From a virus (taxonomy: Duplodnaviria; Caudoviricetes), in the IMG/VR virus record IMGVR_UViG_3300025902_000014, positions 1 to 64,000 of that record: a DNA stretch of 64,000 nucleotides, one strand, 5' to 3'. Shown here one piece after another: positions 1 to 64,000 of this stretch. Within the stretch, counting starts at the first letter, position 1. Each line of letters begins with the position of its first letter. A model generated the notes under the pieces. The model was not told the origin of the DNA. It saw nothing but the letters and a program-made list of their open reading frames with translations, and ran no database searches. The translations under genes were made by a program, and so were the position numbers.

Positions 1-858
1 TCCTCGGTTGCGGCAACGATCGCCCGGGAGTGCCAGAAGCTCGGTGGAGCTGTGGTCTGGTACGACTCCGAGCACACGATCTTGCCGGACTACTTCAAGG
101 ACTTCGGCCTCGACATCTCGGACCTGACCTTCTTCTACAACCCCAACCTCGAAGGCTTCTTCTCCGCCGTCGAGGAGTTCGCCACGGGCTTCCGGGAGAT
201 CTTCCCGACGGCACCCCTCCTCTTCGTCCTCGACTCTGTGGCCGCCGCCCAGACGGCCAGTCAGGAGGAGGCCGACTACGAGAAGGCCGGGGTGGCCGCG
301 CAGGCCCGGGTCATGTCCGCCTCTCTCCGCAAGCTCGTGCCCCACCTCTCGAAGACCCAGTCCACCCTCGTCCTCGTCAACCAGTCCCGTACGAAGATCG
401 GCGTGATGTACGGCGACGACAACGACACCCCGGGCGGCCGGGCCATGAAGTTCTACGCCAGTCAGAGGATCGCCCTCCGCAAGGTCTCCAAGCCTTTGGT
501 GGACGAGAAGGACCGGCTCATCGGGATCGACGTCGAGGCCCACATCGTCAAGAACAAGGTGGCCCCCCCGTTCAAGAAGTCCGGGTTTCGGCTCCTGTTC
601 GGGCGCGGGATCTCCTACACCGAGTCCGCTTTCGACCTGCTCGTCCGGCGCGAGGTCATCCTTGGCGGCGCGGCCGGGAGGTACACCTATCCCGGGGTCG
701 TCTCCGGGAGCTTCTTCAAGAAGGAATTCCCGGACATCCTCGCCGCGCACCCGGTGATCCGGGAGGAAGTGTCCCGTCAGGTCCAGATTCCCGAGATGAC
801 GTTCGCAATCGAAGTCGATCCCACCCTCATCGAAGAAGACGAGAAAGCCCCGGAGTAA
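1..858 (+). CDS. recA: RecA/UvsX-like recombinase (5' truncated by window edge)
   Basis: RecA motifs LDSVAA, QARVMSASLRKL, NQSRTKIGVMYG-TPGGRAMKFYASQRI, VKNKVAPPFK; frame open from position 1. Confidence 0.95.
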   Translation, partial: SSVAATIARECQKLGGAVVWYDSEHTILPDYFKDFGLDISDLTFFYNPNLEGFFSAVEEFATGFREIFPTAPLLFVLDSVAAAQTASQEEADYEKAGVAAQARVMSASLRKLVPHLSKTQSTLVLVNQSRTKIGVMYGDDNDTPGGRAMKFYASQRIALRKVSKPLVDEKDRLIGIDVEAHIVKNKVAPPFKKSGFRLLFGRGISYTESAFDLLVRREVILGGAAGRYTYPGVVSGSFFKKEFPDILAAHPVIREEVSRQVQIPEMTFAIEVDPTLIEEDEKAPE

Positions 859-863
859 ACACG

Positions 864-2000
864 ATGCTTGCAGTCAGCGATCTTCACTTGGACCAACACC
901 CGGAGTTCGGAAGGCCGGACTCTGACGCACGGTTCCCCGGGTGTAACTCCCGGGCCGTGGCGATCCTGACTGCGCTCGAACGGGCCTACAACTACGCAGT
1001 CGCCGGGGAGCACAAGTACGTCGTGATCCCCGGCGACGTTTTTCACAGGCGGGGGATCGTCATGGTCCCCCTTCTCAACGCCCTCTGCAAGGTCTTCGAT
1101 CACTTCAAGGCCCAGCACGACATCATCACCATCGTCCTCCCGGGGAACCACGACTACGTGGACCGGCACGCCAAGTACGAGGCCGAGCACCTGCACGCCC
1201 TCTATTCCATGTCGGGGAACGTCATGGTCGCCTCGGAGCCCCAGATCGTCCGGGTCCGGGAGCACGGGTTCAACGGGCTGATCGGGCTCATTCCCTACAC
1301 CCCCAGCCGGGACGTCTGGAAGAAGCGGGCTGAGTCCCTCGCTTCCCTCGCCTCCAGTGCAAACAGTGGAAGGTCTCCGCACCTCGCCCTCTTCGCGCAC
1401 CAGTCCTTCGATGGGGCGCGGACTGGACCCCACGAGTACGTCATGAAGGAGGGTCTCGGCACCCTCGACGTTCCCGAGGGGGTGCAGGTGTTCACCGGGC
1501 ACTACCACCTCCACCAGACTATGGGGGACTGGGTCACCTACGTTGGAGGGCTCGTCCAGCAGAACTTCGGGGAGCGCGAATACACCCCGGGCTTTCTGGA
1601 GATCAAGCTGCCCTCGTGGGAGTGGAGACACATTGAAGATACGGAGGCACCTCGGTTCGTGGTCTACGAAGGCGCGGACCCTGTTGCCGTCCTCGAAGCC
1701 CAGAAGCTCGCGGCCGAGAGGGGGGATTACCTCAAGGTGCTCTTCACCGGGAAGACCACGGACCTCATGGACCTCGGGCACGAGACCAAGGGAGATGGGA
1801 ATGTCTCACTTCTCGACGCCACCGAGGACACCCTTGGGGACGTCCGGATGACCTTCACCGGAATGGAGGCATCCGTCGAGGTTGTTGAGAAGTACGTGGA
1901 GCACATGGGTAAGCTCGGGAAGATCCCGGGTGGGGCCAAGAGGGTCATCGAGGCGGGTCGGAAGATCCTCGAAACCTCTCGCCGGAATGCGGCGGTCTGA
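864..2000 (+). CDS. Mre11/SbcD/gp47-like metallophosphoesterase nuclease
   Basis: SDLHL, PGDVFH, PGNHD, FAHQ, TGHYH motifs; ATG 864 after GGAG; adjacent to Rad50-like gene. Confidence 0.93.
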   Translation: MLAVSDLHLDQHPEFGRPDSDARFPGCNSRAVAILTALERAYNYAVAGEHKYVVIPGDVFHRRGIVMVPLLNALCKVFDHFKAQHDIITIVLPGNHDYVDRHAKYEAEHLHALYSMSGNVMVASEPQIVRVREHGFNGLIGLIPYTPSRDVWKKRAESLASLASSANSGRSPHLALFAHQSFDGARTGPHEYVMKEGLGTLDVPEGVQVFTGHYHLHQTMGDWVTYVGGLVQQNFGEREYTPGFLEIKLPSWEWRHIEDTEAPRFVVYEGADPVAVLEAQKLAAERGDYLKVLFTGKTTDLMDLGHETKGDGNVSLLDATEDTLGDVRMTFTGMEASVEVVEKYVEHMGKLGKIPGGAKRVIEAGRKILETSRRNAAV

Positions 2001-2002
2001 CC

Positions 2003-3895
2003 ATGATCGAATTCCAGAACGTCAAGCTCATCGGGTTCTTCAACGCGGCCGAGCTGGTGGAGGTGCCCCTCGACACGAAGGGGCTCAACCTCGTCCTCGG
2101 GGAGAATGGGGCCGGGAAGTCCAGCCGGTACACGGAGGCGCTCTTCTGGGGGCTGTACGGCAAGACCCTCCGGGATTTGAAGTCCTCTGACGGGGTCATC
2201 AACAAGGACTCGGACACGGCGACGGTCGAGATCACCCTCACGGACGGAGGGGAAAAGCTCCAGATCCTCCGGGCCAAGACCCGGGGCAGGTCTCAGGTGC
2301 TGGAAGTCCGGAAGCTCGTGGGGACCGACGAGGTCGTCCTCTTCCCTGCGGCCAACCTCGCGGAGAAGCAGGAGAAGCTGGAAGAGTGGCTCGGGCTCGA
2401 CGCGAACACGTTCCAGAACAGCGTCATCTTCGGGCAGGGGGCCACGGCTCTCTTCGCCGCCGGGCTCTCCGACTCGGAGCGCAAGGCGGTCTTCGACCGG
2501 ATCTGCGGGCTCGACGAGTACGACCGGGCCTTCGAGGTAGCCCAGAGCCAGCGCAAGGCAGCCGACGTCGATGCCACGGTCCGGCAGACCCGCTTCGAGG
2601 ACGCGCAGGCCCGGTTGACCACCCTCCAGACCAACCTCGCCGAGGAGGAAGCCGGGCTCAACATCCTCACCAGTGAGATCGAGGCCGCCCGGGTCACGGT
2701 GTCGGCCCAGATCGAGGAGACCCAGCGGGAGTTGAAGGACGCGGAGGAGAAGCTCGAAACCGCGAAGGTGGCACTTCAGGACGCCAAGGCCACCCGGGAT
2801 GCCCTGCCCCCCGCGTCCGGAGACCCGGAAATCCTCAAGGACCGGAGCGAGACGACCACGCTCCTGCGCGGCCTCGCGGGAGAGAAGGAAGACCTCGGGC
2901 GCAAGCTCCGCGTGGGCCGTGGCAAGGTGGAGGGCTGGACCACGGAAGTGACCCGGCTCAAGGAGAGCATCAAGACCTCGAAGTGCGGGTACTGCGGCTC
3001 GACCCTGTCGAACGTGGAGACCGTTGAGGCCATGCTGGCCGCCCGGGGGAAGGATCTCCGCCTCGAACAGGAGGACGTGGCCCTGCTGGAGAAGCAGCTC
3101 GCAGCCGTGGAGGCCGACATCACCGAGACGGATGCCCTGCTCCGGCAGCTCAACGAGGCCGTGATCGGAGCGTCCCTCGACCGTCGGACGGCGGACGAGA
3201 AGGTGGCGGACCGGGCGGCCAACGTGTCGGCTTTCCGGCTCGTCGTCGAGACCAAGGCCAAGCACCTGACCGCCCTCGGGGGCACGGCGGAGGCCCTCCG
3301 GCGTCGGTTCGAGGCCGCCGAGCGGAACCTCGTGGCTCTGAAAGCGGAGCTGGCGGAGAAGACCGAGGAGATCGTGGGTCTTCAGAAGGCCCGCGACGAG
3401 GCCGTGGACAAGCAGGCTCTCTACCAGTTCTGGGAGGAGGGGTTCGGTCCGAAGGGGATCAAGGCGTTCCTCATCGAGAATGTCCTGCCCACCCTGAACC
3501 GGCTCATCAACGAGCACCTCGGATACCTGAGCGACGGCGGGATCACGGCGAAGGTCTCCGCGACGACGTCCCTCAAGAAGGGCGGGGTGGCCGAGCGGCT
3601 CAGCGTGGATGTCGTCAATGCCTCCGGGGCCGACCTGTACGGCGGGAACTCGGGAGGGGAGAAGCGGCGGATCGACCTCGCCATCCTCCTCGCTCTCCAA
3701 GACCTCGTGGGCTCCCGGGCCAGCCGGGCGGTGAACCTCTGCATCTACGACGAGGTGCTGGATGCCCTCGACGAGGACGGGACGACCAAGGCCGTGAACT
3801 ACCTGAAGATCCGGTCCGTCGGCAAGCCCACTTTTCTCATTTCGCATTCAGAACACACCAAGGCCCTCGTGGAGGATCTGATCCGTGTCGGCTGA
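2003..3895 (+). CDS. Rad50/SbcC/gp46-like SMC ATPase
   Basis: Walker A GENGAGKS, coiled coil with CGYC zinc hook, signature SGGEKRR, Walker B IYDEVLDALD, ISH loop. Confidence 0.95.
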   Translation: MIEFQNVKLIGFFNAAELVEVPLDTKGLNLVLGENGAGKSSRYTEALFWGLYGKTLRDLKSSDGVINKDSDTATVEITLTDGGEKLQILRAKTRGRSQVLEVRKLVGTDEVVLFPAANLAEKQEKLEEWLGLDANTFQNSVIFGQGATALFAAGLSDSERKAVFDRICGLDEYDRAFEVAQSQRKAADVDATVRQTRFEDAQARLTTLQTNLAEEEAGLNILTSEIEAARVTVSAQIEETQRELKDAEEKLETAKVALQDAKATRDALPPASGDPEILKDRSETTTLLRGLAGEKEDLGRKLRVGRGKVEGWTTEVTRLKESIKTSKCGYCGSTLSNVETVEAMLAARGKDLRLEQEDVALLEKQLAAVEADITETDALLRQLNEAVIGASLDRRTADEKVADRAANVSAFRLVVETKAKHLTALGGTAEALRRRFEAAERNLVALKAELAEKTEEIVGLQKARDEAVDKQALYQFWEEGFGPKGIKAFLIENVLPTLNRLINEHLGYLSDGGITAKVSATTSLKKGGVAERLSVDVVNASGADLYGGNSGGEKRRIDLAILLALQDLVGSRASRAVNLCIYDEVLDALDEDGTTKAVNYLKIRSVGKPTFLISHSEHTKALVEDLIRVG

Positions 3896-4115
3896 AGGCA
3901 CCCTCGAACTCACCACGGAGGAGAAGCTCTCCATCATCACGTCGGCGGTCTGCACCCTGTTGGAAGAGCACCGGCCCCAGACACTGGAAGTCGGGGTCAT
4001 GATGAACACGGGGTTCGGGTACGTCGTGAAGTACGACCCTGTTACTCGGCAGATCACGGTGTCCGAGTGCGGGTGCGAGAAGTGCCTCGAAGTCCGGGCA
4101 AGGGGGGTCGTGTGA
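3885..4115 (+). CDS. hypothetical protein (C-terminal CxCxxC)
   Basis: overlapping-gene chain, phage-like codon usage. Confidence 0.6.
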   Translation: MSAEGTLELTTEEKLSIITSAVCTLLEEHRPQTLEVGVMMNTGFGYVVKYDPVTRQITVSECGCEKCLEVRARGVV

Positions 4116-4411
4116 CGCAGCGTCCGAACAACCTCGTTCTGGCCTACCGGAAGGTGAAGTTCGATCCCACTCCTGCGGATGGCGGCATTCCCGTCGTCAA
4201 CCTGACGGTGGAGCCTTTCGCCTTCAACGACGACGCCTTCGCCAAGACCCACGGGGAGGCCGGGGTTCGGGCCATGGCTGAGCTGGTCGAGAAGGAAGCC
4301 CGGGTGGCCGAGTTGGAGCGGGCCGGGAAGTCCACGGAAGAGGCGGTGCTGGAGGTCTTCGGCCCGCCGATCGACGTTCCTGAGATCGACCTGACGAAGG
4401 GAGTGAAGTGA
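4112..4411 (+). CDS. hypothetical protein
   Basis: GTGA overlap with both neighbours. Confidence 0.6.
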   Translation: MTQRPNNLVLAYRKVKFDPTPADGGIPVVNLTVEPFAFNDDAFAKTHGEAGVRAMAELVEKEARVAELERAGKSTEEAVLEVFGPPIDVPEIDLTKGVK

Positions 4412-5004
4412 GAGCGAGCTTCATGGAGAAGCCCTGTCCTGACTGCAAGGGCACGGGCAAGGTCAAGGCCCGGACCAAGTCCGGGCAGGGGCGCATGGCG
4501 AAGACCAAGGGCTCAGCGACGGAGCTGCGGGTCGCCAAGATGATCGCCACAGCCATCGGGGTGCCGTACGAGGAGTGCCGCCGGACCCCGAACTCGGGAG
4601 CCCTCATCGAGCGGGGAGATCTCCGGCTCTCCAACCTCGCCCTCGAACGGTTCCCGTGGTTCGTCGAGGTCAAGGCCCGGGAAAGCTGGGACTTCTCCCA
4701 GCTCTTCAACCGGACCCTGAGTGACCTTGGGAAGTGGGAGCCGATCGCGTGGTTCCACGATGCCATCGTGAAGATGAAGTCGGACGCGAAGAACGGGTTC
4801 GGTGACGGGAAGGAGCACCCTGTTCTCCTCGTTCTCCTCCAGAACCGGAAGCCCCCGTTGGCCATGACGTTCACCATCTGGGCGAACGGCTGGAACGAGA
4901 GCTTCGTGAGCCTCGGAGTGGGGTACCAGTACACGATCGTGAAGTTCGAGGACGTCCTCATGTTGGCGACGAAGAAGCTGGCGGAGAACAAGAGCCACGA
5001 GTAA
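4408..5004 (+). CDS. PD-(D/E)xK nuclease, Holliday junction resolvase-like, with N-terminal CxxCxGxG
   Basis: KGSATELRVAK...RRTPNSGA...GDL...FVEVK pattern typical of phage Hjc-like resolvases. Confidence 0.75.
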   Translation: MRASFMEKPCPDCKGTGKVKARTKSGQGRMAKTKGSATELRVAKMIATAIGVPYEECRRTPNSGALIERGDLRLSNLALERFPWFVEVKARESWDFSQLFNRTLSDLGKWEPIAWFHDAIVKMKSDAKNGFGDGKEHPVLLVLLQNRKPPLAMTFTIWANGWNESFVSLGVGYQYTIVKFEDVLMLATKKLAENKSHE

Positions 5005-5604
5005 ATGAACGGAGCCCGCTCAGCACCTCGGGCCTACAGGCCCCCGATGAAGTCCGTGGTCTTCGTGGACATCCAGAACGTGTTCTACGGCTTGAAGAGG
5101 ATCACCGGCAATCAGAGAGCCCGGTGCGATTTCGTCAAGCTCCGGAACGTTCTGAGTTCCTCCGAGGACGACCTGTTCCTCGCCTACATCGTGACCCCTG
5201 TCATGGGCGCGGACTCCCCCCGGCCTCACGTTATGAAGGACGACTCGTGGTTCATCCACTTCCTCCGGAAGTCCGGGTATCAGGTCCGTCGCCACTTCGC
5301 CCGGGTGTTCCAGAACAAGGACGACGACTCCGTCCAGTTCGACCGGACGTCCCCCGTGCGCGAGATGGTCATCGACTCCCTTCGGCACATTCATTCTTTC
5401 GATCGGGTGGTGATCGTGTCGGGGTCCGGGGCCACCATCCCTCTGGCCGACAAGGCCCACGAGCTGGGCAAGCTGGTCGTCGTGGCCAGCTTTGAGCGGG
5501 CCGGAGACCTCAACCCGGGACTGAAGGCACGGGCGGACGAGACGGTCCAGCTCGATGCCTCGTTCCAGTACGTCCCACGGCGGGAGAGGAATCGTCATGT
5601 CTGA
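5005..5604 (+). CDS. NYN (LabA/DUF88, PIN-like) domain protein, probably degenerate
   Basis: VFVDIQNVF, VVIVSGSG, G+LVVVAS, L+A+AD; start may be ATG 5047. Confidence 0.8.
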   Translation: MNGARSAPRAYRPPMKSVVFVDIQNVFYGLKRITGNQRARCDFVKLRNVLSSSEDDLFLAYIVTPVMGADSPRPHVMKDDSWFIHFLRKSGYQVRRHFARVFQNKDDDSVQFDRTSPVREMVIDSLRHIHSFDRVVIVSGSGATIPLADKAHELGKLVVVASFERAGDLNPGLKARADETVQLDASFQYVPRRERNRHV

Positions 5605-6292
5605 TCTCGCGAAGGGCACCCTGAAGAAGGTTCCGATCCACATGATCCGGGAGAACCCGTGGAACCCGAACCGCATGACCCCCGAGATGTTCGAGCTGGA
5701 GAAGAAGTCCATCCGGGACAACGGGTACATCAGCCCCGTCATCGTCCGGTCTGTCGGGGAGGACGGGAAGCTCTTCGAGATCATCGACGGGGCGCACCGG
5801 TTCCGGGCCGTCGTCGCTCTCGGGGAGGAGGTCATCCGGGTCGTGGACCTCGGGGTACTTCCAGACCATCAGGCCAAGGCCCTGACCCTCAAGCTCAACG
5901 ACATCCACGGGGAGTCCGACGAGGAGCTGAAGCGCCAGCTCGTGGCCGATCTCCTCGGGGCCTTCACGCCGCTGGAGCTGACCGAGACCCTCCCGTACGA
6001 GACCGATTACTACGCCCAGTTCCCGGAGTTCGCGGAGTGGGTGGATAAGTCCCGGGAGGAGGCCACGGCCGATCTGGAGCTGTCCGCCACCGAGGTCGAG
6101 ATCAAGAAGCCCAAGAAGGCCACGTACGACGGGTTCACCCTCGTTCACCTCCTCGTCCCGAACGACGAGGTCAAGGGTCTGACCGCCCTCGCCAAGAAGG
6201 TCATGGCCGCCCGGGACATGGACGCCTCCCGGTTCGAGGTGGCCTTCGGTGAGCTGGTCCACGAACTTCTGAAGGAAGCCTCGGGAGAATGA
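5597..6292 (+). CDS. ParB/Srx-like N-terminal domain protein
   Basis: NPWNPNRM...SIRDNGYISPVIVR...IIDGAHRFRA. Confidence 0.85.
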   Translation: MSDLAKGTLKKVPIHMIRENPWNPNRMTPEMFELEKKSIRDNGYISPVIVRSVGEDGKLFEIIDGAHRFRAVVALGEEVIRVVDLGVLPDHQAKALTLKLNDIHGESDEELKRQLVADLLGAFTPLELTETLPYETDYYAQFPEFAEWVDKSREEATADLELSATEVEIKKPKKATYDGFTLVHLLVPNDEVKGLTALAKKVMAARDMDASRFEVAFGELVHELLKEASGE

Positions 6293-7095
6293 GCAGGGAG
6301 ATCCGGTCCCTCGCGGCGCGGCATCCCTTCGAGGTCCGCTACCGGGCTCGGGAGCTGTACCTGCGGGGGATTTCTCTGGCCGACATCCCCGAGCTGATCG
6401 GGCGGGAGCTGGACGAGAAGAACGCCATGCAGGCCAAGGAGGCCGGGCTGCCTGCACCCCCGCCGACAGAGCGGCTCGCCCCCCGGGTGGTCCGGTACTG
6501 GTTCGACGAGGGGAAGTGGAGCCACTACCGGAAGTCCACGGAACGGGTGGTCCTCAAGGAGCAGGTCAACCGGATCAAGCGGGAGTTCTCGGAGCGGATG
6601 CGGATTCAGGCCGCCCGGCTTCGCCTGAACCAGTCCGTGGTCGAGAGGTACTTCTACAAGCAGGAGCTGGGTGAGAAGGGGGAGGCCCTCTTCCGCCCGG
6701 ACGGCACTCCCAAGGTCGTCATCAAGACCCCCGAGGACGCGCCGATGGACATGGCCGACACCGTGCGCCTCCACCTCGCCGGGATCAAGCTGGACATCGA
6801 GCAACTGAAGGTGGCCGGGGACATGCTGGGTGGGTTCGTTCCGAAGGTTTCCCCCGAGGACTTCACCCTCGGGGCAGCCCCGCCTCCGCTCGCCCGGACC
6901 CGGGCCATCACCCCGGCCCCCGTGGAAGTCCCTGAGAGCCCCGTGGAAGTCCCGGCTTCGACCCCCGAGCCCGAGCCTTCCCCGAAGCCGAAGCGCACCC
7001 GGAAGCCCCGCGCCGTCGTCGTGGAGCCCGAACCCGTCGTTGCCCCCGAGCCCCCCGCGAAGAAGAAGAGAAAGAGGAGGAAGATTCATGCCTGA
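6289..7095 (+). CDS. N-terminal HTH protein, possible terminase small subunit; Pro-rich and basic tail
   Basis: ARELYLRGISLADI...VVRYWFDEGKW resembles TerS-type HTH; follows ParB-like gene. Confidence 0.5.
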   Translation: MSREIRSLAARHPFEVRYRARELYLRGISLADIPELIGRELDEKNAMQAKEAGLPAPPPTERLAPRVVRYWFDEGKWSHYRKSTERVVLKEQVNRIKREFSERMRIQAARLRLNQSVVERYFYKQELGEKGEALFRPDGTPKVVIKTPEDAPMDMADTVRLHLAGIKLDIEQLKVAGDMLGGFVPKVSPEDFTLGAAPPPLARTRAITPAPVEVPESPVEVPASTPEPEPSPKPKRTRKPRAVVVEPEPVVAPEPPAKKKRKRRKIHA

Positions 7096-7351
7096 GACGA
7101 CCCCCAAGACCGAGGAGCAGATCCAGCAGGAGCGCGAGGAGCTGGTCAACTGGCTCTTCACCTACCACGCCCCGGATGTGGACGCCGTCGAGGCCATGCA
7201 GGTCATCCGTGACACGGCCAAGGAGCTGGCCCTCGCGATCGACGCTCTCGTGCCTCCGGGCGCGGATCGGTCGGACTCCATCCGGAAGTTGCAGGAGTGC
7301 GTCAACACAGCCAACCGGGGCATCACCCTGAAGGGGAGGAGCTACAGGTGA
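7088..7351 (+). CDS. Acb2/Tad1-like helical-hairpin protein (putative nucleotide-signal sponge)
   Basis: FTYHAP...IRDTAKELALAIDALVP...RSDSIRKLQECVNTANRGI matches the FTYHxP...AxxKLEExxMWAN family pattern. Confidence 0.7.
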   Translation: MPETTPKTEEQIQQEREELVNWLFTYHAPDVDAVEAMQVIRDTAKELALAIDALVPPGADRSDSIRKLQECVNTANRGITLKGRSYR

Positions 7352-8073
7352 GCGAAGACCAGAAGCAGGACGACGGCAACGTGGTCCCCATGTCCCGGGG
7401 TGGTGGAGCCCCCGTGTCCCGGGGCGGTCCCGCAAAGCTGAAGGGCACTCCGGCCCCGACCGTCACCATGACGGAGATGGAGAAGAACGCCCCGGTCTTC
7501 AACTCCCCCAAGGAGTACCAGCAGTGGCTGGACGGCAAGCCGACCCGGCGCGAGGTGATTGCCGACGTCAAGAAACTTCAGGAGTGGTCGGCTTACATCT
7601 CCGCCCGGCTGGAGCAGGTGACCGAGCCTCTGGAGGCCCTGAAGACCCTTCTCGTCAAGCGGGGGGTCATCTCCTTCGAGGAGTACACGGCGCAGGCCAC
7701 CCTCCAGCTCAACTTCAAGCGGGTGCTGGACGCCATCAACTTCACCCCCCACTTCGCCATGACCGAGAAGATCCAGATGGCCCGGAGCTGGAACGAGGAG
7801 CACCCCGAAATCAAGATCGTGGGGGCTTACATCCGGGGACTCAAGGACTTCCTGAAAGACCCTGCGTCCGGCCTGACCCTCATGGAGAGGGCCGAGCACG
7901 CCTCCGAACTGGGGATCGGTGAAGAGACCGTCCTGACCGAGGTCGAGCTGTCCGAGCTGGCCGCTCAGCTCGCGGCCCCTCCGGTCACGGCCGACGAGGC
8001 CGAGTCGGACCCCGAAAAGGCTGCCGAGCTTCTGGCCGAAGCCGGTCTGACGTCCAACGAGAAGGAGCCCTGA
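7348..8073 (+). CDS. hypothetical helical protein
   Basis: GTG 7348 after GGGGAGG; long ORF with typical codon usage. Confidence 0.7.
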   Translation: MSEDQKQDDGNVVPMSRGGGAPVSRGGPAKLKGTPAPTVTMTEMEKNAPVFNSPKEYQQWLDGKPTRREVIADVKKLQEWSAYISARLEQVTEPLEALKTLLVKRGVISFEEYTAQATLQLNFKRVLDAINFTPHFAMTEKIQMARSWNEEHPEIKIVGAYIRGLKDFLKDPASGLTLMERAEHASELGIGEETVLTEVELSELAAQLAAPPVTADEAESDPEKAAELLAEAGLTSNEKEP

Positions 8074-8075
8074 CC

Positions 8076-8273
8076 ATGGCGATCGAACAGCGCACCATCG
8101 AACTTCCCGAGGATTCCAAGGCGAAGCTGGCCCTGAAGCAGCGGTACCAGTCCGAGGGGTGGCGGATCGTCTCGATGACCGCCGACTTCATCATCGTCGA
8201 GAGGGAGAAGCCCACGGTCCAGACCGAGGAGAGCACCGGGGGCATCCGCCGGAACGTGAAACTCACCGACTGA
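8076..8273 (+). CDS. hypothetical protein
   Basis: ATG after AAGGAG. Confidence 0.65.
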   Translation: MAIEQRTIELPEDSKAKLALKQRYQSEGWRIVSMTADFIIVEREKPTVQTEESTGGIRRNVKLTD

Positions 8274-8279
8274 TAGTGC

Positions 8280-8308
8280 TTGACAGTTCGATCTTCATCG
8301 TGTAACTT
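8280..8308 (+). promoter_or_regulatory. sigma70-type promoter TTGACA-N17-TAACTT
   Basis: AT-rich intergenic gap; same pattern recurs across the window. Confidence 0.7.
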
Positions 8309-8356
8309 CCTACTTGAGGTTTAGGGTTTCAATCCTGCCCTCATAGGAAGGTCCAC

Positions 8357-8614
8357 ATGATCGGAACGGGAAGCACATCGGCGACTGCCGGGAGCAGGGT
8401 GGGGGCCAATCTGGGGCTCACCGTCAACATCGGCAACTTCGAGAGCATCAGGTTCGATGTCTCGCAGGAGGTGACCTACACGGGGGAACCGGGGGACGAC
8501 AGGGAGACGGTGTTCGCGGCTCTCATGGAGGACATCCGCACGAAGCTCTACGAGACCCTCGCTGCCGAGATCCGGAACTTCCGAGAACTGAGGAAAAGTC
8601 TTGTTTCAAGCTGA
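8357..8614 (+). CDS. hypothetical phage protein (T-x-N-x-GNFES-x-R-x-DV type)
   Basis: motif common in small phage proteins; downstream of promoter. Confidence 0.7.
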   Translation: MIGTGSTSATAGSRVGANLGLTVNIGNFESIRFDVSQEVTYTGEPGDDRETVFAALMEDIRTKLYETLAAEIRNFRELRKSLVSS

Positions 8615-8633
8615 GGTAGCCCGAGGAGGAAAG

Positions 8634-9194
8634 ATGTCCAAAGAACCGATTCGCGTCCTGAAGGTCAGGACCAGAAAGCGCAGGGGAGTTCCGGAGAGCG
8701 TTCTCGTGGACGTCCCCTTCATTCGGGTCACTCCGAAAAAGAGTCAGGTCAGTCTCGGGAGGGATGCTCTGGCTGTCCTCGGGCGGCCCGCTAAGGTGGT
8801 CTGGGAGATCCACGACGGGAAGTTCCCCGAGGTTCCCCCGGGTACCCCCACCAGCTCGGTCAGGGTCTCCGACCGGATCAAGCTCCGGATCGTGGCCGCC
8901 GGGCCGGAAGACGCTGGCGGGTACGTCGTCAGCTACGGTAAGCTCCGGGACGCAGACGGCATGGAACGGTCTCGCCCGGCCGGGCTGACCACGGTCCCGG
9001 GGAACATCGGGAAGTTCCTGACCTCTCGCCGGTACTGGGCGATCTCGTGGTCCAAGCCCACCGACTACCCGAAGTGGTTCGAGTTTTCCCTGAAGTCCAC
9101 AGTTCCCACGGCGGCGGCGGCAGCGTCCGTCCCGCAAAGCAACAGCACGGACCCGGAGGCACTGACGGGTTCGCACGAAGGAGGCACCCAGTGA
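8634..9194 (+). CDS. hypothetical protein
   Basis: ATG after GAGGAGG. Confidence 0.65.
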   Translation: MSKEPIRVLKVRTRKRRGVPESVLVDVPFIRVTPKKSQVSLGRDALAVLGRPAKVVWEIHDGKFPEVPPGTPTSSVRVSDRIKLRIVAAGPEDAGGYVVSYGKLRDADGMERSRPAGLTTVPGNIGKFLTSRRYWAISWSKPTDYPKWFEFSLKSTVPTAAAAASVPQSNSTDPEALTGSHEGGTQ

Positions 9195-9646
9195 ACACCC
9201 TGAAGTTCCTCACGAAGACCTACGAGTCGGACCCCTACCTCAAGGCTTTCTTCGACAACGCCGCGAAGAACGCTCAGGAGAAGGGCACCCCCGTCATCAT
9301 GGCGTTCGCGCAGGAGGCCACGCGCCTCAGCTCGTTCGTCCTCGCAGCGGCTCCGGCCTCGTCCCCGGTGGCGGAACCGGCCATCGCCCCCAAGCGGCGT
9401 GGCCCCAAGCCGGGCAGCAAGCGGACCCCGAAGGTCGAGACGGCCCCCGCCGCGTCCTCGGACGCCGCGCAGGTCATCAAGGTCGGCAAGACGTCCGTCC
9501 CCACCGTGGCCACCGAGGCCCCCGTGAGGAAGAAGCCCGGCCCCAAGAAGGGCACCCCGAGGAAGGCCGCCGTCGCGGCGAGGGCCGCTCGCGTGAAGGG
9601 TCTCCCGGTCATCGACGAGGCCGAGGTCTCTGTTCCGCAGGTCTAA
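9191..9646 (+). CDS. basic Lys/Ala/Pro-rich putative DNA-binding (histone H1/AT-hook-like) protein
   Basis: KRRGPKPGSKR and RKKPGPKKGTPRK segments. Confidence 0.6.
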   Translation: MNTLKFLTKTYESDPYLKAFFDNAAKNAQEKGTPVIMAFAQEATRLSSFVLAAAPASSPVAEPAIAPKRRGPKPGSKRTPKVETAPAASSDAAQVIKVGKTSVPTVATEAPVRKKPGPKKGTPRKAAVAARAARVKGLPVIDEAEVSVPQV

Positions 9647-9733
9647 CCCCCTACCCCAGTGGCGTTTCGGGACGGGCACGCGCTACAATGGCACGTGCCC
9701 GTTATCCTTTTGCGGCGTTGAGGAGAACCGAGC

Positions 9734-10474
9734 TTGGCCGAAATCACGGGGGGGATGTCCGCACGCGAACGAAACACCCGCCTCTGGCAGGTGCTGCGAG
9801 CCATCCGGGAAGCCCCCGATTCAGATAGTTTGAAAGAAGATTGGGCATACGCCACGATCGACCTGACCCGGGCGGTTTTCATAACCCAGTTCGCCTCGTT
9901 GCGGGACTCGGCAGATCGTGAAGACCTCGAACAATCCGCTCTTCTGGAGTTCCACCGGGGTGTCGCAAAGCTGTCTATCTTCACGGATTACGTCTCACCT
10001 GAGACACTGTTTCGTATTCTTTACAGCGTGGCGAAGTTCTCCATGCTCCGGGAGCTGACCCGCCTGAAGCGCCACCTCCCGCAGGATCTCGTGCATGAGG
10101 TCGAGACCGCCCGGATGGTCCGGGTCGAGAGTCTCCCCGACGAGGAGGATGCAAATCACCCCACCATCCCCGGGCCGGACGTGGCTATGGACGCACAGGA
10201 TCGGGAGCGGTTTGTAGCCATCCAGCTTCCCCGGCAGATCGAGGCCGCCATCGACCGGCACAACCTCTACGCCAAGACCCAGTGGTGTGACCCGATCCGG
10301 TTCGTCACCATGCAGCGGCTGAAGGGGAAGTTCGTGTCCGTGAGCTTCGTGCGGTCCTACTGGAAGACCCCCGACCCAGAACTCGTGGTCAGCTACTCGG
10401 ATTACCTTGCTCGCACTGTCGTTCTCGCACTGGCGACGACCCACGCCCGGACCCGGCAGGTGACGTTCGCGTGA
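9734..10474 (+). CDS. sigma-factor-like protein (region 2-like)
   Basis: DREDLEQSALLEFHRGV...FRILYSVAKFSMLREL resembles sigma70/ECF region 2; TTG after GAGGAG. Confidence 0.5.
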   Translation: MAEITGGMSARERNTRLWQVLRAIREAPDSDSLKEDWAYATIDLTRAVFITQFASLRDSADREDLEQSALLEFHRGVAKLSIFTDYVSPETLFRILYSVAKFSMLRELTRLKRHLPQDLVHEVETARMVRVESLPDEEDANHPTIPGPDVAMDAQDRERFVAIQLPRQIEAAIDRHNLYAKTQWCDPIRFVTMQRLKGKFVSVSFVRSYWKTPDPELVVSYSDYLARTVVLALATTHARTRQVTFA

Positions 10475-10914
10475 CAGCCAAGAAGTTCATCCCTTCACTG
10501 GAGTATCTCGCCCGGGAGCTGGCCCCGCTGGAAACCATTCCCCATCGCAAGGTGCCCGCGAACATGACCGAGGCGGAAGCCCTCCGGACGTTCTTCGCGC
10601 TGAACGTCCCGACGTGTCCCCTCCTCGCCCACATGGCGGACTACGGGTTCAACCTGAAGACGACTCGGGATTTCCTTTCTACGTTTGCGGGGCAGACCAT
10701 CACGGTCCCGAGTCGGCGCACCCTTTCGCGCCAGTGGGACGACTTCCAGATCTGGCTGGCGGTGGAGCACCGGGTGTCTGTAGGGGATGCTCTTCCTGTC
10801 GCCCAGCAGAAGATCGCCGGGAAGTTCAAACTTCCGGTGAAGAAGGTCGAGGAGGTCTACACCCGGTTCCGTCGAGCGCATCAGGTTGTGGGCCACCCGA
10901 AGCATGGTGCTTGA
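10471..10914 (+). CDS. Mor/C-family-like transcription regulator
   Basis: FLSTFAGQTITVP followed by HTH-like QKIAGKFKLPVKKVEEVY. Confidence 0.55.
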   Translation: MTAKKFIPSLEYLARELAPLETIPHRKVPANMTEAEALRTFFALNVPTCPLLAHMADYGFNLKTTRDFLSTFAGQTITVPSRRTLSRQWDDFQIWLAVEHRVSVGDALPVAQQKIAGKFKLPVKKVEEVYTRFRRAHQVVGHPKHGA

Positions 10915-10939
10915 CAGTTCTATCTTGTGGTGCTAGTAT
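10911..10939 (+). promoter_or_regulatory. sigma70-type promoter TTGACA-N17-TAGTAT
   Basis: near-consensus -35/-10. Confidence 0.8.
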
Positions 10940-10981
10940 TCTCGTGCGGTCAGAAAAGACCCCGAGAAAGGTAAAGACGAA

Positions 10982-11644
10982 ATGGCAATGCCTCGGAAGC
11001 CCGCCCCTCCCCGCAAGCCCGTGATGGACATTGTGGACGAGTTCAACCTCCGGAACGGGTGGTTCAACACCCCGGGCCGGGTCGCTCTCGCCGAGAGGCT
11101 CAGGGAGAAGGCTGCCAAGTGGCCCTACTTCCTCGTCCTCTACCGGTTCCTCGAAACGCACGGGTACCTCGACGCCAAGATGCTCGCGGCGGCCGAGCGG
11201 CCCCTCCCGGGCGGCGGAAGGCCCCCGGTCCCCCGGACGTTCTCGGTCACCAAGGGGACGAACCCCAAGGGGAACTCGGTCTCGACTTCAGTCGCACCCG
11301 CGCCCCTCAAGGAGGAGAAGGAAATGCCCGCCCCCAAGGTCGAGGTCACGGCGACGTCGGCCGGAACCGCCACCGTGTCCTTCCCCCCGGTCCCGGCCAA
11401 GGCCACCGTTCCCTCTCTCGAAGAGATCCGGGCCAAGCTGGCAGCCATCAAGGCCGGAGTGGCCATGCCTCCCACGGCTCCGTCGGCGGAGAACCTCCGG
11501 GCGACGGTCGAGGCGGCCCCGAAGCCCTTCGTCCCGCCCGTGATCTTCACTCCGCCTCCGCCGCCCCCGAAGCCAGTGGACCCGCTGGCCATGCTCCGGG
11601 CCTCCATCCTCTCCGAGAGGTACGGGGTTTCCGTCAACGTCTGA
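10982..11644 (+). CDS. Pro-rich hypothetical protein (monocistronic early gene)
   Basis: own promoter and terminator. Confidence 0.75.
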   Translation: MAMPRKPAPPRKPVMDIVDEFNLRNGWFNTPGRVALAERLREKAAKWPYFLVLYRFLETHGYLDAKMLAAAERPLPGGGRPPVPRTFSVTKGTNPKGNSVSTSVAPAPLKEEKEMPAPKVEVTATSAGTATVSFPPVPAKATVPSLEEIRAKLAAIKAGVAMPPTAPSAENLRATVEAAPKPFVPPVIFTPPPPPPKPVDPLAMLRASILSERYGVSVNV

Positions 11645-11647
11645 TCG

Positions 11648-11678
11648 AAACGCGGGGCTCTTCGGAGCCCCGTTTTCC
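11648..11678 (+). terminator. intrinsic terminator hairpin
   Basis: CGGGGCTC-TTCG-GAGCCCCG followed by TTTT. Confidence 0.8.
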
Positions 11679-11689
11679 AAGGAGGTCGA

Positions 11690-11917
11690 ATGGACCAAAT
11701 CGTCATCGACGCGAGGCTGCTCGGGGATCAGCCCTTCGCCATCAACCTCTGTGACCTGTGCGCCAAGAGCTTCTACTCGGCGCTCTCCCGGCACCGGATG
11801 GAGGAGGCTAACAGGGTGGCACGAAAGGGCACGGACTTCGTTCCTGCCATCCTCGTGTGTCTGTCCGCGATCGTCGGCCTCGTGGTCGGCTTTCTGGTCG
11901 GAGTGGCAGTCGGATGA
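11690..11917 (+). CDS. small membrane protein
   Basis: AAGGAGG RBS; hydrophobic C-terminal helix. Confidence 0.65.
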   Translation: MDQIVIDARLLGDQPFAINLCDLCAKSFYSALSRHRMEEANRVARKGTDFVPAILVCLSAIVGLVVGFLVGVAVG

Positions 11918-12279
11918 GAGTCAAGATCACCCTCCTCCGCGACCATGGCACCCCGGTTCCCGAGAAGGACCAGAAGACCGTGGAAGGCGTCCTCATCTAC
12001 GAGGACCGTCAGTCTCTCGGGTACGTCGCGGCTCTCGTGGCCCCCGACGACCGCTCGTTCGCCAATCTCGTCCAGCCTCTCGTTCGGACCTTCCTCGCCA
12101 ACGTGACGGGGAACGCCTTCCTCCTGTCCGGTCTCGAAGCCGAGAACGGCAGCCCGAAAAGCATGGGGCCGCTCTGCCTCCAGCAGTGGAAGGTCGAGCC
12201 CCTCCCCCCGGTGAAGAAGCCAAAGAAGGGCGAGTCCCCGACTCCCGAGACCGAGGACGTCGAAGAGGTCGAGGCGTAG
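11914..12279 (+). CDS. hypothetical protein
   Basis: ATGA overlap. Confidence 0.6.
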   Translation: MRVKITLLRDHGTPVPEKDQKTVEGVLIYEDRQSLGYVAALVAPDDRSFANLVQPLVRTFLANVTGNAFLLSGLEAENGSPKSMGPLCLQQWKVEPLPPVKKPKKGESPTPETEDVEEVEA

Positions 12280-12295
12280 CCCGAGGAGTAAAGAC

Positions 12296-12559
12296 GTGAA
12301 GATGACCCTGAACCTCACACTCGAAAACCTGAGCCCCGACGAGGCGGCTCAGGTTCTCCAGACCCGCGTCCGGGCAATGCTCAGCGGCACCGTCTACGTC
12401 CGACCCCACTTCCGGCAGGTGCCCGGCTGGGGGAAGCTCTCGTCCGAGAAGCGGGTGAAGCGGATCGCGAAGTACGCCCTGAAGCTCACGAAGAACAAGG
12501 ACGAGGCCCGGAAGATCACCCGCCTCCCCGAGGCCGCCTTCGAGAGTCGGAGGGGCTGA
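12296..12559 (+). CDS. hypothetical basic protein
   Basis: GGAGTAAAGAC-GTG start context. Confidence 0.65.
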   Translation: MKMTLNLTLENLSPDEAAQVLQTRVRAMLSGTVYVRPHFRQVPGWGKLSSEKRVKRIAKYALKLTKNKDEARKITRLPEAAFESRRG

Positions 12560-12560
12560 C

Positions 12561-12815
12561 GTGTCCGACAAGGTCTGCGACACCTGTCACTTCCCGAAGC
12601 CGAGCCTTTGCTTCGACCATTCGGAGTCACGGCACGGAAGCCGTGTGAACACCTGTCAGTCCTGCCTCCGGGATGTCCGGTGGGCTTCCCGGAAGCGGGG
12701 TTCCGTCCGCCGGGCGGAGACGCGCCGGGACAAGCCTCTCAACCCCCTTGCCCCGCGCCGCAGCAAGGATGTCGCCGATGCTCTGGTCAACGGCTGGAAC
12801 CATCGCTGGCACTAG
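12561..12815 (+). CDS. small CxxC...CxxC zinc-finger protein
   Basis: CDTC and CQSC pairs. Confidence 0.55.
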   Translation: MSDKVCDTCHFPKPSLCFDHSESRHGSRVNTCQSCLRDVRWASRKRGSVRRAETRRDKPLNPLAPRRSKDVADALVNGWNHRWH

Positions 12816-12832
12816 AGGAACCGAGAAAGGAG

Positions 12833-13201
12833 ATGCGTGTGACATCGAAGCTGAGAACCACGAAAGAGCAGGTGCTCATGGCCGCGAGGCTCAAGCCTCC
12901 GGCCCACCACTTCCCGAGGAGCGAGCCGCACGAGGTCTGCCCCTTCATTACCCTGAACTTCGAGGAGAGGCAGGCCATCATCCGGCTGCTGGAGTACGGG
13001 ATCGAGGGGACGACCACCCCGATTCGCCGGGCCAGCGGGAAGTCCCTCGTTCTCTACAACGACCTCCACAAGCGGATTTCGGCCGTTCACGCGACCGTGA
13101 TCCAGAACCTCATCAAGGAGAGCAACCGGATCTGGAAGGCGACGAAGCGGGAACGCGAGAAGCAGAAGAAGCTGGCGGAGAAGCAGACGATCGGGACGTG
13201 A
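12833..13201 (+). CDS. hypothetical protein
   Basis: ATG after AAAGGAG. Confidence 0.65.
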   Translation: MRVTSKLRTTKEQVLMAARLKPPAHHFPRSEPHEVCPFITLNFEERQAIIRLLEYGIEGTTTPIRRASGKSLVLYNDLHKRISAVHATVIQNLIKESNRIWKATKREREKQKKLAEKQTIGT

Positions 13202-13623
13202 ACATAGACATTCGCTTTGACTCGTATGTAGAGCCTGAACCGATGTCCGGGTGCTTCTTGTGGGTTGGGCAGAACTGCGGCCCACGAAGTCGGTATGGCC
13301 GATTCTGGGACGGTCATCGGCAGGTGCTTGCCCATCGGTTCGCATACGAAAGGGAATACGGGCCGCTCCCCCCGGGAGCCTTGGCTCTTCATTCCTGCAA
13401 TAACCCTCCGTGTGTGAACCCCCGGCACTTGCGCCCCGGATCGCAGCTTCTGAACATGCAGGATAGGGATGGTGGGGGGAGGAACTTCTGTCGGCAGAAA
13501 ACTAGCTGTATTCGTGGGCACGTTTTTGACTCCGCCAACACTCATGTTCGGAAAAATGGGCGGCGGGCATGTCGGCGCTGCATGGCGGAGTACATGCGGA
13601 GGAAGAGGCAGGAAAAGAAGTGA
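13198..13623 (+). CDS. HNH homing endonuclease
   Basis: GCFLW...YGRF...AHRFAY...HSCNNPPCVNPRHL, C-terminal CxRGH...CRRC; lower GC than flanks. Confidence 0.9.
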   Translation: MNIDIRFDSYVEPEPMSGCFLWVGQNCGPRSRYGRFWDGHRQVLAHRFAYEREYGPLPPGALALHSCNNPPCVNPRHLRPGSQLLNMQDRDGGGRNFCRQKTSCIRGHVFDSANTHVRKNGRRACRRCMAEYMRRKRQEKK

Positions 13624-14003
13624 ACCCTCGCCTTCCTCTTTTTGTCCCGTGCCCTCATGTCAAGGGGGATCTGGCTGGTGGGGTGTGCGCGAGTTGCTGG
13701 GAGGAGCGGGCTTCCGCCCTCCATCAGGACTTCCTCGAACTCAAGAAGCTGAACGACTCGATCTCCGTCTGTGGCAAGCACCTCAAGGACATCACCAAGG
13801 GCGGGTGCGTCATCTGTAAGAGCGAGAGCGGCCGGGAAGTCCAGACTTACCTGACGCAGGTCGTCCAGCGGGCCGCCGAGGCACTGGATGCCCAGACCGA
13901 CGGCGACCCCCGGGCGGACAAGATGCTGGAGGCGGCACTGGAGGGAATCATCAAGGCCGGGGAGTTCATCGAGAAGCAGAAGCGCCCCGCGAAAAAGACT
14001 TGA
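13620..14003 (+). CDS. Cys-rich hypothetical protein
   Basis: GTGA overlap; CxH and CxxC pairs. Confidence 0.6.
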   Translation: MNPRLPLFVPCPHVKGDLAGGVCASCWEERASALHQDFLELKKLNDSISVCGKHLKDITKGGCVICKSESGREVQTYLTQVVQRAAEALDAQTDGDPRADKMLEAALEGIIKAGEFIEKQKRPAKKT

Positions 14004-14028
14004 CGAGTCTATCTTGATCTTGTAGTAT
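14000..14028 (+). promoter_or_regulatory. sigma70-type promoter TTGACG-N17-TAGTAT, leaderless ATG at 14035
   Basis: ATG 6 nt after -10, no SD. Confidence 0.75.
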
Positions 14029-14034
14029 CGAGGC

Positions 14035-14346
14035 ATGGAGAAAAGACGCGCCCCCCGCCTCGCCCAGCTCGCCATCGCCGTGAACTCCACGACCTCGGTG
14101 ACCGGCTTCAAGGCCACGATCGAGGAGGGGTACTGCAACACGGACCGCCGGTTCCGCAGCGGTGGCCGCTACTTCCGGAGCGAGGGCAAGGGCCGCTACG
14201 GCAACAAGCTCGTCGTCAAGGACGAGCGTGGCAAGATCATCCTCTCCCACAACTCCGCCGAGACCTACCGCACGAACGAGGAGGCCCTCCGCAAGGTCAT
14301 GGCCCTCCTCGGGTGGACCGAAGAGCAGATCAGGAGCGCGAAGTGA
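14035..14346 (+). CDS. hypothetical early protein
   Basis: directly behind promoter. Confidence 0.75.
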   Translation: MEKRRAPRLAQLAIAVNSTTSVTGFKATIEEGYCNTDRRFRSGGRYFRSEGKGRYGNKLVVKDERGKIILSHNSAETYRTNEEALRKVMALLGWTEEQIRSAK

Positions 14347-14621
14347 TGTTCACCCGCCACCACATCGGCAACGTTCTCATCCACGTCGGAGAGCCCCCCG
14401 GGGGCAACCCCTACGCCGGTTCGTCCCTCCTCGGGTCGGAAAGGGTCGCCGCGTTCCGCGCCGTCCTCAAGGGCGAGGACTACTCCAAGTGGACTTTCTG
14501 GTACGCCCCGAGCAACGGGGGAGCCTTCAAGCTCACGGTCCCGAAGGCCCAGATCGACTGGACCGCCATGAGCGACGAGGCCGGGATGTACGTCTTCGAT
14601 GCGGACGGGACGCTCAGGTGA
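14346..14621 (+). CDS. hypothetical protein
   Basis: TGATG overlap. Confidence 0.6.
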   Translation: MFTRHHIGNVLIHVGEPPGGNPYAGSSLLGSERVAAFRAVLKGEDYSKWTFWYAPSNGGAFKLTVPKAQIDWTAMSDEAGMYVFDADGTLR

Positions 14622-14968
14622 GCGGCCATCACCCCCAGCTCCTCGCCATGGCCGAAGTTCTCCGCGAGATGGCCGATACCGTGGAGGGCATCGCCCGCAC
14701 CACCGGGGTCGCGGCCCCGGGGGCAGCCCCGGTCACCGATCCTCTGGCCCCGGTGAAGCTCCACATCACCCTGTCCTGCGGGGGAGTCGGGTACGAGATC
14801 CCGATGTTCCAGCTCCGGGAAGTCCAGAAGTACACCCGCGCCATGCAGAAGATCAATGCCATCAAGCTGGTCCGGACTATCTGCCCCACGGCCGGGCTCA
14901 AGTCCGCTAAGGACTTCGTCGAGTCCGACTGTGGCGGCCTCTTCACCGGTCTCGATGCTGGATTCTAG
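14618..14968 (+). CDS. ribosomal protein L7/L12 C-terminal-domain-like protein
   Basis: KINAIKLVRTICPTAGLKSAKDFVE vs bL12 KIxVIKxVRxITGLGLKEAKDLVE. Confidence 0.8.
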   Translation: MSGHHPQLLAMAEVLREMADTVEGIARTTGVAAPGAAPVTDPLAPVKLHITLSCGGVGYEIPMFQLREVQKYTRAMQKINAIKLVRTICPTAGLKSAKDFVESDCGGLFTGLDAGF

Positions 14969-15044
14969 GGAGTAGAAATGGGCCTCAAAGGGGCTGAGGT
15001 TTGAGTCCTTCACCTCCACCCCGGAAGATCCGAAGGGAGGCTAG

Positions 15045-15359
15045 GTGACGCGCAAGAAGAGCCCGGAAGAACTTCCGACCCCGAGAGACCCGAACGACCC
15101 GAGACCCGCCCTCTACCACACCCAGTGGACCCTGAAGTACGGCCGGGTGATCTCGAACTACTTCGGGCCACCGGATTACGACCTCAAGGAGCTGAAGAGT
15201 CTCGTGTCCGACCTCACCTCGGAGCAGAACGAGATCATCGGCCTCGCCCTCCTCGCCTTTGAGAGGGACATCGAGAAGATGCGGGCCAAGGAGCACTACG
15301 CCCCTCCGGTCCTCGACGCCATCCGGGAAGCCCAGAAGCTCTTCCCGGTAGGAGACTGA
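15045..15359 (+). CDS. hypothetical protein
   Basis: GTG after GGGAGG. Confidence 0.65.
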   Translation: MTRKKSPEELPTPRDPNDPRPALYHTQWTLKYGRVISNYFGPPDYDLKELKSLVSDLTSEQNEIIGLALLAFERDIEKMRAKEHYAPPVLDAIREAQKLFPVGD

Positions 15360-15360
15360 G

Positions 15361-15588
15361 ATGCCCAGACTCACGGAAGAAGACCTCAAGGACTACGAGA
15401 TCTCGTTCGGCCTGACCCCGGGCTGGCCTGCGGGCCGCCCGGCCGAGGACGGGTGGGCAGGAGCGGTCATCCGCCTCATCCACGACCACCGGGAGATGGC
15501 CAAGGAGCTGGCGAGCGTGAGCACGGCGTCCACCCACGCCATGCGGAAGGTCTACCTCCGGGGCGACGAGAAGAAGGGGAAGTCCTGA
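15361..15588 (+). CDS. hypothetical protein
   Basis: tightly packed ORF with AGGAG RBS. Confidence 0.6.
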   Translation: MPRLTEEDLKDYEISFGLTPGWPAGRPAEDGWAGAVIRLIHDHREMAKELASVSTASTHAMRKVYLRGDEKKGKS

Positions 15589-15589
15589 G

Positions 15590-16138
15590 ATGCCCACGAA
15601 CGCCGACCTCCAGTACGAGTGGCTGGCCCCCAAGCTCTCCAGCTCCGAGAGGGAGGCCCTCGACCGGGTCTACGACGAGCTGAAGGTTCTCCGGGATCAG
15701 GCCACCGTCCTGAAGAAGCCCATGATCGTCAAGCCCCCCAAGACCGCGCAGGACACCTACTGGGTGGCGCTGGACCCCGAGGACATGTCCACTCTCCAAG
15801 GCCCCTACGCCACCCGGGCTTACGCCATCAAGGCCGGGCCGAAAGCCCTCGGTCTCGAAAAGGGCCAGACGTTCTGGTCGGGAAGGGCTGAGTGCTCCGC
15901 CGTCCGGGAAGTCCTGAAGCTCGCCGGATTCGCGGACCTCCTCCTCGAACACGTCGAGGGGGAGCTGGAAACCCTTCTCGGGGATACGATCGAGGGGTGG
16001 CTGGAGAAGATCACCCCCGGGGAGAAGGTCGAGCTGGAGGACAGGCTGTCCGCCGCCCTCCTCATCTGGCTCGTCAAGACCGGCCACTACCCCCCGTTCT
16101 TCGTCTTCGAGAGCGAGGAAAAGCATGACGCCCCCTGA
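15590..16138 (+). CDS. hypothetical protein
   Basis: tightly packed ORF. Confidence 0.65.
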   Translation: MPTNADLQYEWLAPKLSSSEREALDRVYDELKVLRDQATVLKKPMIVKPPKTAQDTYWVALDPEDMSTLQGPYATRAYAIKAGPKALGLEKGQTFWSGRAECSAVREVLKLAGFADLLLEHVEGELETLLGDTIEGWLEKITPGEKVELEDRLSAALLIWLVKTGHYPPFFVFESEEKHDAP

Positions 16139-16502
16139 TTCCGACCTGATCCTCTACCGGAAGAAGTCCACCGATTCCTACCGCATACGCTGGATCTACG
16201 AGGACGGAGTCGAGGGGGTCACTCTCGGGGCGGACCTTCCCAAGCCAACACTCGGGGCACTTCCGGAGGACACGCTCCTCGGAGACCCCGACCACAGGCG
16301 GGTCACCCGCCTCCTCGGGAACCTACCGGGGACACTTTGGGACGAGAACGGCTACTTCTGGCTCTCCCTCACGCAGGCAGAAACAGCCCTTCAGAGAGCC
16401 CGCAAGGCCATTTCTAAGTCAGCACTGCCCCTCCCCTATGAGGCTCAGGCCCTCACGGCCGGGTGGCTTCCCCCAGCGGGCTGGATGCCCGGGAAAAAGT
16501 AG
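16125..16502 (+). CDS. hypothetical protein
   Basis: overlapping ORF. Confidence 0.6.
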   Translation: MTPPDSDLILYRKKSTDSYRIRWIYEDGVEGVTLGADLPKPTLGALPEDTLLGDPDHRRVTRLLGNLPGTLWDENGYFWLSLTQAETALQRARKAISKSALPLPYEAQALTAGWLPPAGWMPGKK

Positions 16503-16544
16503 ACTAGCCCCCCGGCTGGAAGCCGGGAGAAAGGGAGAAATCCC

Positions 16545-16916
16545 ATGCCGACCCTCAAGAAGACCGGAACCCGCACCGCCCCCACGGCCCGCACCCCCGA
16601 GGAGGCCCGCAAGCACCGCGCCGAGCAGGCGGGGAGGGCCATCCTCGCCGGACGGGGCAACCGGGAGGCGAACTGGGAGCGGATCGCCCGCGCCCTCACC
16701 GATGGCCCGAAGAGGACCACGTTCGCCGGGATGGACATCCCCGAGGGGCTCGTCGCCCGGATCTGGCCGGACCCGGCTCCGACTCCCGAGCCGACCCCCG
16801 AGCCGACCCCCGAGCCGACCATCGAGGAGTTCGGGACGCTCGTCCGCGACCCCATTCTCGGGGACGTGCTGGAGATCGAGATGAGCCCCGAGGACATTCC
16901 GAACCCCCACCCCTGA
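16545..16916 (+). CDS. hypothetical protein with (PEPT)n linker
   Basis: GGGAG RBS. Confidence 0.65.
   Translation: MPTLKKTGTRTAPTARTPEEARKHRAEQAGRAILAGRGNREANWERIARALTDGPKRTTFAGMDIPEGLVARIWPDPAPTPEPTPEPTPEPTIEEFGTLVRDPILGDVLEIEMSPEDIPNPHP
16779..16820 (+). repeat. 12-bp coding tandem repeat CCGACYCCCGAG x3.5
   Basis: directly visible; encodes PTPEPTPEPTPEPT. Confidence 0.9.
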
Positions 16917-16919
16917 GTC

Positions 16920-17474
16920 ATGGGAGCTGGTCCCGCTGTGATGCTCCCGACGACCGTCGTCTACCTGCTCAGAGATCCGAGGGACAGCCGCATCAGGTAC
17001 GTGGGGGCTGCCCAGAAGCCTCGAAGCCAGCTCTCGAAGAACCTCTACCACGCCCGGAACCGTGCGACCGGTGCCTTCTACGACTGGCTCCGGGAACTCC
17101 GGGCCTCCGGGCTGCGCCCCACCGTCACCCCTGTCCGGGAAGTCCTGAAGCGTGACGCCGAGGCCCATGTCCAGATCGTCAAGGAGGCTTTTCACTTCAC
17201 CAGTCCACCCCGACGCCCGAGAGGCCCTGCACTGAAGTACCCCCATGATCTCCGGCGAGACACTCCCATGGTCCACGAGGACTACCACTATCAGGGCAGG
17301 ACGACTCCAGATATGAGGGACAAGTACATCCGAGCCCTCAAGCGCAACCTTCGTCTCCATGGACCCAAGCTAAAGTCTCTGAGAACTTCCAAGATCATAA
17401 TTCCACCTAACACTCCTGAAATGAGAGAGTTAGCACGCAAAACCGCACGCATGATCTTGAAAAGTAAGACTTGA
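16920..17474 (+). CDS. GIY-YIG-like endonuclease (possibly degenerate)
   Basis: VVYLLRDPRDSRIRYVGA; start may be ATG 16941. Confidence 0.7.
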   Translation: MGAGPAVMLPTTVVYLLRDPRDSRIRYVGAAQKPRSQLSKNLYHARNRATGAFYDWLRELRASGLRPTVTPVREVLKRDAEAHVQIVKEAFHFTSPPRRPRGPALKYPHDLRRDTPMVHEDYHYQGRTTPDMRDKYIRALKRNLRLHGPKLKSLRTSKIIIPPNTPEMRELARKTARMILKSKT

Positions 17475-17860
17475 CTTCAGACAGAAGGAACCAGCTAAAC
17501 CAGACCTCGGAGTCCGATTTCCCGGGCTCCCGGAAGGAAAAAACCCCCGGGGGAGACCCCGGGCCGACGGCGAATCCCGGTTGTCGCGGAAGGACAAGCC
17601 CATGTTGCACCCCGTTCTGGCTTGGCTCGACTGCCAAGACCCGATGACCCTCCTCCTCATCGTCCTCGTGGCTCTCGACATCTGGGTTCACATTCTCGGC
17701 TACGCGAAGAAGAAGCTGGCCCCCCGGAGGTGCCGCCTCGGGTTCCACACCTGCGCCCACTGCGCCATGGTCCTCGCCGTTCACGATCGGCGAAACCCCG
17801 TCCAGTGCGCGGAAGGTCGGGAAGTGGACCCGAAGGATCTGCCTCCCGGGCTTCGGGGCA

Positions 17861-18145
17861 GTGAGGAGAACCATGTACCGATCGGGTGAGGCCAAGGCCG
17901 TCCTCGGGGAAACGGATGCTCAGGGCTACCCCATCGAGGTCGAGCCGTACCACGATGCCCGGGAGAAAACGAACTTCCCGGGGGAGACCCCTCCCCTCCC
18001 CCGGGGAACCGTCTACCTCCCCCACTCGTGTCAGGAGTGGGTCATCGGGGGTCCGGAGCAGATTCAGGCCCTCATCGACGACCTGACGATCCTCCTCGCC
18101 CAGTACCCCCGGCCGTCGGCCGAAGACAGGACTTCCGGGCAGTGA
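17861..18145 (+). CDS. hypothetical protein
   Basis: likely ATG 17873 after GAGGAG; LPHSCxEWVIGG segment. Confidence 0.6.
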   Translation: MRRTMYRSGEAKAVLGETDAQGYPIEVEPYHDAREKTNFPGETPPLPRGTVYLPHSCQEWVIGGPEQIQALIDDLTILLAQYPRPSAEDRTSGQ

Positions 18146-18146
18146 C

Positions 18147-18278
18147 GTTATCGGGGGTCGTTTACGCCAAGTGCTGTGACACGACTCCTGTGATCCGTCA
18201 AGAACCCGCTGCCCATGCGGGTTCAAAACTGGACTTCTGGGACCACAAGATTCGTTGCGCCTAATCCGGCCTGATAAC
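18147..18278. ncRNA. putative structured intergenic RNA (closed multi-stem)
   Basis: outer GTTATCGG/CTGATAAC, inner GGGTCGT/ACGACTC and GAACCCGC/GCGGGTTC stems. Confidence 0.4.
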
Positions 18279-18288
18279 TCAAGTCTAC

Positions 18289-18317
18289 TTGACAGGACGA
18301 GCTTGAACTGACAGAAT
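18289..18317 (+). promoter_or_regulatory. promoter TTGACA-N17-CAGAAT, leaderless ATG 18324
   Basis: same spacing pattern as the other promoters. Confidence 0.65.
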
Positions 18318-18323
18318 AGCCCC

Positions 18324-18761
18324 ATGACGACGAAGAAGCTGGCGGGCCTCTACAGGAAGATGGCCGAGCACACCGGACCCCTCTGTGGGGGTCCGACATG
18401 CTTCAAGAACGCCCGACCCGAGGAGATCCCGCCCAACCGTTGCTGCTCGCCCGAATACTGCGAGATGGCCATCCAGTGGGCCGAGGAGATCCACGGGGTG
18501 AAGCTCGATCGGACCGGGCACCCCACCCTCCCGCTCATGGCCGTCGAGCCCGGGAAGGGCTGCACGGCGGCCCCGCACCTCCGGCCGATCTGCACGATGC
18601 ACGCCTGCTGCATCAACAGCCTCGGGTTCCATCCGGACGACCCGAAGTGGACGGACCGGTACTTCCGGCTCCGAGCCCAGATCGAGAGGTTGGAGACCGG
18701 GGAGGTTCAGGACAGCGGCGACCGGGCAGGTTGGATGTACGACCGACTGGAGGGAGCATGA
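18324..18761 (+). CDS. Cys-rich (metal-cluster/YkgJ-like) protein
   Basis: C-x4-C...CC-x4-C...GC...LRPICxxHxC. Confidence 0.6.
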   Translation: MTTKKLAGLYRKMAEHTGPLCGGPTCFKNARPEEIPPNRCCSPEYCEMAIQWAEEIHGVKLDRTGHPTLPLMAVEPGKGCTAAPHLRPICTMHACCINSLGFHPDDPKWTDRYFRLRAQIERLETGEVQDSGDRAGWMYDRLEGA

Positions 18762-18946
18762 CAAAGAAGGACTTCGAGATCGTGGCCGTGGGGCTCTGCA
18801 TGGCCCGGCCGGACGAGCCCGAGGGCAGCCACAAGTACGAGGCGCGGTACCACACGGTGGCGGTCATGACGAAGACCCTCGCCACCCAGAACCCGCGATT
18901 CAACCCGGAGGCGTTCCGGAAGGTCTGCATGGGGCCGAAGTAGGAG

Positions 18947-19336
18947 GTGACGATGTTCATCTGCGAGAAGTGCCACACCGGACCCCGGCAGGGATTCTGC
19001 GGAGGGAGAGGTTCGTACGGCCCGTGCGAGGGCTGCGGGATCTCCCGGGCCTGCTCGGACTGCCACTGTGACAACCCGTTCAATCGGAAGTCTCCGCCCA
19101 AGCCCGTGGTCAAGAAGAAGCCCGTGACTCGCATCCGCCACGCCGCGAAGTACGTGGTGACCGAGATCCGATACTGCCCGGTCTGCACGACCCCCCGGCA
19201 CGCCCCCGGACCGTTCGATTGCTGCAACGAGGTCATCCTTATGGAGAAGGTGGCCAAGCTCACGCTGGAGAGGCGCAAGCTCCGCAAGCAGGTCCGCACC
19301 CTCAAGGAGCAGTGGGCGAGGAGGAATCTGAGGTGA
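18947..19336 (+). CDS. Cys-rich zinc-binding hypothetical protein
   Basis: multiple CxxC pairs. Confidence 0.6.
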   Translation: MTMFICEKCHTGPRQGFCGGRGSYGPCEGCGISRACSDCHCDNPFNRKSPPKPVVKKKPVTRIRHAAKYVVTEIRYCPVCTTPRHAPGPFDCCNEVILMEKVAKLTLERRKLRKQVRTLKEQWARRNLR

Positions 19337-20054
19337 AGACGTATCGCCGGGTAACCCGGGTACCGGTGGCCGAGCTGGAGTCCGCGAAGTTCAGCGTCAT
19401 GGCCTTCCACATGGGGCAGGCGTGTGCGGAGGTTTTCTCCGCCGCCCAACGTGACCCCCACTACCTCAGCCGGGACATCGAGGTGGAGGTCATCATCCGA
19501 CCGGTGCCCGAGCCCCTCCCGGAGGTGGATACGTGATCTGCCCCCACCCCGGGTGCGGGAAGTCCCTCCACCCGGCCCACAAGGGGGAGTTCCGGGAGAG
19601 CCTCCAGCTCTACTTCTCTCCCCCGGGCCACGACCACGACGACAACTGCCGGGGACGGATCTACGGCTGTGAGGACGGGCACCGCATCCGGGTGTGCGTC
19701 CGCCGGACTTGCCCGGCCCCGGGCTGCGACTGGAAAGGGAAGACCACCTGCTTCTGCCACCCCGGGGAGAAGCTCGACCGGTGGCCGGAGGAGAAGAAAA
19801 GGTGAAGCTGAACGTCTACGTCTGCGACATCTGCGACCAGAGGTTCGAGCCCTCGAAGTACGAGGAGCAGAACCTCAAGCTGAACCTCGCCATCCACGGG
19901 CTCGTCCAGACCTACTACGCGGAGCGAAGCTGGGACCACGTCTGCATCCCCTGCAAGCTGGAGCTGGCCCACGTCATCGAGGTCAAGGTGACCGAGCTGA
20001 AGAACCGCCAGTTCGAGGCCGCCCGAAGGAAAGCGAACGACACCTAGTTTCCAA

Positions 20055-20083
20055 TTGACTTTCCGAGCTTGTACGTGTAAGGT
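20055..20083 (+). promoter_or_regulatory. promoter TTGACT-N17-TAAGGT, leaderless ATG 20090
   Basis: ATG 6 nt after -10. Confidence 0.7.
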
Positions 20084-20089
20084 GGCTGC

Positions 20090-20467
20090 ATGATCCATCC
20101 ACTCACCGAAGCCGAGAACGAAGAACTCCGAGCCCTGCTGAAAGCCCGCGACGACGCCATGGCGGCCAAGACCGCATGGCTCGACAGGAAGATGCTGGAG
20201 CACTCGACCCTGAAGGTGGGGGACGACATGTTCGACCTCGACACGGGGGAGTGCCTCGGGAAGATCACCAAGCTCTACCGGTACTGGAGCCCGGACGCGC
20301 AGGGCCGCCGGGACAACGACACCTCGATCTACTGCGACTATGAGTTCGGTCGGGGGATGAACACCTCGTGCGCCCCGGGGAGGCGGTTCGGGTCCAAGGA
20401 GGACTACATCCAGTCCCTGAAGAACCGGCTGGCCCGGATCGAGGCCCGGAAGGAAGCCCTGAAATGA
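20090..20467 (+). CDS. hypothetical protein
   Basis: behind promoter. Confidence 0.7.
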   Translation: MIHPLTEAENEELRALLKARDDAMAAKTAWLDRKMLEHSTLKVGDDMFDLDTGECLGKITKLYRYWSPDAQGRRDNDTSIYCDYEFGRGMNTSCAPGRRFGSKEDYIQSLKNRLARIEARKEALK

Positions 20468-20667
20468 CGGAAAACGGCTGGGCGTGGCCCCCACTCGCGG
20501 TGAAGTTCCACTACTTCGTCAACAACATGTCCCTGTGCCGGAAGTGGGCATACTCCGGCGAGCGTGATCCTATTCAGGAGATGGGTGAGCAGCCCACAGA
20601 GGTCGATTGCAAGGTCTGCTGGAAGCTGGCTAAGAAGCTGTCGGCTCTCGAAACGTAGGAGCAAGCG

Positions 20668-21408
20668 ATGACGGAGGAAAAGAGGACTCTGGAGACCCTG
20701 ATTCGGGAGATCGGGAAGTGGAACCGGGAGACCTTCCCGGGGAGCACGGTCAAGTCCAAGGCGGAGCACCTCCGGCGCGAGGCCATCGAGCTGGCCGAGA
20801 CCCCCGGGGATGAGAGCGAGATGGCCGACATCTTCATCCTGTGGGCCGGGATCGTGGACCTCTTGGGGGTGGACTACGTCCGGGCGATCGAGAAGAAGAT
20901 GGCCAAGAACTACAAGCGGAAGTGGAAGGCCCCGGACGAGCACGGGGTCATCGAGCACCTCGAAGAGGGGGAGGACGATGCGCCTCCGTCCCCGCCTCTG
21001 AAGACCCCGATCCCGGGTGCCCTCGACAAGGTGAACAGCCATCAGCTCGTCCTCTACGTGAAGAACATGGTCATCGACTGTCTGGCTCCTTTCGCCTACG
21101 AACCGAATGGCTCCAAGACGTGGGCGGGCATGACGACCCGCGTGGAGAAGTTCCTCTACTCCCTCATGGCCAAGCACCTCCTCTCGGATTTCAGGGTCAT
21201 CTGCAACGAGCACACCACGACGAAGGAGATGCAGGCCCGGGGGGAGATGGGGCTGCACCTCTACTACCGTCAGAGGCCCACGCTGGAGTTCATCGGGCTG
21301 CACTTCGTTCTTCGCCCGAACGACACGGAAGAGCCCGTCCAGACCCAGCAGGAAGACGTCGTCATCAACCTCAACCCCCCGTACGACGGGGAAGAGGTCG
21401 GCCCGTGA
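20668..21408 (+). CDS. MazG-like dATP/dGTP pyrophosphohydrolase (DUF550-like) fused to a tail-sheath C-terminal-like domain
   Basis: N-term WNRETFP...HLRREAIE...EMADIFIL...KMAKNYKRKW; C-term VNSHQLVLYVK...FAYEPN...TW...FRVICNE...EFIGLHF. Confidence 0.75.
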   Translation: MTEEKRTLETLIREIGKWNRETFPGSTVKSKAEHLRREAIELAETPGDESEMADIFILWAGIVDLLGVDYVRAIEKKMAKNYKRKWKAPDEHGVIEHLEEGEDDAPPSPPLKTPIPGALDKVNSHQLVLYVKNMVIDCLAPFAYEPNGSKTWAGMTTRVEKFLYSLMAKHLLSDFRVICNEHTTTKEMQARGEMGLHLYYRQRPTLEFIGLHFVLRPNDTEEPVQTQQEDVVINLNPPYDGEEVGP

Positions 21409-22240
21409 GAATCGACGGGATGAAAGTTCCCGGCACGATCAGCCTCCTGTTCTGGCTGGCCGTCATTCTCATTTTCGTGGCCGTGGTATGGGAGACCCGG
21501 GCGAAGCACAACTTCATGAAGGCGTGTCTCGACGACGGCAAGAAAGAGTACGAGTGTGAGGCCATGTGGCGCGGGGGGTACAGGTGATCGAGCCGACGAA
21601 GTGCCCCCTCTGCGGGTGCATCCTCCTGTACGGGAAGTTCGAGTTTACGGGGCACAACCCCGAGACCTGCCAGACGTGGACGAAGGTCCGGATTCGGGAT
21701 CTCGAACAGGCCCTCCAGAATCAGATTCTGGAGACCGCCCGGCTCCGGGACATGATCGCCCGGCACGAGTGCAAGGTGGACTAGATGCTCGATCGGCTGA
21801 ACCAGATCTAGACGTCCTACTGGCTGGGGTTCATCGGGGTGATGAATTTCTCGCTGGGGATGATCTGGTACCTGTGGTGCAAGGACCGCGAAGAGAAGAA
21901 CAGGAGAGTGGAAGAACATGTCCGACGAGAAGCTGCCCGGGGATACGTCCCATCCGATCAACAGCCTCCTGATGCTCGGGCTGCTGGCCCCCGCCCTCCT
22001 GAAGGCGGACATCGAGAAGTCCCAGCTTCGGGCCAAGGCCATCCTCGACCACGCTGACGCCACCCTAGAATCATCCGTCCTCCTCGCGAAGTGCCTCCCG
22101 TTCCTCCGGACGCTGGAGGCCAAGAAGCTCCGGGAGGAAGTTCTGAAGAACCTCGCCCTCGTCCACGAGAAGGCGGAAGTTCGGAAATCCTTCACGCGCA
22201 CGGACGGCTGACGTGACTATCCTCCTGAAGGAGGCCGCCC

Positions 22241-23743
22241 ATGGCCGTCAGGAAGCAGAGTGCCGCAGTCCGAACCCAGTCTGGCCCGGGAGAGGTGGCT
22301 GGTCCCCAGATCGTCAATGGTCTCCAGACGTTCCTCGCCGGTTTTCTCGCGAAGGCCCCGGTCGGCGGGGCGGGCATGGAACTCCTCGTCAACGAGGAAG
22401 AGATCTCCGTGGACCCGGCGGAAACCACCGTCTACTCCACGAAGAAGCTCCTCCCGGCTGCGTCCATCCTCCTCGGGGTGACGGCTCGCGTGACGGAGGA
22501 GATCCTCGACGAGGTCTACGCCGTCGGAGGCATGTCCATCGCCGGGGTCGGGGTTCTCGACGAAGAGTTCATGATCGACAATCAGGGCTTCGTCTTCAAG
22601 CATGGCCGGATCGGGCAGGGCTGGATCAACGGCGTGGCGAGCCCCTACGCGGTCGGTCAGGTTGCCGTCAGTGGCCCGGCGGCTCTGGAAGACACCCTCA
22701 CGGTCGGGGACCAGACGTACACCGTCAAGCCGATCCGGACCGGGGCCGGGGAAGTCACGGGGCTGACGAGCCCCTACGCCACTGGCACCTTCGAGGTGGG
22801 CGGGGCGGTCACGGCCGACACCGAGACCTTCACGATCGGGACCACGGTCTACACGTTCAAGGCGGCTCGGACGGGAGCAGGGGAAGTCACGGTGGGGGTC
22901 ACCCCTGCCGAGACGGCGGCCAACATGATCGCCGCCATCAACCTCGACCAGTCGGCGGAAGTGGTTGCTTCCCTCGTCCCCGAGACGACCACCGTCCTCG
23001 TGACGGCTGTTGCCGCCGGGGCTCCGGGACTTCTCGCCCTCGCCGAGACCACGGCGAACGTTCTCGTGAGCGGGGCCTTCCTCGCCTACCCGGACGTCGT
23101 GACGGCTTCGGACCTCGTGGACAACCTGATCGCCGCCATCAACCTCGACCAGTCGGACGAGGTAGTGGCCACCCGCCCGGACCTCCAGCAGGACATTCTG
23201 GCGCTGAGGGCCGTGGCGGAAGGGGCTCCCGGGGAGCTGGCCACTGTCGCGACCGGGGCGGTCATCTACTGTGCGGAGGCCACCCTGCTCCTGCCGGTGA
23301 TGGATACGGCCACCCTCCGGGCGAACATCATCACGGCCATCAACCTCGACCTCGCGGACCGGGTTGTGGCCTCGGAAGGGGTTGCCCCCGAGGACATCGT
23401 CCTGACATCGCTCGTCTCGGGCACCCCCGGGGCGTGGGCCATCACGAACGAGGGTCCGCTCACGAACATCACCTTCACGGACTTCGAGCTTCCCAGCAAC
23501 GACCTCTCGTGGACGATGGGAGACGAGGACACGCCGGACCGGTTCGGAACGGCTCTGGACAACCGTCTCGGGGCGCAGGTGGTCTACACCGGCCACTGGG
23601 ACACCCCGGCCTTCGAGCAGGAGATGGCATCCTCGATCGGCATCACGACATCGGCCACTCCCTTCACGGGGAAGGTCATCGCCACGGTCTTCGCCCTCAA
23701 GTTCCACCCGGCAGTGGGTGTGGCCCCTCTCGCGCCCGAATGA
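22241..23743 (+). CDS. putative virion structural/decoration protein with internal repeats
   Basis: acidic Thr/Ala/Gly/Val-rich; repeats TLTVGDQTYT/TFTIGTTVYT, RTGAGEVT x2, IAAINLD x3; AAGGAGG RBS. Confidence 0.65.
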   Translation: MAVRKQSAAVRTQSGPGEVAGPQIVNGLQTFLAGFLAKAPVGGAGMELLVNEEEISVDPAETTVYSTKKLLPAASILLGVTARVTEEILDEVYAVGGMSIAGVGVLDEEFMIDNQGFVFKHGRIGQGWINGVASPYAVGQVAVSGPAALEDTLTVGDQTYTVKPIRTGAGEVTGLTSPYATGTFEVGGAVTADTETFTIGTTVYTFKAARTGAGEVTVGVTPAETAANMIAAINLDQSAEVVASLVPETTTVLVTAVAAGAPGLLALAETTANVLVSGAFLAYPDVVTASDLVDNLIAAINLDQSDEVVATRPDLQQDILALRAVAEGAPGELATVATGAVIYCAEATLLLPVMDTATLRANIITAINLDLADRVVASEGVAPEDIVLTSLVSGTPGAWAITNEGPLTNITFTDFELPSNDLSWTMGDEDTPDRFGTALDNRLGAQVVYTGHWDTPAFEQEMASSIGITTSATPFTGKVIATVFALKFHPAVGVAPLAPE

Positions 23744-23750
23744 GTCATCG

Positions 23751-23779
23751 AGCCCCCCGGTCATCTTGATTGGGGGGCT
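23751..23779 (+). terminator. hairpin (terminator) overlapping next promoter
   Basis: AGCCCCCCGGTCA...TGATTGGGGGGCT. Confidence 0.6.
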
Positions 23780-23808
23780 TGACATTTTGATCTTGTCCGA
23801 GGTAGCAT
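23779..23808 (+). promoter_or_regulatory. promoter TTGACA-N18-TAGCAT
   Basis: near consensus. Confidence 0.7.
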
Positions 23809-23830
23809 CCACGGCCAAGGGGTAAAGACG

Positions 23831-24130
23831 ATGACTGGTCCCAAGGAAGCCTTCTACGACGCGAACATCTCCCCCCTCATGGACGACGTGATCCGCTTCT
23901 GCAAGGCGCAGGGCATCTCGATGCTGGCCTCCTTCGAGCTGGACATCGAAGAGGACGACCCCGACTGCCCGCTGCTCTGCACGACTCAGATCCTCCTGCC
24001 GGACTGCCAGAGCACTGTGCTGAAGAGGGCCGCGAACATCATCTACCCCGGCCCCTCGGTGTGCCTCGCGGAGACGATCGAGACCCTCCCGGACGGGGCG
24101 AAGAAGGTCACGATCGCGAGGATCTCGTGA
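23831..24130 (+). CDS. hypothetical phage protein
   Basis: KEAFYDxxISPLMxxVIxxCK pattern; behind promoter. Confidence 0.7.
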   Translation: MTGPKEAFYDANISPLMDDVIRFCKAQGISMLASFELDIEEDDPDCPLLCTTQILLPDCQSTVLKRAANIIYPGPSVCLAETIETLPDGAKKVTIARIS

Positions 24131-24421
24131 GCGATCCCGTTCGCCTCCTCGAAGACCTCGAACCCTACCTCGACGACCTGAGCACGTGGGAGACGGAGTT
24201 CGTGGAAAACATCACGACTCGCATCGCGTCCAAGCAGGAGCTGACCGAGAAGCAGCTCGCCAAGCTCGAAGAAGTCGTTGAGAGGCACACCCGCTGGTAT
24301 CCACCCCCAAAGGTGTGAAAATCCTCCTGTGGTTCATGGCCTACGCGGCGGTGGCGATTCTGTGCCTCGTCATCGGCTCGTGGTTCTGGATGAAGAGCAC
24401 GGTACGGTAGAAGGAGAGAAA

Positions 24422-24772
24422 GTGCCACGTCACGAGATCGGAACGAAGGTCTACGCCATCTACGGTTCGACCGAAGCCACGAAGACCCTCAAGGTGCTCG
24501 GCCCGGGGACGTACGTGGGCAACGAGATCCCGACGACGGCTGTCGGCTGGCTGGCCGAGGCTGCCGTCGAGGGGAAGATGAAGAACCCGAAGATCCTCCT
24601 CGACAACGGGGACGTGGTCTGGGGGTGCGAGTGCTGGTGGGGGGTCCGCGAGGGCGGAGAGCAGCAGGTCGAGGCTTACAAGAAGGACGGCTGGACCATC
24701 GAGACGATCCGGATCGAGGACGAGCGGGCCAAGCACCGGGCCGAGGTCAAGGCGGCCGAGGCGGGGAAGTGA
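24422..24772 (+). CDS. hypothetical phage protein (NPKIxLDNGxVVWGCECWW)
   Basis: AAGGAG RBS. Confidence 0.7.
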   Translation: MPRHEIGTKVYAIYGSTEATKTLKVLGPGTYVGNEIPTTAVGWLAEAAVEGKMKNPKILLDNGDVVWGCECWWGVREGGEQQVEAYKKDGWTIETIRIEDERAKHRAEVKAAEAGK

Positions 24773-25304
24773 AGACGCCCGAGCACATCTACCAGCCCGC
24801 GTGCGCTCGCTGCCGTGACGAGGCCGGGAAGGATCGAGCTGGAGTCACGGACACCTCGCTTTGCAACTGGCACACCAACGATCTCGTCCTGAGCCTACGC
24901 GCCGAGGTCGAGCGGCTGAAGAAGGCGCTGGCGGCTTGCACGGAGCGGCTCCGCCATCTACACGGGCTTCGCATGGAGGGCGAGCCAAAGGCGCTCGACT
25001 TTAGCCATGAGTTTGTCCTCATACGAAAGGCGCGAACGGCGAACCTCTCCGCTCCGGCCGAGGAGGAGGGGCGCGATGCGTGACGCGCTGGCCGTGGTGT
25101 GCCCGGTGTTCGTGTGCAGCGCTCGGCGCGGCGCCCCCTGCATCACGAAACGATGGCGAGCGAAAGACGGGTATCGGTTTGTCATCACGACACAGAGGGA
25201 CAAGCCCCACGCCGCCCGCGTCCGCGCGGCCGAGCGCGAGGAGCGCGGGGAGGAGAAGGAACGTGAGGCACACATCGCAGAGATCAGCACACGGGAGACG
25301 CTCA

Positions 25305-25721
25305 ATGACGACTGATGCAGCCCCCGCTTCCATCTCCGCCCTCATCGCCGAGGGGCGCAGGCTGATCGAGGCAGCGACGCCGGGGCCGGTGGAGACGAGC
25401 CTCCACGAGAAGCTCACGACCGTGGGCGACACGAACCATTGGACGGTGAAGGAGCATGAGTTCCCGCAGCCGCCATACGAAGGCCAACTGACCGAGGAGT
25501 GGGGCGTCTATCCACCTCTCGGAGAAGCCGGTCCCGTTGCGCTCGTTAGTGGGCCACACAACGCCGCTCTCTTCGTCTTCGCCGTCAACAACCTCCCGGC
25601 GCTCCTCGACGTGGCCGGTGCTGCGGATGCGGTGTCCAGCTCCGTGACGATGGCGCAGGAGCGCGAGGCAAAGGACGCCCTCGACTCCGCCCTCTCCCGG
25701 CTGCGGGGGGTGAGGTCGTGA
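25305..25721 (+). CDS. Ead/Ea22-like hypothetical protein
   Basis: AATPGP...NAALFVFAVNNLPALLD. Confidence 0.55.
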   Translation: MTTDAAPASISALIAEGRRLIEAATPGPVETSLHEKLTTVGDTNHWTVKEHEFPQPPYEGQLTEEWGVYPPLGEAGPVALVSGPHNAALFVFAVNNLPALLDVAGAADAVSSSVTMAQEREAKDALDSALSRLRGVRS

Positions 25722-25899
25722 GCGAGACCCGCGAGAACCACTGGGCTCACCTGATGGTCGCGATCGGGCTGCTCGTGACGGCATTCGGCACGATGGTCGC
25801 GGTGCAGATACCGCCCGGACCCGCGCGCCTCGCCCTAGTCGCGCTCGCAGCATCGTCGTTCTGGTACGGATGGGTGGCGCGCAGCAAGGAGCAGAAGCC

Positions 25900-26229
25900 G
25901 TGACCGCGCCCGCCTCGCGCATCGCGGAGGTCGTGGCGGAGGGAAGGAGGCTTGAGGAGTCCGCCGCCTTTGTCGGTCGCGAGTCGGTTCCGTGGGAGGA
26001 GTTCTCGGACGCCGGTGCGCGCGTTGAAGCCTTCTACACCGAGCATGGCCCGGCGCTCCTCGCCGTCGCGGAGGCTGCGGTGGAGTGGGAGGCGGCGGAC
26101 GCGGAGCAGCGCCGCGTCCCGGCGTGGTCGCGCGACACGGATCTGTTCGAGCGCATGTTGTTCCGGTCCCAGTCAGCGACGCGAGCCCTTCGCGCCGCCG
26201 TCCGGGGAGAGGAGAAGACGAATGGATAG
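25900..26229 (+). CDS. hypothetical protein, paralog of 25305-25721
   Basis: shares AEGRRLxE and PALLxVAxAA. Confidence 0.55.
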   Translation: MTAPASRIAEVVAEGRRLEESAAFVGRESVPWEEFSDAGARVEAFYTEHGPALLAVAEAAVEWEAADAEQRRVPAWSRDTDLFERMLFRSQSATRALRAAVRGEEKTNG

Positions 26230-26725
26230 CGCGCGGAAGATGGCCGAGGAGGCGCTGGCGAGTTCCCTCGTCACGCTGTCCAACAAGCCGAGATACGCCC
26301 ACCTCTTCGATGAAGTCTCGAATCTCCGAGACGCTCTCCGCGCCCTCCTCGCCCGGAGGATCACGCTCGACGGTCTGACGCGTGTGCAGAAGATCGCACT
26401 CGCCCTGCGCGTCTGCGAGGAGACGGACCCGAAGGGGGAGGTCGCCGCGCGGTACGTGTGCCGTGGCGGCCAGAAGGGAGGGGAGTGATGCTCCGTTACC
26501 TCATGTGCCGTCGGGTGCATGACCCGGCATCGGGCGAGATCTTCCGCTCCTTCTACACGACGACCGATCCCGAAGCTGTCGAGCGCGATCTTCTGGGCGG
26601 CGGCTACGGGCAGGGATTCGACCGGACCGAGTGCATCGGGATCGAGGTTGTGGACAACGACGCCGCCCTCCGGAGCGACGGGCGATGAGCACGCCCAGTC
26701 TTCCGGCGGCGAAGTAACTTTCGAC

Positions 26726-26754
26726 TTGACCCGGAATACTTGAAGTTGTAATCT
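26726..26754 (+). promoter_or_regulatory. promoter TTGACC-N17-TAATCT
   Basis: AT-rich gap. Confidence 0.7.
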
Positions 26755-26775
26755 TACATCCAAGGAGTAAAGACG

Positions 26776-28389
26776 ATGAAGACCGGCACTCTCCCCACCA
26801 CCTACCCGGAGCTGCACGACCCGGACCAGTACGAGGACTTCCTCCTCGGGATTCAGGAGACGTTCCTCGCCCGGACGGTGAAGAACGGGATGCGTCTCTT
26901 CACGACGGACGCCGCGAACCTCTTCGAGAACTTCCTCTTCGCTCTCCCGGCGGACGTGCAGGCACACTACACGTGTCACGCCTGCCGGAAGTTCGTGGAG
27001 GCGTACGGCGGCCTCGTGGCCATCGACGACGAGGGTGCTCTCATCCCCGTGATGTGGAACCCCGACACGGACATCACCCCGAAGCTCTATCGGCCCGCCG
27101 TTCGGGCGCTGGAGGAGAAGGTCCGGAAGGCCAAGGTTACCGGGGTCTTCCTCACGACCACCCCGGTCTGGGGTCAGCCGGTCACGGGGCCGTGGCACCA
27201 CATGCACGCCCTTCCCATGAAGGAGTGGCTTTTCAAGGGCACGACCCTGAAGAACGCGGATCAGGCCATGGCCGAGAAGCTGGAGGAGCGAGGGATGCTC
27301 CTGCGCGGGCTGGCCGAGTTCTCCAAGGACACGGTGGCCAAGGCCCTCCCCCTGCTGGAGGCCGATGCCCTCACCCGGTCCGAGAAGGTGCTCGGGATCG
27401 CCAAGTGGCTTCTCGCCCTCCACGAGGCCCGGGAGGAGACGAAGCGCGAGGACTTCCGTGAGAACCTCACGTGGAAGGCCGTGGCGGAAGCGCCGCCCGG
27501 CTGGTGCCACGTCAGGTCCACCATGATCGGCACCCTCCTCTCGGACATCGCCGAGGGGCTGCCGTTCGCCACCGTCGAGCGGAACTGGCGTCTCAAGATG
27601 GACCCGCTGGCCTACATGCGCCCGAAGGCCGCCCCGACCGACGGGCAGCTCGCTCAGGCCGAGAAGGTCATCAAGGAGCTGGACGCTCAGGGGTCGCTGG
27701 CCCGCCGGTTCGCCCGGATCGACGAGGTCAAGCTGCTCTGGTCCCCCAAGGCCCTCCCCGAGGGGAAGTCCGAGGGCGTCTTCGGCCACCTGAAGAAGAA
27801 TGCCGCCCGGTCCACCCCGGACCCGACGCTGGAGCCCCCGGCGGTCACGATCACGTGGGAGAAGTTCGTCCGCACGGTCCTGCCGTCGGCCCTGAAGATC
27901 GACTACCTCGTCCCGGTCACGGCTCCGTTCATCGGGCTCGTCACGGCGGTCAATCCCGAGGCCCCGCCGATCATCCAGTGGGATCACGCGGAGGCCCGCA
28001 ACCCGGTCTCGTGGTTCGTCTACCCGGGCAACTCCATGGCCGTCCAGTGGGGGCTCGTCCCGCGCCAGCGGGTCGAGGTCACCGGGGTCACCCTCTTCCC
28101 CCACATGTGGAACGAGAAGGTCGTCGCGGAGCAGCACTCCAAGGGGGCCATCTTCCTCCTGAACGGGTGCGTGGACACGAAGGACTCGGGCAACGCCCTC
28201 TTCCCCGAGATCCTGAAGTCCGAGTTTCACGGCATCCGGGCCACCATCGAGGCGTACTCCCAGAAGGAGAAGCTGCACGGGCGGAAGGAAGCGTCGGCTT
28301 GCGGGATCGACCTGCGGACGTGGAATCAGACCTTCCGGGTGACCACGGCGACGTCGAGGATCAGCTACAAGATCGACAGGTGGGACTAG
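26776..28389 (+). CDS. large hypothetical phage protein (HYxCxxCRxF motif)
   Basis: 537 aa, strongly biased codon usage, own promoter and RBS. Confidence 0.85.
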   Translation: MKTGTLPTTYPELHDPDQYEDFLLGIQETFLARTVKNGMRLFTTDAANLFENFLFALPADVQAHYTCHACRKFVEAYGGLVAIDDEGALIPVMWNPDTDITPKLYRPAVRALEEKVRKAKVTGVFLTTTPVWGQPVTGPWHHMHALPMKEWLFKGTTLKNADQAMAEKLEERGMLLRGLAEFSKDTVAKALPLLEADALTRSEKVLGIAKWLLALHEAREETKREDFRENLTWKAVAEAPPGWCHVRSTMIGTLLSDIAEGLPFATVERNWRLKMDPLAYMRPKAAPTDGQLAQAEKVIKELDAQGSLARRFARIDEVKLLWSPKALPEGKSEGVFGHLKKNAARSTPDPTLEPPAVTITWEKFVRTVLPSALKIDYLVPVTAPFIGLVTAVNPEAPPIIQWDHAEARNPVSWFVYPGNSMAVQWGLVPRQRVEVTGVTLFPHMWNEKVVAEQHSKGAIFLLNGCVDTKDSGNALFPEILKSEFHGIRATIEAYSQKEKLHGRKEASACGIDLRTWNQTFRVTTATSRISYKIDRWD

Positions 28390-28390
28390 C

Positions 28391-28558
28391 AGAAACGGCC
28401 CGTGGCAGGGCAATGCGGTAAGGGGGTAGTGGTTCCGGCCCCCCTCCCGCCGGACGTGTTCAAGCAGAGGGGGGAGCGCATATCAGCCGGACCACACCGG
28501 TTCCCCCAAGCAGGAGTCAACCTGAGAAGGCCACGTTCGGCACGCCACGGGTTTTTCT
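28391..28558. ncRNA. putative structured intergenic RNA
   Basis: nested stems CCCGTGGC/GCCACGGG, GTGGTTCCGGC/GCCGGACCAC, CCCCCCTC/GAGGGGGG, CAGG/CCTG. Confidence 0.55.
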
Positions 28559-28586
28559 TGACAGGGCAATCTTGATCTTCTAGACT
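28558..28586 (+). promoter_or_regulatory. promoter TTGACA-N17-TAGACT
   Basis: near consensus. Confidence 0.75.
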
Positions 28587-28605
28587 GCCCCATGGAGTAA
28601 ATACG

Positions 28606-29283
28606 ATGCCCACCAAACCCGTTCACCAGTGGCCGAAGTGGCCCGCCCTCCTCGTCGAGGGGGACAGGGTCACGAAGGATCAGGCCGCCGAGATCATCGT
28701 CCGCACCTTCCCGAGGTACTTCAGCACGAACGACCGGGAGTGGGAGAAGCTCGTCCGCAAGAAGTTCGGACTTCCGGCGGTGCGCGAGTCGTCCTCCATG
28801 CCGACTTTCGAGCAGGAGGAAAAAGCCTTCGACGCTCTCGGGATTCTCCGCCTCAACTACCTCCAGAACGACTGGATCATGTCTGCGTGGGTCGGGGGTC
28901 CGCACGGCTGGGTGGACTGGAACGGGCGAGTCTTCACGGCCAACTACAACATCGGGAAGTGGCCTTCCCCGGGGGATGTCCGCCGGGACTGGGACGCCAT
29001 CGCCAAGGCGTTCCCCTTCCTCAAGCTCAAGGCCCAGCTCATGAGCGGGGAGACGTGCGAGGAAGGTACCCACGTCATCGCCGAGTACAAGGTGGCCCGG
29101 GGCAAGGTCGTTCGGTCCAAGGTTCCCGGCAAGGTCATCTGCGGCGGCCCGGCGGACGAGGTCGAGGACTTCGCTCGGCACCTCGCCTTCCCGAGTTCCC
29201 TGCGCGAGCGTGGGTGCGATGAGGCCCAGCTCGACCACGCCATCGAGATCGTCAAGGCAAAGCTGAAGGGAGCGAAGAAGTGA
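28606..29283 (+). CDS. hypothetical phage protein (KWP...GGPHGW...NIGKWPS)
   Basis: behind promoter and RBS. Confidence 0.75.
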   Translation: MPTKPVHQWPKWPALLVEGDRVTKDQAAEIIVRTFPRYFSTNDREWEKLVRKKFGLPAVRESSSMPTFEQEEKAFDALGILRLNYLQNDWIMSAWVGGPHGWVDWNGRVFTANYNIGKWPSPGDVRRDWDAIAKAFPFLKLKAQLMSGETCEEGTHVIAEYKVARGKVVRSKVPGKVICGGPADEVEDFARHLAFPSSLRERGCDEAQLDHAIEIVKAKLKGAKK

Positions 29284-29747
29284 CCCGCTACGCCACCAAC
29301 ACGACGGTCTCGTCCGAGCGGTCCCGGGGAGAGATCGAGGGGCTCCTCCGGAAGTACGGGGCCGGGAAGTTCGGGTATCTCTGGGAGGGGGAATCTGCGA
29401 TCATCGTCTTCGAGATGAAGGCGCGGCGGGTGAAGTTCGTCCTTCCTCTCCCCAACCAGAACGACCCGATGTTCTTCAAGACCCCGACGGGGCGCACGAA
29501 GCGCAACCCCAACGGCTCCCTCGAAGCGTGGGAGCAGGCGTGCCGGTCCCGGTGGCGGGCTCTGGTCCTGTGCATCAAGGCCAAGCTGGAGTCCGTGGAG
29601 CCCGAGATCGAGACCTTCGAGGAGGCTTGGTTTTCACATATACTCCTCCCGGACGGGCAGACGGCCGGGGAGCACCTCATCCCCCAGATCGCCGAGATCT
29701 ACCAGACCCGCAAGATGCCGAAGATGCTCATGGGAGGAGTCGGATGA
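29280..29747 (+). CDS. hypothetical phage protein (YAxxTxVSxERSRxEIE...IKAKLE)
   Basis: family-like motif; GTGA overlap. Confidence 0.75.
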   Translation: MTRYATNTTVSSERSRGEIEGLLRKYGAGKFGYLWEGESAIIVFEMKARRVKFVLPLPNQNDPMFFKTPTGRTKRNPNGSLEAWEQACRSRWRALVLCIKAKLESVEPEIETFEEAWFSHILLPDGQTAGEHLIPQIAEIYQTRKMPKMLMGGVG

Positions 29748-30193
29748 CCGAAGCCCTGTTCTGGGACTGCCGGGACGCTGAGAACCTGACCCACAGCTCC
29801 CCCGAGGAGGCCATCGAGGAGTACCTCGACTACCTCTACGAGAAGGATGTCTCGCTCCTCGACCAGATCAAGAAGATCTGCCCGCTGAAGGTCACCGGGT
29901 ACGCCCGGGAGGAGATCACCCCGGAGTTCATCTCGGGGATGGCCCACCGGTTCGCGGAGAAGTTCACCGAAGAGATCGAGGAGGAGTACGGCGACCCCGA
30001 GGGGGACCACCCGATGCTCTCGCCCGAGGACGAGAAGTCTCTCCCGGTGGCCTTCCAGCTCGCGTTCTCCCAGATCCTCGCGAAGGCCACGGTCTGGCGG
30101 TGCAAGGTCGTCGAGACGAAGACCTTCACGGCCGAGGAAGTCGAAACGATGATGAGGGAGTCGAACCCGAGTTGGTTCGAGGAGGAAGCGTGA
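29744..30193 (+). CDS. acidic hypothetical protein
   Basis: ATGA overlap, GGAGG RBS. Confidence 0.65.
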   Translation: MTEALFWDCRDAENLTHSSPEEAIEEYLDYLYEKDVSLLDQIKKICPLKVTGYAREEITPEFISGMAHRFAEKFTEEIEEEYGDPEGDHPMLSPEDEKSLPVAFQLAFSQILAKATVWRCKVVETKTFTAEEVETMMRESNPSWFEEEA

Positions 30194-30543
30194 AAATCAG
30201 CACCGAAGACTTCACCGACGAGCTGGAGTGCCCCGGATGCGGGGGGCGCAACCTCCACCACCGGGAGGTTCACGTTTTTGAACGGAGGGAAGACGAGTCC
30301 ACTGGAGTCCGGACCCGGATTTACGGTAAGGAGACCTGCGTGGACACGAGCATGAACGGGAACCCGAGTTCCCGTCGGGATGGGCTTTCCATCTTTTTCG
30401 ATTGCGAGACGTGTGACGCGCTGCCCGTCCTGAACATCTTCCAGCACAAGGGTACGACCTTCTTGGAGATGAGCATCCCTCGGCGGAAAGGGCTCAACCC
30501 GAAAGACCCCAAAGCGGTTGCTTGTTACCCGAAAATGCCGTGA
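30190..30543 (+). CDS. zinc-ribbon hypothetical protein (CPGC...NPSxRRxG...CExC...QHKG)
   Basis: GTGA overlap. Confidence 0.65.
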   Translation: MKISTEDFTDELECPGCGGRNLHHREVHVFERREDESTGVRTRIYGKETCVDTSMNGNPSSRRDGLSIFFDCETCDALPVLNIFQHKGTTFLEMSIPRRKGLNPKDPKAVACYPKMP

Positions 30544-30763
30544 AGATGAAAACCGAACTTCCGAACGGGGCGAGCACCGAGTCCTGTCTCCGCATCACGG
30601 TAGGGCCGGATGGGGCTACACGCACGGAGATGGGTGCATCCCCGAATGAGCGGGCCATCCAGATGGCGGAGGAGTTCTTCCGGTTCAGCGTGGAGCAGAA
30701 GGACACTTTTCAGAATCATCTGGACGAACTGACGTACGAGTCCATGCAGGACGAGGAGGAGTC

Positions 30764-31276
30764 ATGAGCGAAACGACACGGCGTGGAATTCTGGGGCTCT
30801 TTGGCACGGCTGCGGCGACCGCTGTGGCCGCCCCGCTGGCGGCCAGCCTGCCCACCCCCCACATCGAGGCCCCGCCCCCGGAGCTGCCCCCCTGCCCCCC
30901 GAGGCGGCACTGCCGGATCTGCGACAGGGTCTTCGACAAGGGCGAGAAGCAGATGCCCTTCCTCGACTTCTTCATCGTCGAGCGGAAGGGGCCGAAGGGG
31001 ACTTCCGTCGAGGCCATGGCCCTCGCCAAGGCGACCGGGCTGGTGGTGGCCGGAGCCCTGACCGGGGACGAGCACGAGAAGGTTCCGCTCCGGGACTTGG
31101 AGATCACGAGCGGGGTGGACATGTGCTGCGAGAAGTGCTTCGTTCTCTACACGCACGGCCAGCTCGTTCATCACCCCGATGGGACGGTGGCCATGGAGAA
31201 GCCCGCGCTCTCGGTGGCGGAGCAGAGGGTCTGGAAGAACTACCGGGAACGCATGATGCGGTTTCCGGGTGTCTGA
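30764..31276 (+). CDS. hypothetical protein with twin-arginine-like N-terminus and CxxC pairs
   Basis: TTRRGILGLFGTAAATAVA. Confidence 0.6.
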   Translation: MSETTRRGILGLFGTAAATAVAAPLAASLPTPHIEAPPPELPPCPPRRHCRICDRVFDKGEKQMPFLDFFIVERKGPKGTSVEAMALAKATGLVVAGALTGDEHEKVPLRDLEITSGVDMCCEKCFVLYTHGQLVHHPDGTVAMEKPALSVAEQRVWKNYRERMMRFPGV

Positions 31277-31280
31277 GTTT

Positions 31281-31312
31281 TGATTGACACTTCAAGCTCG
31301 CACTGATAGGCT
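31281..31312 (+). promoter_or_regulatory. promoter TTGACA-N17-TAGGCT, copy 1 of a 32-bp exact repeat
   Basis: TGATTGACACTTCAAGCTCGCACTGATAGGCT also at 34016-34047. Confidence 0.85.
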
Positions 31313-31330
31313 CCCCTGAAGGAGTAGAAC

Positions 31331-31849
31331 GTGACGAAGAAAACGAATCCCGTGTTCAAGCTCGGAGACATCGTGAGCTGGATCTCGCAGGCGCAGGGCT
31401 GCACCCGCAAGAAGGTCGGGGAGATCGTCGAGGTCGTCCCGCCCGGGGAGTACCCGGATCGCGATCGGTTCCTGCCCCTCTACAAGGGCTCGGGGGTCGG
31501 GCTCTGCCGCGACCACGAGTCCTACGTGGTCGAGGCCCGGCAGGTGTCTGGGCGGAAGACCAAGAAGATCTACTGGCCCCGGGTGAACCAGCTCCAGACG
31601 GAACGGATCGTCACAGGGCCTGTGACGATGTGCGACTCCTGTGACATCCCTGTTGCGGGTAGGCCCTACCCTCAGTGGCAGGTTCAGGTGGTGGACCCGG
31701 CGGGGACCATCGTGGGGGCGGTGAAGTTCGCCCCCGACATTGGCAAGGAGCTGGCCCGGATTCACGGGGTGGATGCCAAGGCTGAGATCGTGGGCATCAC
31801 CCTCACAGAGGTGGAGCGGATCTTGACCGAAGTCCTGAAGGAGAACTGA
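31331..31849 (+). CDS. hypothetical protein (SH3/KOW-like N-terminus)
   Basis: FKLGDIVSW...KxGEIVEVV...YWPRV. Confidence 0.65.
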   Translation: MTKKTNPVFKLGDIVSWISQAQGCTRKKVGEIVEVVPPGEYPDRDRFLPLYKGSGVGLCRDHESYVVEARQVSGRKTKKIYWPRVNQLQTERIVTGPVTMCDSCDIPVAGRPYPQWQVQVVDPAGTIVGAVKFAPDIGKELARIHGVDAKAEIVGITLTEVERILTEVLKEN

Positions 31850-32068
31850 TGCCCCAGACGAAGACCCAGAAGCGCGAGACTGCCCTTTGGAAGCTGGAGA
31901 GGGATCTGGCCGACCTGAAGACGGAAGTCCACCGTGAGCGGCTGCTCCAGCACTACAGAGCGTACGACAACCCGGTCGAGTTCGTGCGTCAGCTCATGGC
32001 CCGGCGCGAGAAGCGGATGGAGACCGAGATCACCAACCTCAAGAAGAAGCTCGGGAAGGAGTAGGACC

Positions 32069-32269
32069 ATGGCCATGGACAGACCGAAAGTGACCGTCAC
32101 CCAGATCGAACACGAGTGGCTCGTCCGGATCTTCGGGAAGAACGGGAGGCAGATCCTCTCGGACGAGACCCTCACGAAGAAGAGCTACGCCGTCAAGAAG
32201 GGGCGGGGGATCGCCAAGCAGCTCGGGGCCAGCCTCTGGGTCTCCGGGGTCTTCGTCGAGTCCTACTAG
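32069..32269 (+). CDS. YegP/DUF1508-like small protein
   Basis: WxVRIxGKNGRQIxSxETxTKKSYA. Confidence 0.5.
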   Translation: MAMDRPKVTVTQIEHEWLVRIFGKNGRQILSDETLTKKSYAVKKGRGIAKQLGASLWVSGVFVESY

Positions 32270-32276
32270 CCCGTCC

Positions 32277-32642
32277 ATGTGGTTCCAGAAGTTCATCGCT
32301 CCCGAGGGGTCCGACCTGAAGAGCCAGATCGTTCAGGTGGTCACCGAGGCGCTCAACCTTCAGATCGGCGAGCCGATCGACGACCAGACCTTGGACGTCA
32401 TCGTGGACACCGTCTTCGATGGGGTGGGCGAGATCTATGCCGAGGACTTCCTCGTGGAATGCTCGACCCGTAACAACCCCCCGGACCTCGTGGACCGGAA
32501 CGGCCTCGCTGTCCGGCTCATCTTCTTCGGGGAGGCCCACCCGAAGCCCGATGACCTGTATGGGAAGGTGGACATCCTGTTCGACCCCACGAATGGGAAT
32601 CAGACCCCCAAGGCCGAATGGCTGTCGGAGACCAGACGGTGA
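32277..32642 (+). CDS. stand-alone tail-sheath C-terminal-like fragment
   Basis: GEPIDDQT...DFLVECSTRNNPPDLVDRNGLAVRLIF resembles sheath F-x-V-x-C-D-xx-NN-x-P-xx-ID-x-N-x-L. Confidence 0.6.
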   Translation: MWFQKFIAPEGSDLKSQIVQVVTEALNLQIGEPIDDQTLDVIVDTVFDGVGEIYAEDFLVECSTRNNPPDLVDRNGLAVRLIFFGEAHPKPDDLYGKVDILFDPTNGNQTPKAEWLSETRR

Positions 32643-33061
32643 AGCTCGACGCTGTCCTCTTCATCTGCGACAAGCCGAATAAGAATGGGCGGATCTACTC
32701 CCGGGAGCTGGCGAACAGGATCGTCGAGCGGTTTCACGACATGCCCGATCTGTGCGGGCAGGTGGGGATGCCCGAGGACGGGAAGCTCCTCCTGAACAAC
32801 ATCAGCCACGTGGTCCGGGAGCTGAAGGTGACGGAAGTCGGGGAGGACTGGGGGCTCGTGGCGACCATCGAGACCCTTCCATTGGCAGAGAAGGGGCTGA
32901 CCCTCGCGAAGCTCTTGGAGGACGATGACACCCGCAAGCTCTACACCTTCCGGACTGCCGGAACCGGCACCCTGACCGAGATGCCGGACGGGACCGTCCG
33001 CATCAACAACGACTACGTGTTGGAGTCCGTGAACCTCGTCCCGGCCAAGGACGCCGCGTGA
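32639..33061 (+). CDS. catalytically degenerate gp21-like prohead protease paralog
   Basis: NKNGRIYS, GQVGMP (vs ELDHP), ETLP-KG-L, RTAGTG (vs SSRGEG), SVNLV (vs FDFV) aligned with 51290-53236. Confidence 0.8.
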   Translation: MKLDAVLFICDKPNKNGRIYSRELANRIVERFHDMPDLCGQVGMPEDGKLLLNNISHVVRELKVTEVGEDWGLVATIETLPLAEKGLTLAKLLEDDDTRKLYTFRTAGTGTLTEMPDGTVRINNDYVLESVNLVPAKDAA

Positions 33062-33381
33062 GCTTCCCCGGGCTGGAGCCCCCCTTCCTCGGGCTGCCGA
33101 TCACGAACCTCCTCAACGAGGAGGACGCACTCACGGCCATCCGGGCCGGGTTTGTTTACGTCCCGGACGTCCCATTTTTCGTGAACAAGCACCTGCCCTT
33201 CGAGTTCGTTCTCAAGCCCCACCTCGGTCCCCCTCTGCGGCTTCTGGCTCCGTCGTACGTGGACGGGCTGGAGATCGTGGCCCCGGAGCCGATCGTGGTC
33301 TTCAAGCCCGGGGTGTACGCCCGGAACTGGACCACCATCAAGATCCTGATCGAAAAACTGAATAGGAGAAACGGTCATTGA
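33058..33381 (+). CDS. small protein carrying major-capsid C-terminal-like motif
   Basis: NEEDAL...AGFVYVPDVPFF vs MCP NADEAI...SGYVYAPWVPFY. Confidence 0.55.
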   Translation: MSFPGLEPPFLGLPITNLLNEEDALTAIRAGFVYVPDVPFFVNKHLPFEFVLKPHLGPPLRLLAPSYVDGLEIVAPEPIVVFKPGVYARNWTTIKILIEKLNRRNGH

Positions 33382-33737
33382 GCGGAACTGTGATCGAGTT
33401 TGGGAAGGGGCAGGTCGTCACGACCATCATGTCCCGGGGGATCGGCGGGCCGCTTCAGGGGCTCCTGCTCTCGTCCATCGAGGGGCGGCTCGAAGTGGGG
33501 GGCGTGCTCTCTCATCTCGAAGCGGACAAGGCGGTGCCCCTGACCCTTCTCTGGTTCAACGACCCGAAGTCCATCGACGTCCTGATCCACCAGCTCTCCA
33601 AGCTCCGGCTCTACTACGGGCGGCCCACGAAGGACACCGCCTGCCACGGCCGGGAAGTGGACGCTTTCCCCGTCCCGGACGACCTCTGCCTCGCGATCCC
33701 CGACGACAACCTCCCCCTCTTCAAGGCCGGGCTGTGA
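33378..33737 (+). CDS. hypothetical protein
   Basis: TTGA overlap, AGGAG RBS. Confidence 0.6.
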   Translation: MSGTVIEFGKGQVVTTIMSRGIGGPLQGLLLSSIEGRLEVGGVLSHLEADKAVPLTLLWFNDPKSIDVLIHQLSKLRLYYGRPTKDTACHGREVDAFPVPDDLCLAIPDDNLPLFKAGL

Positions 33738-34015
33738 AGAACCTGACCGTCGAAGAACTCAAGCCCTTTCAGGATCGGCTGGTTCCCTGCATCTGTGGGG
33801 GGCACCCGTCCCTCGCTATGTCGATCTGCGCCAAGCCCCAGACCTACTCCGTCCACTGCATGGGGGACGCCGGGCCGAACTGCTGGAAGTCCCCTCAGAC
33901 CCAGTCCCCCGAGGAGATGGTCCAGCTCTGGAACGGGGTAATGGAGGCCGCTCGGGCGGCTGGGCTGGCCTTCACCCATCCGCCCCGGGAGAAGTTCTCG
34001 GGCAACACCCTTTAC

Positions 34016-34047
34016 TGATTGACACTTCAAGCTCGCACTGATAGGCT
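34016..34047 (+). promoter_or_regulatory. promoter copy 2 (exact 32-bp repeat), leaderless GTG 34054
   Basis: identical to 31281-31312. Confidence 0.85.
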
Positions 34048-34474
34048 TCCTACGTGAGCACAGAGACCATACTCATCAACCTCGGCTCGGCAGTCCTCGC
34101 CTTTTTCTGGGTCAGGGCTTTTTCTCGTTGGATGGAGAAGCACGGGTGACGAATCCCGACATCCCCCTGACCATCCTTCACTGCGAGATCTGTGGGCACC
34201 CCCGGGCCATCTACGGGGCCAAGGAGACGGGCGGGTACTGCGAACGGTGCGCCCACACTGTGTCCACCCACGTTCTGCTCGTGGAGATCCGCACCGAGAC
34301 GGCGGACAGGCACGTGCCCTACCGGACGGGCCGGATCTTCGCGGTGAAGCGCGAGAAGTACGAGGAGAAGTTCCCGGATCGCAAGGGCACCCAGTGGTAT
34401 CAGGTGACCGAGGACGACCTGAAAGCCCTCATCCCCGAGGACGTCCTGAACGCTCCGGCCCCGGTGGAGATGAC

Positions 34475-34837
34475 ATGACCTTCGACGCAGAGAACGACCC
34501 GAAGCTCATCCCGGTCCTCGACGTCGAGCTGACCTCGAAGCCGGTGACCGCTCATCCGGGGAGGGAACTCGCGGCCGGGTGGAAGGTGGAAAAGGCCAAG
34601 CCGCTACAGGCGTTCTACTCCCCCGATGTCATGGACCAGATGTGGATGCAGATGCGGGTGGGCAACCGGGTGTGGCACCGCATCGCCGAGGGGGTGCCCC
34701 CGATCGAGGTGGTCATCCAGCGGATCTCCAACGGGCCGATCCCGAAACACTACTGCGAAGCCGTGGAAACGGGCTACCACTTCAAGCTCCGGCGGGACCA
34801 GCTCTGGTGGTCGGAGGCGTGTGGAGCCAAGGAGTAA
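34475..34837 (+). CDS. small protein with N-terminal major-capsid (gp23) fragment
   Basis: IPVLDVELTSKPVTAHPGRELAAGWKVEKAKPLQA vs MCP IPQIDLILTSTPVVARP-RKLRARWSIEAAAQLKA. Confidence 0.75.
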   Translation: MTFDAENDPKLIPVLDVELTSKPVTAHPGRELAAGWKVEKAKPLQAFYSPDVMDQMWMQMRVGNRVWHRIAEGVPPIEVVIQRISNGPIPKHYCEAVETGYHFKLRRDQLWWSEACGAKE

Positions 34838-35085
34838 AGACGTGAAGACAGCGAAGATCAAAATCCTCGTGGCCGTGGGTAGCAACGGTGACTGGGCGGC
34901 GAGTGGCTGGGGTCTGAAAGGCAAGGCTCCCGACAAGCGCAGCATCGAGTCCATGAAGGACACGGTCACCGACATGGTCGAGGCTGAGGACTACCAGTAC
35001 GTCTGGGTCGAGGCGGAAGTCCCGGTTCCCGAGATCGGAACCGTCTTCGGCAGCGTCATCAATACCGAGCCGTCTCGGTGATCCC

Positions 35086-35451
35086 ATGACGGGGTTCAGG
35101 ATGTTCCTGCGTCTCTCGGGGCCGCCGGGAAGCCCGGACTTCGAGCAGCCAGTCGCGGCCATGGATGTGGACTACATCCATCAGCTTCTGCACCTGAAAT
35201 TCAGGGTCGAATTTCCTCTCATCAAAGACCTCGAAACGTGGTGGACACACTCGCATCGCACGCTCCCGTTTCTCCATCTCGTCTGGGTGGACCCGGAAGG
35301 GGACGAGCAGAACAGCGTGTCCTTCGAGCAGTGCCACACCGCCCAGATCGCTACGACCACGGAATACTCCAGCCCGCAAGCAGTGACCGTGGCTCTTGAC
35401 CTCGTGTTCAGCAAGCCCAGCCGGAGCTTTCCGGGGTCCAGCGGATGGTGA
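35086..35451 (+). CDS. tail-tube (gp19)-like degenerate protein
   Basis: LETWW...LVWVDPEGDEQNSVSFEQC...EYSSPQAVTVALDLVF resembles T4-type tube C-terminal half. Confidence 0.5.
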   Translation: MTGFRMFLRLSGPPGSPDFEQPVAAMDVDYIHQLLHLKFRVEFPLIKDLETWWTHSHRTLPFLHLVWVDPEGDEQNSVSFEQCHTAQIATTTEYSSPQAVTVALDLVFSKPSRSFPGSSGW

Positions 35452-36053
35452 AGCTCTTCTTCTCCGAGGCTGGCCCCCGGGCGGCGGGGTACGCCCGGAC
35501 CATCCGTACCCTTCGGGCCTACCGGCGCATGGGGCAGAAAGAGCTGGCCGAGAAGTCGGGGTACTCCATTGCTTCCGTCATTCTGTGGGAGGCGGGGAAG
35601 GTGGAGCCTGCCGAGGCGGCCCGGATCGACCTCGCGCAGTCCTTCAAGGTTCCGCTTCGGGTCTTCGATTGGCTGGCGGCTACCTCCGACCCCCTGAGCG
35701 TGGACTTCCTCGTGCCCGAGGAGCAGGAAGACCCGGGGAAGCTGTACTTCCGGGCGGAGGAGGTCTGCGCCGAAGCCGGGGTCTGCATGAACACCTTCTA
35801 CAAGATCCGGAAGGTCATGAAGGTCAAGGCCAAACGCATGGCCGGGCAGCTCTGGTACACTCGGGACGACATCGAGGCCATCCGGTGGGAAAGCCATCGG
35901 CGGGCGCGGATGAAAAGTGAGAAACTCGCCGAGTCGGCGCTGGCCCGGCACGAGTACAGGAGGCAGCATGGCGAATTCCGATCCGTGGGTTCACAGGTCC
36001 GAAGGGATGACGTGCAAGACGTGCATGTGGTACGCCCCGAAGAAGTCGGCTGA
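35445..36053 (+). CDS. XRE-type HTH plus second HTH transcription regulator
   Basis: IRTLRAYRRMGQKELAEKSGYSIASVILWEAG; EEVCAEAGVCMNTFYK. Confidence 0.7.
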   Translation: MVKLFFSEAGPRAAGYARTIRTLRAYRRMGQKELAEKSGYSIASVILWEAGKVEPAEAARIDLAQSFKVPLRVFDWLAATSDPLSVDFLVPEEQEDPGKLYFRAEEVCAEAGVCMNTFYKIRKVMKVKAKRMAGQLWYTRDDIEAIRWESHRRARMKSEKLAESALARHEYRRQHGEFRSVGSQVRRDDVQDVHVVRPEEVG

Positions 36054-36419
36054 TGACAACGTCTACCTCGGGCGATGCCGGAAGAACGCTCCCGAGATCA
36101 GCGGCTACCCGGCGGTCTTCCCCGGGGACTGGTGCGGGCAGCACAAGCTCGACGAGAACAGCCTGATTCCGCAGGTGATCCTGACCAGCACGGCTGAGGT
36201 CACGACGGGCAAGAAGGGGAAGTAGGGTGTTCGGCTTCACCCCCGAGCAGGTCATCGAGAACCTGAAGCTCCAACTGGCCACGGCGTGGTGGGTCATGCG
36301 GTGGCCGATGTTCGTGGTCTGCTTGGGGGTGGGGCTCTTCTGGCTCTGGGACGTCTGGCAGGAGCACCTCGCACACGAGAAGGAACTGAAGGGTAACTAC
36401 AAGTTCCGCGAGTAGGAGC

Positions 36420-36449
36420 TTGACTCTCTAACCTTGGTTGTGCTAGATT
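36420..36449 (+). promoter_or_regulatory. promoter TTGACT-N18-TAGATT, leaderless ATG 36456
   Basis: ATG 6 nt after -10. Confidence 0.7.
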
Positions 36450-36637
36450 ATCGCCATGATGAACTGCATCGCTTCCCTTCCTCTGGCGGAGACGGGGTTC
36501 GAGCAGCAGGGGCTTCTCTCCTGCCTTCAGACCTTCGCTCTCCCCACCCTCGCGGGGGTCTTCCTCGGCTACCTCCTGCACCTCTTTCAGGAACTCTGCG
36601 GTCGCCTCTGGGAAAAGTGGACCGAGAGGAGCGGGAA

Positions 36638-37273
36638 GTGAGCTTCGAGACGTTCTTCCCCACCGACCTCACGTCCGTCATCCCGGCTCAGAAGCTGGGA
36701 GTGGCTGAGATCCAGCACTTCGAGGTCTCCGAGCAGGCAGCCAAGCTGGGGAACCTGCGGGCGGCCATGCACGGCTCCTACGAAGACATGGTCCAGCCCG
36801 GGAAGTACACCCGGCTCCTCGTCGGCGGGCGGCTCATGATGACCGACACCCCGATGGAGAAGAGGACGAACCTCGGGTTCATGTCCAAGGCCAAGGGGCG
36901 CGTCCTCGTCGCCGGTCTCGGGATCGGGATGATCCTCCACAAGCTCCTCGAAAAGCCCGAGGTCACCGAGGTCGTGGTCGTCGAGAAGTACCCCGATGTC
37001 ATCAAGCTCGTGGCCGAGTCGCTCCCCGAAGTCCCGGGCAAGGAACTTATCCACGTATGCGCGGACATCTTCGACTGGAAGCCTGTGAAGGGTGAGAAGT
37101 TCTCAACAATCTACTTCGACATCTGGCCGGACATCTGCACGGACAACCTCAAGGACATCACGAAGCTCAAGCGCAGGTTCCGCAGTTCCCTCGCCCCGGG
37201 TGGCTGGATGGGCGCGTGGGTCGAGGACCGGCTCCGGGTGCAGGCCCGGAGGGAGAAAAGGAGAGGCTGGTAA
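36638..37273 (+). CDS. class I SAM-dependent methyltransferase (spermidine-synthase-like fold)
   Basis: MMTDTPME...GRVLVAGLGIG...VVVEKYPDVI...ADIF...YFDIW. Confidence 0.85.
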   Translation: MSFETFFPTDLTSVIPAQKLGVAEIQHFEVSEQAAKLGNLRAAMHGSYEDMVQPGKYTRLLVGGRLMMTDTPMEKRTNLGFMSKAKGRVLVAGLGIGMILHKLLEKPEVTEVVVVEKYPDVIKLVAESLPEVPGKELIHVCADIFDWKPVKGEKFSTIYFDIWPDICTDNLKDITKLKRRFRSSLAPGGWMGAWVEDRLRVQARREKRRGW

Positions 37274-37581
37274 CACGAGGCCCTAGCCCGAGGCGAAGGG
37301 GACAAGTTCTCCCACCCCCGGGTATCTATCTATCCTCGTATTTTTTCGGAGGTAACGACGTTGCGTGTCATCACCCGGGGCGTTCAGCCCGGCGACTACA
37401 TTTACACGGCCACCTGCGAGAACTGCCAGACGACGGTGGAGTTTGCCCGGCGCGAGGCACAGGAGTGTCCCGACTTCCGGGGGCCGCTGATGCTGAAGGT
37501 GAACTGCCCGGTTTGCGCGTGCTCCGTCTACGTGGAAACTGACACGGGGCGGAAACCCACCATCGTCCCGGAGCCTTCCCG

Positions 37582-38082
37582 ATGATCCCCCTCACGAAAG
37601 AAGAAGTGCGCTCCCTGATCGGGGAAGGCTTCCACTCGATGCTTCGCAAGGGGATCGACGGACACGGAAGCGCGGAGCTGTGGAAGTACATCAACGACAT
37701 GCCCGAGGGGGAGTGGCGCGGGATGCTGGACCACTGGATCGTGACCCCCCTCATGCGGGAGATCCAGCGCACGGGTCGGGCGATCCGGCTCCGCTTCCCG
37801 GCTCCGGAGCCCCGGCTCAGGATGATCGTCCTGCGGTACATCAAGGTCCGGCACTTCGAGGTGCTCTGGACGGCCGAGGTCAACCGACTGGACCACGAGT
37901 GGAGGCGGCACACTCCCCGGGAGCGGGAAGACCCCTTGCTCCAGCACATCGTGCATCCCATCCTGATGGCCTGTCGGCACGCAGCCCGGAAGATGCGGCA
38001 GGCCCGGCGGCTGGAGAAGGAACTGCTGACCGCCGTGACCGTCGCCTCGGGGGAGGCCCCCCTTGACCGCTATCGAGTCTGA
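37582..38082 (+). CDS. hypothetical protein
   Basis: ATGA overlap. Confidence 0.6.
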   Translation: MIPLTKEEVRSLIGEGFHSMLRKGIDGHGSAELWKYINDMPEGEWRGMLDHWIVTPLMREIQRTGRAIRLRFPAPEPRLRMIVLRYIKVRHFEVLWTAEVNRLDHEWRRHTPREREDPLLQHIVHPILMACRHAARKMRQARRLEKELLTAVTVASGEAPLDRYRV

Positions 38083-39463
38083 AGCCCATGAGCTGGACTT
38101 CCTGCACTGGATGGTCTTCGGCACCCGGGCCGGGGTGGTGGGGGGTACCCCCATCACCTTCCCGTACCTCGAAAGCCGGATTCCCCATGCCTTCGATGAT
38201 GCCGAGGTGGTCTCCCGGCTGGTCCTGAAGGCTGTCCGGATGGCCGGGCGGCTGACCCCGTGGGCGGCCCGGGGGCTGGTCTGGCTCTGCCGGAACCGTT
38301 CCCGGGACTTCCCGGCGGTCTTCCACTCCACGGTCAACTCGGCCGAGGAGCTGCTGGTCTTCGCCTCGACGTACTCCCGGTCCCACGCGCACTGGGGGAA
38401 GATGGCCAAGGAGCACATCGCCCAGTGGCTGGAGCTGAGGCTGGACGAGGTGGAGGTGGCGGCCCACCGGAAGTACCACCGTCGGCACCGGCACTCCCTC
38501 GCCGACCTCGTCCGGCTGGCCCACCCGACCTTCGGCGGCCGGAAGTCCTCGTCCGTGGACTGGCTCCTCGGCCGGTACACCCCGGGCCAGAACAGCTTCC
38601 TCGACCGGATGAGGTGGCTCTCGGACCCGGCCCTGCCCCGGGAACTCCGGCTGGAAGTCCTCGGGGAGACCCGTGTGCCCTCCCCGTTGGCCGAGATGGC
38701 TGCTGGATCGGACCTCGACCTCTGGCACGCAGCGATTCCGAGCCTGTCGGTGGAGGCCCTCCTCGCGGGCTTTCCCCGGCGAGCCGGGCGGGAAGTGACT
38801 CAGCGGGCCGTGTTGGCCCGGCTGAGGGAGCTGGTCCCGCTCAACGTCCCCCGGCTCCTGCGGGCGGCGTGGAAGGTTCCCCGGGTGCCTGAGACCCTCC
38901 CCTTCCGGGAAGCCCTCGGGCAGCTCCTCTGGGAGGCCGCCAAGGCCATCCCGAGGCCCCCCGGGCGGACCCTCGTCCTCATCGACCGGTCTGCTTCCTG
39001 CCCCCCAGCGTTCTTCCGTGAGGCCCTCGCGGCGGCGGCCTTCGGCCCGTCCCGGCTCTATCTGGTAGACGATGTGGTCGAAGAAGCGTCCGGGCGGCCC
39101 ATGGACCTGCTCCAGAATCTGGGGGCTTTCGCCCCCCGGGGCGGGTCCGGGCTCCACAAGCCCCTCCAGCTCACCCTCGCGTCCCGGGACTTCTACGACC
39201 GGATCGTGGTCTTCGCGAAGGGCTACCCCTTCCTGCTCCCCGAAGTTGGCCCGACCCTCGCGGCTCTGCTGGAACGATACCGGGAGAGCGTCAACCCTCA
39301 CTGCCTCTGGACGTCGGTCGTCCCCGGCCCCCTCGATCGCATTCCCGGACTTCCCACCCACCGGGACCGTCTGGTCTTCGGGGCGGAGTGGGTTCAGCCC
39401 GTCCTGCCTTGGCTCCGGTCGGCGGAAGCCATCCTCTCGGAAAAGGAGAACGTGTCAAAATGA
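38063..39463 (+). CDS. TROVE/Ro60-like protein with degenerate vWA domain
   Basis: KYHRRHRHSLADLVRLAHP (TROVE KYxxRxxxSxxDLxRLxHP); RTLVLIDRSAS (vWA DxSxS); DRIVVF. Confidence 0.75.
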   Translation: MTAIESEAHELDFLHWMVFGTRAGVVGGTPITFPYLESRIPHAFDDAEVVSRLVLKAVRMAGRLTPWAARGLVWLCRNRSRDFPAVFHSTVNSAEELLVFASTYSRSHAHWGKMAKEHIAQWLELRLDEVEVAAHRKYHRRHRHSLADLVRLAHPTFGGRKSSSVDWLLGRYTPGQNSFLDRMRWLSDPALPRELRLEVLGETRVPSPLAEMAAGSDLDLWHAAIPSLSVEALLAGFPRRAGREVTQRAVLARLRELVPLNVPRLLRAAWKVPRVPETLPFREALGQLLWEAAKAIPRPPGRTLVLIDRSASCPPAFFREALAAAAFGPSRLYLVDDVVEEASGRPMDLLQNLGAFAPRGGSGLHKPLQLTLASRDFYDRIVVFAKGYPFLLPEVGPTLAALLERYRESVNPHCLWTSVVPGPLDRIPGLPTHRDRLVFGAEWVQPVLPWLRSAEAILSEKENVSK

Positions 39464-39651
39464 CGTACTTTTTCGTGTTCCTCGCGATCGGCCTCATGGC
39501 CTCGGCCTACTCCATCGGCTGGGTCATGGGGTTCAAGAAGGGGGCTACTCTCATGGAGGTCTCCGTGCTGTCCAAGCTGAAGAAGAATTACGGCGCGAAC
39601 TTCGAGAACTCCGATGGTCCCGGGAGCATCGAGTCCCCGTGACTATCGAGC

Positions 39652-39741
39652 GGAGGGTGTCTTCCTACCCTTGCCGCCGTGCCTCCCGGGGGGACAGGGA
39701 CCGGTCCTCCTCCCGGTCCTGCGGGCAGGGAGACAGCCTCC
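39652..39741 (+). ncRNA. putative small structured RNA (candidate Y-RNA-like partner of TROVE protein)
   Basis: 15-bp terminal stem GGAGGGTGTCTTCCT/AGGGAGACAGCCTCC, inner hairpin GGGACCGG/CCGGTCCT with pyrimidine loop. Confidence 0.55.
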
Positions 39742-39761
39742 TCTTTCGCACCTGTTTGAGC

Positions 39762-39790
39762 TTGACAGTTTGAGCTTGAAGACATACACT
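39762..39790 (+). promoter_or_regulatory. promoter TTGACA-N17-TACACT, leaderless ATG 39797
   Basis: near consensus. Confidence 0.8.
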
Positions 39791-39796
39791 ACAGGC

Positions 39797-40114
39797 ATGA
39801 GAAAGCCCGACCTCTCCAAGGCCCCCCGGTCCTGCAAGCAGGTCACGAAGGCCCTGAACGTCCCGGGAGTGGACTTCTGGTACAACCCCCAGTACGGGTA
39901 CTTCTACCTGAGCGGCGGGAAGGCCGGACAGCTCTTCTCCTCGACGGTCTTCGAGGGCGGGTTCACCCGTCTCGCGGACTACACCCTCGGGGAGTGGGTC
40001 GCCGAGTGCCAGCGGATGCTGGCGGAGGTTCCGGAGCCCGTGGAGTCCGGCGACGGAGCCATCAAGGTCTATCTAGCGGAGAAGACGTTCTTCACGGTCG
40101 AGGTGAAATCGTGA
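39797..40114 (+). CDS. hypothetical early protein
   Basis: leaderless start behind promoter. Confidence 0.7.
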   Translation: MRKPDLSKAPRSCKQVTKALNVPGVDFWYNPQYGYFYLSGGKAGQLFSSTVFEGGFTRLADYTLGEWVAECQRMLAEVPEPVESGDGAIKVYLAEKTFFTVEVKS

Positions 40115-40420
40115 ACCGGTCCCGGACTCTCGGAACTGATAGCCCGGGGGGAGGGAAGGGGCAACCCTTGCAGGGGTCGGGCACGTTCTCGGGCCGCCGG
40201 AACTTTTTCCTCACGATACGAGACATGGCTCTCGGCTACATGCTCGGGAAGCCGAACGTGGCGGCGGCCTACAGCTCCTCGAAGTGCGTCTGCGGGAGAA
40301 ACTCCTTCAGACCGTTCGAGTTCGGCACCCAGAAGATCCTCGTCTGCACGAGGTGTGGACTCATGTTCATGGACAAGTTCAAGAACAGCGACCCCGTGCC
40401 GGGGTAAGAAAGGATGCGTC

Positions 40421-40708
40421 GTGGAAAAGAAGGAAGCTCTCCGTCGGCACTCGAAGAAGAGGATGCGCGAGCGGTTCGGAATCGCGGGGAACCACCGTGA
40501 CTATGCTCGGATCGTCGAGGCCATCAGAACCCAGACAGCGAAGTTTATCGGCCGGGCGTCTCACCGGGTGTCAGTCTTCATGGTGGATTCCCAGACCGGG
40601 CCGATGAAGGTGCTGTACGACGGACGCCGGGGTGAGGTCATCACGGTGCTGACTCCGGACATGCACGTCACCGTCCGTCCAACCCGGAACGCGGAGGTGT
40701 CGGAATGA
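40421..40708 (+). CDS. small basic protein, HxxxRxxER motif (possible BECR-fold RNase-like)
   Basis: RHSKKRMRERFGI...VLYD...VITVL. Confidence 0.5.
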   Translation: MEKKEALRRHSKKRMRERFGIAGNHRDYARIVEAIRTQTAKFIGRASHRVSVFMVDSQTGPMKVLYDGRRGEVITVLTPDMHVTVRPTRNAEVSE

Positions 40709-41052
40709 CCATCGTCGAGAAGTTCTCTCCCACGGTCGTGGAGGTGCTCGGGGTTCGGGCGGCCCGTTTCCTCGGATTCCTGAAGCCGTGTCTCCCGGTG
40801 CGCTCGATGTCGGAGCTGTCGTCCCTCGGGTACGACGAGGCGGCACAGCTCGCGAATTCCTTCTCGGTCCACCTCATGGACGCGGCGGTCTGCATCGAGG
40901 ACCACGTCTTCAGCTCGACTAGGAATTCCACCTGCCCGAGGTGCGGGACGGCAGTCTGGTCCCACCTGACGGATCTGAAGGTCTACCCGGTCAACCCGTC
41001 CGAGCTGTGGGACGAGGAGAAGAGGCTCCGTCGTGATTCTGCTTCCTCCTGA
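40705..41052 (+). CDS. hypothetical protein with C-terminal zinc ribbon
   Basis: ATGA overlap, GGAGG RBS. Confidence 0.6.
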   Translation: MTIVEKFSPTVVEVLGVRAARFLGFLKPCLPVRSMSELSSLGYDEAAQLANSFSVHLMDAAVCIEDHVFSSTRNSTCPRCGTAVWSHLTDLKVYPVNPSELWDEEKRLRRDSASS

Positions 41053-41614
41053 ACTTCCGAAGTTCAAGGGTTCGGTGCAGGTCTACGACTCCGGGCTGCG
41101 GGAGTTCGAGGAGATCGCTCGGAAAGAGCCGTTCACCATCCTCTACTTGGAGGGGTACATCGGGTCGCCGATCATCTCGCTGGTCCTGCGCGGCCCGGTG
41201 ACGATCACGGCGTACTGCGGGGTGCCCCCGGACATGCTGTTGGCGGAGAGGTTCTCCGCCCCCTACGACGAGCTGAACAACTACATCGAGTCGGCCCACG
41301 GGGGTCTGACGTTCTCGGGCAAGCACGAGCTGGCCTTGGTGGAGTTCGCCCCGTTCATGAACTACCACTTCTGGGGCTGGGACTACGGGCACGCAGGGGA
41401 CGCCACGATGTTGCGGTTTGATCTGGCCGACATGGCTAACCCCAAGCTGGCCTTCCTGTCTCACGGGAAGAAGTGGACCCTTCCGGAAGTGCTTTCGGAG
41501 ACTCGGGAGGTGGCCATCGAGCTACACTCTTACGTCATGGGGGTCGAAGAGCTGGCGACGGATTCCCGGCACCGTCACCCCGGGATGCTCCCGAAGCTGG
41601 GAGGTGGCAGGTGA
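41033..41614 (+). CDS. phage protein with HGGLTF...WxGxDxxH motif
   Basis: motif recognisable in many phage hypotheticals. Confidence 0.7.
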   Translation: MILLPPELPKFKGSVQVYDSGLREFEEIARKEPFTILYLEGYIGSPIISLVLRGPVTITAYCGVPPDMLLAERFSAPYDELNNYIESAHGGLTFSGKHELALVEFAPFMNYHFWGWDYGHAGDATMLRFDLADMANPKLAFLSHGKKWTLPEVLSETREVAIELHSYVMGVEELATDSRHRHPGMLPKLGGGR

Positions 41615-42189
41615 TTCACGATCCGTTGGACGACCTGATCCGCAGAGACGACCTGATCCGCAGAAGCGCAGCGTGGGGGACGAAGAAGGTCGGGGAGGAG
41701 TTCGACCGGGCACGGGACATCGTGCTCGGGAAGATCCCGCCCTCGCGTCCGACCGACCCGGAGAAGCACATGCGCGATTCCGTGGTGGCCATGATGGCTG
41801 CCATTGGATCGGCCAAGCCCCCCGACCTCTCCTCGGCCCGGATCAAGGATCTCAAGGCGAAGGTTCGCAAGGTCATCTCCGGGGCGGAGAAGGAACTTCC
41901 GGCCGAGCCGGAGGACTCTCCTGCCTTGAAGGTGGCCCGGGAGCTGAGGAAGAAGCTGGCCAAGAGTGCCCCGCCCTCTCGGCCCTCTGCCGGGCGCATC
42001 CTCGCTGGGGCGGAAGACGAGCCTCTGGGTGGACGTCCGCAGGTTCGGTCCCGGGCGCGGGACAAGGCGGAGGCGGCGGCCGAGGCCCGGATCTCCGAGG
42101 AGTTCACCGTGTCCGAGCAGCTCGGACCGCTCCGGAATTCCCTCTACAACGAGAGGTATCTTCGGGTGGAGATGCCTGTTGACTCCTGA
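41611..42189 (+). CDS. hypothetical protein
   Basis: GTGA overlap, GGAGG RBS. Confidence 0.6.
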   Translation: MIHDPLDDLIRRDDLIRRSAAWGTKKVGEEFDRARDIVLGKIPPSRPTDPEKHMRDSVVAMMAAIGSAKPPDLSSARIKDLKAKVRKVISGAEKELPAEPEDSPALKVARELRKKLAKSAPPSRPSAGRILAGAEDEPLGGRPQVRSRARDKAEAAAEARISEEFTVSEQLGPLRNSLYNERYLRVEMPVDS

Positions 42190-42664
42190 CCCGCAGCACC
42201 GCACGACCCTCGTTCTGGCCCGGGATTTCGGTGTCTCGTATTTCGTCGAGACTCCGTTTCTTCATGTTCATTACTGCTTCTTGGATTCGGAAGCTGAGGC
42301 TGTTGGGTACACGGCCCACGAGTTCTGCTGTCACCTCTGCGGGAAGTCCCTTCTCGTGTTTGCGGACTTCCGGAAGCTGGAGGACTCGGACGAGTTCGGG
42401 GTGTCGCATGAAGACCAGATCCAGATGAGCTGGCTCTTCACCCGATTCTCCCGGGAGCATCAGCCTTGTCACATGACAGGCCCCCCGGGGCAGAGCCAGA
42501 TGTACCGGGAGGTGTTCGAGGCCGCTCTGGACGCTGGAGACGACGACGTCTTCTGTTCTGAGACCCGAACCCAGAAGGCCACCCGCGATCTTCGGACGGT
42601 GGAGGTTCTCCCACAGTAGATTCATACAGGATCTTCCTCCGCCACTATCGGGGGGAGGCTCTGC

Positions 42665-43639
42665 ATGAACACGGACTGGTTCAGCATCGTTCCGGAGAGC
42701 TACATGGATTCGCAGGGCGATCCGCAGGTGACTCCGTCTCTGCCTGCGCTCTCGGACTTCCGGCTGACGTGGTACGCCCCGGATCTTCCTGCCGTCGCGG
42801 CTCCTGTTCCGGTCCCGGCTGACGACCTCGTTCTGGAGTACGCCTCGGAAGCCATCAAGGCGTTCCGGGGGGACGATCCCGGGGACACCATCGTTCGGTT
42901 CCGGGGACTTCCGTTCTCCGCCACTCGGATGCTCCTACTGGTGGAGTGGGAGGTGGACAACGCCACCCCCCTCATCCCCCTGATCTCCGGGGCGACCGTC
43001 GGCGGGCAGTCGGAAGAGGTGAACGTCCTGTACGGGCTCCTCGCGGCCACCCCGGGCCTGACCCCGGTCCACTTCGACTTCCGGGAGGCTGGGTCGGGTG
43101 ACCCGGTCGGCGGGGTCGAGATCACCGTCTGGGACGACACCCTCGACGTTCCCCTCATCCCCCTCCTGCGGACGACGGTCGGCGGCCGGGCCACCTGTGG
43201 GCTTCCCCCGGGGGCGTACAAGGTTTTCGCCTACAAGCCCTACTCGTCCTTCACGGATGAGTTCCCGGTGCCCCTGACGGTCGGGGCGGACGTGGTCACC
43301 CTGTCCATGACCCTCTCTCAGGCCCGCCCGGCCCTCCCGGTGGTTCCGAAGGTGACGGTCTTCGGCTGGGTGCTCCGGCCCGACTTCGTTCCCGTTCCGG
43401 AGGCGGAGGTCAAGCTCCGACTTCTCAACACCCCCCAGATGTCCAACGGGGGAGGCGGCCTCACCCGGTTCGAGATCACGGCGTTCACGGACGCCGAGGG
43501 GCGCTTCGAGCTGTACCCCATCGGGGGCATCACGGCTCTCCTGACGTGTGAGGCGACGGGGTACTCCCGGAAGGGTGCTCTCCCCCTCAGCGGTTCCCTG
43601 AACTGGAAAGATTTCGCGAAGGAAACGATCGGAGCATAG
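42665..43639 (+). CDS. putative virion protein with Ig/carboxypeptidase-regulatory-like beta domains
   Basis: PVGGVEITV...TTxxGRA...LPPGAYKV and PVPEAEV...TDAEGRF repeats. Confidence 0.6.
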   Translation: MNTDWFSIVPESYMDSQGDPQVTPSLPALSDFRLTWYAPDLPAVAAPVPVPADDLVLEYASEAIKAFRGDDPGDTIVRFRGLPFSATRMLLLVEWEVDNATPLIPLISGATVGGQSEEVNVLYGLLAATPGLTPVHFDFREAGSGDPVGGVEITVWDDTLDVPLIPLLRTTVGGRATCGLPPGAYKVFAYKPYSSFTDEFPVPLTVGADVVTLSMTLSQARPALPVVPKVTVFGWVLRPDFVPVPEAEVKLRLLNTPQMSNGGGGLTRFEITAFTDAEGRFELYPIGGITALLTCEATGYSRKGALPLSGSLNWKDFAKETIGA

Positions 43640-43640
43640 G

Positions 43641-44015
43641 ATGAAGCATTTCGCAGATCAGTTGTTCGAGTCTCTGGACGAGGGGGTGGACCCCAAGTTC
43701 AAGTCCGATCTGGAAAACCTCAAGAGGTACTTGGTCGGGATGGTCGGACAGTTCCACGTTTCGGACTTCGCGGGAGAGTTCAAGCGTATGGGAGACGACG
43801 CTCATGCGTGCCTCGTCATGGCCGAGAAGCTCGAAAAGCATCCCGGGCGACTGCTTCCCGGCGACATCGTGGGGGGCGTGCAGGAGAAGGTCCACGTGGC
43901 GGCGGCGACGTACGTCAAGCTCGGGGCCGAGATTCGCGAAGTGGACGCGCTCCTTCAGAAGATGAAGGCCAACCTCGCGAAGGCGGTCAACCGGCAGGAG
44001 ACCACGGAGTCATGA
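43641..44015 (+). CDS. leader-bearing small protein (MKHFADQLFESLDE)
   Basis: variant of shared N-terminal leader. Confidence 0.7.
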   Translation: MKHFADQLFESLDEGVDPKFKSDLENLKRYLVGMVGQFHVSDFAGEFKRMGDDAHACLVMAEKLEKHPGRLLPGDIVGGVQEKVHVAAATYVKLGAEIREVDALLQKMKANLAKAVNRQETTES

Positions 44016-44722
44016 AGTTCACCGAGGCTGAGCAGTTCCGCATCCAGTGCATCGTGGAGTCCCTCTTCGTCGAGGGGGTCTTCGACCCGGCGATCTTCAA
44101 GGCGTTCTTCATGGCCGGAGGTCCGGGGTCTGGGAAGTCCTTCGTTTCCCGGGCGGTCACGGGCGGCCATGGCCTCGTGACCGTCAACTCCGACACGGCG
44201 TTCGAGATCCTCCTCAAGAAGGCTGGGATGTCCCTGAAGCTCGACACCCTTGACCCGGCGGAGTACGGGGCCGTCCGGGCGCACGCAGGGGATCTGACGA
44301 AGGTGCGGCAGCATCACTGGGTCAACGAGCGGCTGGGAATGGTCATCGACGGAACGGGGCGGGAAGCCTCGAAGATCGAGCATCAGAAGCACGCTCTCGA
44401 ACAGCTCGGGTACGACACGTACATGATCTTTGTGAACACCTCGCTGGAGGTGGCCCTCTCCCGGAACGCGCAGCGGGATCGCACTGTCCCGGAGCACGTC
44501 GTCCGGGAAGCGTGGCAGCACGTGCAGGACAACATCCCGGCTTTCCGGTCCATGTTCGGTGGGCACTTCTACGTAGTCGAGAACAACGGTCCCAATCAGG
44601 ATCTTCTCGACCTCGCGTCGAAGTGGGTCCGCTCGCTCGTGAACACCCCGCCCCAGAACCCCATCGCCAAGAAGTGGATCGCCGACCGGGGAGGCACCGG
44701 GGCCATCGCCAAGTGGAGCTAG
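44012..44722 (+). CDS. P-loop kinase (zeta-toxin/AAA_33-like) with N-terminal leader
   Basis: IVESLFVE|GVFDPAIFKAFFMAGGPGSGKS, VNSD, VIDGTG, ALSRNAQRDR. Confidence 0.85.
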   Translation: MKFTEAEQFRIQCIVESLFVEGVFDPAIFKAFFMAGGPGSGKSFVSRAVTGGHGLVTVNSDTAFEILLKKAGMSLKLDTLDPAEYGAVRAHAGDLTKVRQHHWVNERLGMVIDGTGREASKIEHQKHALEQLGYDTYMIFVNTSLEVALSRNAQRDRTVPEHVVREAWQHVQDNIPAFRSMFGGHFYVVENNGPNQDLLDLASKWVRSLVNTPPQNPIAKKWIADRGGTGAIAKWS

Positions 44723-44730
44723 GAGGAGAG

Positions 44731-44916
44731 ATGCCGTACGAAGTCCTGACCGTGTACCTCGACCTGTTCACCCGCGAGGGCTGCCTCGAATTCAAGCGGC
44801 TCTGCGAGGTCGAGGGTTGGCGGCTCCTGTGGCAGGAGCAGGTTCTGAGGAACGACGGGAAGACGGACTTCTCGTCCCACCTCGTCCACTTCCACCGTGG
44901 CGGAGAAGTGAAATGA
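44731..44916 (+). CDS. hypothetical protein
   Basis: AGGAGGAG RBS. Confidence 0.55.
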   Translation: MPYEVLTVYLDLFTREGCLEFKRLCEVEGWRLLWQEQVLRNDGKTDFSSHLVHFHRGGEVK

Positions 44917-45158
44917 AGATCACGACGAAGCTCGTCGAGTCCATCGTGGAGTTCGACCTGCCCGCTTTGACCCCCAAGCAGGAGCTGGAGAACCGGGTCC
45001 GGGACATCTTCCACATTCATCGCGGGGAGATGACGGATCAGGACGTCAAGTGGCAGCTCAAGACGAAGGCCATGCGCGACGTTCTCGCGGCGCTGGTCAA
45101 GGACAAGATCGTGCTCAAGCGCGGGGGCAAGTACGTGTGGCCCGACATGCGGCACTGA
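44913..45158 (+). CDS. leader-bearing small protein (MKITTKLVESIVE), winged-helix-like body
   Basis: shared leader; ATGA overlap. Confidence 0.75.
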   Translation: MKITTKLVESIVEFDLPALTPKQELENRVRDIFHIHRGEMTDQDVKWQLKTKAMRDVLAALVKDKIVLKRGGKYVWPDMRH

Positions 45159-45168
45159 CATTTCTAGC

Positions 45169-45196
45169 TTGACAGTTTGAGACTTTCTGATAGAGT
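45169..45196 (+). promoter_or_regulatory. promoter TTGACA-N16-TAGAGT, leaderless ATG 45203
   Basis: ATG 6 nt after -10. Confidence 0.65.
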
Positions 45197-45202
45197 AGAG
45201 CC

Positions 45203-45511
45203 ATGAGAGTGAAGACGAACCTGACCGAGAAGTTCCTCCCCGATCGCGGGGATCTCCACCCCATCGTTCACTCGAACGGGTCGGGCAAGGCGAACCTTCT
45301 CGCGTGGGCTGAGCACTGCGAGAGTGCTCTGGCGGACGCTCTCACGGCCCTGCACTACGCCGGGGCTCCCCACCAGCGTGACTACTACATCGAAGGCCCC
45401 GAGGCATGGAACAAGGCCAAGAAGGGGTTCGAGGACCGGGTCAAGGCTGTCGCCGAGGTCCACGACTTCTACAGGGATCTGATCGACTACCTGCACACGG
45501 TGAAAGGTTGA
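45203..45511 (+). CDS. leader-bearing small protein (MRVKTNLTE)
   Basis: shortened shared leader. Confidence 0.75.
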   Translation: MRVKTNLTEKFLPDRGDLHPIVHSNGSGKANLLAWAEHCESALADALTALHYAGAPHQRDYYIEGPEAWNKAKKGFEDRVKAVAEVHDFYRDLIDYLHTVKG

Positions 45512-45513
45512 CC

Positions 45514-45828
45514 ATGAAAATCAGGACGAACCTGACCGAGGCCCTCGTTGAGGGGCGCGATCTTCCAATCCGATACACCGTCAACCTGACCGCTCCGGGG
45601 ATGCACTACACCCCGATGCAGTGGCGGACTCGGCCGCAGGGACAGATCCCGTCCTACGGTGCGCCGACTAACGCCAACCTCGCAAAGTTCATGGCCAAGT
45701 TCCTCGAAACCATGAAGCCGGGTGGTCACAGCGCTCATCTGGGGGATAAGGGTATTCCTACCCGTGCGACCATCATGGACCACGACACGGGGCAGGTCGT
45801 CGCTTCGTGGATAAATCCGGAGCACTAA
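45514..45828 (+). CDS. leader-bearing small protein (MKIRTNLTEALVE)
   Basis: shared leader. Confidence 0.8.
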   Translation: MKIRTNLTEALVEGRDLPIRYTVNLTAPGMHYTPMQWRTRPQGQIPSYGAPTNANLAKFMAKFLETMKPGGHSAHLGDKGIPTRATIMDHDTGQVVASWINPEH

Positions 45829-45829
45829 G

Positions 45830-46096
45830 ATGAAGGTCAAGACACGTCTCACCGAGGCGCTCACCGAGAGCAACCCGAACGACATGTTCGCCGGGCTCAG
45901 CAAGCCCTTCAAGGGGCTCAAGGCCGGGGACACGGTGTACTTCAAGCAGTACGCCGGGATGGGCCGGGGTGGCCCCGAGTACAGGACCGCCAAGGGCAAG
46001 GTGCTGAAGTACCTCGTCTTCCCCGACCACGTCATGGTCTCGGGGGGCTGGGCGGGTCAGCTCGTCAACGACGAGAACTTCATCAAGAAGGGCTGA
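45830..46096 (+). CDS. leader-bearing small protein (MKVKTRLTEALTE), SH3-like body
   Basis: shared leader. Confidence 0.8.
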   Translation: MKVKTRLTEALTESNPNDMFAGLSKPFKGLKAGDTVYFKQYAGMGRGGPEYRTAKGKVLKYLVFPDHVMVSGGWAGQLVNDENFIKKG

Positions 46097-46098
46097 AC

Positions 46099-46434
46099 AT
46101 GAAGGTCACCACCCAGCTCGCCGAATCTCTCACCGAGGCCGAGGGAAAAGAGGTCTTCCCGCACACCTTGGTCCAGCCGATCGCCCAGCGTCTGGCATCG
46201 GCCGCGCCCCTCCCCGGCCAGCGGAACACGGCCGTGATGCCGCTCGTGGGGATGCTCAAGCCCGGCGGACAGTGGTACCGGGACATCCCGTGGACCGTGA
46301 TCGAGGGTGTGGCGAAGAAGCTGGCCATGAAGGAGTACGCCGGGCCGGGGCAGAGCGTGTCCCTCGCTTTGGCGCTGGCGCGGATCTCCATGATCTGGCA
46401 GGACGTCTACCACAAGTGGCAGAGCGGGGCGTAG
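46099..46434 (+). CDS. leader-bearing small protein (MKVTTQLAESLTE)
   Basis: shared leader. Confidence 0.8.
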   Translation: MKVTTQLAESLTEAEGKEVFPHTLVQPIAQRLASAAPLPGQRNTAVMPLVGMLKPGGQWYRDIPWTVIEGVAKKLAMKEYAGPGQSVSLALALARISMIWQDVYHKWQSGA

Positions 46435-46444
46435 GAGGCCGGTG

Positions 46445-46756
46445 ATGCGCGTCTCGACCCGCCTGACTGAAACCCTCGTCGAGGCCGCCCCGATCGGGGG
46501 GAGCTTCCCGTCCCGGGTGCTCCACGACACGGAGCCCCTCGGGGGCAAGTACGTGCTGTTGGTTCTCTGGGACAAGGGCGACAAGGGAGCCTACGTCTTC
46601 GGCGGGCCGGACATGATGGCCCACGCCGGGGGCAACGCACGCGCCGGGAACGCCCGGTCGATCGCCTACACGAAGAAGCTCCCGAAGCAGACCGTCGGGG
46701 AGTTCAAGGCCAAGCTCGCCGGATCGAAGTACGCCGGAGCGGAGGTTCACGCATGA
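46445..46756 (+). CDS. leader-bearing small protein (MRVSTRLTETLVE)
   Basis: shared leader; AGGAGG RBS. Confidence 0.8.
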   Translation: MRVSTRLTETLVEAAPIGGSFPSRVLHDTEPLGGKYVLLVLWDKGDKGAYVFGGPDMMAHAGGNARAGNARSIAYTKKLPKQTVGEFKAKLAGSKYAGAEVHA

Positions 46757-46983
46757 AGGTCACGACGAACCTGACCGAGGCCCTGACTGAAGCTCCCCGG
46801 AAGTGGAAGCGGGGGCAGTCCGAGGTCTTCAAGGACAAGGGCATCGTGGTCCAGTGGCTCCCCGCGAATCAGGCATGGTTCGTCGGGTTCGGCCGCGACC
46901 CCCAGACCGCCAGCCGCCTCCGGGTCATCAGCGACCCGGTCGAGCTGGACGACTACCTCCGGGTGGACCTGAAGCTCTACTGA
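46753..46983 (+). CDS. leader-bearing small protein (MKVTTNLTEALTE)
   Basis: shared leader; GGAGG RBS. Confidence 0.8.
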   Translation: MKVTTNLTEALTEAPRKWKRGQSEVFKDKGIVVQWLPANQAWFVGFGRDPQTASRLRVISDPVELDDYLRVDLKLY

Positions 46984-47003
46984 GCTGACTCGCAAGTTCT
47001 AGA

Positions 47004-47033
47004 TTGACAGGTCTAGAACTCTCGTGGTAGCCT
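47004..47033 (+). promoter_or_regulatory. promoter TTGACA-N18-TAGCCT
   Basis: pattern match. Confidence 0.65.
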
Positions 47034-47055
47034 TCCCTTGGTTGGAGGTACCGAT

Positions 47056-47472
47056 ATGACGAACCCCAATGTTCTGGTGGCCACCCTGCTGGAGTCCGAA
47101 AAGCTCCTCGCGGCTCTCACGACTTCGGCCGAGGCAGTCGGCCTGAAGCTCTCCCCGAAGCTCGTCCCGAGGACCGACCTCGACGACGAGCACATCTCGG
47201 TGGACGAGAACACCCTCGTGGACATCTACCCCGCCGGAGTCGAGGTCCGAACGCTCTCCGGAAGCATCCACGTTCCGGGCTACGTGGTCACGACGACCAA
47301 CGTCATCCCGGCCTCCCGGTGGGTGCCCGAAGACGCCGACATCACGGACGAGATCGTCACCCGGAGCATCTCCGAGGCTGTCCACGTCGCCCTCGGATGC
47401 GTGCTCAACAGGCGACTCGAAGAGTTCATCATGGCGAGTTCGGAGGCAGGACTCGCTGAGGAGGGTGAATGA
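47056..47472 (+). CDS. acidic hypothetical protein
   Basis: GGAGG RBS. Confidence 0.7.
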   Translation: MTNPNVLVATLLESEKLLAALTTSAEAVGLKLSPKLVPRTDLDDEHISVDENTLVDIYPAGVEVRTLSGSIHVPGYVVTTTNVIPASRWVPEDADITDEIVTRSISEAVHVALGCVLNRRLEEFIMASSEAGLAEEGE

Positions 47473-47548
47473 GGTACTGCTAGTCACCTCGCAGCACACA
47501 CCCCAAGGATACGCAGGCCCCCCGTGAGGGGGGCTTGTCGTTTTATGC

Positions 47549-47620
47549 TTGACAGGATAAGCCTACTTCTGGTATCTTCTGGGTGTGGGCGAGACGCCCC
47601 GAAGAAAGCGAGAAACGAAA
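47549..47620 (+). promoter_or_regulatory. promoter TTGACA-N18-TATCTT plus conserved 5' leader hairpin
   Basis: GTGGGC-GAGAC-GCCCCGAAGAAAG, repeated at 48056 and 56178. Confidence 0.75.
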
Positions 47621-47974
47621 ATGACCAAGCCCGCCGCCGCCCCCACGACCACGGTCCGGAACGCCACGACCTACAAGTACGAGGAGATCCCGGTGGTCGT
47701 CGGAATGGGCGTGACCGAGTCCTGCGGCTCCGACGCCTACCCCTACGAGGTCATCGAGATCCGCACGGCGGGCAAGATCATCGTCCGCTCGATGAACGCG
47801 GAGAACGGCCCCGGTGGCCAGCCCTACTCCGGGATCGAGAACTGGATCATCACCTCGAACCCCGAGGGGCGGATCGAGACCCTCCGCAAGGGCAAGGACG
47901 GGCGCTGGAAGGCCGCCTGCGGCACCCGCTACTACGTCGGGCACGCCTCCCGCCACCACGACCCGCACTTCTAA
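47621..47974 (+). CDS. hypothetical early protein
   Basis: highly biased codons; own promoter and terminator. Confidence 0.75.
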   Translation: MTKPAAAPTTTVRNATTYKYEEIPVVVGMGVTESCGSDAYPYEVIEIRTAGKIIVRSMNAENGPGGQPYSGIENWIITSNPEGRIETLRKGKDGRWKAACGTRYYVGHASRHHDPHF

Positions 47975-48019
47975 CCCCGGGCCTCCTCCGAGAAACTCTT
48001 CAAGCCCCCGCGAGGGGGC

Positions 48020-48089
48020 TTGACTGTTTTAGCTTGTTCGTGCTAGATTACGGGTGTGGGCGAGAGAGCCCCGAAGAAAGCGAGACGCC
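48020..48089 (+). promoter_or_regulatory. promoter TTGACT-N18-TAGATT plus conserved 5' leader hairpin
   Basis: overlaps hairpin CAAGCCCCC-GCGA-GGGGGCTTG (48001-48022). Confidence 0.75.
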
Positions 48090-48422
48090 ATGAAACTCCT
48101 CACCGCCGCCACGACCAAAGCCTTCCAGAAGTTCCCGCTTCGCTCGCAGGAGGGCAAGTTCTTCGAGGCCAAGGTGGTCGCGAAGTTCTTCATGCCGTCC
48201 GGGCGCTTCACCTTCCTCGCCACGGAGGGGTCGCCCCTCCCGAACGGGGACTTCGAGTTCTTCGGGTTCTGCGTCTCCGCCCTCGGCTCGGACTGCGACG
48301 AGTGGGGCTACACGACCCTCTCCCAGCTCAAGTCGGCCAAGGGGATGTTCGGGCTCGGGATGGAGCGAGACCTGAGCGTGGCCCCCGGGAAGCGCACCGC
48401 CGGTTCCCTCCTCGGGATCTAG
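48090..48422 (+). CDS. DUF2958-like protein
   Basis: VAKFFMP...TFLATE...FFG...EWGYxxLxxL...ERDL. Confidence 0.75.
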   Translation: MKLLTAATTKAFQKFPLRSQEGKFFEAKVVAKFFMPSGRFTFLATEGSPLPNGDFEFFGFCVSALGSDCDEWGYTTLSQLKSAKGMFGLGMERDLSVAPGKRTAGSLLGI

Positions 48423-48436
48423 GAAGAAGGGATAAC

Positions 48437-48862
48437 ATGGGATACCTGACGAACGCCATTCGACTCGCTTCCCTCGCACACGCTGAGCAGGTCGATAAGG
48501 CCGGTCAACCGTATGTGTTTCATGTGTTGAGGGTCATGCTCTCCCCGACGCTGACCACCGAGGCCGAGCGAATCGTCGCGGTCCTCCACGACCTCAAGGA
48601 AGATCAGATCCACCTCTGGCCCGCCGTCGTCCGACAGTACGGCTGGAGCCCCGAGATCATGGCCGGGCTCGACGGGATCACGTGGCGGCCGGAAGAGACG
48701 TGGAAGGCGTACCTGATCCGGGCCAAGGCCAACCCGATCTCCCGGAAGGTCAAGCTCGCCGACATGACCGACAACCTCCGGGGGGTGCCGAACGCCACGA
48801 GGGTGGACGAGAGGCGCACCGAGAAGTACAGGAAGGGCATCAAGTTCCTGATGGCTGACTAA
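48437..48862 (+). CDS. HD-domain (SpoT/Mesh1-like, small alarmone hydrolase-like) protein
   Basis: AHAEQVDKAGQPYVFH...AVLHDLKED...VKLADMTDN. Confidence 0.85.
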   Translation: MGYLTNAIRLASLAHAEQVDKAGQPYVFHVLRVMLSPTLTTEAERIVAVLHDLKEDQIHLWPAVVRQYGWSPEIMAGLDGITWRPEETWKAYLIRAKANPISRKVKLADMTDNLRGVPNATRVDERRTEKYRKGIKFLMAD

Positions 48863-49257
48863 CCGCCCACCCGGGTTCGGGGACGATGAAGCTGGCCGGG
48901 CATCCGGTCGGTGGAGAAACCGAGTCAAGCCCGGCGAAGGCCGCTGGAACGGCAGCACACCCGCCCGCCCGGTCCGTTCAACCGGCGGCATGTTGAGGAG
49001 GAAACCATGGGGCTCTACGCGACGGAATGGGTGGTCCCGGGGACGGGGTCCACGAGACGGGAGCTGAAGGAAGCTCGGGAGCAGGCTCTCGGGACGAAGA
49101 TCTCCCGGGATGAGTTCGACGACCGGAAGTCCCGGCTCCGGATCATCTCCCGGCCGGTCAAGGAGGACTTCGACCTCCTCCGGATCGAGGCCGCCCTGAC
49201 CCAGTTCCCCGGGGATCTGGAAGAGTTCGGCCCTGAGAACGACGGTGAGGAGGACGT

Positions 49258-49761
49258 ATGAAGCTGGCGAAGAAGAAGGCTCCGGTCAAGAAGAAGGTTC
49301 TGGTCAAGAAGGCCCCGGTCAAGAAGCCGAGCAAGGGGGTCTCGTTCACGGACTTCCCGACCCTCGGGGACATCATCACGCGGCTGGAAGTTCAAGCGAT
49401 CAAGCTGCACGAGGCCGAGAAGAAACTCCGGCTCACCGAGGCGGCCCACCTCGCGTCTGTGGAACGGGAGAACGTCCTGACCCGGGATCTCGATACGGCC
49501 CGGGAGAAGGTGGCCGTCCTCGGGCGGGAAGTCCTCGACCTCAAGGCGTCCAAGACCCTGTTTCAGGCCCGGGTGAAGGAGCTGGAGAAGATCCGGAAGG
49601 TGACCGCCAAGGTTCCCGGGGTCAAGGCCCGGCTGGACATCCTCCTCGACGGGGACTTCCACCGGTACTTCCGGAACGTGGAGGCCGGGGGCAACAGCCT
49701 CCCCGACCTCACGATCATCCTGAGAGAGCTTCAGAGCATCCGGGACGGCATCGCCGACTAG
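49258..49761 (+). CDS. coiled-coil protein with Lys-rich N-terminus (KKAPVKK repeats)
   Basis: GAGGAGG RBS. Confidence 0.7.
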   Translation: MKLAKKKAPVKKKVLVKKAPVKKPSKGVSFTDFPTLGDIITRLEVQAIKLHEAEKKLRLTEAAHLASVERENVLTRDLDTAREKVAVLGREVLDLKASKTLFQARVKELEKIRKVTAKVPGVKARLDILLDGDFHRYFRNVEAGGNSLPDLTIILRELQSIRDGIAD

Positions 49762-49790
49762 GCTTTCCACTACCACACGGGATTCCAACC

Positions 49791-49812
49791 ACCCCCCGAA
49801 AGGGGGGTTTTT
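49791..49812 (+). terminator. intrinsic terminator
   Basis: ACCCCCC-GAAA-GGGGGG-TTTTT. Confidence 0.85.
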
Positions 49813-49881
49813 CGCGTTCATCCTCCTGAAAAACCAGCAGTTTTAGGCATGGCACTTCAAGAGGTTTCTCTATCGGGGTGC

Positions 49882-50520
49882 ATGAGTGCCCCGCACCTCA
49901 TCTACGGCTTGGCAGATCCCGAAACCGGAAAGCTCCGGTATGTCGGGCAGACCCACCGTACGCTGGATGCCCGGCTCTACCACCACATCTGGGATGCCAT
50001 TCACCACTCTCACAAGAACCGCAAGGACGCTTGGATCTGCAACCTGACGGTGCGGGGCCTGCGTCCGAACATCGTACTTCTGGAGGAGACATCCTCATGG
50101 AAGACCCGTGAGAAGCACTGGATCGCCCAGTTCCCGGATCTCCTGAACTGCACCGAAGGCGGAGAGGGGATCGTCGGGTACAGGCACACCCCGGAAGCCC
50201 GGCAGAAGATCGCTGCGGCGAATCGGCTCAAGGCTGGGAAGAAGCGCACCGGGGAAGCTCTGGCCAACATCACTCGGGGCAACCTGAGTCGGCGGGGTCG
50301 GCCTCAGTCGGCGGAGACCATCGCGAAGAAGGTGGCGGCTCTTCGTGGGAAAAAGGCATCTCCTGAGCTGTGTGCGAAGCGGAAAGCCATGTGGGCTACT
50401 CCGGAACGCCGGGAGCAGGGCCGCCTGAACGCGCAGAAACGTTGGGATAGGGAAGAGGCCGAGTGGCGGGCTTCCTATCCAGAGTCATTCACCAGTCTGA
50501 GCACAACTCAGACAAACTAG
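49882..50520 (+). CDS. GIY-YIG homing endonuclease with NUMOD3 repeats
   Basis: IYGLADP...RYVGQT...R...H, LLNxTEGGEG, HTPEARQKIA. Confidence 0.9.
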   Translation: MSAPHLIYGLADPETGKLRYVGQTHRTLDARLYHHIWDAIHHSHKNRKDAWICNLTVRGLRPNIVLLEETSSWKTREKHWIAQFPDLLNCTEGGEGIVGYRHTPEARQKIAAANRLKAGKKRTGEALANITRGNLSRRGRPQSAETIAKKVAALRGKKASPELCAKRKAMWATPERREQGRLNAQKRWDREEAEWRASYPESFTSLSTTQTN

Positions 50521-50534
50521 GAGGACTGTTCAAA

Positions 50535-50810
50535 ATGGCATCAATCGCCTTCGATATCCAGAACCTCGCCAAGAAGCTCGACCGGCTCGACGCCAAGGGG
50601 CCGACCTCGCGGAATCTCCAGTCCGCGTGGGCCATGGCGCAGACCATCAACTCCCTTCTTCAGGCCACCAAGGCCGACGGCGCGGGGCACTACACCCTCT
50701 CGGAGGACTGGACCGAGGCCACTCGGACCCCCTACGAGGCCGCCGTGGACGCCGCTCAGGTCGCTCTCACCGCCGCCCTCGCCCAGCTCAAGGTTCTCGT
50801 CAAGGCGTAA
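50535..50810 (+). CDS. hypothetical head-module protein
   Basis: AGGAGG RBS; upstream of protease. Confidence 0.7.
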   Translation: MASIAFDIQNLAKKLDRLDAKGPTSRNLQSAWAMAQTINSLLQATKADGAGHYTLSEDWTEATRTPYEAAVDAAQVALTAALAQLKVLVKA

Positions 50811-50816
50811 CCTTCG

Positions 50817-51293
50817 ATGCTGAACCGGGTGACCCAAGTCTTCTCCCCGTTCGGGTCGGGGGGCTTTCTCAGGCAGATGGCCGAGGCTGCGCTTCGGAAC
50901 GTCAAGGAGTTTGAACTCAAGGTCGGCTCCTCTGAGAAGAGCCCCTACGACTTCCCGGTGGAGAAGCTCGGGGATCTCATGCTGGTCAGCATCGACGAGG
51001 AAGGTACGGTCCTCCGGGCACGGACCGTCAAGAACTCTCCCGGGAAGGATTACCAGTGGGCGGGTCCATGCACCCCCAAGGCGAATCTGTTCCGTGTCCT
51101 GAAGTTCGTCGGGGATGACCCTCTCGACCGTCAGAAGTTTCTTGACTACGTCTACAACTTCCGGAACGTCCTGATCGACCTCAAGAAGGAAACCATCGTC
51201 GTCATCGACGAGAACACGGCGGAAGCGTTGACGGTCACCAGCGGGGTTCAGGCTCCTCGGGTGGCCGCCATCATGACCGCACTGGGACAGTGA
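50817..51293 (+). CDS. hypothetical head-module protein
   Basis: coupled to protease gene. Confidence 0.7.
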   Translation: MLNRVTQVFSPFGSGGFLRQMAEAALRNVKEFELKVGSSEKSPYDFPVEKLGDLMLVSIDEEGTVLRARTVKNSPGKDYQWAGPCTPKANLFRVLKFVGDDPLDRQKFLDYVYNFRNVLIDLKKETIVVIDENTAEALTVTSGVQAPRVAAIMTALGQ

Positions 51294-53236
51294 TGAGACT
51301 TCTCGAAGCATCTTACTTTGAGGGTTACGAGATCCTCGAAGGCTCGGGCGAGGGGGCCAAGCCCCTGATCGTGCGGGGTGTGTTCGGGCGGGCGAATGTC
51401 AAGAACGAGAACGGACGGATCTACCCGGACAGCGTCTGGAGGAAGGTTCTCTCTGAGAGTTCCGAGGCCATGGGACGAATCAAGTCCCGGAACTTCTTCA
51501 GCGAACTCGACCACCCGGACGATGGCCGGACTCTTCTTCAGCGTGTGGCCGGACTGACCACGCGACTGGAGATGCGTCCCGACTGGGCCGTGTACGGTGA
51601 GGCGGAGATCCTCCCGACCCCGGCGGGGAAGATCCTCGAAGCCCTTTTCCGCTCGAAGGCCAAGATCGGCATCTCTTCGCGTGGGGAAGGGGATCTCCTG
51701 AAGACCGAGTCTGGTGACATCGTTCAGGAGAACTTTGAACTTCAGGCATTCGACTTCGTCCACAACCCCTCGACTCAGGGGGCCTATCCCAACCCCGTCT
51801 TCGAGCATCTTCTGGCCCGAAGGACAGGAGATCGAATGATGGATCTGATGGAAGAGTTCAAGGCACTGGAGAGGTCCGTCCTCGAACTCGTGAACCTGAA
51901 GCCCTCGGAGGTGTCCGCCGCCATGCGGCCCCTCGTCGAGCGTCAGGCGACCGAGACGATGGTCAAGCTCTCCAAGCTGTCCGAGTCGGCGGGGGACATG
52001 AAGCCCCTGTTCATCGGACTTCTCTCCGAACTGAACACCGCTCGTCGTCCTTTCGTCCGTCTGGGCGAGAACGACGGCGGCAACTACCACCCGGGGCTCG
52101 TGGACAAGCTCCTCGCGGCGACCAACACGGCCAAGGCCGGTGAGGCCGGAAGCGTCGAGGCCCTCCCCGCGACGGTGGAACCCGACTCTCTCCCCCTCAT
52201 CCCCGGCGCGGACCCGAAGGCCGTGGGTGAGTCCAAGACCGAAAAGACCCGCAAGGAGGAAGCCAAGATGGCCGAGGCCGCGAAGAAGAATTCCATGAGC
52301 AAGGCCCTCCGGTCGGCGATCCGTGAAGCCGAGGACGAGCTGGATCAGATCGCCACCGACGAGAGCGAGGACGAGACCGCCCTCGCGGCACAGGAGGCGG
52401 CGCAGAAGTGCGAGTCCCGGCTCCTCAAGGCCGCCCGGAAGGTCATGGAGGGGGACGGCGCGAACCTCATGCCCGACTCCTACGAGCCCGCCGAGCCCAA
52501 GGGCGAGGAAGAGATCGGCGAGTCCGAGGACGGTGACGAGGACGACGTCCCGACCCTCACGGCGTCCGACGACGACGAGAACCAGTTCGGCGAGGACGAG
52601 AACGGCCCGCCGCCCGAGATTCAGGCCAAGATCGACGCCAAGGAGTCCAAGCGCAGGCGGCCCTCCGCCCTCCGCCGGTTCTCCGAGAGCGACGACGACA
52701 GCATCGACATCCCGGCCCCTCCCAAGGAGGAGGCCGAGACCGAGCCCACGGACGACGACGGTCAGCCCCTCCCCCCGATGGAGGCGAAGATCGTCAAGAC
52801 CTACCGCAAGCTCGTCCGCGAGAACCGCCGGATGCGCTACGAGGCGAGGGTCACCGAGGCCATCGCGGCCAAGGCCATCGCCAAGCTCACCCGCAGGGTC
52901 CGCGCCACCGAGGCGGCCCGCCCGTCCGCCCCGGCCTTCATCGTGGCCGGTGGCCAGAAGATCCCGGTCAAGGTGGCCGGGTCGGTCATCGAGTCCCTCG
53001 TCCGCCGCTACAAGGAGCTGAAGAAGACCTCCGGCGGCAAGGTCACGGAGTCCGCCGGTTCGCCCGACCCGGGCAGCATCTCCGAGGGTCCGTTCGGCGT
53101 TCCGTCGTTCGCCAAGGTGGGCAACGTCGCCCGCCTGAACGAGGCCGCCACGGCCGGACGCAAGACCGAGAAGTCGATCCTCGAAAGTCAGGCTGAGCTG
53201 GGTGCCCGCGTGGCCGCCCGGATCGGTCGGGTCTAA
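51290..53236 (+). CDS. T4 gp21-like prohead protease fused to acidic scaffold/core domain
   Basis: NENGRIYP, ELDHP, ILPTPAGKIL, GISSRGEG, FDFVHNPSTQGA; acidic coiled-coil C-terminus; directly upstream of MCP. Confidence 0.92.
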   Translation: MMRLLEASYFEGYEILEGSGEGAKPLIVRGVFGRANVKNENGRIYPDSVWRKVLSESSEAMGRIKSRNFFSELDHPDDGRTLLQRVAGLTTRLEMRPDWAVYGEAEILPTPAGKILEALFRSKAKIGISSRGEGDLLKTESGDIVQENFELQAFDFVHNPSTQGAYPNPVFEHLLARRTGDRMMDLMEEFKALERSVLELVNLKPSEVSAAMRPLVERQATETMVKLSKLSESAGDMKPLFIGLLSELNTARRPFVRLGENDGGNYHPGLVDKLLAATNTAKAGEAGSVEALPATVEPDSLPLIPGADPKAVGESKTEKTRKEEAKMAEAAKKNSMSKALRSAIREAEDELDQIATDESEDETALAAQEAAQKCESRLLKAARKVMEGDGANLMPDSYEPAEPKGEEEIGESEDGDEDDVPTLTASDDDENQFGEDENGPPPEIQAKIDAKESKRRRPSALRRFSESDDDSIDIPAPPKEEAETEPTDDDGQPLPPMEAKIVKTYRKLVRENRRMRYEARVTEAIAAKAIAKLTRRVRATEAARPSAPAFIVAGGQKIPVKVAGSVIESLVRRYKELKKTSGGKVTESAGSPDPGSISEGPFGVPSFAKVGNVARLNEAATAGRKTEKSILESQAELGARVAARIGRV

Positions 53237-53268
53237 CCGCAGAGCGAGAAGCGAAGGAGATCTGAAAG

Positions 53269-54693
53269 ATGGAACTCAACGAAGCAACGTTCAAGATGGG
53301 AACCTCGGAGCGGGTCAACAACGCTCTGGCCGCGTCCAAGTGGCGCAGGTTCCTCGAAGCCGCCAAGGTGCCCGAGGCCAAGCGGCCCTTCATCGCCCGG
53401 CTCTGCGAGAACCAGCTCACGTGGATGAGCCAGCTCGACGAGGAGACCCGTGTGGCCTCCATCGGGTCGTTCGAGAAGTTCGTCTTCCCGATGATCCGTG
53501 CGGTCTACCCGAACCTCGTCGCGCAGGATCTCGTCTCGGTGCAGCCGATGGAGGCTCCGACCTCCCTCGTGTTCTACCGCGACACCCGGTTCGGCTCCAA
53601 CAAGGGCGCGGTGAAGGCGGGTGATCCGCTCTTCAGTGCGCGCACCGGCTGGAACAACGCCTCCGGGTTCAACTACACCTCCGAGGTCGTCGAGAACGAA
53701 GAGATCGAGATGTCCACGGGCACGGGCGTGTCCTTCACGGGCAACCTCGCCTACCACCCCCTCCGTCCGGGCGGGCTGGTGATCTCCTACCTCAAGACCG
53801 CCGGGACCGCTGCGACCCTCACCGACGACGGCGCGGGCGGCCTCATCGGCGCGGCCGGTGAGCTGGCCGGGACGAACACGATCGACTACGGCACGGGTGC
53901 CTACGTCATCACCTTCGACACCGGGAAAGACCCGGCGGCCGGGGCCTTCACGGCCACGTACGACTACAACTCCGAGGGCTACGGGGACATCCCGCAGATC
54001 GACCTCATCCTCACGAGCACGCCCGTCGTGGCTCGCCCGAGGAAGCTCCGCGCTCGGTGGAGCATCGAGGCGGCGGCCCAGCTCAAGGCGGTCCACGGTG
54101 ACGAGGCCGAGGTCGAGCTGATGACCGACATGGCCAACGAGATGCGGATCGAGGTCGATCGCGAGATCATCTACGACCTCATCACCCTCGCCAACTCCAA
54201 CAACACCTCTGGCACGATCACCGAGACGACGTTCGCCAAGGCCGCGCCTTCGAACATCAGCCTCTACCTGCACCGCCAGAGCTTCATCTACTCGCTCATC
54301 GAAGCCTCGAACAAGATCTTTCAGGCGACCCGTCGCCACGGAGCCACGTGGCTCATCGGCGGCACGAACGTCTGCTCGATCATTCAGGGTCAGGAGGGCG
54401 AGCAGTTCGTCCCGGCCGGTGGCGACTATCAGGGTTCCGGCGTCCAGTTCATCGGCACCCTGAAGGGCCAGTGGAAGGTCTACCTCGACCCGTACATGAA
54501 CGCGGACGAGGCCATCCTCGGCTACAAGGGCGGGTCGTTCCTCGACAGCGGCTACGTCTACGCGCCGTGGGTTCCCTTCTACGCCACCCCGACCATCTAC
54601 CTCGACGACTTCGTCGGCCGCAAGGGGCTCTTCACCAGCTACGCGAAGAAGCCGATCAACGGGCTCTTCTATGCAAAGTTGAGGCTCACCTAA
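53269..54693 (+). CDS. major capsid protein (T4 gp23-like)
   Basis: ENQ, PMIRAVYPNLVAQDLVSVQPM, RKLRARWSIEAAAQLKAVHG, EVDREII, YLDPY, GYKG...YVYAPWVP. Confidence 0.95.
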   Translation: MELNEATFKMGTSERVNNALAASKWRRFLEAAKVPEAKRPFIARLCENQLTWMSQLDEETRVASIGSFEKFVFPMIRAVYPNLVAQDLVSVQPMEAPTSLVFYRDTRFGSNKGAVKAGDPLFSARTGWNNASGFNYTSEVVENEEIEMSTGTGVSFTGNLAYHPLRPGGLVISYLKTAGTAATLTDDGAGGLIGAAGELAGTNTIDYGTGAYVITFDTGKDPAAGAFTATYDYNSEGYGDIPQIDLILTSTPVVARPRKLRARWSIEAAAQLKAVHGDEAEVELMTDMANEMRIEVDREIIYDLITLANSNNTSGTITETTFAKAAPSNISLYLHRQSFIYSLIEASNKIFQATRRHGATWLIGGTNVCSIIQGQEGEQFVPAGGDYQGSGVQFIGTLKGQWKVYLDPYMNADEAILGYKGGSFLDSGYVYAPWVPFYATPTIYLDDFVGRKGLFTSYAKKPINGLFYAKLRLT

Positions 54694-54730
54694 CTAAGTC
54701 TAACCTAGTTGGGGGCCTAAAGTCAAGTGC

Positions 54731-54762
54731 GGGGCCGCCTTCGGGCGGCCCCTCTCTTTTTT
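54731..54762 (+). terminator. intrinsic terminator after MCP
   Basis: GGGGCCGCC-TTCG-GGCGGCCCC then T tract. Confidence 0.9.
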
Positions 54763-54784
54763 ATGTCTGACCGGCCTATTAGAC

Positions 54785-54813
54785 TTGACACCAATCACAG
54801 TCTAATATACATT
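54785..54813 (+). promoter_or_regulatory. promoter TTGACA-N17-TACATT, leaderless ATG 54820
   Basis: ATG 6 nt after -10. Confidence 0.75.
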
Positions 54814-54819
54814 TCCCCC

Positions 54820-55482
54820 ATGGTCAGCATCTACATCCTCATGGACCCTGCCGGTCAGATCCGGTACGTGGGCAAGGCGAAAGACCCGGAGCAAAGGCTG
54901 AAGGTCCATCTCAAGACCAGAGGGGTGGTCAGGTGGTGGGCTGAACAGCTCTCCGGACCGCCCACACTGAGGGTGGTAGACGAGGTGGGAGACCACCTGT
55001 GGCAGCACGCAGAGCGGTTCTGGATCAAGAAGCTGCGGGATGCGGGGTGTGACCTGCTCAACCGTGCTGAGGGTGGCCAAGGTGGTGCTTACCCGAAAGG
55101 AGAGGCTCAGCGCAGGGCGATCGGAGAAGCCAGTCGCAAGAACTGGACTGATCCTGCTTTCCGGGAGAAGGTGATCTCTGGTCGGGTGGGGTATCGGCAT
55201 TCTGAGGAGACGAAGCAGAAGATCAGTGCGGCCATGCAGGGCAAAACGCATCGGGGAGTTCCACACACGGAGGCAACTAAACAACGGCTACGGGAACTGC
55301 ATCTTGGTGTACGGCGAGGTTCACAGTCTGTAGAAGCTCGTCAAAAAATGTCTGAGGCGAAAAGGAGGTACTGGCATGAGTGGCGGGAACGACGTGCTGT
55401 CGAAGCTGGATCTGTGGAAACAGGAGCGACAGGAGGAAGCCGAGAAACTGACCCCAAGGGATCTTCTCAAGCTGGAAGCTGA
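54820..55482 (+). CDS. GIY-YIG homing endonuclease with NUMOD3 repeats
   Basis: IYILMDP...RYVGKA...R...H, LLNRAEGG, HSEETKQKIS, HTEATKQRL. Confidence 0.9.
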   Translation: MVSIYILMDPAGQIRYVGKAKDPEQRLKVHLKTRGVVRWWAEQLSGPPTLRVVDEVGDHLWQHAERFWIKKLRDAGCDLLNRAEGGQGGAYPKGEAQRRAIGEASRKNWTDPAFREKVISGRVGYRHSEETKQKISAAMQGKTHRGVPHTEATKQRLRELHLGVRRGSQSVEARQKMSEAKRRYWHEWRERRAVEAGSVETGATGGSRETDPKGSSQAGS

Positions 55483-55954
55483 AGTGGCTGCGGAGGAGGC
55501 GGGGCGTCTGGCTAAGAAAGTCGAGTTGGGTGACAAGATCTCCCTTGCCCTGTCCGGGAGAACTCTGTCGCCTGCGCACAAGCTGGCGATCTCCGAGGCC
55601 AAGCTCGGTATCAAGCAGAGCCCCGAGCACATCGCTGCCCGGGTGGCCCCCCGTCTGGGGAGGCCCCTCACCGAAGAACATCGGAGGCATTGCTCGGAGG
55701 CACGGCTGGGGTGGAACCCGTCGGAGGAGACTCGGGCGAGGATGTCGGCGGCCAAGAAGGGAAAACCCGGCCGGAAGCTGACCCCGGAAGACATCGCCCG
55801 GCTCAACGCCTCGCGCCAGACTCCGGAGTGGAGGGAGAAGATCCGGGTGGCGAACACGGGGCAGAAACGTTCCCCCGAAACCCGGGAGAAGATCCGGCTC
55901 GCCAAGCTCGGGAAGAAGCTCGGGCCTCGGGTGAAGGTTGCACTATCCCAGTGA
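55376..55954 (+). CDS. NUMOD3-repeat DNA-binding protein without nuclease domain
   Basis: about 7 repeats like SPAHKLAISEAKLG, SEETRARMSAAKKG, SPETREKIRLAKLG; AAGGAGG RBS. Confidence 0.75.
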   Translation: MSGGNDVLSKLDLWKQERQEEAEKLTPRDLLKLEAEVAAEEAGRLAKKVELGDKISLALSGRTLSPAHKLAISEAKLGIKQSPEHIAARVAPRLGRPLTEEHRRHCSEARLGWNPSEETRARMSAAKKGKPGRKLTPEDIARLNASRQTPEWREKIRVANTGQKRSPETREKIRLAKLGKKLGPRVKVALSQ

Positions 55955-55959
55955 AACAA

Positions 55960-56126
55960 CCTGCCTGCCCCGAGAGGGCAGAGCGTTGAACCAGAGCGGC
56001 CCCGGAAGCACACAGCTCCGGGGCCACTCACTTTCTGCTAGACTCCCCACATCGTATAGCCCGTCTGCCACGGGTGAAGCGAAGCCGGGGGGTCCGGAAT
56101 GGGGCAGACACCGGAACCCCCGGCGA
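55960..56126. ncRNA. putative multi-hairpin structured RNA, possible pseudoknot
   Basis: hairpins CTGCCC/GGGCAG, GGCCCCGGA/TCCGGGGCC, CCCGT/ACGGG, GCCGGGGG-TCCGG/CCGGA-CCCCCGGC; GTCTGCC complementary to loop GGCAGAC. Confidence 0.5.
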
Positions 56127-56142
56127 ACACTACACATTTATC

Positions 56143-56210
56143 TTGACAGTTCAAGCTAATTCGTCTATCCTTTCTTTGTGGGCATGAGAGCCCCGAAGAA
56201 AGGAAACGGA
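56143..56210 (+). promoter_or_regulatory. promoter TTGACA-N17-TATCCT plus conserved 5' leader hairpin
   Basis: GTGGGCATGAGAGCCCCGAAGAAAG. Confidence 0.75.
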
Positions 56211-56351
56211 ATGGACGAGAACCTCCTCCCCGACATCGAGAACGACGAGACCCTCGACGAGGTCGTCGCCGAGTTCGACGAGATCGAGGACGCTGGCTGG
56301 AAGCTCCTCCACAACTGGGGCCGCAACACCTTCCACAAGACCCCCCGCTGA
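56211..56351 (+). CDS. 46-aa highly acidic protein
   Basis: MDENLLPDIENDETLDEVVAEFDEIEDAGW...; AAAGGA RBS; below ORF-track cutoff. Confidence 0.65.
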   Translation: MDENLLPDIENDETLDEVVAEFDEIEDAGWKLLHNWGRNTFHKTPR

Positions 56352-56367
56352 GAAAGAGGAGACTGAC

Positions 56368-56589
56368 ATGCCCACCCCCTTCCTCTCCTTCGTCCCCGGC
56401 ACCTCCCCCCGGTTCACCCACGACTGCGAGGAGTGCCTCTTCCTCGGGTACGCCCTCTACGAGGGGACCGAGGTGGATGTCTACTCCCACCCCCGTGCCG
56501 GGCGCACCGAGGTCGTCGGCCGCTTCGGGGACGAGGGTCCGAACTACGTCTCCGTCCCCTCCCTCTCCTTCTTCGCCTCGGTGGCCTGA
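56368..56589 (+). CDS. small hypothetical protein (HDCxxCxFLG)
   Basis: GAGGAG RBS. Confidence 0.65.
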   Translation: MPTPFLSFVPGTSPRFTHDCEECLFLGYALYEGTEVDVYSHPRAGRTEVVGRFGDEGPNYVSVPSLSFFASVA

Positions 56590-56599
56590 AAGGACGGAC

Positions 56600-56839
56600 A
56601 TGAACGAAGCCCTGCTCAACTTCCTCTCCGGTCCCTCCGCCGCCTTCACTTGGACCTGCGGGGCCGGGGTCCGGCTCCCCCATCCCGACACCCTCGCCGA
56701 GTGGGAGGCCACCGAAGAGGTCGTCCCCGTCTTCGGCCCGGTGCCCGATCCGGAGCCGGGGTCCGAGGAGTGGCTGGCCAACCCGGACGACCGGCCTCTC
56801 CGGCCGGACGAGGTGGACGACGACGGGTTCCCCCTCTGA
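56600..56839 (+). CDS. small acidic hypothetical protein
   Basis: AAGGA RBS. Confidence 0.6.
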   Translation: MNEALLNFLSGPSAAFTWTCGAGVRLPHPDTLAEWEATEEVVPVFGPVPDPEPGSEEWLANPDDRPLRPDEVDDDGFPL

Positions 56840-56930
56840 GGCATCGCCGGGTTCCCCGGCGTAACATCCTCCCCGGAAACTGGCCCCGGTCACCCGACCG
56901 GGGCCTTGCACTATCGTGTGGAGAACACGT

Positions 56931-57257
56931 ATGCGAATCGCCGAACAGATCGTCTCAGCCCTTCTTCAGGAAAACGACCCTGAGAAGCCGGTGATGAAGC
57001 CCAACGCGAAGGAAATCGCTCGGGGGTCGCACGGGTACACGGCTGTGGTTCGCCCGGCTGCCGGGGGTGGTTGGAACGCCGCTGTGGTGGACATCCGCAC
57101 GGGGATTCCGATCTTCAAGGTGCGGCACTGTGCGAGCCAAGCTCAGGTTCAGTCGGAACTAGCTTCCGATCTCCGGATGATGGACAAGACGGGCTTTCCG
57201 GGGATGGCTGGCCCTTCCCGAGACCGTAACTACTTCACGAAGTACGGGAGATCCTGA
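56931..57257 (+). CDS. leader-bearing small protein (MRIAEQIVSALLQE)
   Basis: shared leader; GGAG RBS. Confidence 0.75.
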   Translation: MRIAEQIVSALLQENDPEKPVMKPNAKEIARGSHGYTAVVRPAAGGGWNAAVVDIRTGIPIFKVRHCASQAQVQSELASDLRMMDKTGFPGMAGPSRDRNYFTKYGRS

Positions 57258-57258
57258 C

Positions 57259-57627
57259 TTGCGCGTCCGGACCCGGCTCACCGAAGCTCTCTTGGGGGAG
57301 ATGGCCATGGACGGGTCGGAGTACCCGGCCGTGGTCAAGGTCTTCGTGCAGGGTATCCACACCGGGGACGTGAACAACCCCAGCAAACTCGTCGCGCAGG
57401 TGCCTCCCGGGAGTCTCGGGAAGAGGATCAAGTACGACGCTCTCTCGAACGAACTCACCCGGCAGATCCTGAAGGACACGGGGCTTGTCCGGAAGTTCGA
57501 GATTCCCGAGTCCTTCCGGGATGCGGTGGAAAGGGTGCAAGAGATCTTCCGGGATGCGGTCATCAAGTTCATGACCTACATGGAGAGGACCGGTGGTAGC
57601 GAAGCCAGCTACGGCCGGTACATGTAG
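57259..57627 (+). CDS. leader-bearing small protein (TTG start; MRVRTRLTEALLGE)
   Basis: shared leader; GGGAG RBS. Confidence 0.75.
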   Translation: MRVRTRLTEALLGEMAMDGSEYPAVVKVFVQGIHTGDVNNPSKLVAQVPPGSLGKRIKYDALSNELTRQILKDTGLVRKFEIPESFRDAVERVQEIFRDAVIKFMTYMERTGGSEASYGRYM

Positions 57628-57648
57628 AGGCAGGCAGGAGGAGGCAAC

Positions 57649-58155
57649 GTGCAGGAACCAGTTCTGGCGAATCTCTCGGGGTACTCGGTCCTGATCCGGA
57701 CCCCCGAGGGGAACCACATCCATCTGCGGGCCGGGGCGGGAGTGGCAGGCCCCGGGTTCGAGCAGTACATCGACAACAAGACCCTCAACCGGGTGGCCCC
57801 GACCTTCGCCGGGCCGATCGTCTACGAGACTCCTGTCAAGGCCCCGGTCCCGGAAATCCTTGTTCCGGTCCCGGCGAAGGTCGAGGTCGAGGAAGAGGTT
57901 TCCGCCCTTTACGAGGAGCTGATCGGGCAGCCCGGGACACCGGCCTCTGAGCCCGAGCCGAAGCCCCCGTCCTACGATCTGAAGTACGGCGGGAACAACA
58001 TCACGGTCCCGTCCAACGCCAGCCTCCAGACGATGTCGAAGTCGGAGCTGATCTTTCTCGCCACGAAGCTGGGGATGCGGACGGACGGTTCCCGTGCCCA
58101 GCTCGCGTCCCGCATCCAGCCGCTGGCCGGGAAGTCCGTGGCTGCGAAGAAGTAG
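57649..58155 (+). CDS. protein with C-terminal SAP/Rho-N-like helix-extension-helix
   Basis: LQTMSKSELIFLATKLGMRTDGSRAQLASRI; AGGAGGAGG RBS. Confidence 0.7.
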   Translation: MQEPVLANLSGYSVLIRTPEGNHIHLRAGAGVAGPGFEQYIDNKTLNRVAPTFAGPIVYETPVKAPVPEILVPVPAKVEVEEEVSALYEELIGQPGTPASEPEPKPPSYDLKYGGNNITVPSNASLQTMSKSELIFLATKLGMRTDGSRAQLASRIQPLAGKSVAAKK

Positions 58156-58164
58156 GGAGTCTTC

Positions 58165-58917
58165 ATGTCCGAGGTCACCACCTATCCTGAGCGTCATACT
58201 GAGAAGTTCGACGAGGAGGAATACTACGACTGGGTGCTCCGCCAGCTCGGACATCCGGACGTCGAGGTGGAGCTGTCCAAGGACAACGTCAAGGACGCCA
58301 TGAAGGAGGCGCTGGCCTTCTACTCCAAGTACAAGCCCCAGCGGGTCACGGAAGCCTTCATCGTGGCTCAGGGGGTCACCCCGTACAAGCTGAAGTACCC
58401 CGGGGTGCGGGGGGTCTACCACATCGAGATGATGGGGGTCACGGACGGGCTCTCCAGCCCGAACATCGAGTCCCAACTCATGTCCGGGTCGTACACCTAC
58501 TACGGGGTCGCGGCCCCCAAGATGGACCTCCGGTACTACGAGTACCTCCGCCAGTGGGTGAAGGTGGCCTCACGGGAACTGTCGTCCGAGCAGGACTACC
58601 ACCTCTCCGACGACGGGACGACGATCTGGATCTACTCCCCGGGGCGGGAAACGAAAGTCACGGCGACCCTGACCCTCGACCACGTGAGTCCCGCGACGAT
58701 CCCGAGCCACGACCAGATCTGGCTCCGGAAGTATGTGCTTGCCCAGTGCAAGCTGGTCCTCGGGGAGAAGAGATCCAAGTTCAACTCGATCCTCGGGGCG
58801 AACAAGGAAATCACTCTGAACGGGAAGGAACTCAAGGAAGAGGGTAAGGCCGAGATCGAGAAGCTGGAAGAGAAGATCGAGAAGGCGCGGACTCACTTGA
58901 GTCCGTCTTGGGGTTGA
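58165..58917 (+). CDS. neck/head-completion protein (T4 gp13-like)
   Basis: VLRQLGHPDVEVEL, WLRKYVLAQCKxxLGxxRSKF, ITLNG...EGKAEIEKLEE. Confidence 0.85.
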   Translation: MSEVTTYPERHTEKFDEEEYYDWVLRQLGHPDVEVELSKDNVKDAMKEALAFYSKYKPQRVTEAFIVAQGVTPYKLKYPGVRGVYHIEMMGVTDGLSSPNIESQLMSGSYTYYGVAAPKMDLRYYEYLRQWVKVASRELSSEQDYHLSDDGTTIWIYSPGRETKVTATLTLDHVSPATIPSHDQIWLRKYVLAQCKLVLGEKRSKFNSILGANKEITLNGKELKEEGKAEIEKLEEKIEKARTHLSPSWG

Positions 58918-58922
58918 AGAAA

Positions 58923-59171
58923 ATGAAGATCCGAAGCATGTTGGTAGGTTCCCTGCTGGAAGACATCCACGCCCTGCGCCCCTGCTCACAGGCGGAGTGG
59001 GACGTGTTTCTCGCGCACCTCCCCTCCGGAGCGGCACGAAGGGACGTTCCCTCTGGCCTCTCGTTCGTGAGGCAGATCCTTCTTCACGGGAAGGTCATCG
59101 GGCAGAAGACGACGCAGTTCAAGGGTGGTCGTCCGGTGGCCACATCGTACATGAAAGACCCCTCGTACTGA
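58923..59171 (+). CDS. leader-bearing small protein (MKIRSMLVGSLLE)
   Basis: variant leader. Confidence 0.65.
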   Translation: MKIRSMLVGSLLEDIHALRPCSQAEWDVFLAHLPSGAARRDVPSGLSFVRQILLHGKVIGQKTTQFKGGRPVATSYMKDPSY

Positions 59172-59179
59172 GGATTGAG

Positions 59180-59629
59180 ATGGCGTACTGGGTTCTGAGA
59201 TCAACGTCAACTTCCCAGATCGAGGAGGACGTGGACTCGATCGTGGAAGATCTCCTCGTCCCGGACATGCAGACCCTCGAAGCTCTCGAAGAGGGAATGC
59301 TTCAGCATGGCTGGGTGAAGTTCAAGGCCATCGTGAAGAAGCTGCTGCCGGACGTCTTCAGCAAGATCAGCAACGCCAAGCACCAGCGGTTCCTCGTCCA
59401 GATGGGGGAGCGGCCGGGAAGTCCCACCGTCGAGGTGGACCACTCTCTCGACGCAGCCCCTCGTGCGCCGGTTCAGCCCGGGGACAAGATCCAGATCCGT
59501 GGCCTGCTCGAACCTCACGGCGGCGACGGGAACAAGCCCGTGGTCCACTTCACCCACAAGTCCCGGGATGGATCTGAGGCTGGCTTCATCTGGAAGGGTG
59601 AGACCCCTCCGGTGTGGACGGTGAAGTGA
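59180..59629 (+). CDS. DUF3465-like OB-fold protein with acidic leader
   Basis: KLLPD...HQRF...H-x-LDAAPR-x-P...GD...VHFTH...GFI. Confidence 0.7.
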   Translation: MAYWVLRSTSTSQIEEDVDSIVEDLLVPDMQTLEALEEGMLQHGWVKFKAIVKKLLPDVFSKISNAKHQRFLVQMGERPGSPTVEVDHSLDAAPRAPVQPGDKIQIRGLLEPHGGDGNKPVVHFTHKSRDGSEAGFIWKGETPPVWTVK

Positions 59630-60477
59630 GCACGAAAACCTTCCTCGTTCTCCGGTTGGGCCACAACGTCGCGGCCTCGCTGGACAACAAGAACGCGGCG
59701 AACATCGGGGGGATGGCCTCGTTCATCCTCTCGGCGCTGGACAAGGACATCGCTTTCGGAGACAAGCTCTCCCTGTACGAGGTCACGGCCGAGCTGCCGT
59801 TCGCAGGCTACATCCAGTACCGGGGGTCGTCCGTCCAGAACCGTTACCTCGATGGGGATGTCCGTGCCGAGCACGTGGGAGAGATGACGATCCACACAAA
59901 CGCGAAGTGGTACTCGTTCCCGGCGGGTGGGAAGTGGAAGGCCCACCTGAAGCGGACGGTGGACAACGCCATCCACGTGCTGGACGCCATGGTCCCGGAG
60001 AGGTTCCCCCGGGAGAAGCGCATCGCCATGTGCGGCGAAGTCCAGATTCAGCAGCTCTTGAAGCACGTTTTCCACGAGATGCACGAGGAGAAGAATATGA
60101 AGACCACCACGAAGATCGTTGAGGCTCTGCTCGGAGAGGGATTCGGGGGCTCGGGCAAGACCGTCAAGCTCTCTCCCGGTGATCGGTCGCAGATCAACAG
60201 GGGTATCTACTCGGCGACGTTGAACAAGTATTTCAACAGTCTTGCGGCGGCCATCGAGGTAATCAACCATGCCATGAAGCCGGTGGGTTACTTCATCATG
60301 GCATCGTCCGACTACATGGGCAGGGATGACGGGCACAAGAACCTCCCGATCCACAAGGAGCACCCGGAGGGTACGGACCCGTTCATGGGCCACGATGAGG
60401 TCTCGAACTGCTGGCTCTCGTTCTCATGGCACAAGATGGGGTCCGGGAAGTACGAGATCACGGCGTACGTGAGCTGA
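59626..60477 (+). CDS. two-part protein; internal in-frame start at 60097 (MKTTTKIVEALLGE leader)
   Basis: GAGGAG-N6-ATG at 60097 followed by shared leader. Confidence 0.7.
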   Translation: MSTKTFLVLRLGHNVAASLDNKNAANIGGMASFILSALDKDIAFGDKLSLYEVTAELPFAGYIQYRGSSVQNRYLDGDVRAEHVGEMTIHTNAKWYSFPAGGKWKAHLKRTVDNAIHVLDAMVPERFPREKRIAMCGEVQIQQLLKHVFHEMHEEKNMKTTTKIVEALLGEGFGGSGKTVKLSPGDRSQINRGIYSATLNKYFNSLAAAIEVINHAMKPVGYFIMASSDYMGRDDGHKNLPIHKEHPEGTDPFMGHDEVSNCWLSFSWHKMGSGKYEITAYVS

Positions 60478-61150
60478 GTCCCTGAACATGCTTCCATGTG
60501 ACGCCGCGCACGATCCAGCTTATGGTCATCTGTCCCACACCATAGGTGCGGGCCAGTTCGGCTTGGCTGATTGTGCCTTCCGCGTAACGAAGACGGATTT
60601 CCCGAACTTGAGCTTCAGTAAGTTTGGCGTGCTTGCAGACCTCGCCCCTGATGTAACGGGAGGTCTCTGGGGGGCCTTGAAGGGTGTGCTTCCACGCATG
60701 ACCTTGAAGGATGTGTCCGATCATGCCGTCGGTTACTCCAAATTTCAGGGCCAGTGCTCGTTTCGTCCACGCGCCAGTACGGTACAGCTCCTCCATTTCA
60801 AGCACTTGTTCCTTCACGAGTTTTCGGGCCAGCCGCCCATGCTTGGCTGCATGGCGCACGTTGTCTCCGATAGAGAGGTATTCCAAGTTCACAGCCCGGT
60901 TGTCCATTCGGTCGAAATTCTTGTGATTGACCGGAAGGTCAGACGGCCCCAGAAACGCTTCAGCAACCAGACGGTGAGCCAAGCGAGTCGTCCGCCAGCC
61001 AAGGTGCGACAGCGCGACGTACAGGTACCCGTCTGGTCGTCGGTGCGGGTTGAGCGGTCTGCCATTGCTGTGGCAGAACCGACCCAACGAGGACACGATG
61101 TAGTAGGTGAAGTTCGGAACCGTTTTCCAGACTTCAGGGGGTGTGGGCAT
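60458..61150 (-). CDS. NUMOD4-HNH homing endonuclease with two C-terminal HTH domains
   Basis: EVWKTV...YIVSSLGR, AHRLVAEAFL, VNHKNxDRMDNRAVNLEY, KLTEAQVREIR...SQAELARTYGV. Confidence 0.9.
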   Translation of the reverse strand: MPTPPEVWKTVPNFTYYIVSSLGRFCHSNGRPLNPHRRPDGYLYVALSHLGWRTTRLAHRLVAEAFLGPSDLPVNHKNFDRMDNRAVNLEYLSIGDNVRHAAKHGRLARKLVKEQVLEMEELYRTGAWTKRALALKFGVTDGMIGHILQGHAWKHTLQGPPETSRYIRGEVCKHAKLTEAQVREIRLRYAEGTISQAELARTYGVGQMTISWIVRGVTWKHVQGLSSRTP

Positions 61151-61676
61151 GGCTAGTCTCCTGTTTCAGAGTGAAAGGGATTTGAGCTTCTGGAAGCGTA
61201 TCAATAGGGAAGTATATCGCACTTTTCTGAAGAAGGTCGAGGTCTACCTCTACGACAGGCAGATGAAAGATCCCCTGTACGGGGAGGCCCTCGACCTGAG
61301 CTTCAACGAGGCTACGTCCAAGCCCTCCTACGAGGTCGAAGCGTTCTTCGAGGAACTTCCCGAGTGGAAGCTGAAGCTCATGAAGCACGGGCTGGACGAG
61401 GCCCGTCCCATCAAGGCGTACTTCTTCATCGACTCGTTCGCCGAGCTGGGGGTGGCCCCTCCCCGGGTGGGTGACCGTCTCCGGGTGGAGGGAGAACTCT
61501 ACAAGGTCATGCAGGACAACCCGAAGGACTACTTCGGGAACACCCAGAAGGTGTTGACCCACTCCGTGGATCTCCAGCGTGTCCGTCCCGAGTCCATCAA
61601 GGCCCGGCCCCGCCCGGCCGAGGCGGACGACATCTACCCGGCGAGCCAGTTCGGTGGGGACTTCCAGAAGAAGTAG
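61149..61676 (+). CDS. neck/head-closure protein (T4 gp14-like)
   Basis: D-x-SF-x-KRINRE...DPLYGEA...PRVGD; position between gp13-like and gp15-like genes. Confidence 0.7.
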   Translation: MASLLFQSERDLSFWKRINREVYRTFLKKVEVYLYDRQMKDPLYGEALDLSFNEATSKPSYEVEAFFEELPEWKLKLMKHGLDEARPIKAYFFIDSFAELGVAPPRVGDRLRVEGELYKVMQDNPKDYFGNTQKVLTHSVDLQRVRPESIKARPRPAEADDIYPASQFGGDFQKK

Positions 61677-61685
61677 GATGGGGCC

Positions 61686-62285
61686 GTGGCTGTCCGGGTG
61701 AAAACGCAGATCAAGAAGCCCGCCAAGCGGGCTTCCTACGTCCTCGTGAACACGTTCGGGGACAACCGCAAGCCCGGGTCTCTTCTCCTCGCCATCCAAG
61801 GCACCTGCCGGAAGATCGCACAGGAGATGGCTCAGGAGATGCGGGATGCTTTTTACCGGCAACGGTTCAAGATGGCCCCGTTGACCGCCCAGTACCTCGC
61901 CATGAAGAAGCGTAAGGGTCTCGATAAAAGAACCCTCATCGCCTACAAGAAGTACGTCAAGGCTATCGGGTTCATAAAGACTCCCTACGGCGGCATGATC
62001 GGGATAACTCGGGCCTTCCGGATCGACCAGCGGGGGAAGAAGACCCGGAAGCTCTCGTACCATCTTCTCCAGCGGTGGCTCGAATACGGCACCCGGAAGA
62101 AACGCGGGATGACGAAAACCGGGAAGCAGAAGTACGGAAAGATGGGGTCTAGGATGCCCGCCCGTCCGATATGGCGGCCAATGATGCGGTACTGGAAGGC
62201 CCACCGTAGGGACTATGGGCTCCGGCTCAAGAACGTCATCGGGTTCGAGTTGCGGCAGAAACTTCGAGCGTTCGCAGTACGCTGA
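61686..62285 (+). CDS. basic tail-completion/neck protein (HK97 gp10-like motif)
   Basis: WLEYGT...MPARPIWRP. Confidence 0.7.
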   Translation: MAVRVKTQIKKPAKRASYVLVNTFGDNRKPGSLLLAIQGTCRKIAQEMAQEMRDAFYRQRFKMAPLTAQYLAMKKRKGLDKRTLIAYKKYVKAIGFIKTPYGGMIGITRAFRIDQRGKKTRKLSYHLLQRWLEYGTRKKRGMTKTGKQKYGKMGSRMPARPIWRPMMRYWKAHRRDYGLRLKNVIGFELRQKLRAFAVR

Positions 62286-62307
62286 ACTATCTGAACGAGA
62301 GGACATC

Positions 62308-62679
62308 ATGGATCAGAAACCGGAAGCCATCGTCGAGTCCCTTCTCGGAGAAGGCTCCCTCACTGAGGGGGACGTCCACGGTCTCATGTCGTCCATCGAC
62401 GGCTTCGAGCGGGTCATGTCCGGGTCGGACTTCCAGCACATCTACGCGGCCCTTCAGGTCGTCAAGCCGGACGTCTGGGGGCATCTTCCGGGTGAGGTTG
62501 TGGGGAACCTGAAGTCCAAGCTCGACACGGCCCGGGTGGGGCTCGTCAACTTCGTCACGGCGGCCAAGGCAGCGGTGGGGAAGGCGAACTCCTACAAGCC
62601 CCCGACGGAGTACAGCGGGTACGACTCGGCCGCTCATTCCGGGGAGCACAACCCGACCGTCCACGGGCTCGGGGTCTGA
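62308..62679 (+). CDS. leader-bearing small protein (EAIVESLLGEGSLTE)
   Basis: variant leader; GAGG RBS. Confidence 0.7.
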   Translation: MDQKPEAIVESLLGEGSLTEGDVHGLMSSIDGFERVMSGSDFQHIYAALQVVKPDVWGHLPGEVVGNLKSKLDTARVGLVNFVTAAKAAVGKANSYKPPTEYSGYDSAAHSGEHNPTVHGLGV

Positions 62680-62680
62680 C

Positions 62681-62980
62681 ATGGCCGAAGGCCGGGGTCC
62701 GCGACGGAACAACCTCGTCGAGGCCATCGCGGATCTTCTGATCTTCCGGGCTCTTCTGCCCCTCCACGAGGGGGCATGGGATGCTCCGTACATGACGGTC
62801 CTGAAGTCTCTGGAACGGGAAGTAGAACGGTTCATCGCTCTCGTTCCGAAGGTGGAGAAACTCAATCCCGGGCTGGCGAAGACGCTCTGGCATGAACTGG
62901 GGGCGAAGAGCATGGAGATCCATCAGCTCTACGCCGAGCTGGATCAACGGGTCAAGGAAGCAGAAAGGCATCAAGCATGA
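62681..62980 (+). CDS. small helical protein, possible variant leader (NLVEAIADLL...LHE)
   Basis: within leader-gene cluster. Confidence 0.6.
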   Translation: MAEGRGPRRNNLVEAIADLLIFRALLPLHEGAWDAPYMTVLKSLEREVERFIALVPKVEKLNPGLAKTLWHELGAKSMEIHQLYAELDQRVKEAERHQA

Positions 62981-63327
62981 GGATCGCCGAACAGCTCGCC
63001 CAGAGCCTGACCGAGCAGACCGTCACCGAGATGGACGACTCCGCCCTCCTCGTGGTGGACCGCATCCTGTCCGACATCGACCGGTACATCGCGGCCCACC
63101 TCGAACACGAGTTGGGGATGCTGAAGGACGGGTTGAAGAGCGCGGAGAAGCAGATCGCCGGGCTCAAGAATGCGGGGGCCGGGAAGACGGAGCACGACTC
63201 CATCCTCCTCAAGGTTGTCATGCCCGCGTGGCACCGCTTCGAGTCGCAGGTCACGGACATGGGCACCCGGTTCAAGAAGCTCGAAGCTGCCGCCAAGGCG
63301 GGAGGAAGGGAATGGGACGCACCGTGA
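62977..63327 (+). CDS. leader-bearing small protein (MRIAEQLAQSLTE)
   Basis: shared leader. Confidence 0.8.
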   Translation: MRIAEQLAQSLTEQTVTEMDDSALLVVDRILSDIDRYIAAHLEHELGMLKDGLKSAEKQIAGLKNAGAGKTEHDSILLKVVMPAWHRFESQVTDMGTRFKKLEAAAKAGGREWDAP

Positions 63328-63593
63328 GAATCGCCGAACAGCTCGCTGAGGCCCTGACCGAAGCCGTCGCACCTCTGAAAGACCGGAGCGAAGAGGCCGC
63401 CCACGAAGCCAACACCGTCATCCACTCTCTTCGGGACGCCATCGGCCAGATCGAGCACGAGATCAAGTGGCTGGAACATGACATCGAGGAGCGCACCATT
63501 CACGGGGCGCAGATCCTTCCCGGTCTCAAGACCGCCCGGACTCAGCTTGGGGTGGCTTTGACCACACTTCGGACCACGGCCCACAAGGTGTAA
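63324..63593 (+). CDS. leader-bearing small protein (MRIAEQLAEALTE)
   Basis: shared leader; GTGA overlap. Confidence 0.8.
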   Translation: MRIAEQLAEALTEAVAPLKDRSEEAAHEANTVIHSLRDAIGQIEHEIKWLEHDIEERTIHGAQILPGLKTARTQLGVALTTLRTTAHKV

Positions 63594-63603
63594 GGAGGCT
63601 CCC

Positions 63604-64000
63604 ATTCTCCGACGCTACGACTCAGCGGTGATGGAGTTCCTTCGGGCCTCCATAAACGGGGAGAAGATCCCCATGGGCTTTGCCACGCCCCGCCGCGAGT
63701 TCGGGACGCAGGAAGAGATGAACCCCATGGAGGCCGGGGATGTCCCGGTTCATGGGAGCAAGACGGTCAAGCTCCCGAGCATGGTCGTCCAGCGGCTCAA
63801 CTGGACCCTCGCCGAGAACAGGATGAACTACACCCGGCACCGGAAGATCCGGTGGTCGGATGACCTGAACCTCGTGACGCAGGCCCAGCACCCGATCGCC
63901 TACGACATCGCCTACCAGCTCGACATCTGGACGAAGTACCGGGATGACGCGAACATTCTGACGAGTGCGGTCATCATCAAGTTCCCTCGTCGGATGGCGA
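63604..64000 (+). CDS. tail terminator/sheath stabiliser (T4 gp15-like), 3' truncated; probable ATT start
   Basis: manual translation LRRYDSAVMEF...KLPSMVVQR...PIAYDIAYQLDIWTKYRDDANIL; AAGGAGG 5 nt before ATT. Confidence 0.75.
   Translation, partial: MLRRYDSAVMEFLRASINGEKIPMGFATPRREFGTQEEMNPMEAGDVPVHGSKTVKLPSMVVQRLNWTLAENRMNYTRHRKIRWSDDLNLVTQAQHPIAYDIAYQLDIWTKYRDDANILTSAVIIKFPRRMA

Follow-up and report, generated by a model that had tools for sequence, protein, structure and literature searches.

A two-part protein of an uncultured T4-like phage joins a module apparently derived from a gp23-type capsid protein to an unrelated domain

We found that a small gene of an uncultured T4-like phage encodes a two-part protein. 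It is well supported that this is a real, selected phage gene. Sequence alignments likewise give good support for descent of its N-terminal 62 residues from a gp23-type major capsid protein (MCP). A core of about 35 residues within this part is the constant element in a set of small phage proteins whose partner domain changes, which is also well supported; the gene thus belongs to a new, small family founded on this module of capsid origin. As to function, we tentatively propose that the small protein mimics MCP and blocks a partner that binds capsid protein, most likely a host capsid-sensing defense protein. The DNA that we analyzed, called the window here, is the first 64,000 nucleotides of a 96-kb IMG/VR contig, which is estimated to be 67% complete. 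The features that bear on the argument are collected in Table 1.

Table 1. Features of the small gene, its neighborhood, and the resident capsid gene (positions are those of the window and, beyond its end, of the contig)
Feature	Position	Strand	Basis or remark
Small gene, 120 aa	34475..34837	+	uncultured wastewater T4-like phage
MCP-derived part, residues 1-62	34475..34660	+	BLASTP, Smith-Waterman; dN/dS 0.32
Core module, residues 12-46, IPxLDxELTSxPVxAHxxxxLxxxWxVE...	34508..34612	+	alignments
C-terminal domain, residues 63-120	34661..34834	+	predicted beta-rich
Upstream ORF, ~106-116 aa, CxxC...CxxC zinc-ribbon-like	34158..34478	+	sub-threshold zinc-finger matches only
Sheath C-terminal-like mini-gene	32277-32642	+	BLASTP E 2e-5, SW p 5e-5
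Prohead-protease N-domain paralog, 147 aa	32618-33061	+	PHROG_207 E 6.7e-7, BLASTP E 1e-6
Resident gp23-type MCP, 474 aa	53269..54693	+	Pfam PF07068 (Gp23) E 3.3e-58
Sigma-70-type promoter-like site (TTGACA, 17 nt, TAGGCT)	34019..34047	+	consensus match only
Promoter-like sites	8280, 10911, 20055, 23779, 28558, 31284, 34019, 36420	+	sigma-70-like consensus
Promoter-like sites, continued	39762, 45169, 47004, 47549, 48020, 54785, 56143	+	sigma-70-like consensus
Promoter-like sites beyond the window	72998, 73370	+	sigma-70-like consensus

The ATG of the small gene at position 34475 overlaps the stop codon of the upstream ORF as ATGA, and a GGAG ribosome site lies 5 nt before it (34466-34469). The GC content at third codon positions (GC3) is 0.90 in frame, which matches the genome's other genes, and 0.63 and 0.41 in the other two frames. 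A related, syntenic phage contig with about 91% DNA identity (L001) encodes a 71%-identical ortholog, P0002. Comparison of the two genes gave a dN/dS of 0.30 with a dS of 0.59. Both halves are under purifying selection, with dN/dS values of 0.32 for the capsid-like half and 0.29 for the C-terminal half. Metagenomes of wastewater, activated sludge, and digesters from several studies encode the same protein or nearly identical ones, and one sample contains two alleles of the gene. A tblastn search of 50,697 phage records with the small protein returned no match at an E value of ≤1. Pfam, PHROGs, and NCBIfam assigned no family to the small protein or its operon neighbors, and PADLOC returned nothing meaningful for any of them.

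The resident MCP also matches PHROG_138, "major head protein" (E, 1.9e-60), and is the only Gp23 match that a profile search found in the 96-kb record. Its identity to the MCP of any cultured phage is below 40%, and we found no close relative of it in IMG/VR. The first-pass annotation of this DNA had claimed that residues 10 to 45 or so of the small protein match the resident MCP at roughly 16 identical positions and then give way to an unrelated C terminus. By BLASTP, we found that residues 1 to 62 align with MCP residues 214 to 294 (53908-54150) at 39.7 bits and an E value of 6e-9, with one 16-residue gap. The Smith-Waterman score was 87, against a shuffle mean of 29.6 with a standard deviation of 4.3 (n = 2,000; z, 13; Gumbel p, 3e-8). 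The match therefore stands up to shuffled controls, and it is longer than claimed. When all ORFs of the window (stop to stop, at least 60 aa) were scanned in the same way, the MCP was the sole outlier, and the runner-up scored 46. In the ungapped core (small protein 12 to 46 versus MCP 241 to 274), 18/34 residues are identical, slightly more than had been counted. Upstream, the match extends to MTFD..DP in the small protein and ITFD..DP in the MCP; downstream, it runs into the beginning of the spine helix (DVMDQMWMQMRV in the small protein and VELMTDMANEMRI in the MCP). Past residue ~62 to 70, the small protein is unrelated to the MCP and enters a different domain, as the annotation had said.

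Not every search recovered this match. A tblastn search of the genome missed what BLASTP and Smith-Waterman gave, which we read as a loss of seeds or statistics for a short gapped match. The small protein had no Pfam match at an E value of ≤1 and was missed in a genome search with PF07068, for which membership is set by a curated cutoff of 24.4 bits over most of a 376-position model. The shortness of the match is all that would favor a chance resemblance; the shuffling statistics speak against chance, and members of the family described below independently match the Pfam Gp23 profile and another phage's MCP. The GC3 and dN/dS values speak in the same way against the idea that there is no gene here at all. 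We consider both ideas extremely improbable.

A phmmer search of PDB sequences aligned MCP residues 250 to 294 with residues 256 to 300 of T4 gp23. Because of this alignment, the copied part can be assigned by homology to the end of the I domain, linker 2 (the E-loop equivalent), the first strand of the P domain, and the start of the spine helix. The last I-domain strand would correspond to MTFD..DP and the first P-domain strand to the motif TS.PV...W.VE. The spine helix of T4 gp23 includes residues 292, 306, and 307, and before the shell expands, the I-domain linkers are flexible (PMC9546572). After expansion, the linkers make intra- and intercapsomer contacts and form Soc-binding sites, and they engage in parallel beta interactions with the N-terminal segments of adjacent subunits (PMC9546572). 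The annotation had described the segment as a plausible intersubunit interface and as one of the best-conserved parts of gp23-type capsids. The first description agrees with the T4 homology, by which the segment includes linker 2, with its contacts within and between capsomers. For the second, we searched the phage collection by tblastn with the MCP; the weak matches typically started at residue 243 to 253, and therefore the segment opens the conserved core of the family. The annotation had also suggested that the segment could be an immune epitope. The small protein itself is incomplete with respect to the HK97 fold: it has 120 aa, its similarity to the MCP stops at residue ~62 to 70, and the model of its C-terminal part is a small beta barrel. 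It has no N-arm, A domain, or P loop and is therefore unable to form an HK97 fold or a shell.

Short ORFs with this gp23 segment, for which the annotation had suggested a database search, do exist. Using an exhaustive HMMER search of 1.84 billion representative sequences and a profile search of 5.8 billion proteins, we found five clusters of small proteins in total. The window type (P0001 and P0006-8; 118 to 120 aa; 64% GC), P0002 from L001 (117 aa), and P0003 (104 aa; 40% identity to the window protein) consist of the module and a putative barrel. P0004 (74 aa; contig L003, 43% GC) has the module and a basic tail, and P0005 (182 aa; contig L004, 45% GC) has a PHROG_1485 domain, the module, and a basic tail. 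The PHROG_1485 domain occurs alone in other phages. The core module is the only part common to all five clusters, and residues T20, S21, P23, V24, and W36 are invariant. P0004 matches the Pfam Gp23 profile at positions 129 to 176 only (14.1 bits; E, 0.032), and it also matches the MCP of the huge phage LR756508. The window MCP and the P0004 and P0005 segments share 47 to 49% identity over 45 aa (E, about 1e-8).

The module family is rare. IMG/VR scans with the protein, with the alignment, and with two motif patterns found no member, and a motif scan of JGI metagenomes returned the same phage again (L005) and no further member. A motif scan of 185,579 GTDB genomes gave five chance matches, which were interrupted by stops or lay in unrelated proteins. 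Among longer proteins, the family-profile search found nothing at an E value of ≤1, which is weak evidence given that candidates were crowded out.

The contigs that carry P0004 and P0005 showed some further features. On L003 (positions 1 to 813; an ENA contig), three consecutive ORFs, including P0004, end in one common C-terminal tail (D-P-x-x-P-L-K-K/T-L-I-R/S-R/N-A-K/Q-K), which may be a shared targeting or binding tag. On L004 (positions 253 to 965), P0005 comes directly after two genes, one sigma-70-like (Sigma70_r2/r4; E, about 2e-6) and one of 69 aa. The 69-aa gene has a precomputed match to Acb5 (PF26761; anti-CBASS), which was not reproduced in a separate Pfam scan.

Rather than a recent copy of the resident MCP, the module is an old one that has spread horizontally, because all five clusters have an extra residue, nucleotide identity to the MCP gene is low, and the window segment is closer to P0005 than to its own MCP. 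The extra residue lies between PVVAH and W and is absent from the window MCP, the LR756508 MCP, and T4 gp23. Over the core, the small gene and the resident MCP gene share 59% nucleotide identity and 47% identity at third positions. Counted from the sequences, the window segment is identical to that of P0005, from a 45%-GC phage, at 23/35 positions and to that of its own MCP at 18/34. The annotation had described a segment of the phage's own MCP transplanted onto a novel protein. The transplant stands insofar as the N-terminal 60 or so residues are MCP derived and joined to another domain; the phage's own MCP as the source does not, given the 59% nucleotide identity and the extra residue. An origin by gene splitting or a homing endonuclease was considered too, but we rejected it in view of the intact resident MCP and of the neighbors of P0004 and P0005, which are not pieces of an MCP.

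Residues 63 to 120 have no sequence relatives beyond P0002 and P0003 among the 1.84 billion representatives and 5.8 billion proteins. AF2 did not give a usable model of the whole small protein (pLDDT, 33), and the N-terminal half was not folded. For residues 53 to 120, the mean pLDDT was 57, with values of 62 to 77 in the core, and the model is a beta meander with three clear strands and two short ones. When we searched the PDB with this model, Z scores were 3.2 to 4.4, and the top 50 structures were nearly all Tudor, chromo, PWWP, SH3, or KOW barrels. A low-confidence ESM Atlas model gave TM scores of 0.71 to 0.79 to Tudor/PWWP clusters. A BFVD fold search with the C-terminal model found nothing at an E value of ≤0.001, and P0002 has a sub-threshold Pfam match to Phage_ProQ_C_like (E, 0.04). 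From these models, the C-terminal domain is probably a small barrel of the SH3/Tudor type.

The small gene lies among genes that change quickly. Relative to L001, dS is 0.5 to 1.0 for the small gene and the next two genes and 0 to 0.3 for flanking genes. In the allele P0007, 9/10 substitutions fall within residues 1 to 51, the capsid-like half (Fisher p, 0.017). The locus looks like a mosaic accessory hot spot. The upstream zinc-ribbon-like ORF has an ortholog in L001 (dN/dS, 0.33), and the ATGA overlap suggests that it is translationally coupled to the small gene.

We made several further observations at this locus. In L001, an extra 136-aa ORFan (6566-6976) is inserted directly after the small gene. 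The protein of gene 35086-35451 is 47% identical between the window and L001 despite the ~91% identity of the DNA backbone. L005, which comes from another metagenome, is 100% identical to the same phage over 2.9 kb, and its last 120 bases (2913-3032), past window position 34425 and thus starting 50 bp before the small gene, have no match in the genome. This divergence suggests a recombination breakpoint inside the upstream ORF. A few bases past the promoter at 34019 begins a hydrophobic ORF of 31 aa (MSTETILINLGSAVLAFFWVRAF...; 34054-34149), whose end overlaps the first part of the zinc-ribbon ORF. It may encode a small membrane peptide or simply provide an alternative start region. Similarity searches gave no support for ORF 33058 as a second MCP fragment or for ORF 35086 as a tail-tube-like protein.

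Two other mini-genes that resemble virion proteins, one like the sheath C terminus and one like the prohead protease N domain, sit in the operon just upstream of that of the small gene (32277..33061). The ELDHP, SSRG, and FDFV motifs of the protease align with QVGMP, RTAG, and VNLV in the paralog. Because these catalytic positions are replaced, the paralog is probably catalytically dead. Elsewhere in the window, a sheath C-terminal-like domain is fused to a dATP/dGTP pyrophosphohydrolase (MazG-like) at 20668-21408 (PF04447, E 9e-12; PHROG_10581, E 6e-12). A 99-aa ORF at 23831-24130 weakly resembles the protease paralog (SW p, 1e-4; tblastn E, 0.08) and may be another fragment of the protease-derived kind.

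The promoter-like site at 34019 heads the operon that contains the small gene, and an identical 29-mer at 31284 heads the preceding operon. We found 17 extended sigma-70-like sites in the record, all on the plus strand, where 0.68 were expected from shuffles, and three of the 17 were found independently as well. The recurrent pattern is TTGACA G/C TT..A.GCT.., then TAnnnT. None of the 17 lies directly before the protease gene or the MCP gene, and the window contains no late promoter of the T4 type (TATAAATA). The promoter suggests that the small gene would be expressed by the host polymerase, probably early. Since promoters of this type stand before some structural-region genes too, early expression of the small gene is a prediction. 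Metatranscriptome contigs cover neighboring genes and not positions 33340 to 36000; such a contig gap is uninformative on expression.

Bacterial immune systems, CBASS and Pycsar included, are triggered especially often by capsid proteins. To our knowledge, phages escape capsid sensing by mutation of the capsid gene alone, which is costly. CapRel is triggered by a capsid protein that it binds 1:1 as the monomer (PMC9712102). Thoeris is also triggered by a capsid protein; mutations in its E-loop and P-loop allow escape, a Trp of the E-loop matters, and E-loop/P-loop association holds capsomers together (10.1101/2024.07.29.605636). Lit is triggered by a capsid protein as well (PMC3014915).

Mimicry of the MCP is the reading that fits best: the interface strand is kept while its partners vary, the locus evolves fast, the promoter is of the host type, and the neighbors are virion derived. 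According to this model, the small protein would be made from a sigma-70-like promoter independently of the capsid gene and would display, on a small soluble scaffold, an MCP strand that stays flexible until assembly and then becomes buried where subunits touch. A protein that displays an interface strand in this way is therefore proposed to be a molecular mimic of unassembled MCP, and it would occupy a partner that normally engages the displayed strand. Because capsid proteins trigger CapRel, Thoeris, and Lit, we rank a host capsid-sensing defense protein first among such partners, and the small protein would be its decoy or blocker. The specific homology to the MCP and the purifying selection on both halves are consistent with this model. 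So is the retention of the module across carriers of 43 to 64% GC while it is joined to a putative SH3-like barrel, a basic tail, or a PHROG_1485 domain. The T4 linkers change from flexible to contact making upon expansion, the protease and MCP genes are not directly preceded by the promoter type found at 34019, the mosaic locus has an allele whose changes fall mostly in the capsid-like half, and the adjacent mini-genes come from the sheath and prohead protease; all of these also fit. The Acb5-family gene adjoining P0005 would fit too, but its match was seen in the precomputed annotation and not in the separate scan. Against the model, a trigger mimic could activate the sensor instead of blocking it. 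The early timing is deduced from a promoter consensus, and promoters of this type occur in the structural region. PADLOC, NCBIfam, and PHROG gave no match that indicates such a function, and AF2 did not fold the half that would be displayed. On balance, we hold mimicry as a tentative proposal.

The same strand could instead bind the phage's own capsid. Here, the MCP-derived strand would pair with a complementary element of the resident MCP, for example, the N-arm or linker 1 of an adjacent subunit, and the protein could dock on procapsids or MCP monomers. It might then control the timing or fine-tuning of assembly, decorate the shell, or travel in the virion. T4 linkers do pair with adjacent N-terminal segments and form Soc-binding sites, the module resembles a portable tag in that it stands at either end of unrelated domains, P0004 joins it to the tail common to its neighboring ORFs, and the promoter type is shared with structural-region genes. 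However, the small gene is surrounded by ORFans at a distance of 19 kb from the head module, and in folded MCP the protein's own strand already fills the corresponding position. The segment diverges quickly between strains, and a core assembly factor should be less rare and less patchy than this family, which motif scans detected in no record of IMG/VR or GTDB. We regard capsid docking as possible but rather doubtful. An old captured fragment could also have become an ordinary structural or linker part of small proteins that have no capsid-related function. The capsid part and the C-terminal domain are equally conserved, and recycling of fragments is frequent in phage genomes. Nevertheless, the capsid module is the sole element kept across five architectures in very different phages, with TS.PV...W.VE invariant, which is the pattern expected if the module itself carries the function, and fragments of two other virion proteins lie alongside; a mere remnant thus seems unlikely to us. 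Finally, the small protein might be a dominant-negative piece of capsid protein that is produced ahead of the resident MCP and poisons the capsomers of coinfecting relatives or of capsid-hijacking satellites. Capsomers are held together by E-loop/P-loop association, the locus is mosaic and multiallelic, and the fragment could be selective, since it and the resident MCP differ at about every second position. Such a fragment would risk poisoning the phage's own assembly too, and the segment is nearer to the resident MCP than to the LR756508 MCP, the only other MCP compared. We consider this use in interference quite improbable.

If mimicry of the MCP is the correct reading, a cheap, separate, fast-evolving gene that presents the recognized or interface strand would be a new counterstrategy, and the small gene would point to the part of the MCP that is read by sensors or assembly partners. 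If the protein docks on capsids instead, the module would be a natural, portable tag of ~35 residues that binds gp23-type shells. On either reading, the family would mark a functionally important surface of unassembled MCP. The small gene is also part of a wider pattern with the adjacent sheath- and protease-derived mini-genes. More speculatively, early accessory genes whose products present single conserved peptides from the phage's own virion proteins (capsid, sheath, and prohead protease) on small scaffolds, SH3-like barrels for instance, may form a class not yet described, which would blind immune sensors of structural proteins by mimicking the trigger. It is equally speculative that this class is carried by T4-like and large uncultured phages and that the small gene is the member presenting the capsid strand equivalent to the E-loop. 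In a literature search, we found no paper on a phage-encoded capsid-mimic decoy, no antidefense protein built from a fragment of its own trigger, and no description of the virion-derived mini-gene pattern.

Some phage antidefense proteins, such as DSAD1 against DSR2, compete with a structural protein that serves as the trigger; others, such as the Acb and Tad sponges, sequester signals. The idea shared with the small protein is that of a small accessory protein from a variable region, here proposed to hide the trigger from the sensor; there is no relation in sequence or fold. The T4 capsid targeting sequence and the cargo-loading peptides of encapsulins are likewise short conserved modules on unrelated small domains. 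They differ from the module described here in that the shell protein is not their source. In T4, the targeting sequence is also N-terminal and ends in a protease site, whereas the start of the small protein, MTFDAENDPKL, compared by eye, has no cargo-type leader ending in an L/I-x-E protease site.

The closest relatives of the copied part are T4 gp23 and gp24 (PF07068; HK97 fold; PDB 7VS5 and 5VF3), with residues 1 to 62 corresponding to about 246 to 300 of gp23. Like gp24, the small gene is a second gene derived from a capsid gene. Unlike gp23 and gp24, its product keeps ~60 of ~470 residues and is fused to an unrelated, probably barrel-like domain. The Gol region of T4 gp23, which acts with EF-Tu and Lit, is likewise a short internal peptide of a gp23-type MCP, and the Gol peptide alone suffices for recognition by a host defense pathway (PMC3014915). 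By analogy, the Gol case shows that such MCP peptides can carry recognizable information. Gol lies within the first quarter of gp23, activates defense, and has no separate gene (PMC3014915). Its equivalent in the window MCP is at residues ~71 to 100, whereas the small-protein segment corresponds to MCP 214 to 294 (T4 ~246 to 300). Since the segment lies outside the first quarter of gp23, we rejected the idea that it is Gol. Gol activates defense as part of gp23; the small protein is the product of a separate gene, and we propose that it blocks.

Follow-up and report, generated by a model that had tools for sequence, protein, structure and literature searches.

A short N-terminal leader is shared by small, mutually unrelated proteins of a phage, and these leaders probably constitute a greatly expanded T4-type capsid-targeting propeptide system, in which polyprotein forms also occur. 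The virus record is 96 kb long and 67% complete, and about 27 copies of the leader lie at 43.6-73.0 kb in it, 6 or 7 of them inside longer ORFs. The window analyzed here comprises the first 64,000 nucleotides of this record, and the system outruns it. The phage is known from metagenomes only. All features given below with both start and end coordinates lie on the + strand.

Extent of the Shared Leader

The first-pass annotation of this DNA quoted N-termini for 17 proteins, and 17/17 start sites turned out to be ORFs bearing those N-termini. Its figure of about 17 tagged proteins was right in that all of them are real, but it was too low, since the family extends outside the window to 73.0 kb. 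The leader that it placed at 60097 is present there, and its Met is internal to a 287-aa ORF (59614..60477).

The chance occurrence of the leader core was estimated from a heuristic gene set and 1000 residue shuffles. The core motif is matched 13 times in the gene set, against 0.46 ± 0.67 times (maximum 4) in the shuffles, and the core regex finds 21 matches on the + strand and 1 on the − strand. It had been considered that the motif might be equally common in non-structural genes. This idea fails, since the non-structural part, 1-43.6 kb, encodes 12,827 residues without a single match to the leader core; the motif is restricted to the head-neck-tail module. As had also been suggested, the whole record was scanned, using a profile made from the ten class A leaders (see below) and run over all six frames of the 96 kb. 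The ten leaders score 19-26 bits and a new member at 71946 scores 15 bits, whereas the next best score is 6 bits.

Leader Classes and Their Conservation at the Peptide Level

Class A leaders (n = 10 in the window) follow the pattern M-[KR]-[VI]-x-T-x-L-T-E-A-L-T-E. On the basis of ORF and profile, they begin the proteins at 44913..45158 (81 aa), 45203..45511 (102 aa, one L-T-E site), 45514..45828 (104 aa), 45830..46096 (88 aa), 46099..46434 (111 aa), 46445..46756 (103 aa), 46753..46983 (76 aa), 57259..57627 (122 aa, with a TTG start one base past the preceding stop), and 58923..59171 (82 aa, final site L-L-E); the remaining member is the internal copy at 60097. Class B leaders (n = 4 in the window) follow M-R-I-A-E-Q-L-A-x-x-L-T-E and were assigned by ORF and leader at 56931..57257 (108 aa), 62977..63327 (116 aa), and 63324..63593 (89 aa, with a GTG start overlapping the preceding stop). 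A looser class B leader with L-F-E and L-D-E begins the 124-aa protein at 43641..44015, for which no Pfam or PHROG family match was found.

The loose forms (n = 3) retain only the core I-V-E-S-L-L-x-E. One of them is a 236-aa Zeta-toxin/AAA_33-type P-loop kinase at 44012..44722 (Pfam AAA_33 4e-14 and Zeta_toxin 3e-12, both from residue 30-33), in which the leader-like I-V-E-S-L-F-V-E occupies residues 14-21, N-terminal to the domain; its start overlaps the stop of the preceding gene (ATGA). The 149-aa protein at 59180..59629 has a Pfam DUF3465 match from residue 49 and carries I-V-E-D-L-L within its N-terminal extension, and the 123-aa protein at 62308..62679 has the core I-V-E-S-L-L-G-E at residues 8-15. 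The latter two are conserved core genes of the neck region and may be structural rather than cargo.

The leaders are 9-14 residues long, and positions 3, 7, and 11 of their short amphipathic helix are hydrophobic. At least one (L/I)-x-E is present in every leader (all 17 in the window and those at 71-73 kb), often as two tandem L-x-E sites. The presence of (L/I)-x-E is by itself weak evidence because the motif is short and common, with 1.06 occurrences per 100 residues of the proteome. In leaders with a one-residue insertion (L-L-x-E), the residue ahead of the inserted one is Leu, and the L-x-E register is thus retained. At the DNA level, identical codons are used at shared residues with a frequency of 0.45, against 0.48 expected, and the DNA upstream of the leader genes is unrelated from gene to gene. 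Chance-level codon identity and unconserved upstream DNA together indicate that selection acts on the peptide and not on the DNA.

Cargo Bodies and Polyproteins

That the bodies behind the leaders are mutually unrelated, as first noticed from the sequence alone, is borne out by BLASTP among them (18 proteins or 30 segments), which detected no similarity (best E 0.02-0.04). The sole pairwise similarity, between the 62977 and 63324 proteins, is restricted to the leader (residues 1-22). Cargo segments are 50-116 aa long and have a median pI of 9.1, with 53% above pI 9, against a median of 6.0 and 18% above 9 for the remaining small proteins that the phage encodes; not all cargos are basic, several being acidic or neutral. 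One leader-bearing protein, the kinase at 44012, is an enzyme, and apart from it no cargo matched known anti-defence or enzyme families. The AF2 model of the 57259 protein (pLDDT 82) has a helical-bundle body with a short leader helix set apart, and for this sole confident model no fold match was found.

Leaders inside ORFs form two- to four-unit polyproteins, in which the internal copies are located at module borders and Zn-ribbon modules recur. The 287-aa ORF at 59614..60477 consists of a 160-aa N-domain, the internal class A leader, and a 112-aa cargo. The Met of this leader at 60097 is preceded by GAGGAG, and the JGI gene call has one gene of 283 aa here. In the polyprotein at 69324, residues 77-166 fill exactly the stretch between two leaders and show 57% identity to residues 3-91 of an unrelated bactofilin-repeat protein of 404 aa.

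Retention of the Leader in Related Phages

Relatives retain the leader while the cargo differs, and this includes relatives of 48% GC, against 63% in this phage. Cargos are gained and lost in comparison with the relatives L009 and L018, the leader arrays differ in L003 and L012, and such turnover is seen between phages whose capsid proteins are 87% identical. For example, the 58923 gene is absent from L009, as is the 56931 gene at the corresponding place. A homolog of the 46099 protein (P0127, 69% identity) has a shorter leader with a single L-T-E, and the 62977 ortholog in L018 (56% identity) has the same leader. In one ortholog pair the leader is identical at 10/14 residues, against 41% identity overall. 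Among homologs of the 57259 protein, P0125 has the same leader and P0124 is a fused second unit; this cargo, which is free here, occurs in L018 behind another unit within a two-unit protein, where the junction still ends in L-R-E. The L018 ortholog of the 59614..60477 ORF keeps the internal leader at 15/15 residues, with 90% identity in the N-domain and 65% in the cargo. Orthologs of the 59180 gene are present in L009 and L018, and those of the 62308 gene in L003, L009, and L018 retain the motif.

Protease, Capsid Protein, and Head Context

A prohead protease of the gp21 family is encoded at 51290..53236 (Pfam Peptidase_S77 PF03420, 5.5e-13), fused to a long scaffold-like tail rich in Glu, Lys, and Ala. 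Its D-H-P and S-S-R-G motifs align with N-H-P and S-S-R-G of T4 gp21, and the aligned His and Ser are presumably the catalytic residues of this protease family. Judging from its sequence, it is presumed to be the enzyme that cuts after the leaders. The protease bears L-L-E-A at its own N-terminus, and [LI]-x-E reaches 2.0 per 100 residues in its tail, about twice the proteome frequency given above. A diverged second protease paralog is also encoded.

The major capsid protein (53269..54693) is of the T4 gp23 type: tblastn aligns it with annotated major capsid proteins at 28-37% identity, and its homologs have Pfam Gp23. [LI]-N-E-A at its residues 3-6 is conserved in four relatives, and where T4 gp23 is cut, the aligned residues are S-F-E, not L-x-E. 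Upstream, two conserved small genes stand where T4 has genes 67 and 68, and no homology of them to gp68 was detected. A gp13-type neck protein (head-tail adaptor; 58165..58917; PHROG 211, 1.8e-18; orthologs with Pfam Phage_T4_gp13) marks the context, and many leader genes sit among neck and tail genes besides head genes.

Possible Mechanism and Alternative Explanations

The leader had been proposed at first reading to be a capsid-targeting tag ending in a gp21 site, and every prediction of this proposal that can be tested at the sequence level held. It is supported by the S77 protease with its aligned His and Ser, the preserved (L/I)-x-E register, the lack of the motif in the non-structural part, the unrelated payloads, and the retention of the leader in relatives. 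We infer core binding, cleavage, packaging, and injection of the cargo as follows. The leader helix would bind the scaffolding core, that is, the tail of the protease-scaffold fusion, during prohead assembly, and anything fused to the helix would thereby enter the prohead. The gp21-family protease would cut behind the Glu in each of the terminal (L/I)-x-E sites, of which a leader has one or two, and the small, usually basic protein freed in the head would exit with the DNA at infection. Leader-cargo units act as cassettes that are gained, lost, and replaced among related phages, and units joined in frame would become polyproteins separable by the same protease. More tentatively, the whole may be a cassette system, in which a load-and-cut tag on each module permits shuffling and co-delivery of about 27 injected effectors including the Zeta-type kinase. 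In such a system units could be fused or split without functional loss because the prohead protease would resolve them in the head. About 27 different cargo species are many for one head, which counts against the best reading, as do the S-F-E of the capsid protein at the aligned cut site, the sigma-70-like promoter ahead of the main array (see below), and the possibly structural role of the 59180 and 62308 proteins.

Another reading keeps the leader as a cleaved tag for the prohead core but takes the cargo for bulk basic internal or core protein, such as DNA charge neutralisers or core/scaffold helpers like T4 gp67/gp68, and not for specific injected effectors; this is unlikely. The mostly basic cargo segments, the lack of anti-defence or enzyme family matches except for the kinase, and the 57259 model without fold match would fit this idea, but the diversity of bodies and their turnover between phages with 87% identical capsid proteins would be left unexplained, and the cargos include an enzyme and several acidic or neutral proteins. 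That the leader instead serves for recognition by another partner, for instance a modifying enzyme (RiPP-like), a chaperone, or a site of neck or tail assembly, seems quite unlikely, too. The position of many of the genes among neck and tail genes speaks for such a partner. Against it, no match to radical-SAM PF04055 was found in the 67%-complete record, whereas 14/14 control genomes matched; moreover, the leader ends in the motif expected for the protease, in a register retained through insertions, and the internal copies lie at module borders, as cleavable linkers would.

That these proteins are fast-evolving paralogs of a single family, recognizable only by their N-termini, is very improbable. 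In L012, a stretch of about 28 N-terminal residues, longer than the leader, is common to three tandem genes, and the recurrence of Zn-ribbon modules in polyproteins points the same way; however, no body similarity exists among the 30 segments, lengths, charge, and predicted folds differ, Zeta/AAA_33, DUF3465, and Zn ribbons are distinct bodies, and the start of the unrelated bactofilin-repeat protein has a homolog among the modules. Finally, it is hardly credible that the shared start only results from events in the DNA (recombination anchors, mobile cassettes) or from optimization of translation starts, with a functionless peptide. The leader genes are indeed tightly packed cassettes with terminator-promoter cassettes near them, but the comparisons of codons, upstream DNA, and relatives of different GC content largely refute this explanation, and in-frame leaders occur inside ORFs, distant from any start.

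Comparison with Known Systems

The idea of a shared capsid-targeting sequence on diverse proteins is already known. T4 gp21 cuts after L/I-x-E (PMC9026906), the internal proteins of T-even phages have been described as diverse and sharing only the capsid-targeting sequence (PMC3012670, PMC9026906), and the cargo genes are polymorphic between related T-even phages (PMC9026906; PMC3012670, citing Repoila et al. 1994). In the T4 record, ipII and ipIII start with M-K-T-Y-Q-E-F-I-A-E followed by A, and the ipI leader ends in I-T-E, again followed by A. The internal proteins of T4 are basic. As here, T4 IPI, IPII, IPIII, and Alt, from which gp21 removes the targeting sequence, have a short N-terminal propeptide (10-20 aa in T4) common to otherwise unrelated, mostly small basic proteins. 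Both systems share the leader layout (M-K, hydrophobic positions, (I/L)-x-E, and then Ala), a gp21-family protease with a gp23-type capsid protein, and cargo genes that vary between related phages, and T4 Alt is paralleled by the leader-bearing Zeta/AAA_33 kinase. The likeness between the short leader and the T4 targeting sequence is one of pattern only, with no confident alignment. T4 has four or five tagged proteins, three internal proteins among them, against about 27 leader copies here. Unlike T4, this phage often has two tandem L-x-E sites, leaders inside ORFs and two- to four-unit polyproteins, arrays inside the head-neck-tail module, and a protease fused to the scaffold.

The giant phages phiKZ, 201phi2-1, and SPN3US also cut many head proteins after Glu with a gp21-related protease, their propeptides may hold several sites as the leaders here do, and they likewise have a diverged protease paralog (PMC5694885, PMC9026906). 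In SPN3US, gp53 and gp54 begin with the same 15 residues, which include two x-E sites (PMC5694885, PMC9026906). However, giant-phage propeptides are mostly >100 residues long with the motif S/A-x-E, whereas the tags here have 9-14 residues, and the processed proteins are large and partly paralogous, in contrast to small unrelated modules. Another likeness is to MuF-type or polymorphic toxin domains on minor head proteins, by which the head carries effector domains that vary; the PHROG matches of the 44012 kinase domain include stretches within long 'minor head protein' families. Such effectors sit at the C-terminal end of a single large head protein and are not separate small proteins, each with a cleavable tag of its own.

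To our knowledge, T4 is the only phage with a proven short capsid-targeting tag, and there it serves a handful of proteins. If the capsid-targeting reading is true, the tag principle would be general among distant, uncultured T4-type phages, and it would scale to dozens of cargo modules and protease-resolved polyproteins. Proteins probably injected with the DNA could then be recognized by a simple sequence rule, the leader, and orphan genes so marked would be the first to consider as early anti-defence and host-takeover factors. For loading foreign proteins into phage heads, a second and unrelated pair of tag and protease would become available.

Timing of Expression

A sigma-70-like promoter (45169..45196; TTGACA, 16 nt, TAGAGT, TG-extended; consensus match only) lies directly ahead of the 45203 gene. 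The main array is preceded by such a promoter, and leader genes need not be late genes; the IP genes of T4 are also expressed early. Sigma-70-like promoters, counted as consensus matches only, occur at 3 sites in 8.5 kb, against 0.3 expected.

Leader Classes and Their Distribution

The first-pass annotation had proposed that 17 small proteins share one N-terminal leader, a short peptide ending in (L/I)-x-E, and all 17 of these N-termini were recovered at their positions. Ten of them are class A leaders of the form M-[KR]-[VI]-x-T-x-L-T-E-A-L-T-E, four (one of them loose) are class B leaders of the form M-R-I-A-E-Q-L-A-x-x-L-T-E, and in the remaining three the core [LI]-V-E-S-L-L-x-E is all that is left. 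The classes can be brought into one alignment, in which positions 3, 7 and 11 are hydrophobic and positions 9 and 13 or 14 are acidic. The entry at 60097 needs correction in one respect: the leader is present there, but its Met is internal to ORF 59614-60477. Six-frame scanning of the whole record with a profile of the ten class A leaders scored those ten at 19-26 bits and one new member (71946) at 15 bits, with all else at 6 bits or less. The core regular expression matches the record 21 times on the + strand, which carries nearly all of its genes, and once on the - strand; in the heuristic gene set there are 13 matches against 0.46 ± 0.67 in 1000 shuffles. None of these matches falls among the 12,827 residues whose genes lie at 1-43.6 kb.

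All 17 leaders lie in the window, but the system is larger than had been noticed and continues beyond it, with about 27 copies spanning 43.6-73.0 kb. Past the window, N-terminal leaders occur at 71157, 71946 and 72726, with a loose one at 72379, and in-frame internal leaders are found in ORF 69324-70280 (three), ORF 70280-71152 (two) and ORF 68821-69324 (one, partial). Two leader-like sequences in proteins of the head module were excluded from the count: V-A-T-L-L-E-S-E near the start of the 47038 protein (47038-47472), and R-L-T-E-A-A within the Lys-rich 49258 protein (49258-49761).

Payloads and Polyproteins

The bodies following the leader are of diverse nature. In the class A and B proteins they belong to no Pfam or PHROG family, sub-threshold matches aside. 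Known domains do occur in polyproteins and in proteins with a loose leader, and there they start after the leader. They are a Zeta-toxin/AAA_33 kinase (44012), DUF3465 (59180) and Zn ribbons (71157 and the polyproteins). The cargo segments are mostly basic (median pI 9.1, 53% above 9) compared with other small phage proteins (median pI 6.0, 18% above 9). For the class A protein 57259, an AF2 model built from a four-sequence alignment (pLDDT 82) has a confident helical bundle at residues 17-113, and the leader is predicted with low confidence as a separate short helix at residues 6-12. The model has no fold match at E <0.5 in PDB or BFVD.

The internal copies retain nearly the entire leader except for Met, and the pieces between them are 51-116 aa long, in the size range of single-gene bodies. 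ORF 69324 is identical in the independent JGI, ENA and Logan assemblies, and thus the fusions are not assembly artefacts. An AF2 model of its 318-aa product made without an alignment (pLDDT 51) served only to locate weak linkers; its low-confidence stretches (54-101, 156-187 and 239-260) match the positions of the three leaders. In both ORF 69324-70280 and ORF 70280-71152, small modules, several of which are Zn ribbons, are strung together with leader motifs between them. The nearby DUF7717 protein (71574-71933) has no leader.

Leader Genes in Relatives

A 12-kb megablast query retrieved no close relatives among phage records, a capsid-protein scan of viral contigs gave no confirmed relative, and a degenerate DNA pattern of the class A leader had no match in viral contigs. 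Metagenomic homologs of the capsid protein were found at 87% identity and lower. At the related loci L003/L012 (76% capsid identity, 48% GC), a class A-like leader is found on four tandem genes, and near the neck there are at least three further leader genes. At L009 (87%), orthologs of 59180 and 62308 are kept, and 56931, 57259, 58923 and the ORF of 60097 are absent. The distant relatives L004, L005 and L011 have few leaders or none.

Some relatives record the joining and separation of units. The homologous protein P0125 has the 57259 cargo behind the same leader, with 41% identity overall and 10 of 14 residues identical in the leader. At locus L018, a 192-aa protein has this cargo as its second unit. 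The protein starts with a class A leader of its own, followed by an unrelated unit of 60 aa, and the two units are joined by a degenerate leader still ending in L-R-E. L018 also keeps the 59614 ORF, in which the internal leader is identical at 15 of 15 positions, the N-domain at 90% and the cargo at 65%. In L010, two leader-like motifs lie inside an ORF of 500 aa. A suspected homology between the first unit of P0124, a 57259 homolog with a fused second unit, and the 56931 body was dropped, since BLASTP aligned the leaders only.

A Probable Capsid-Targeting Propeptide

In T4, gp21 cleaves after the Glu of L/I-x-E, the first 10 residues of the internal protein IPIII are enough for packaging, and targeting involves its residues 4 and 7, and cutting its residues 8 and 10; an Asp in position 10 stops cutting but not targeting (PMC9026906, PMC3012670). 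The internal proteins of T-even phages are diverse and have this capsid targeting sequence alone in common (PMC9026906, PMC3012670). In the T4 record, ipII and ipIII start with M-K-T-Y-Q-E-F-I-A-E followed by Ala, and the ipI leader ends in I-T-E, again followed by Ala. The leaders described here have the same layout, and one or more (L/I)-x-E sites are present in every copy. Forms with a one-residue insertion ahead of the last Glu have Leu just before the inserted residue (L-L-x-E), which preserves the L-x-E register. P0127, a homolog of 46099 with 69% identity, has a shorter leader with a single L-T-E, as does 45203, so that a nine-residue form may be enough. From these sequence comparisons, the leader is probably a capsid-targeting propeptide, as the first-pass annotation had suggested.

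Other explanations of the shared leader have been considered. Conservation for DNA-level or translational reasons, as a promoter, a recombination anchor or a start-codon context, is largely excluded: the 60 bases preceding the leader-gene starts are unrelated to each other, residues common to two class A leaders use the same codon in 45% of cases against 48% for independent codon choice, and the leader is kept in the relative with 48% GC. These observations argue that the peptide, and not the DNA, is what has been conserved. Descent of the leader proteins from a single paralog family is not supported either. Their bodies had been described as mutually dissimilar, and indeed BLASTP comparison of 18 proteins, or of 30 segments, gave no significant similarity; likeness between the class B proteins 62977 and 63324 is restricted to residues 1-22. 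The domains differ (kinase, DUF3465, Zn ribbons), and residues 77-166 of the 69324 polyprotein, exactly between two leaders, share 57% identity with residues 3-91 of an unrelated repeat protein of 404 aa.

The leader may instead be a tag for another enzyme, but no radical-SAM gene is present in the record, which is about 67% complete, and the logic of the motif favors the phage's gp21-family protease. If the leader is a capsid-targeting propeptide, the proteins that bear it may still be bulk internal proteins and not specific effectors. The principle of a shared capsid tag is already known from T4. What appears to be new is the scale of about 27 copies, the doubling of the putative cut site, the placing of arrays within the structural module, and the polyproteins, for which fusion and fission are documented.

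Genomic Setting

The record, of which the window is the first 64 kb, is 96,313 bp long, linear by IMG/VR classification, with a GC content of about 63%. It is a fragment, since its last ORF runs off the end and the identical stretch, at the same coordinates, is contained in the 144,067-bp JGI contig Ga0116241_10000253. The leader genes lie within and around a structural module of T4 type, which includes a gp21-family protease (Peptidase_S77 by Pfam) fused to a long scaffold-like tail (51290), a gp23-type capsid protein (53269), a gp13-type neck protein (58165), a gp15-like protein (63628) and a tail sheath (66250). D-H-P and S-S-R-G of the protease align with T4 gp21, and its own N-terminus bears L-L-E-A; a similar site is known at the N-terminus of T4 gp21 (PMC9026906). 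When aligned to T4 gp23, the capsid protein shows S-F-E, not L-x-E, where the T4 protein has its cut site. No gp68 homology was detected for the 50817 gene, and three large ORFs without assignment that were tested with Pfam (22241, 26776 and 38063) gave neither a portal nor a terminase domain.

The prohead protease domain has a 147-aa paralog at 32618-33061 that lacks the His and Ser motifs, having G-M-P in place of D-H-P and R-T-A-G in place of S-S-R-G. SPN3US-like giant phages are also reported to have a diverged protease paralog (PMC5694885). Between the head and neck genes there are two GIY-YIG-type homing endonuclease genes and one of NUMOD4/HNH_3 type (49849-50520, 54727-55482, and 60458-61150 on the - strand), and the same insertion places hold different endonucleases in relatives. 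A sigma-70-like promoter lies upstream of the main leader-gene array. Two strong GC-rich terminator hairpins (47513-47578 and 48000-48049), each directly followed by a sigma-70-like promoter, flank the single small genes 47585 and 48054. These pairs resemble the promoter-stem-loop cassettes that are reported to shuffle genes in T4-type phages (PMC2839356).
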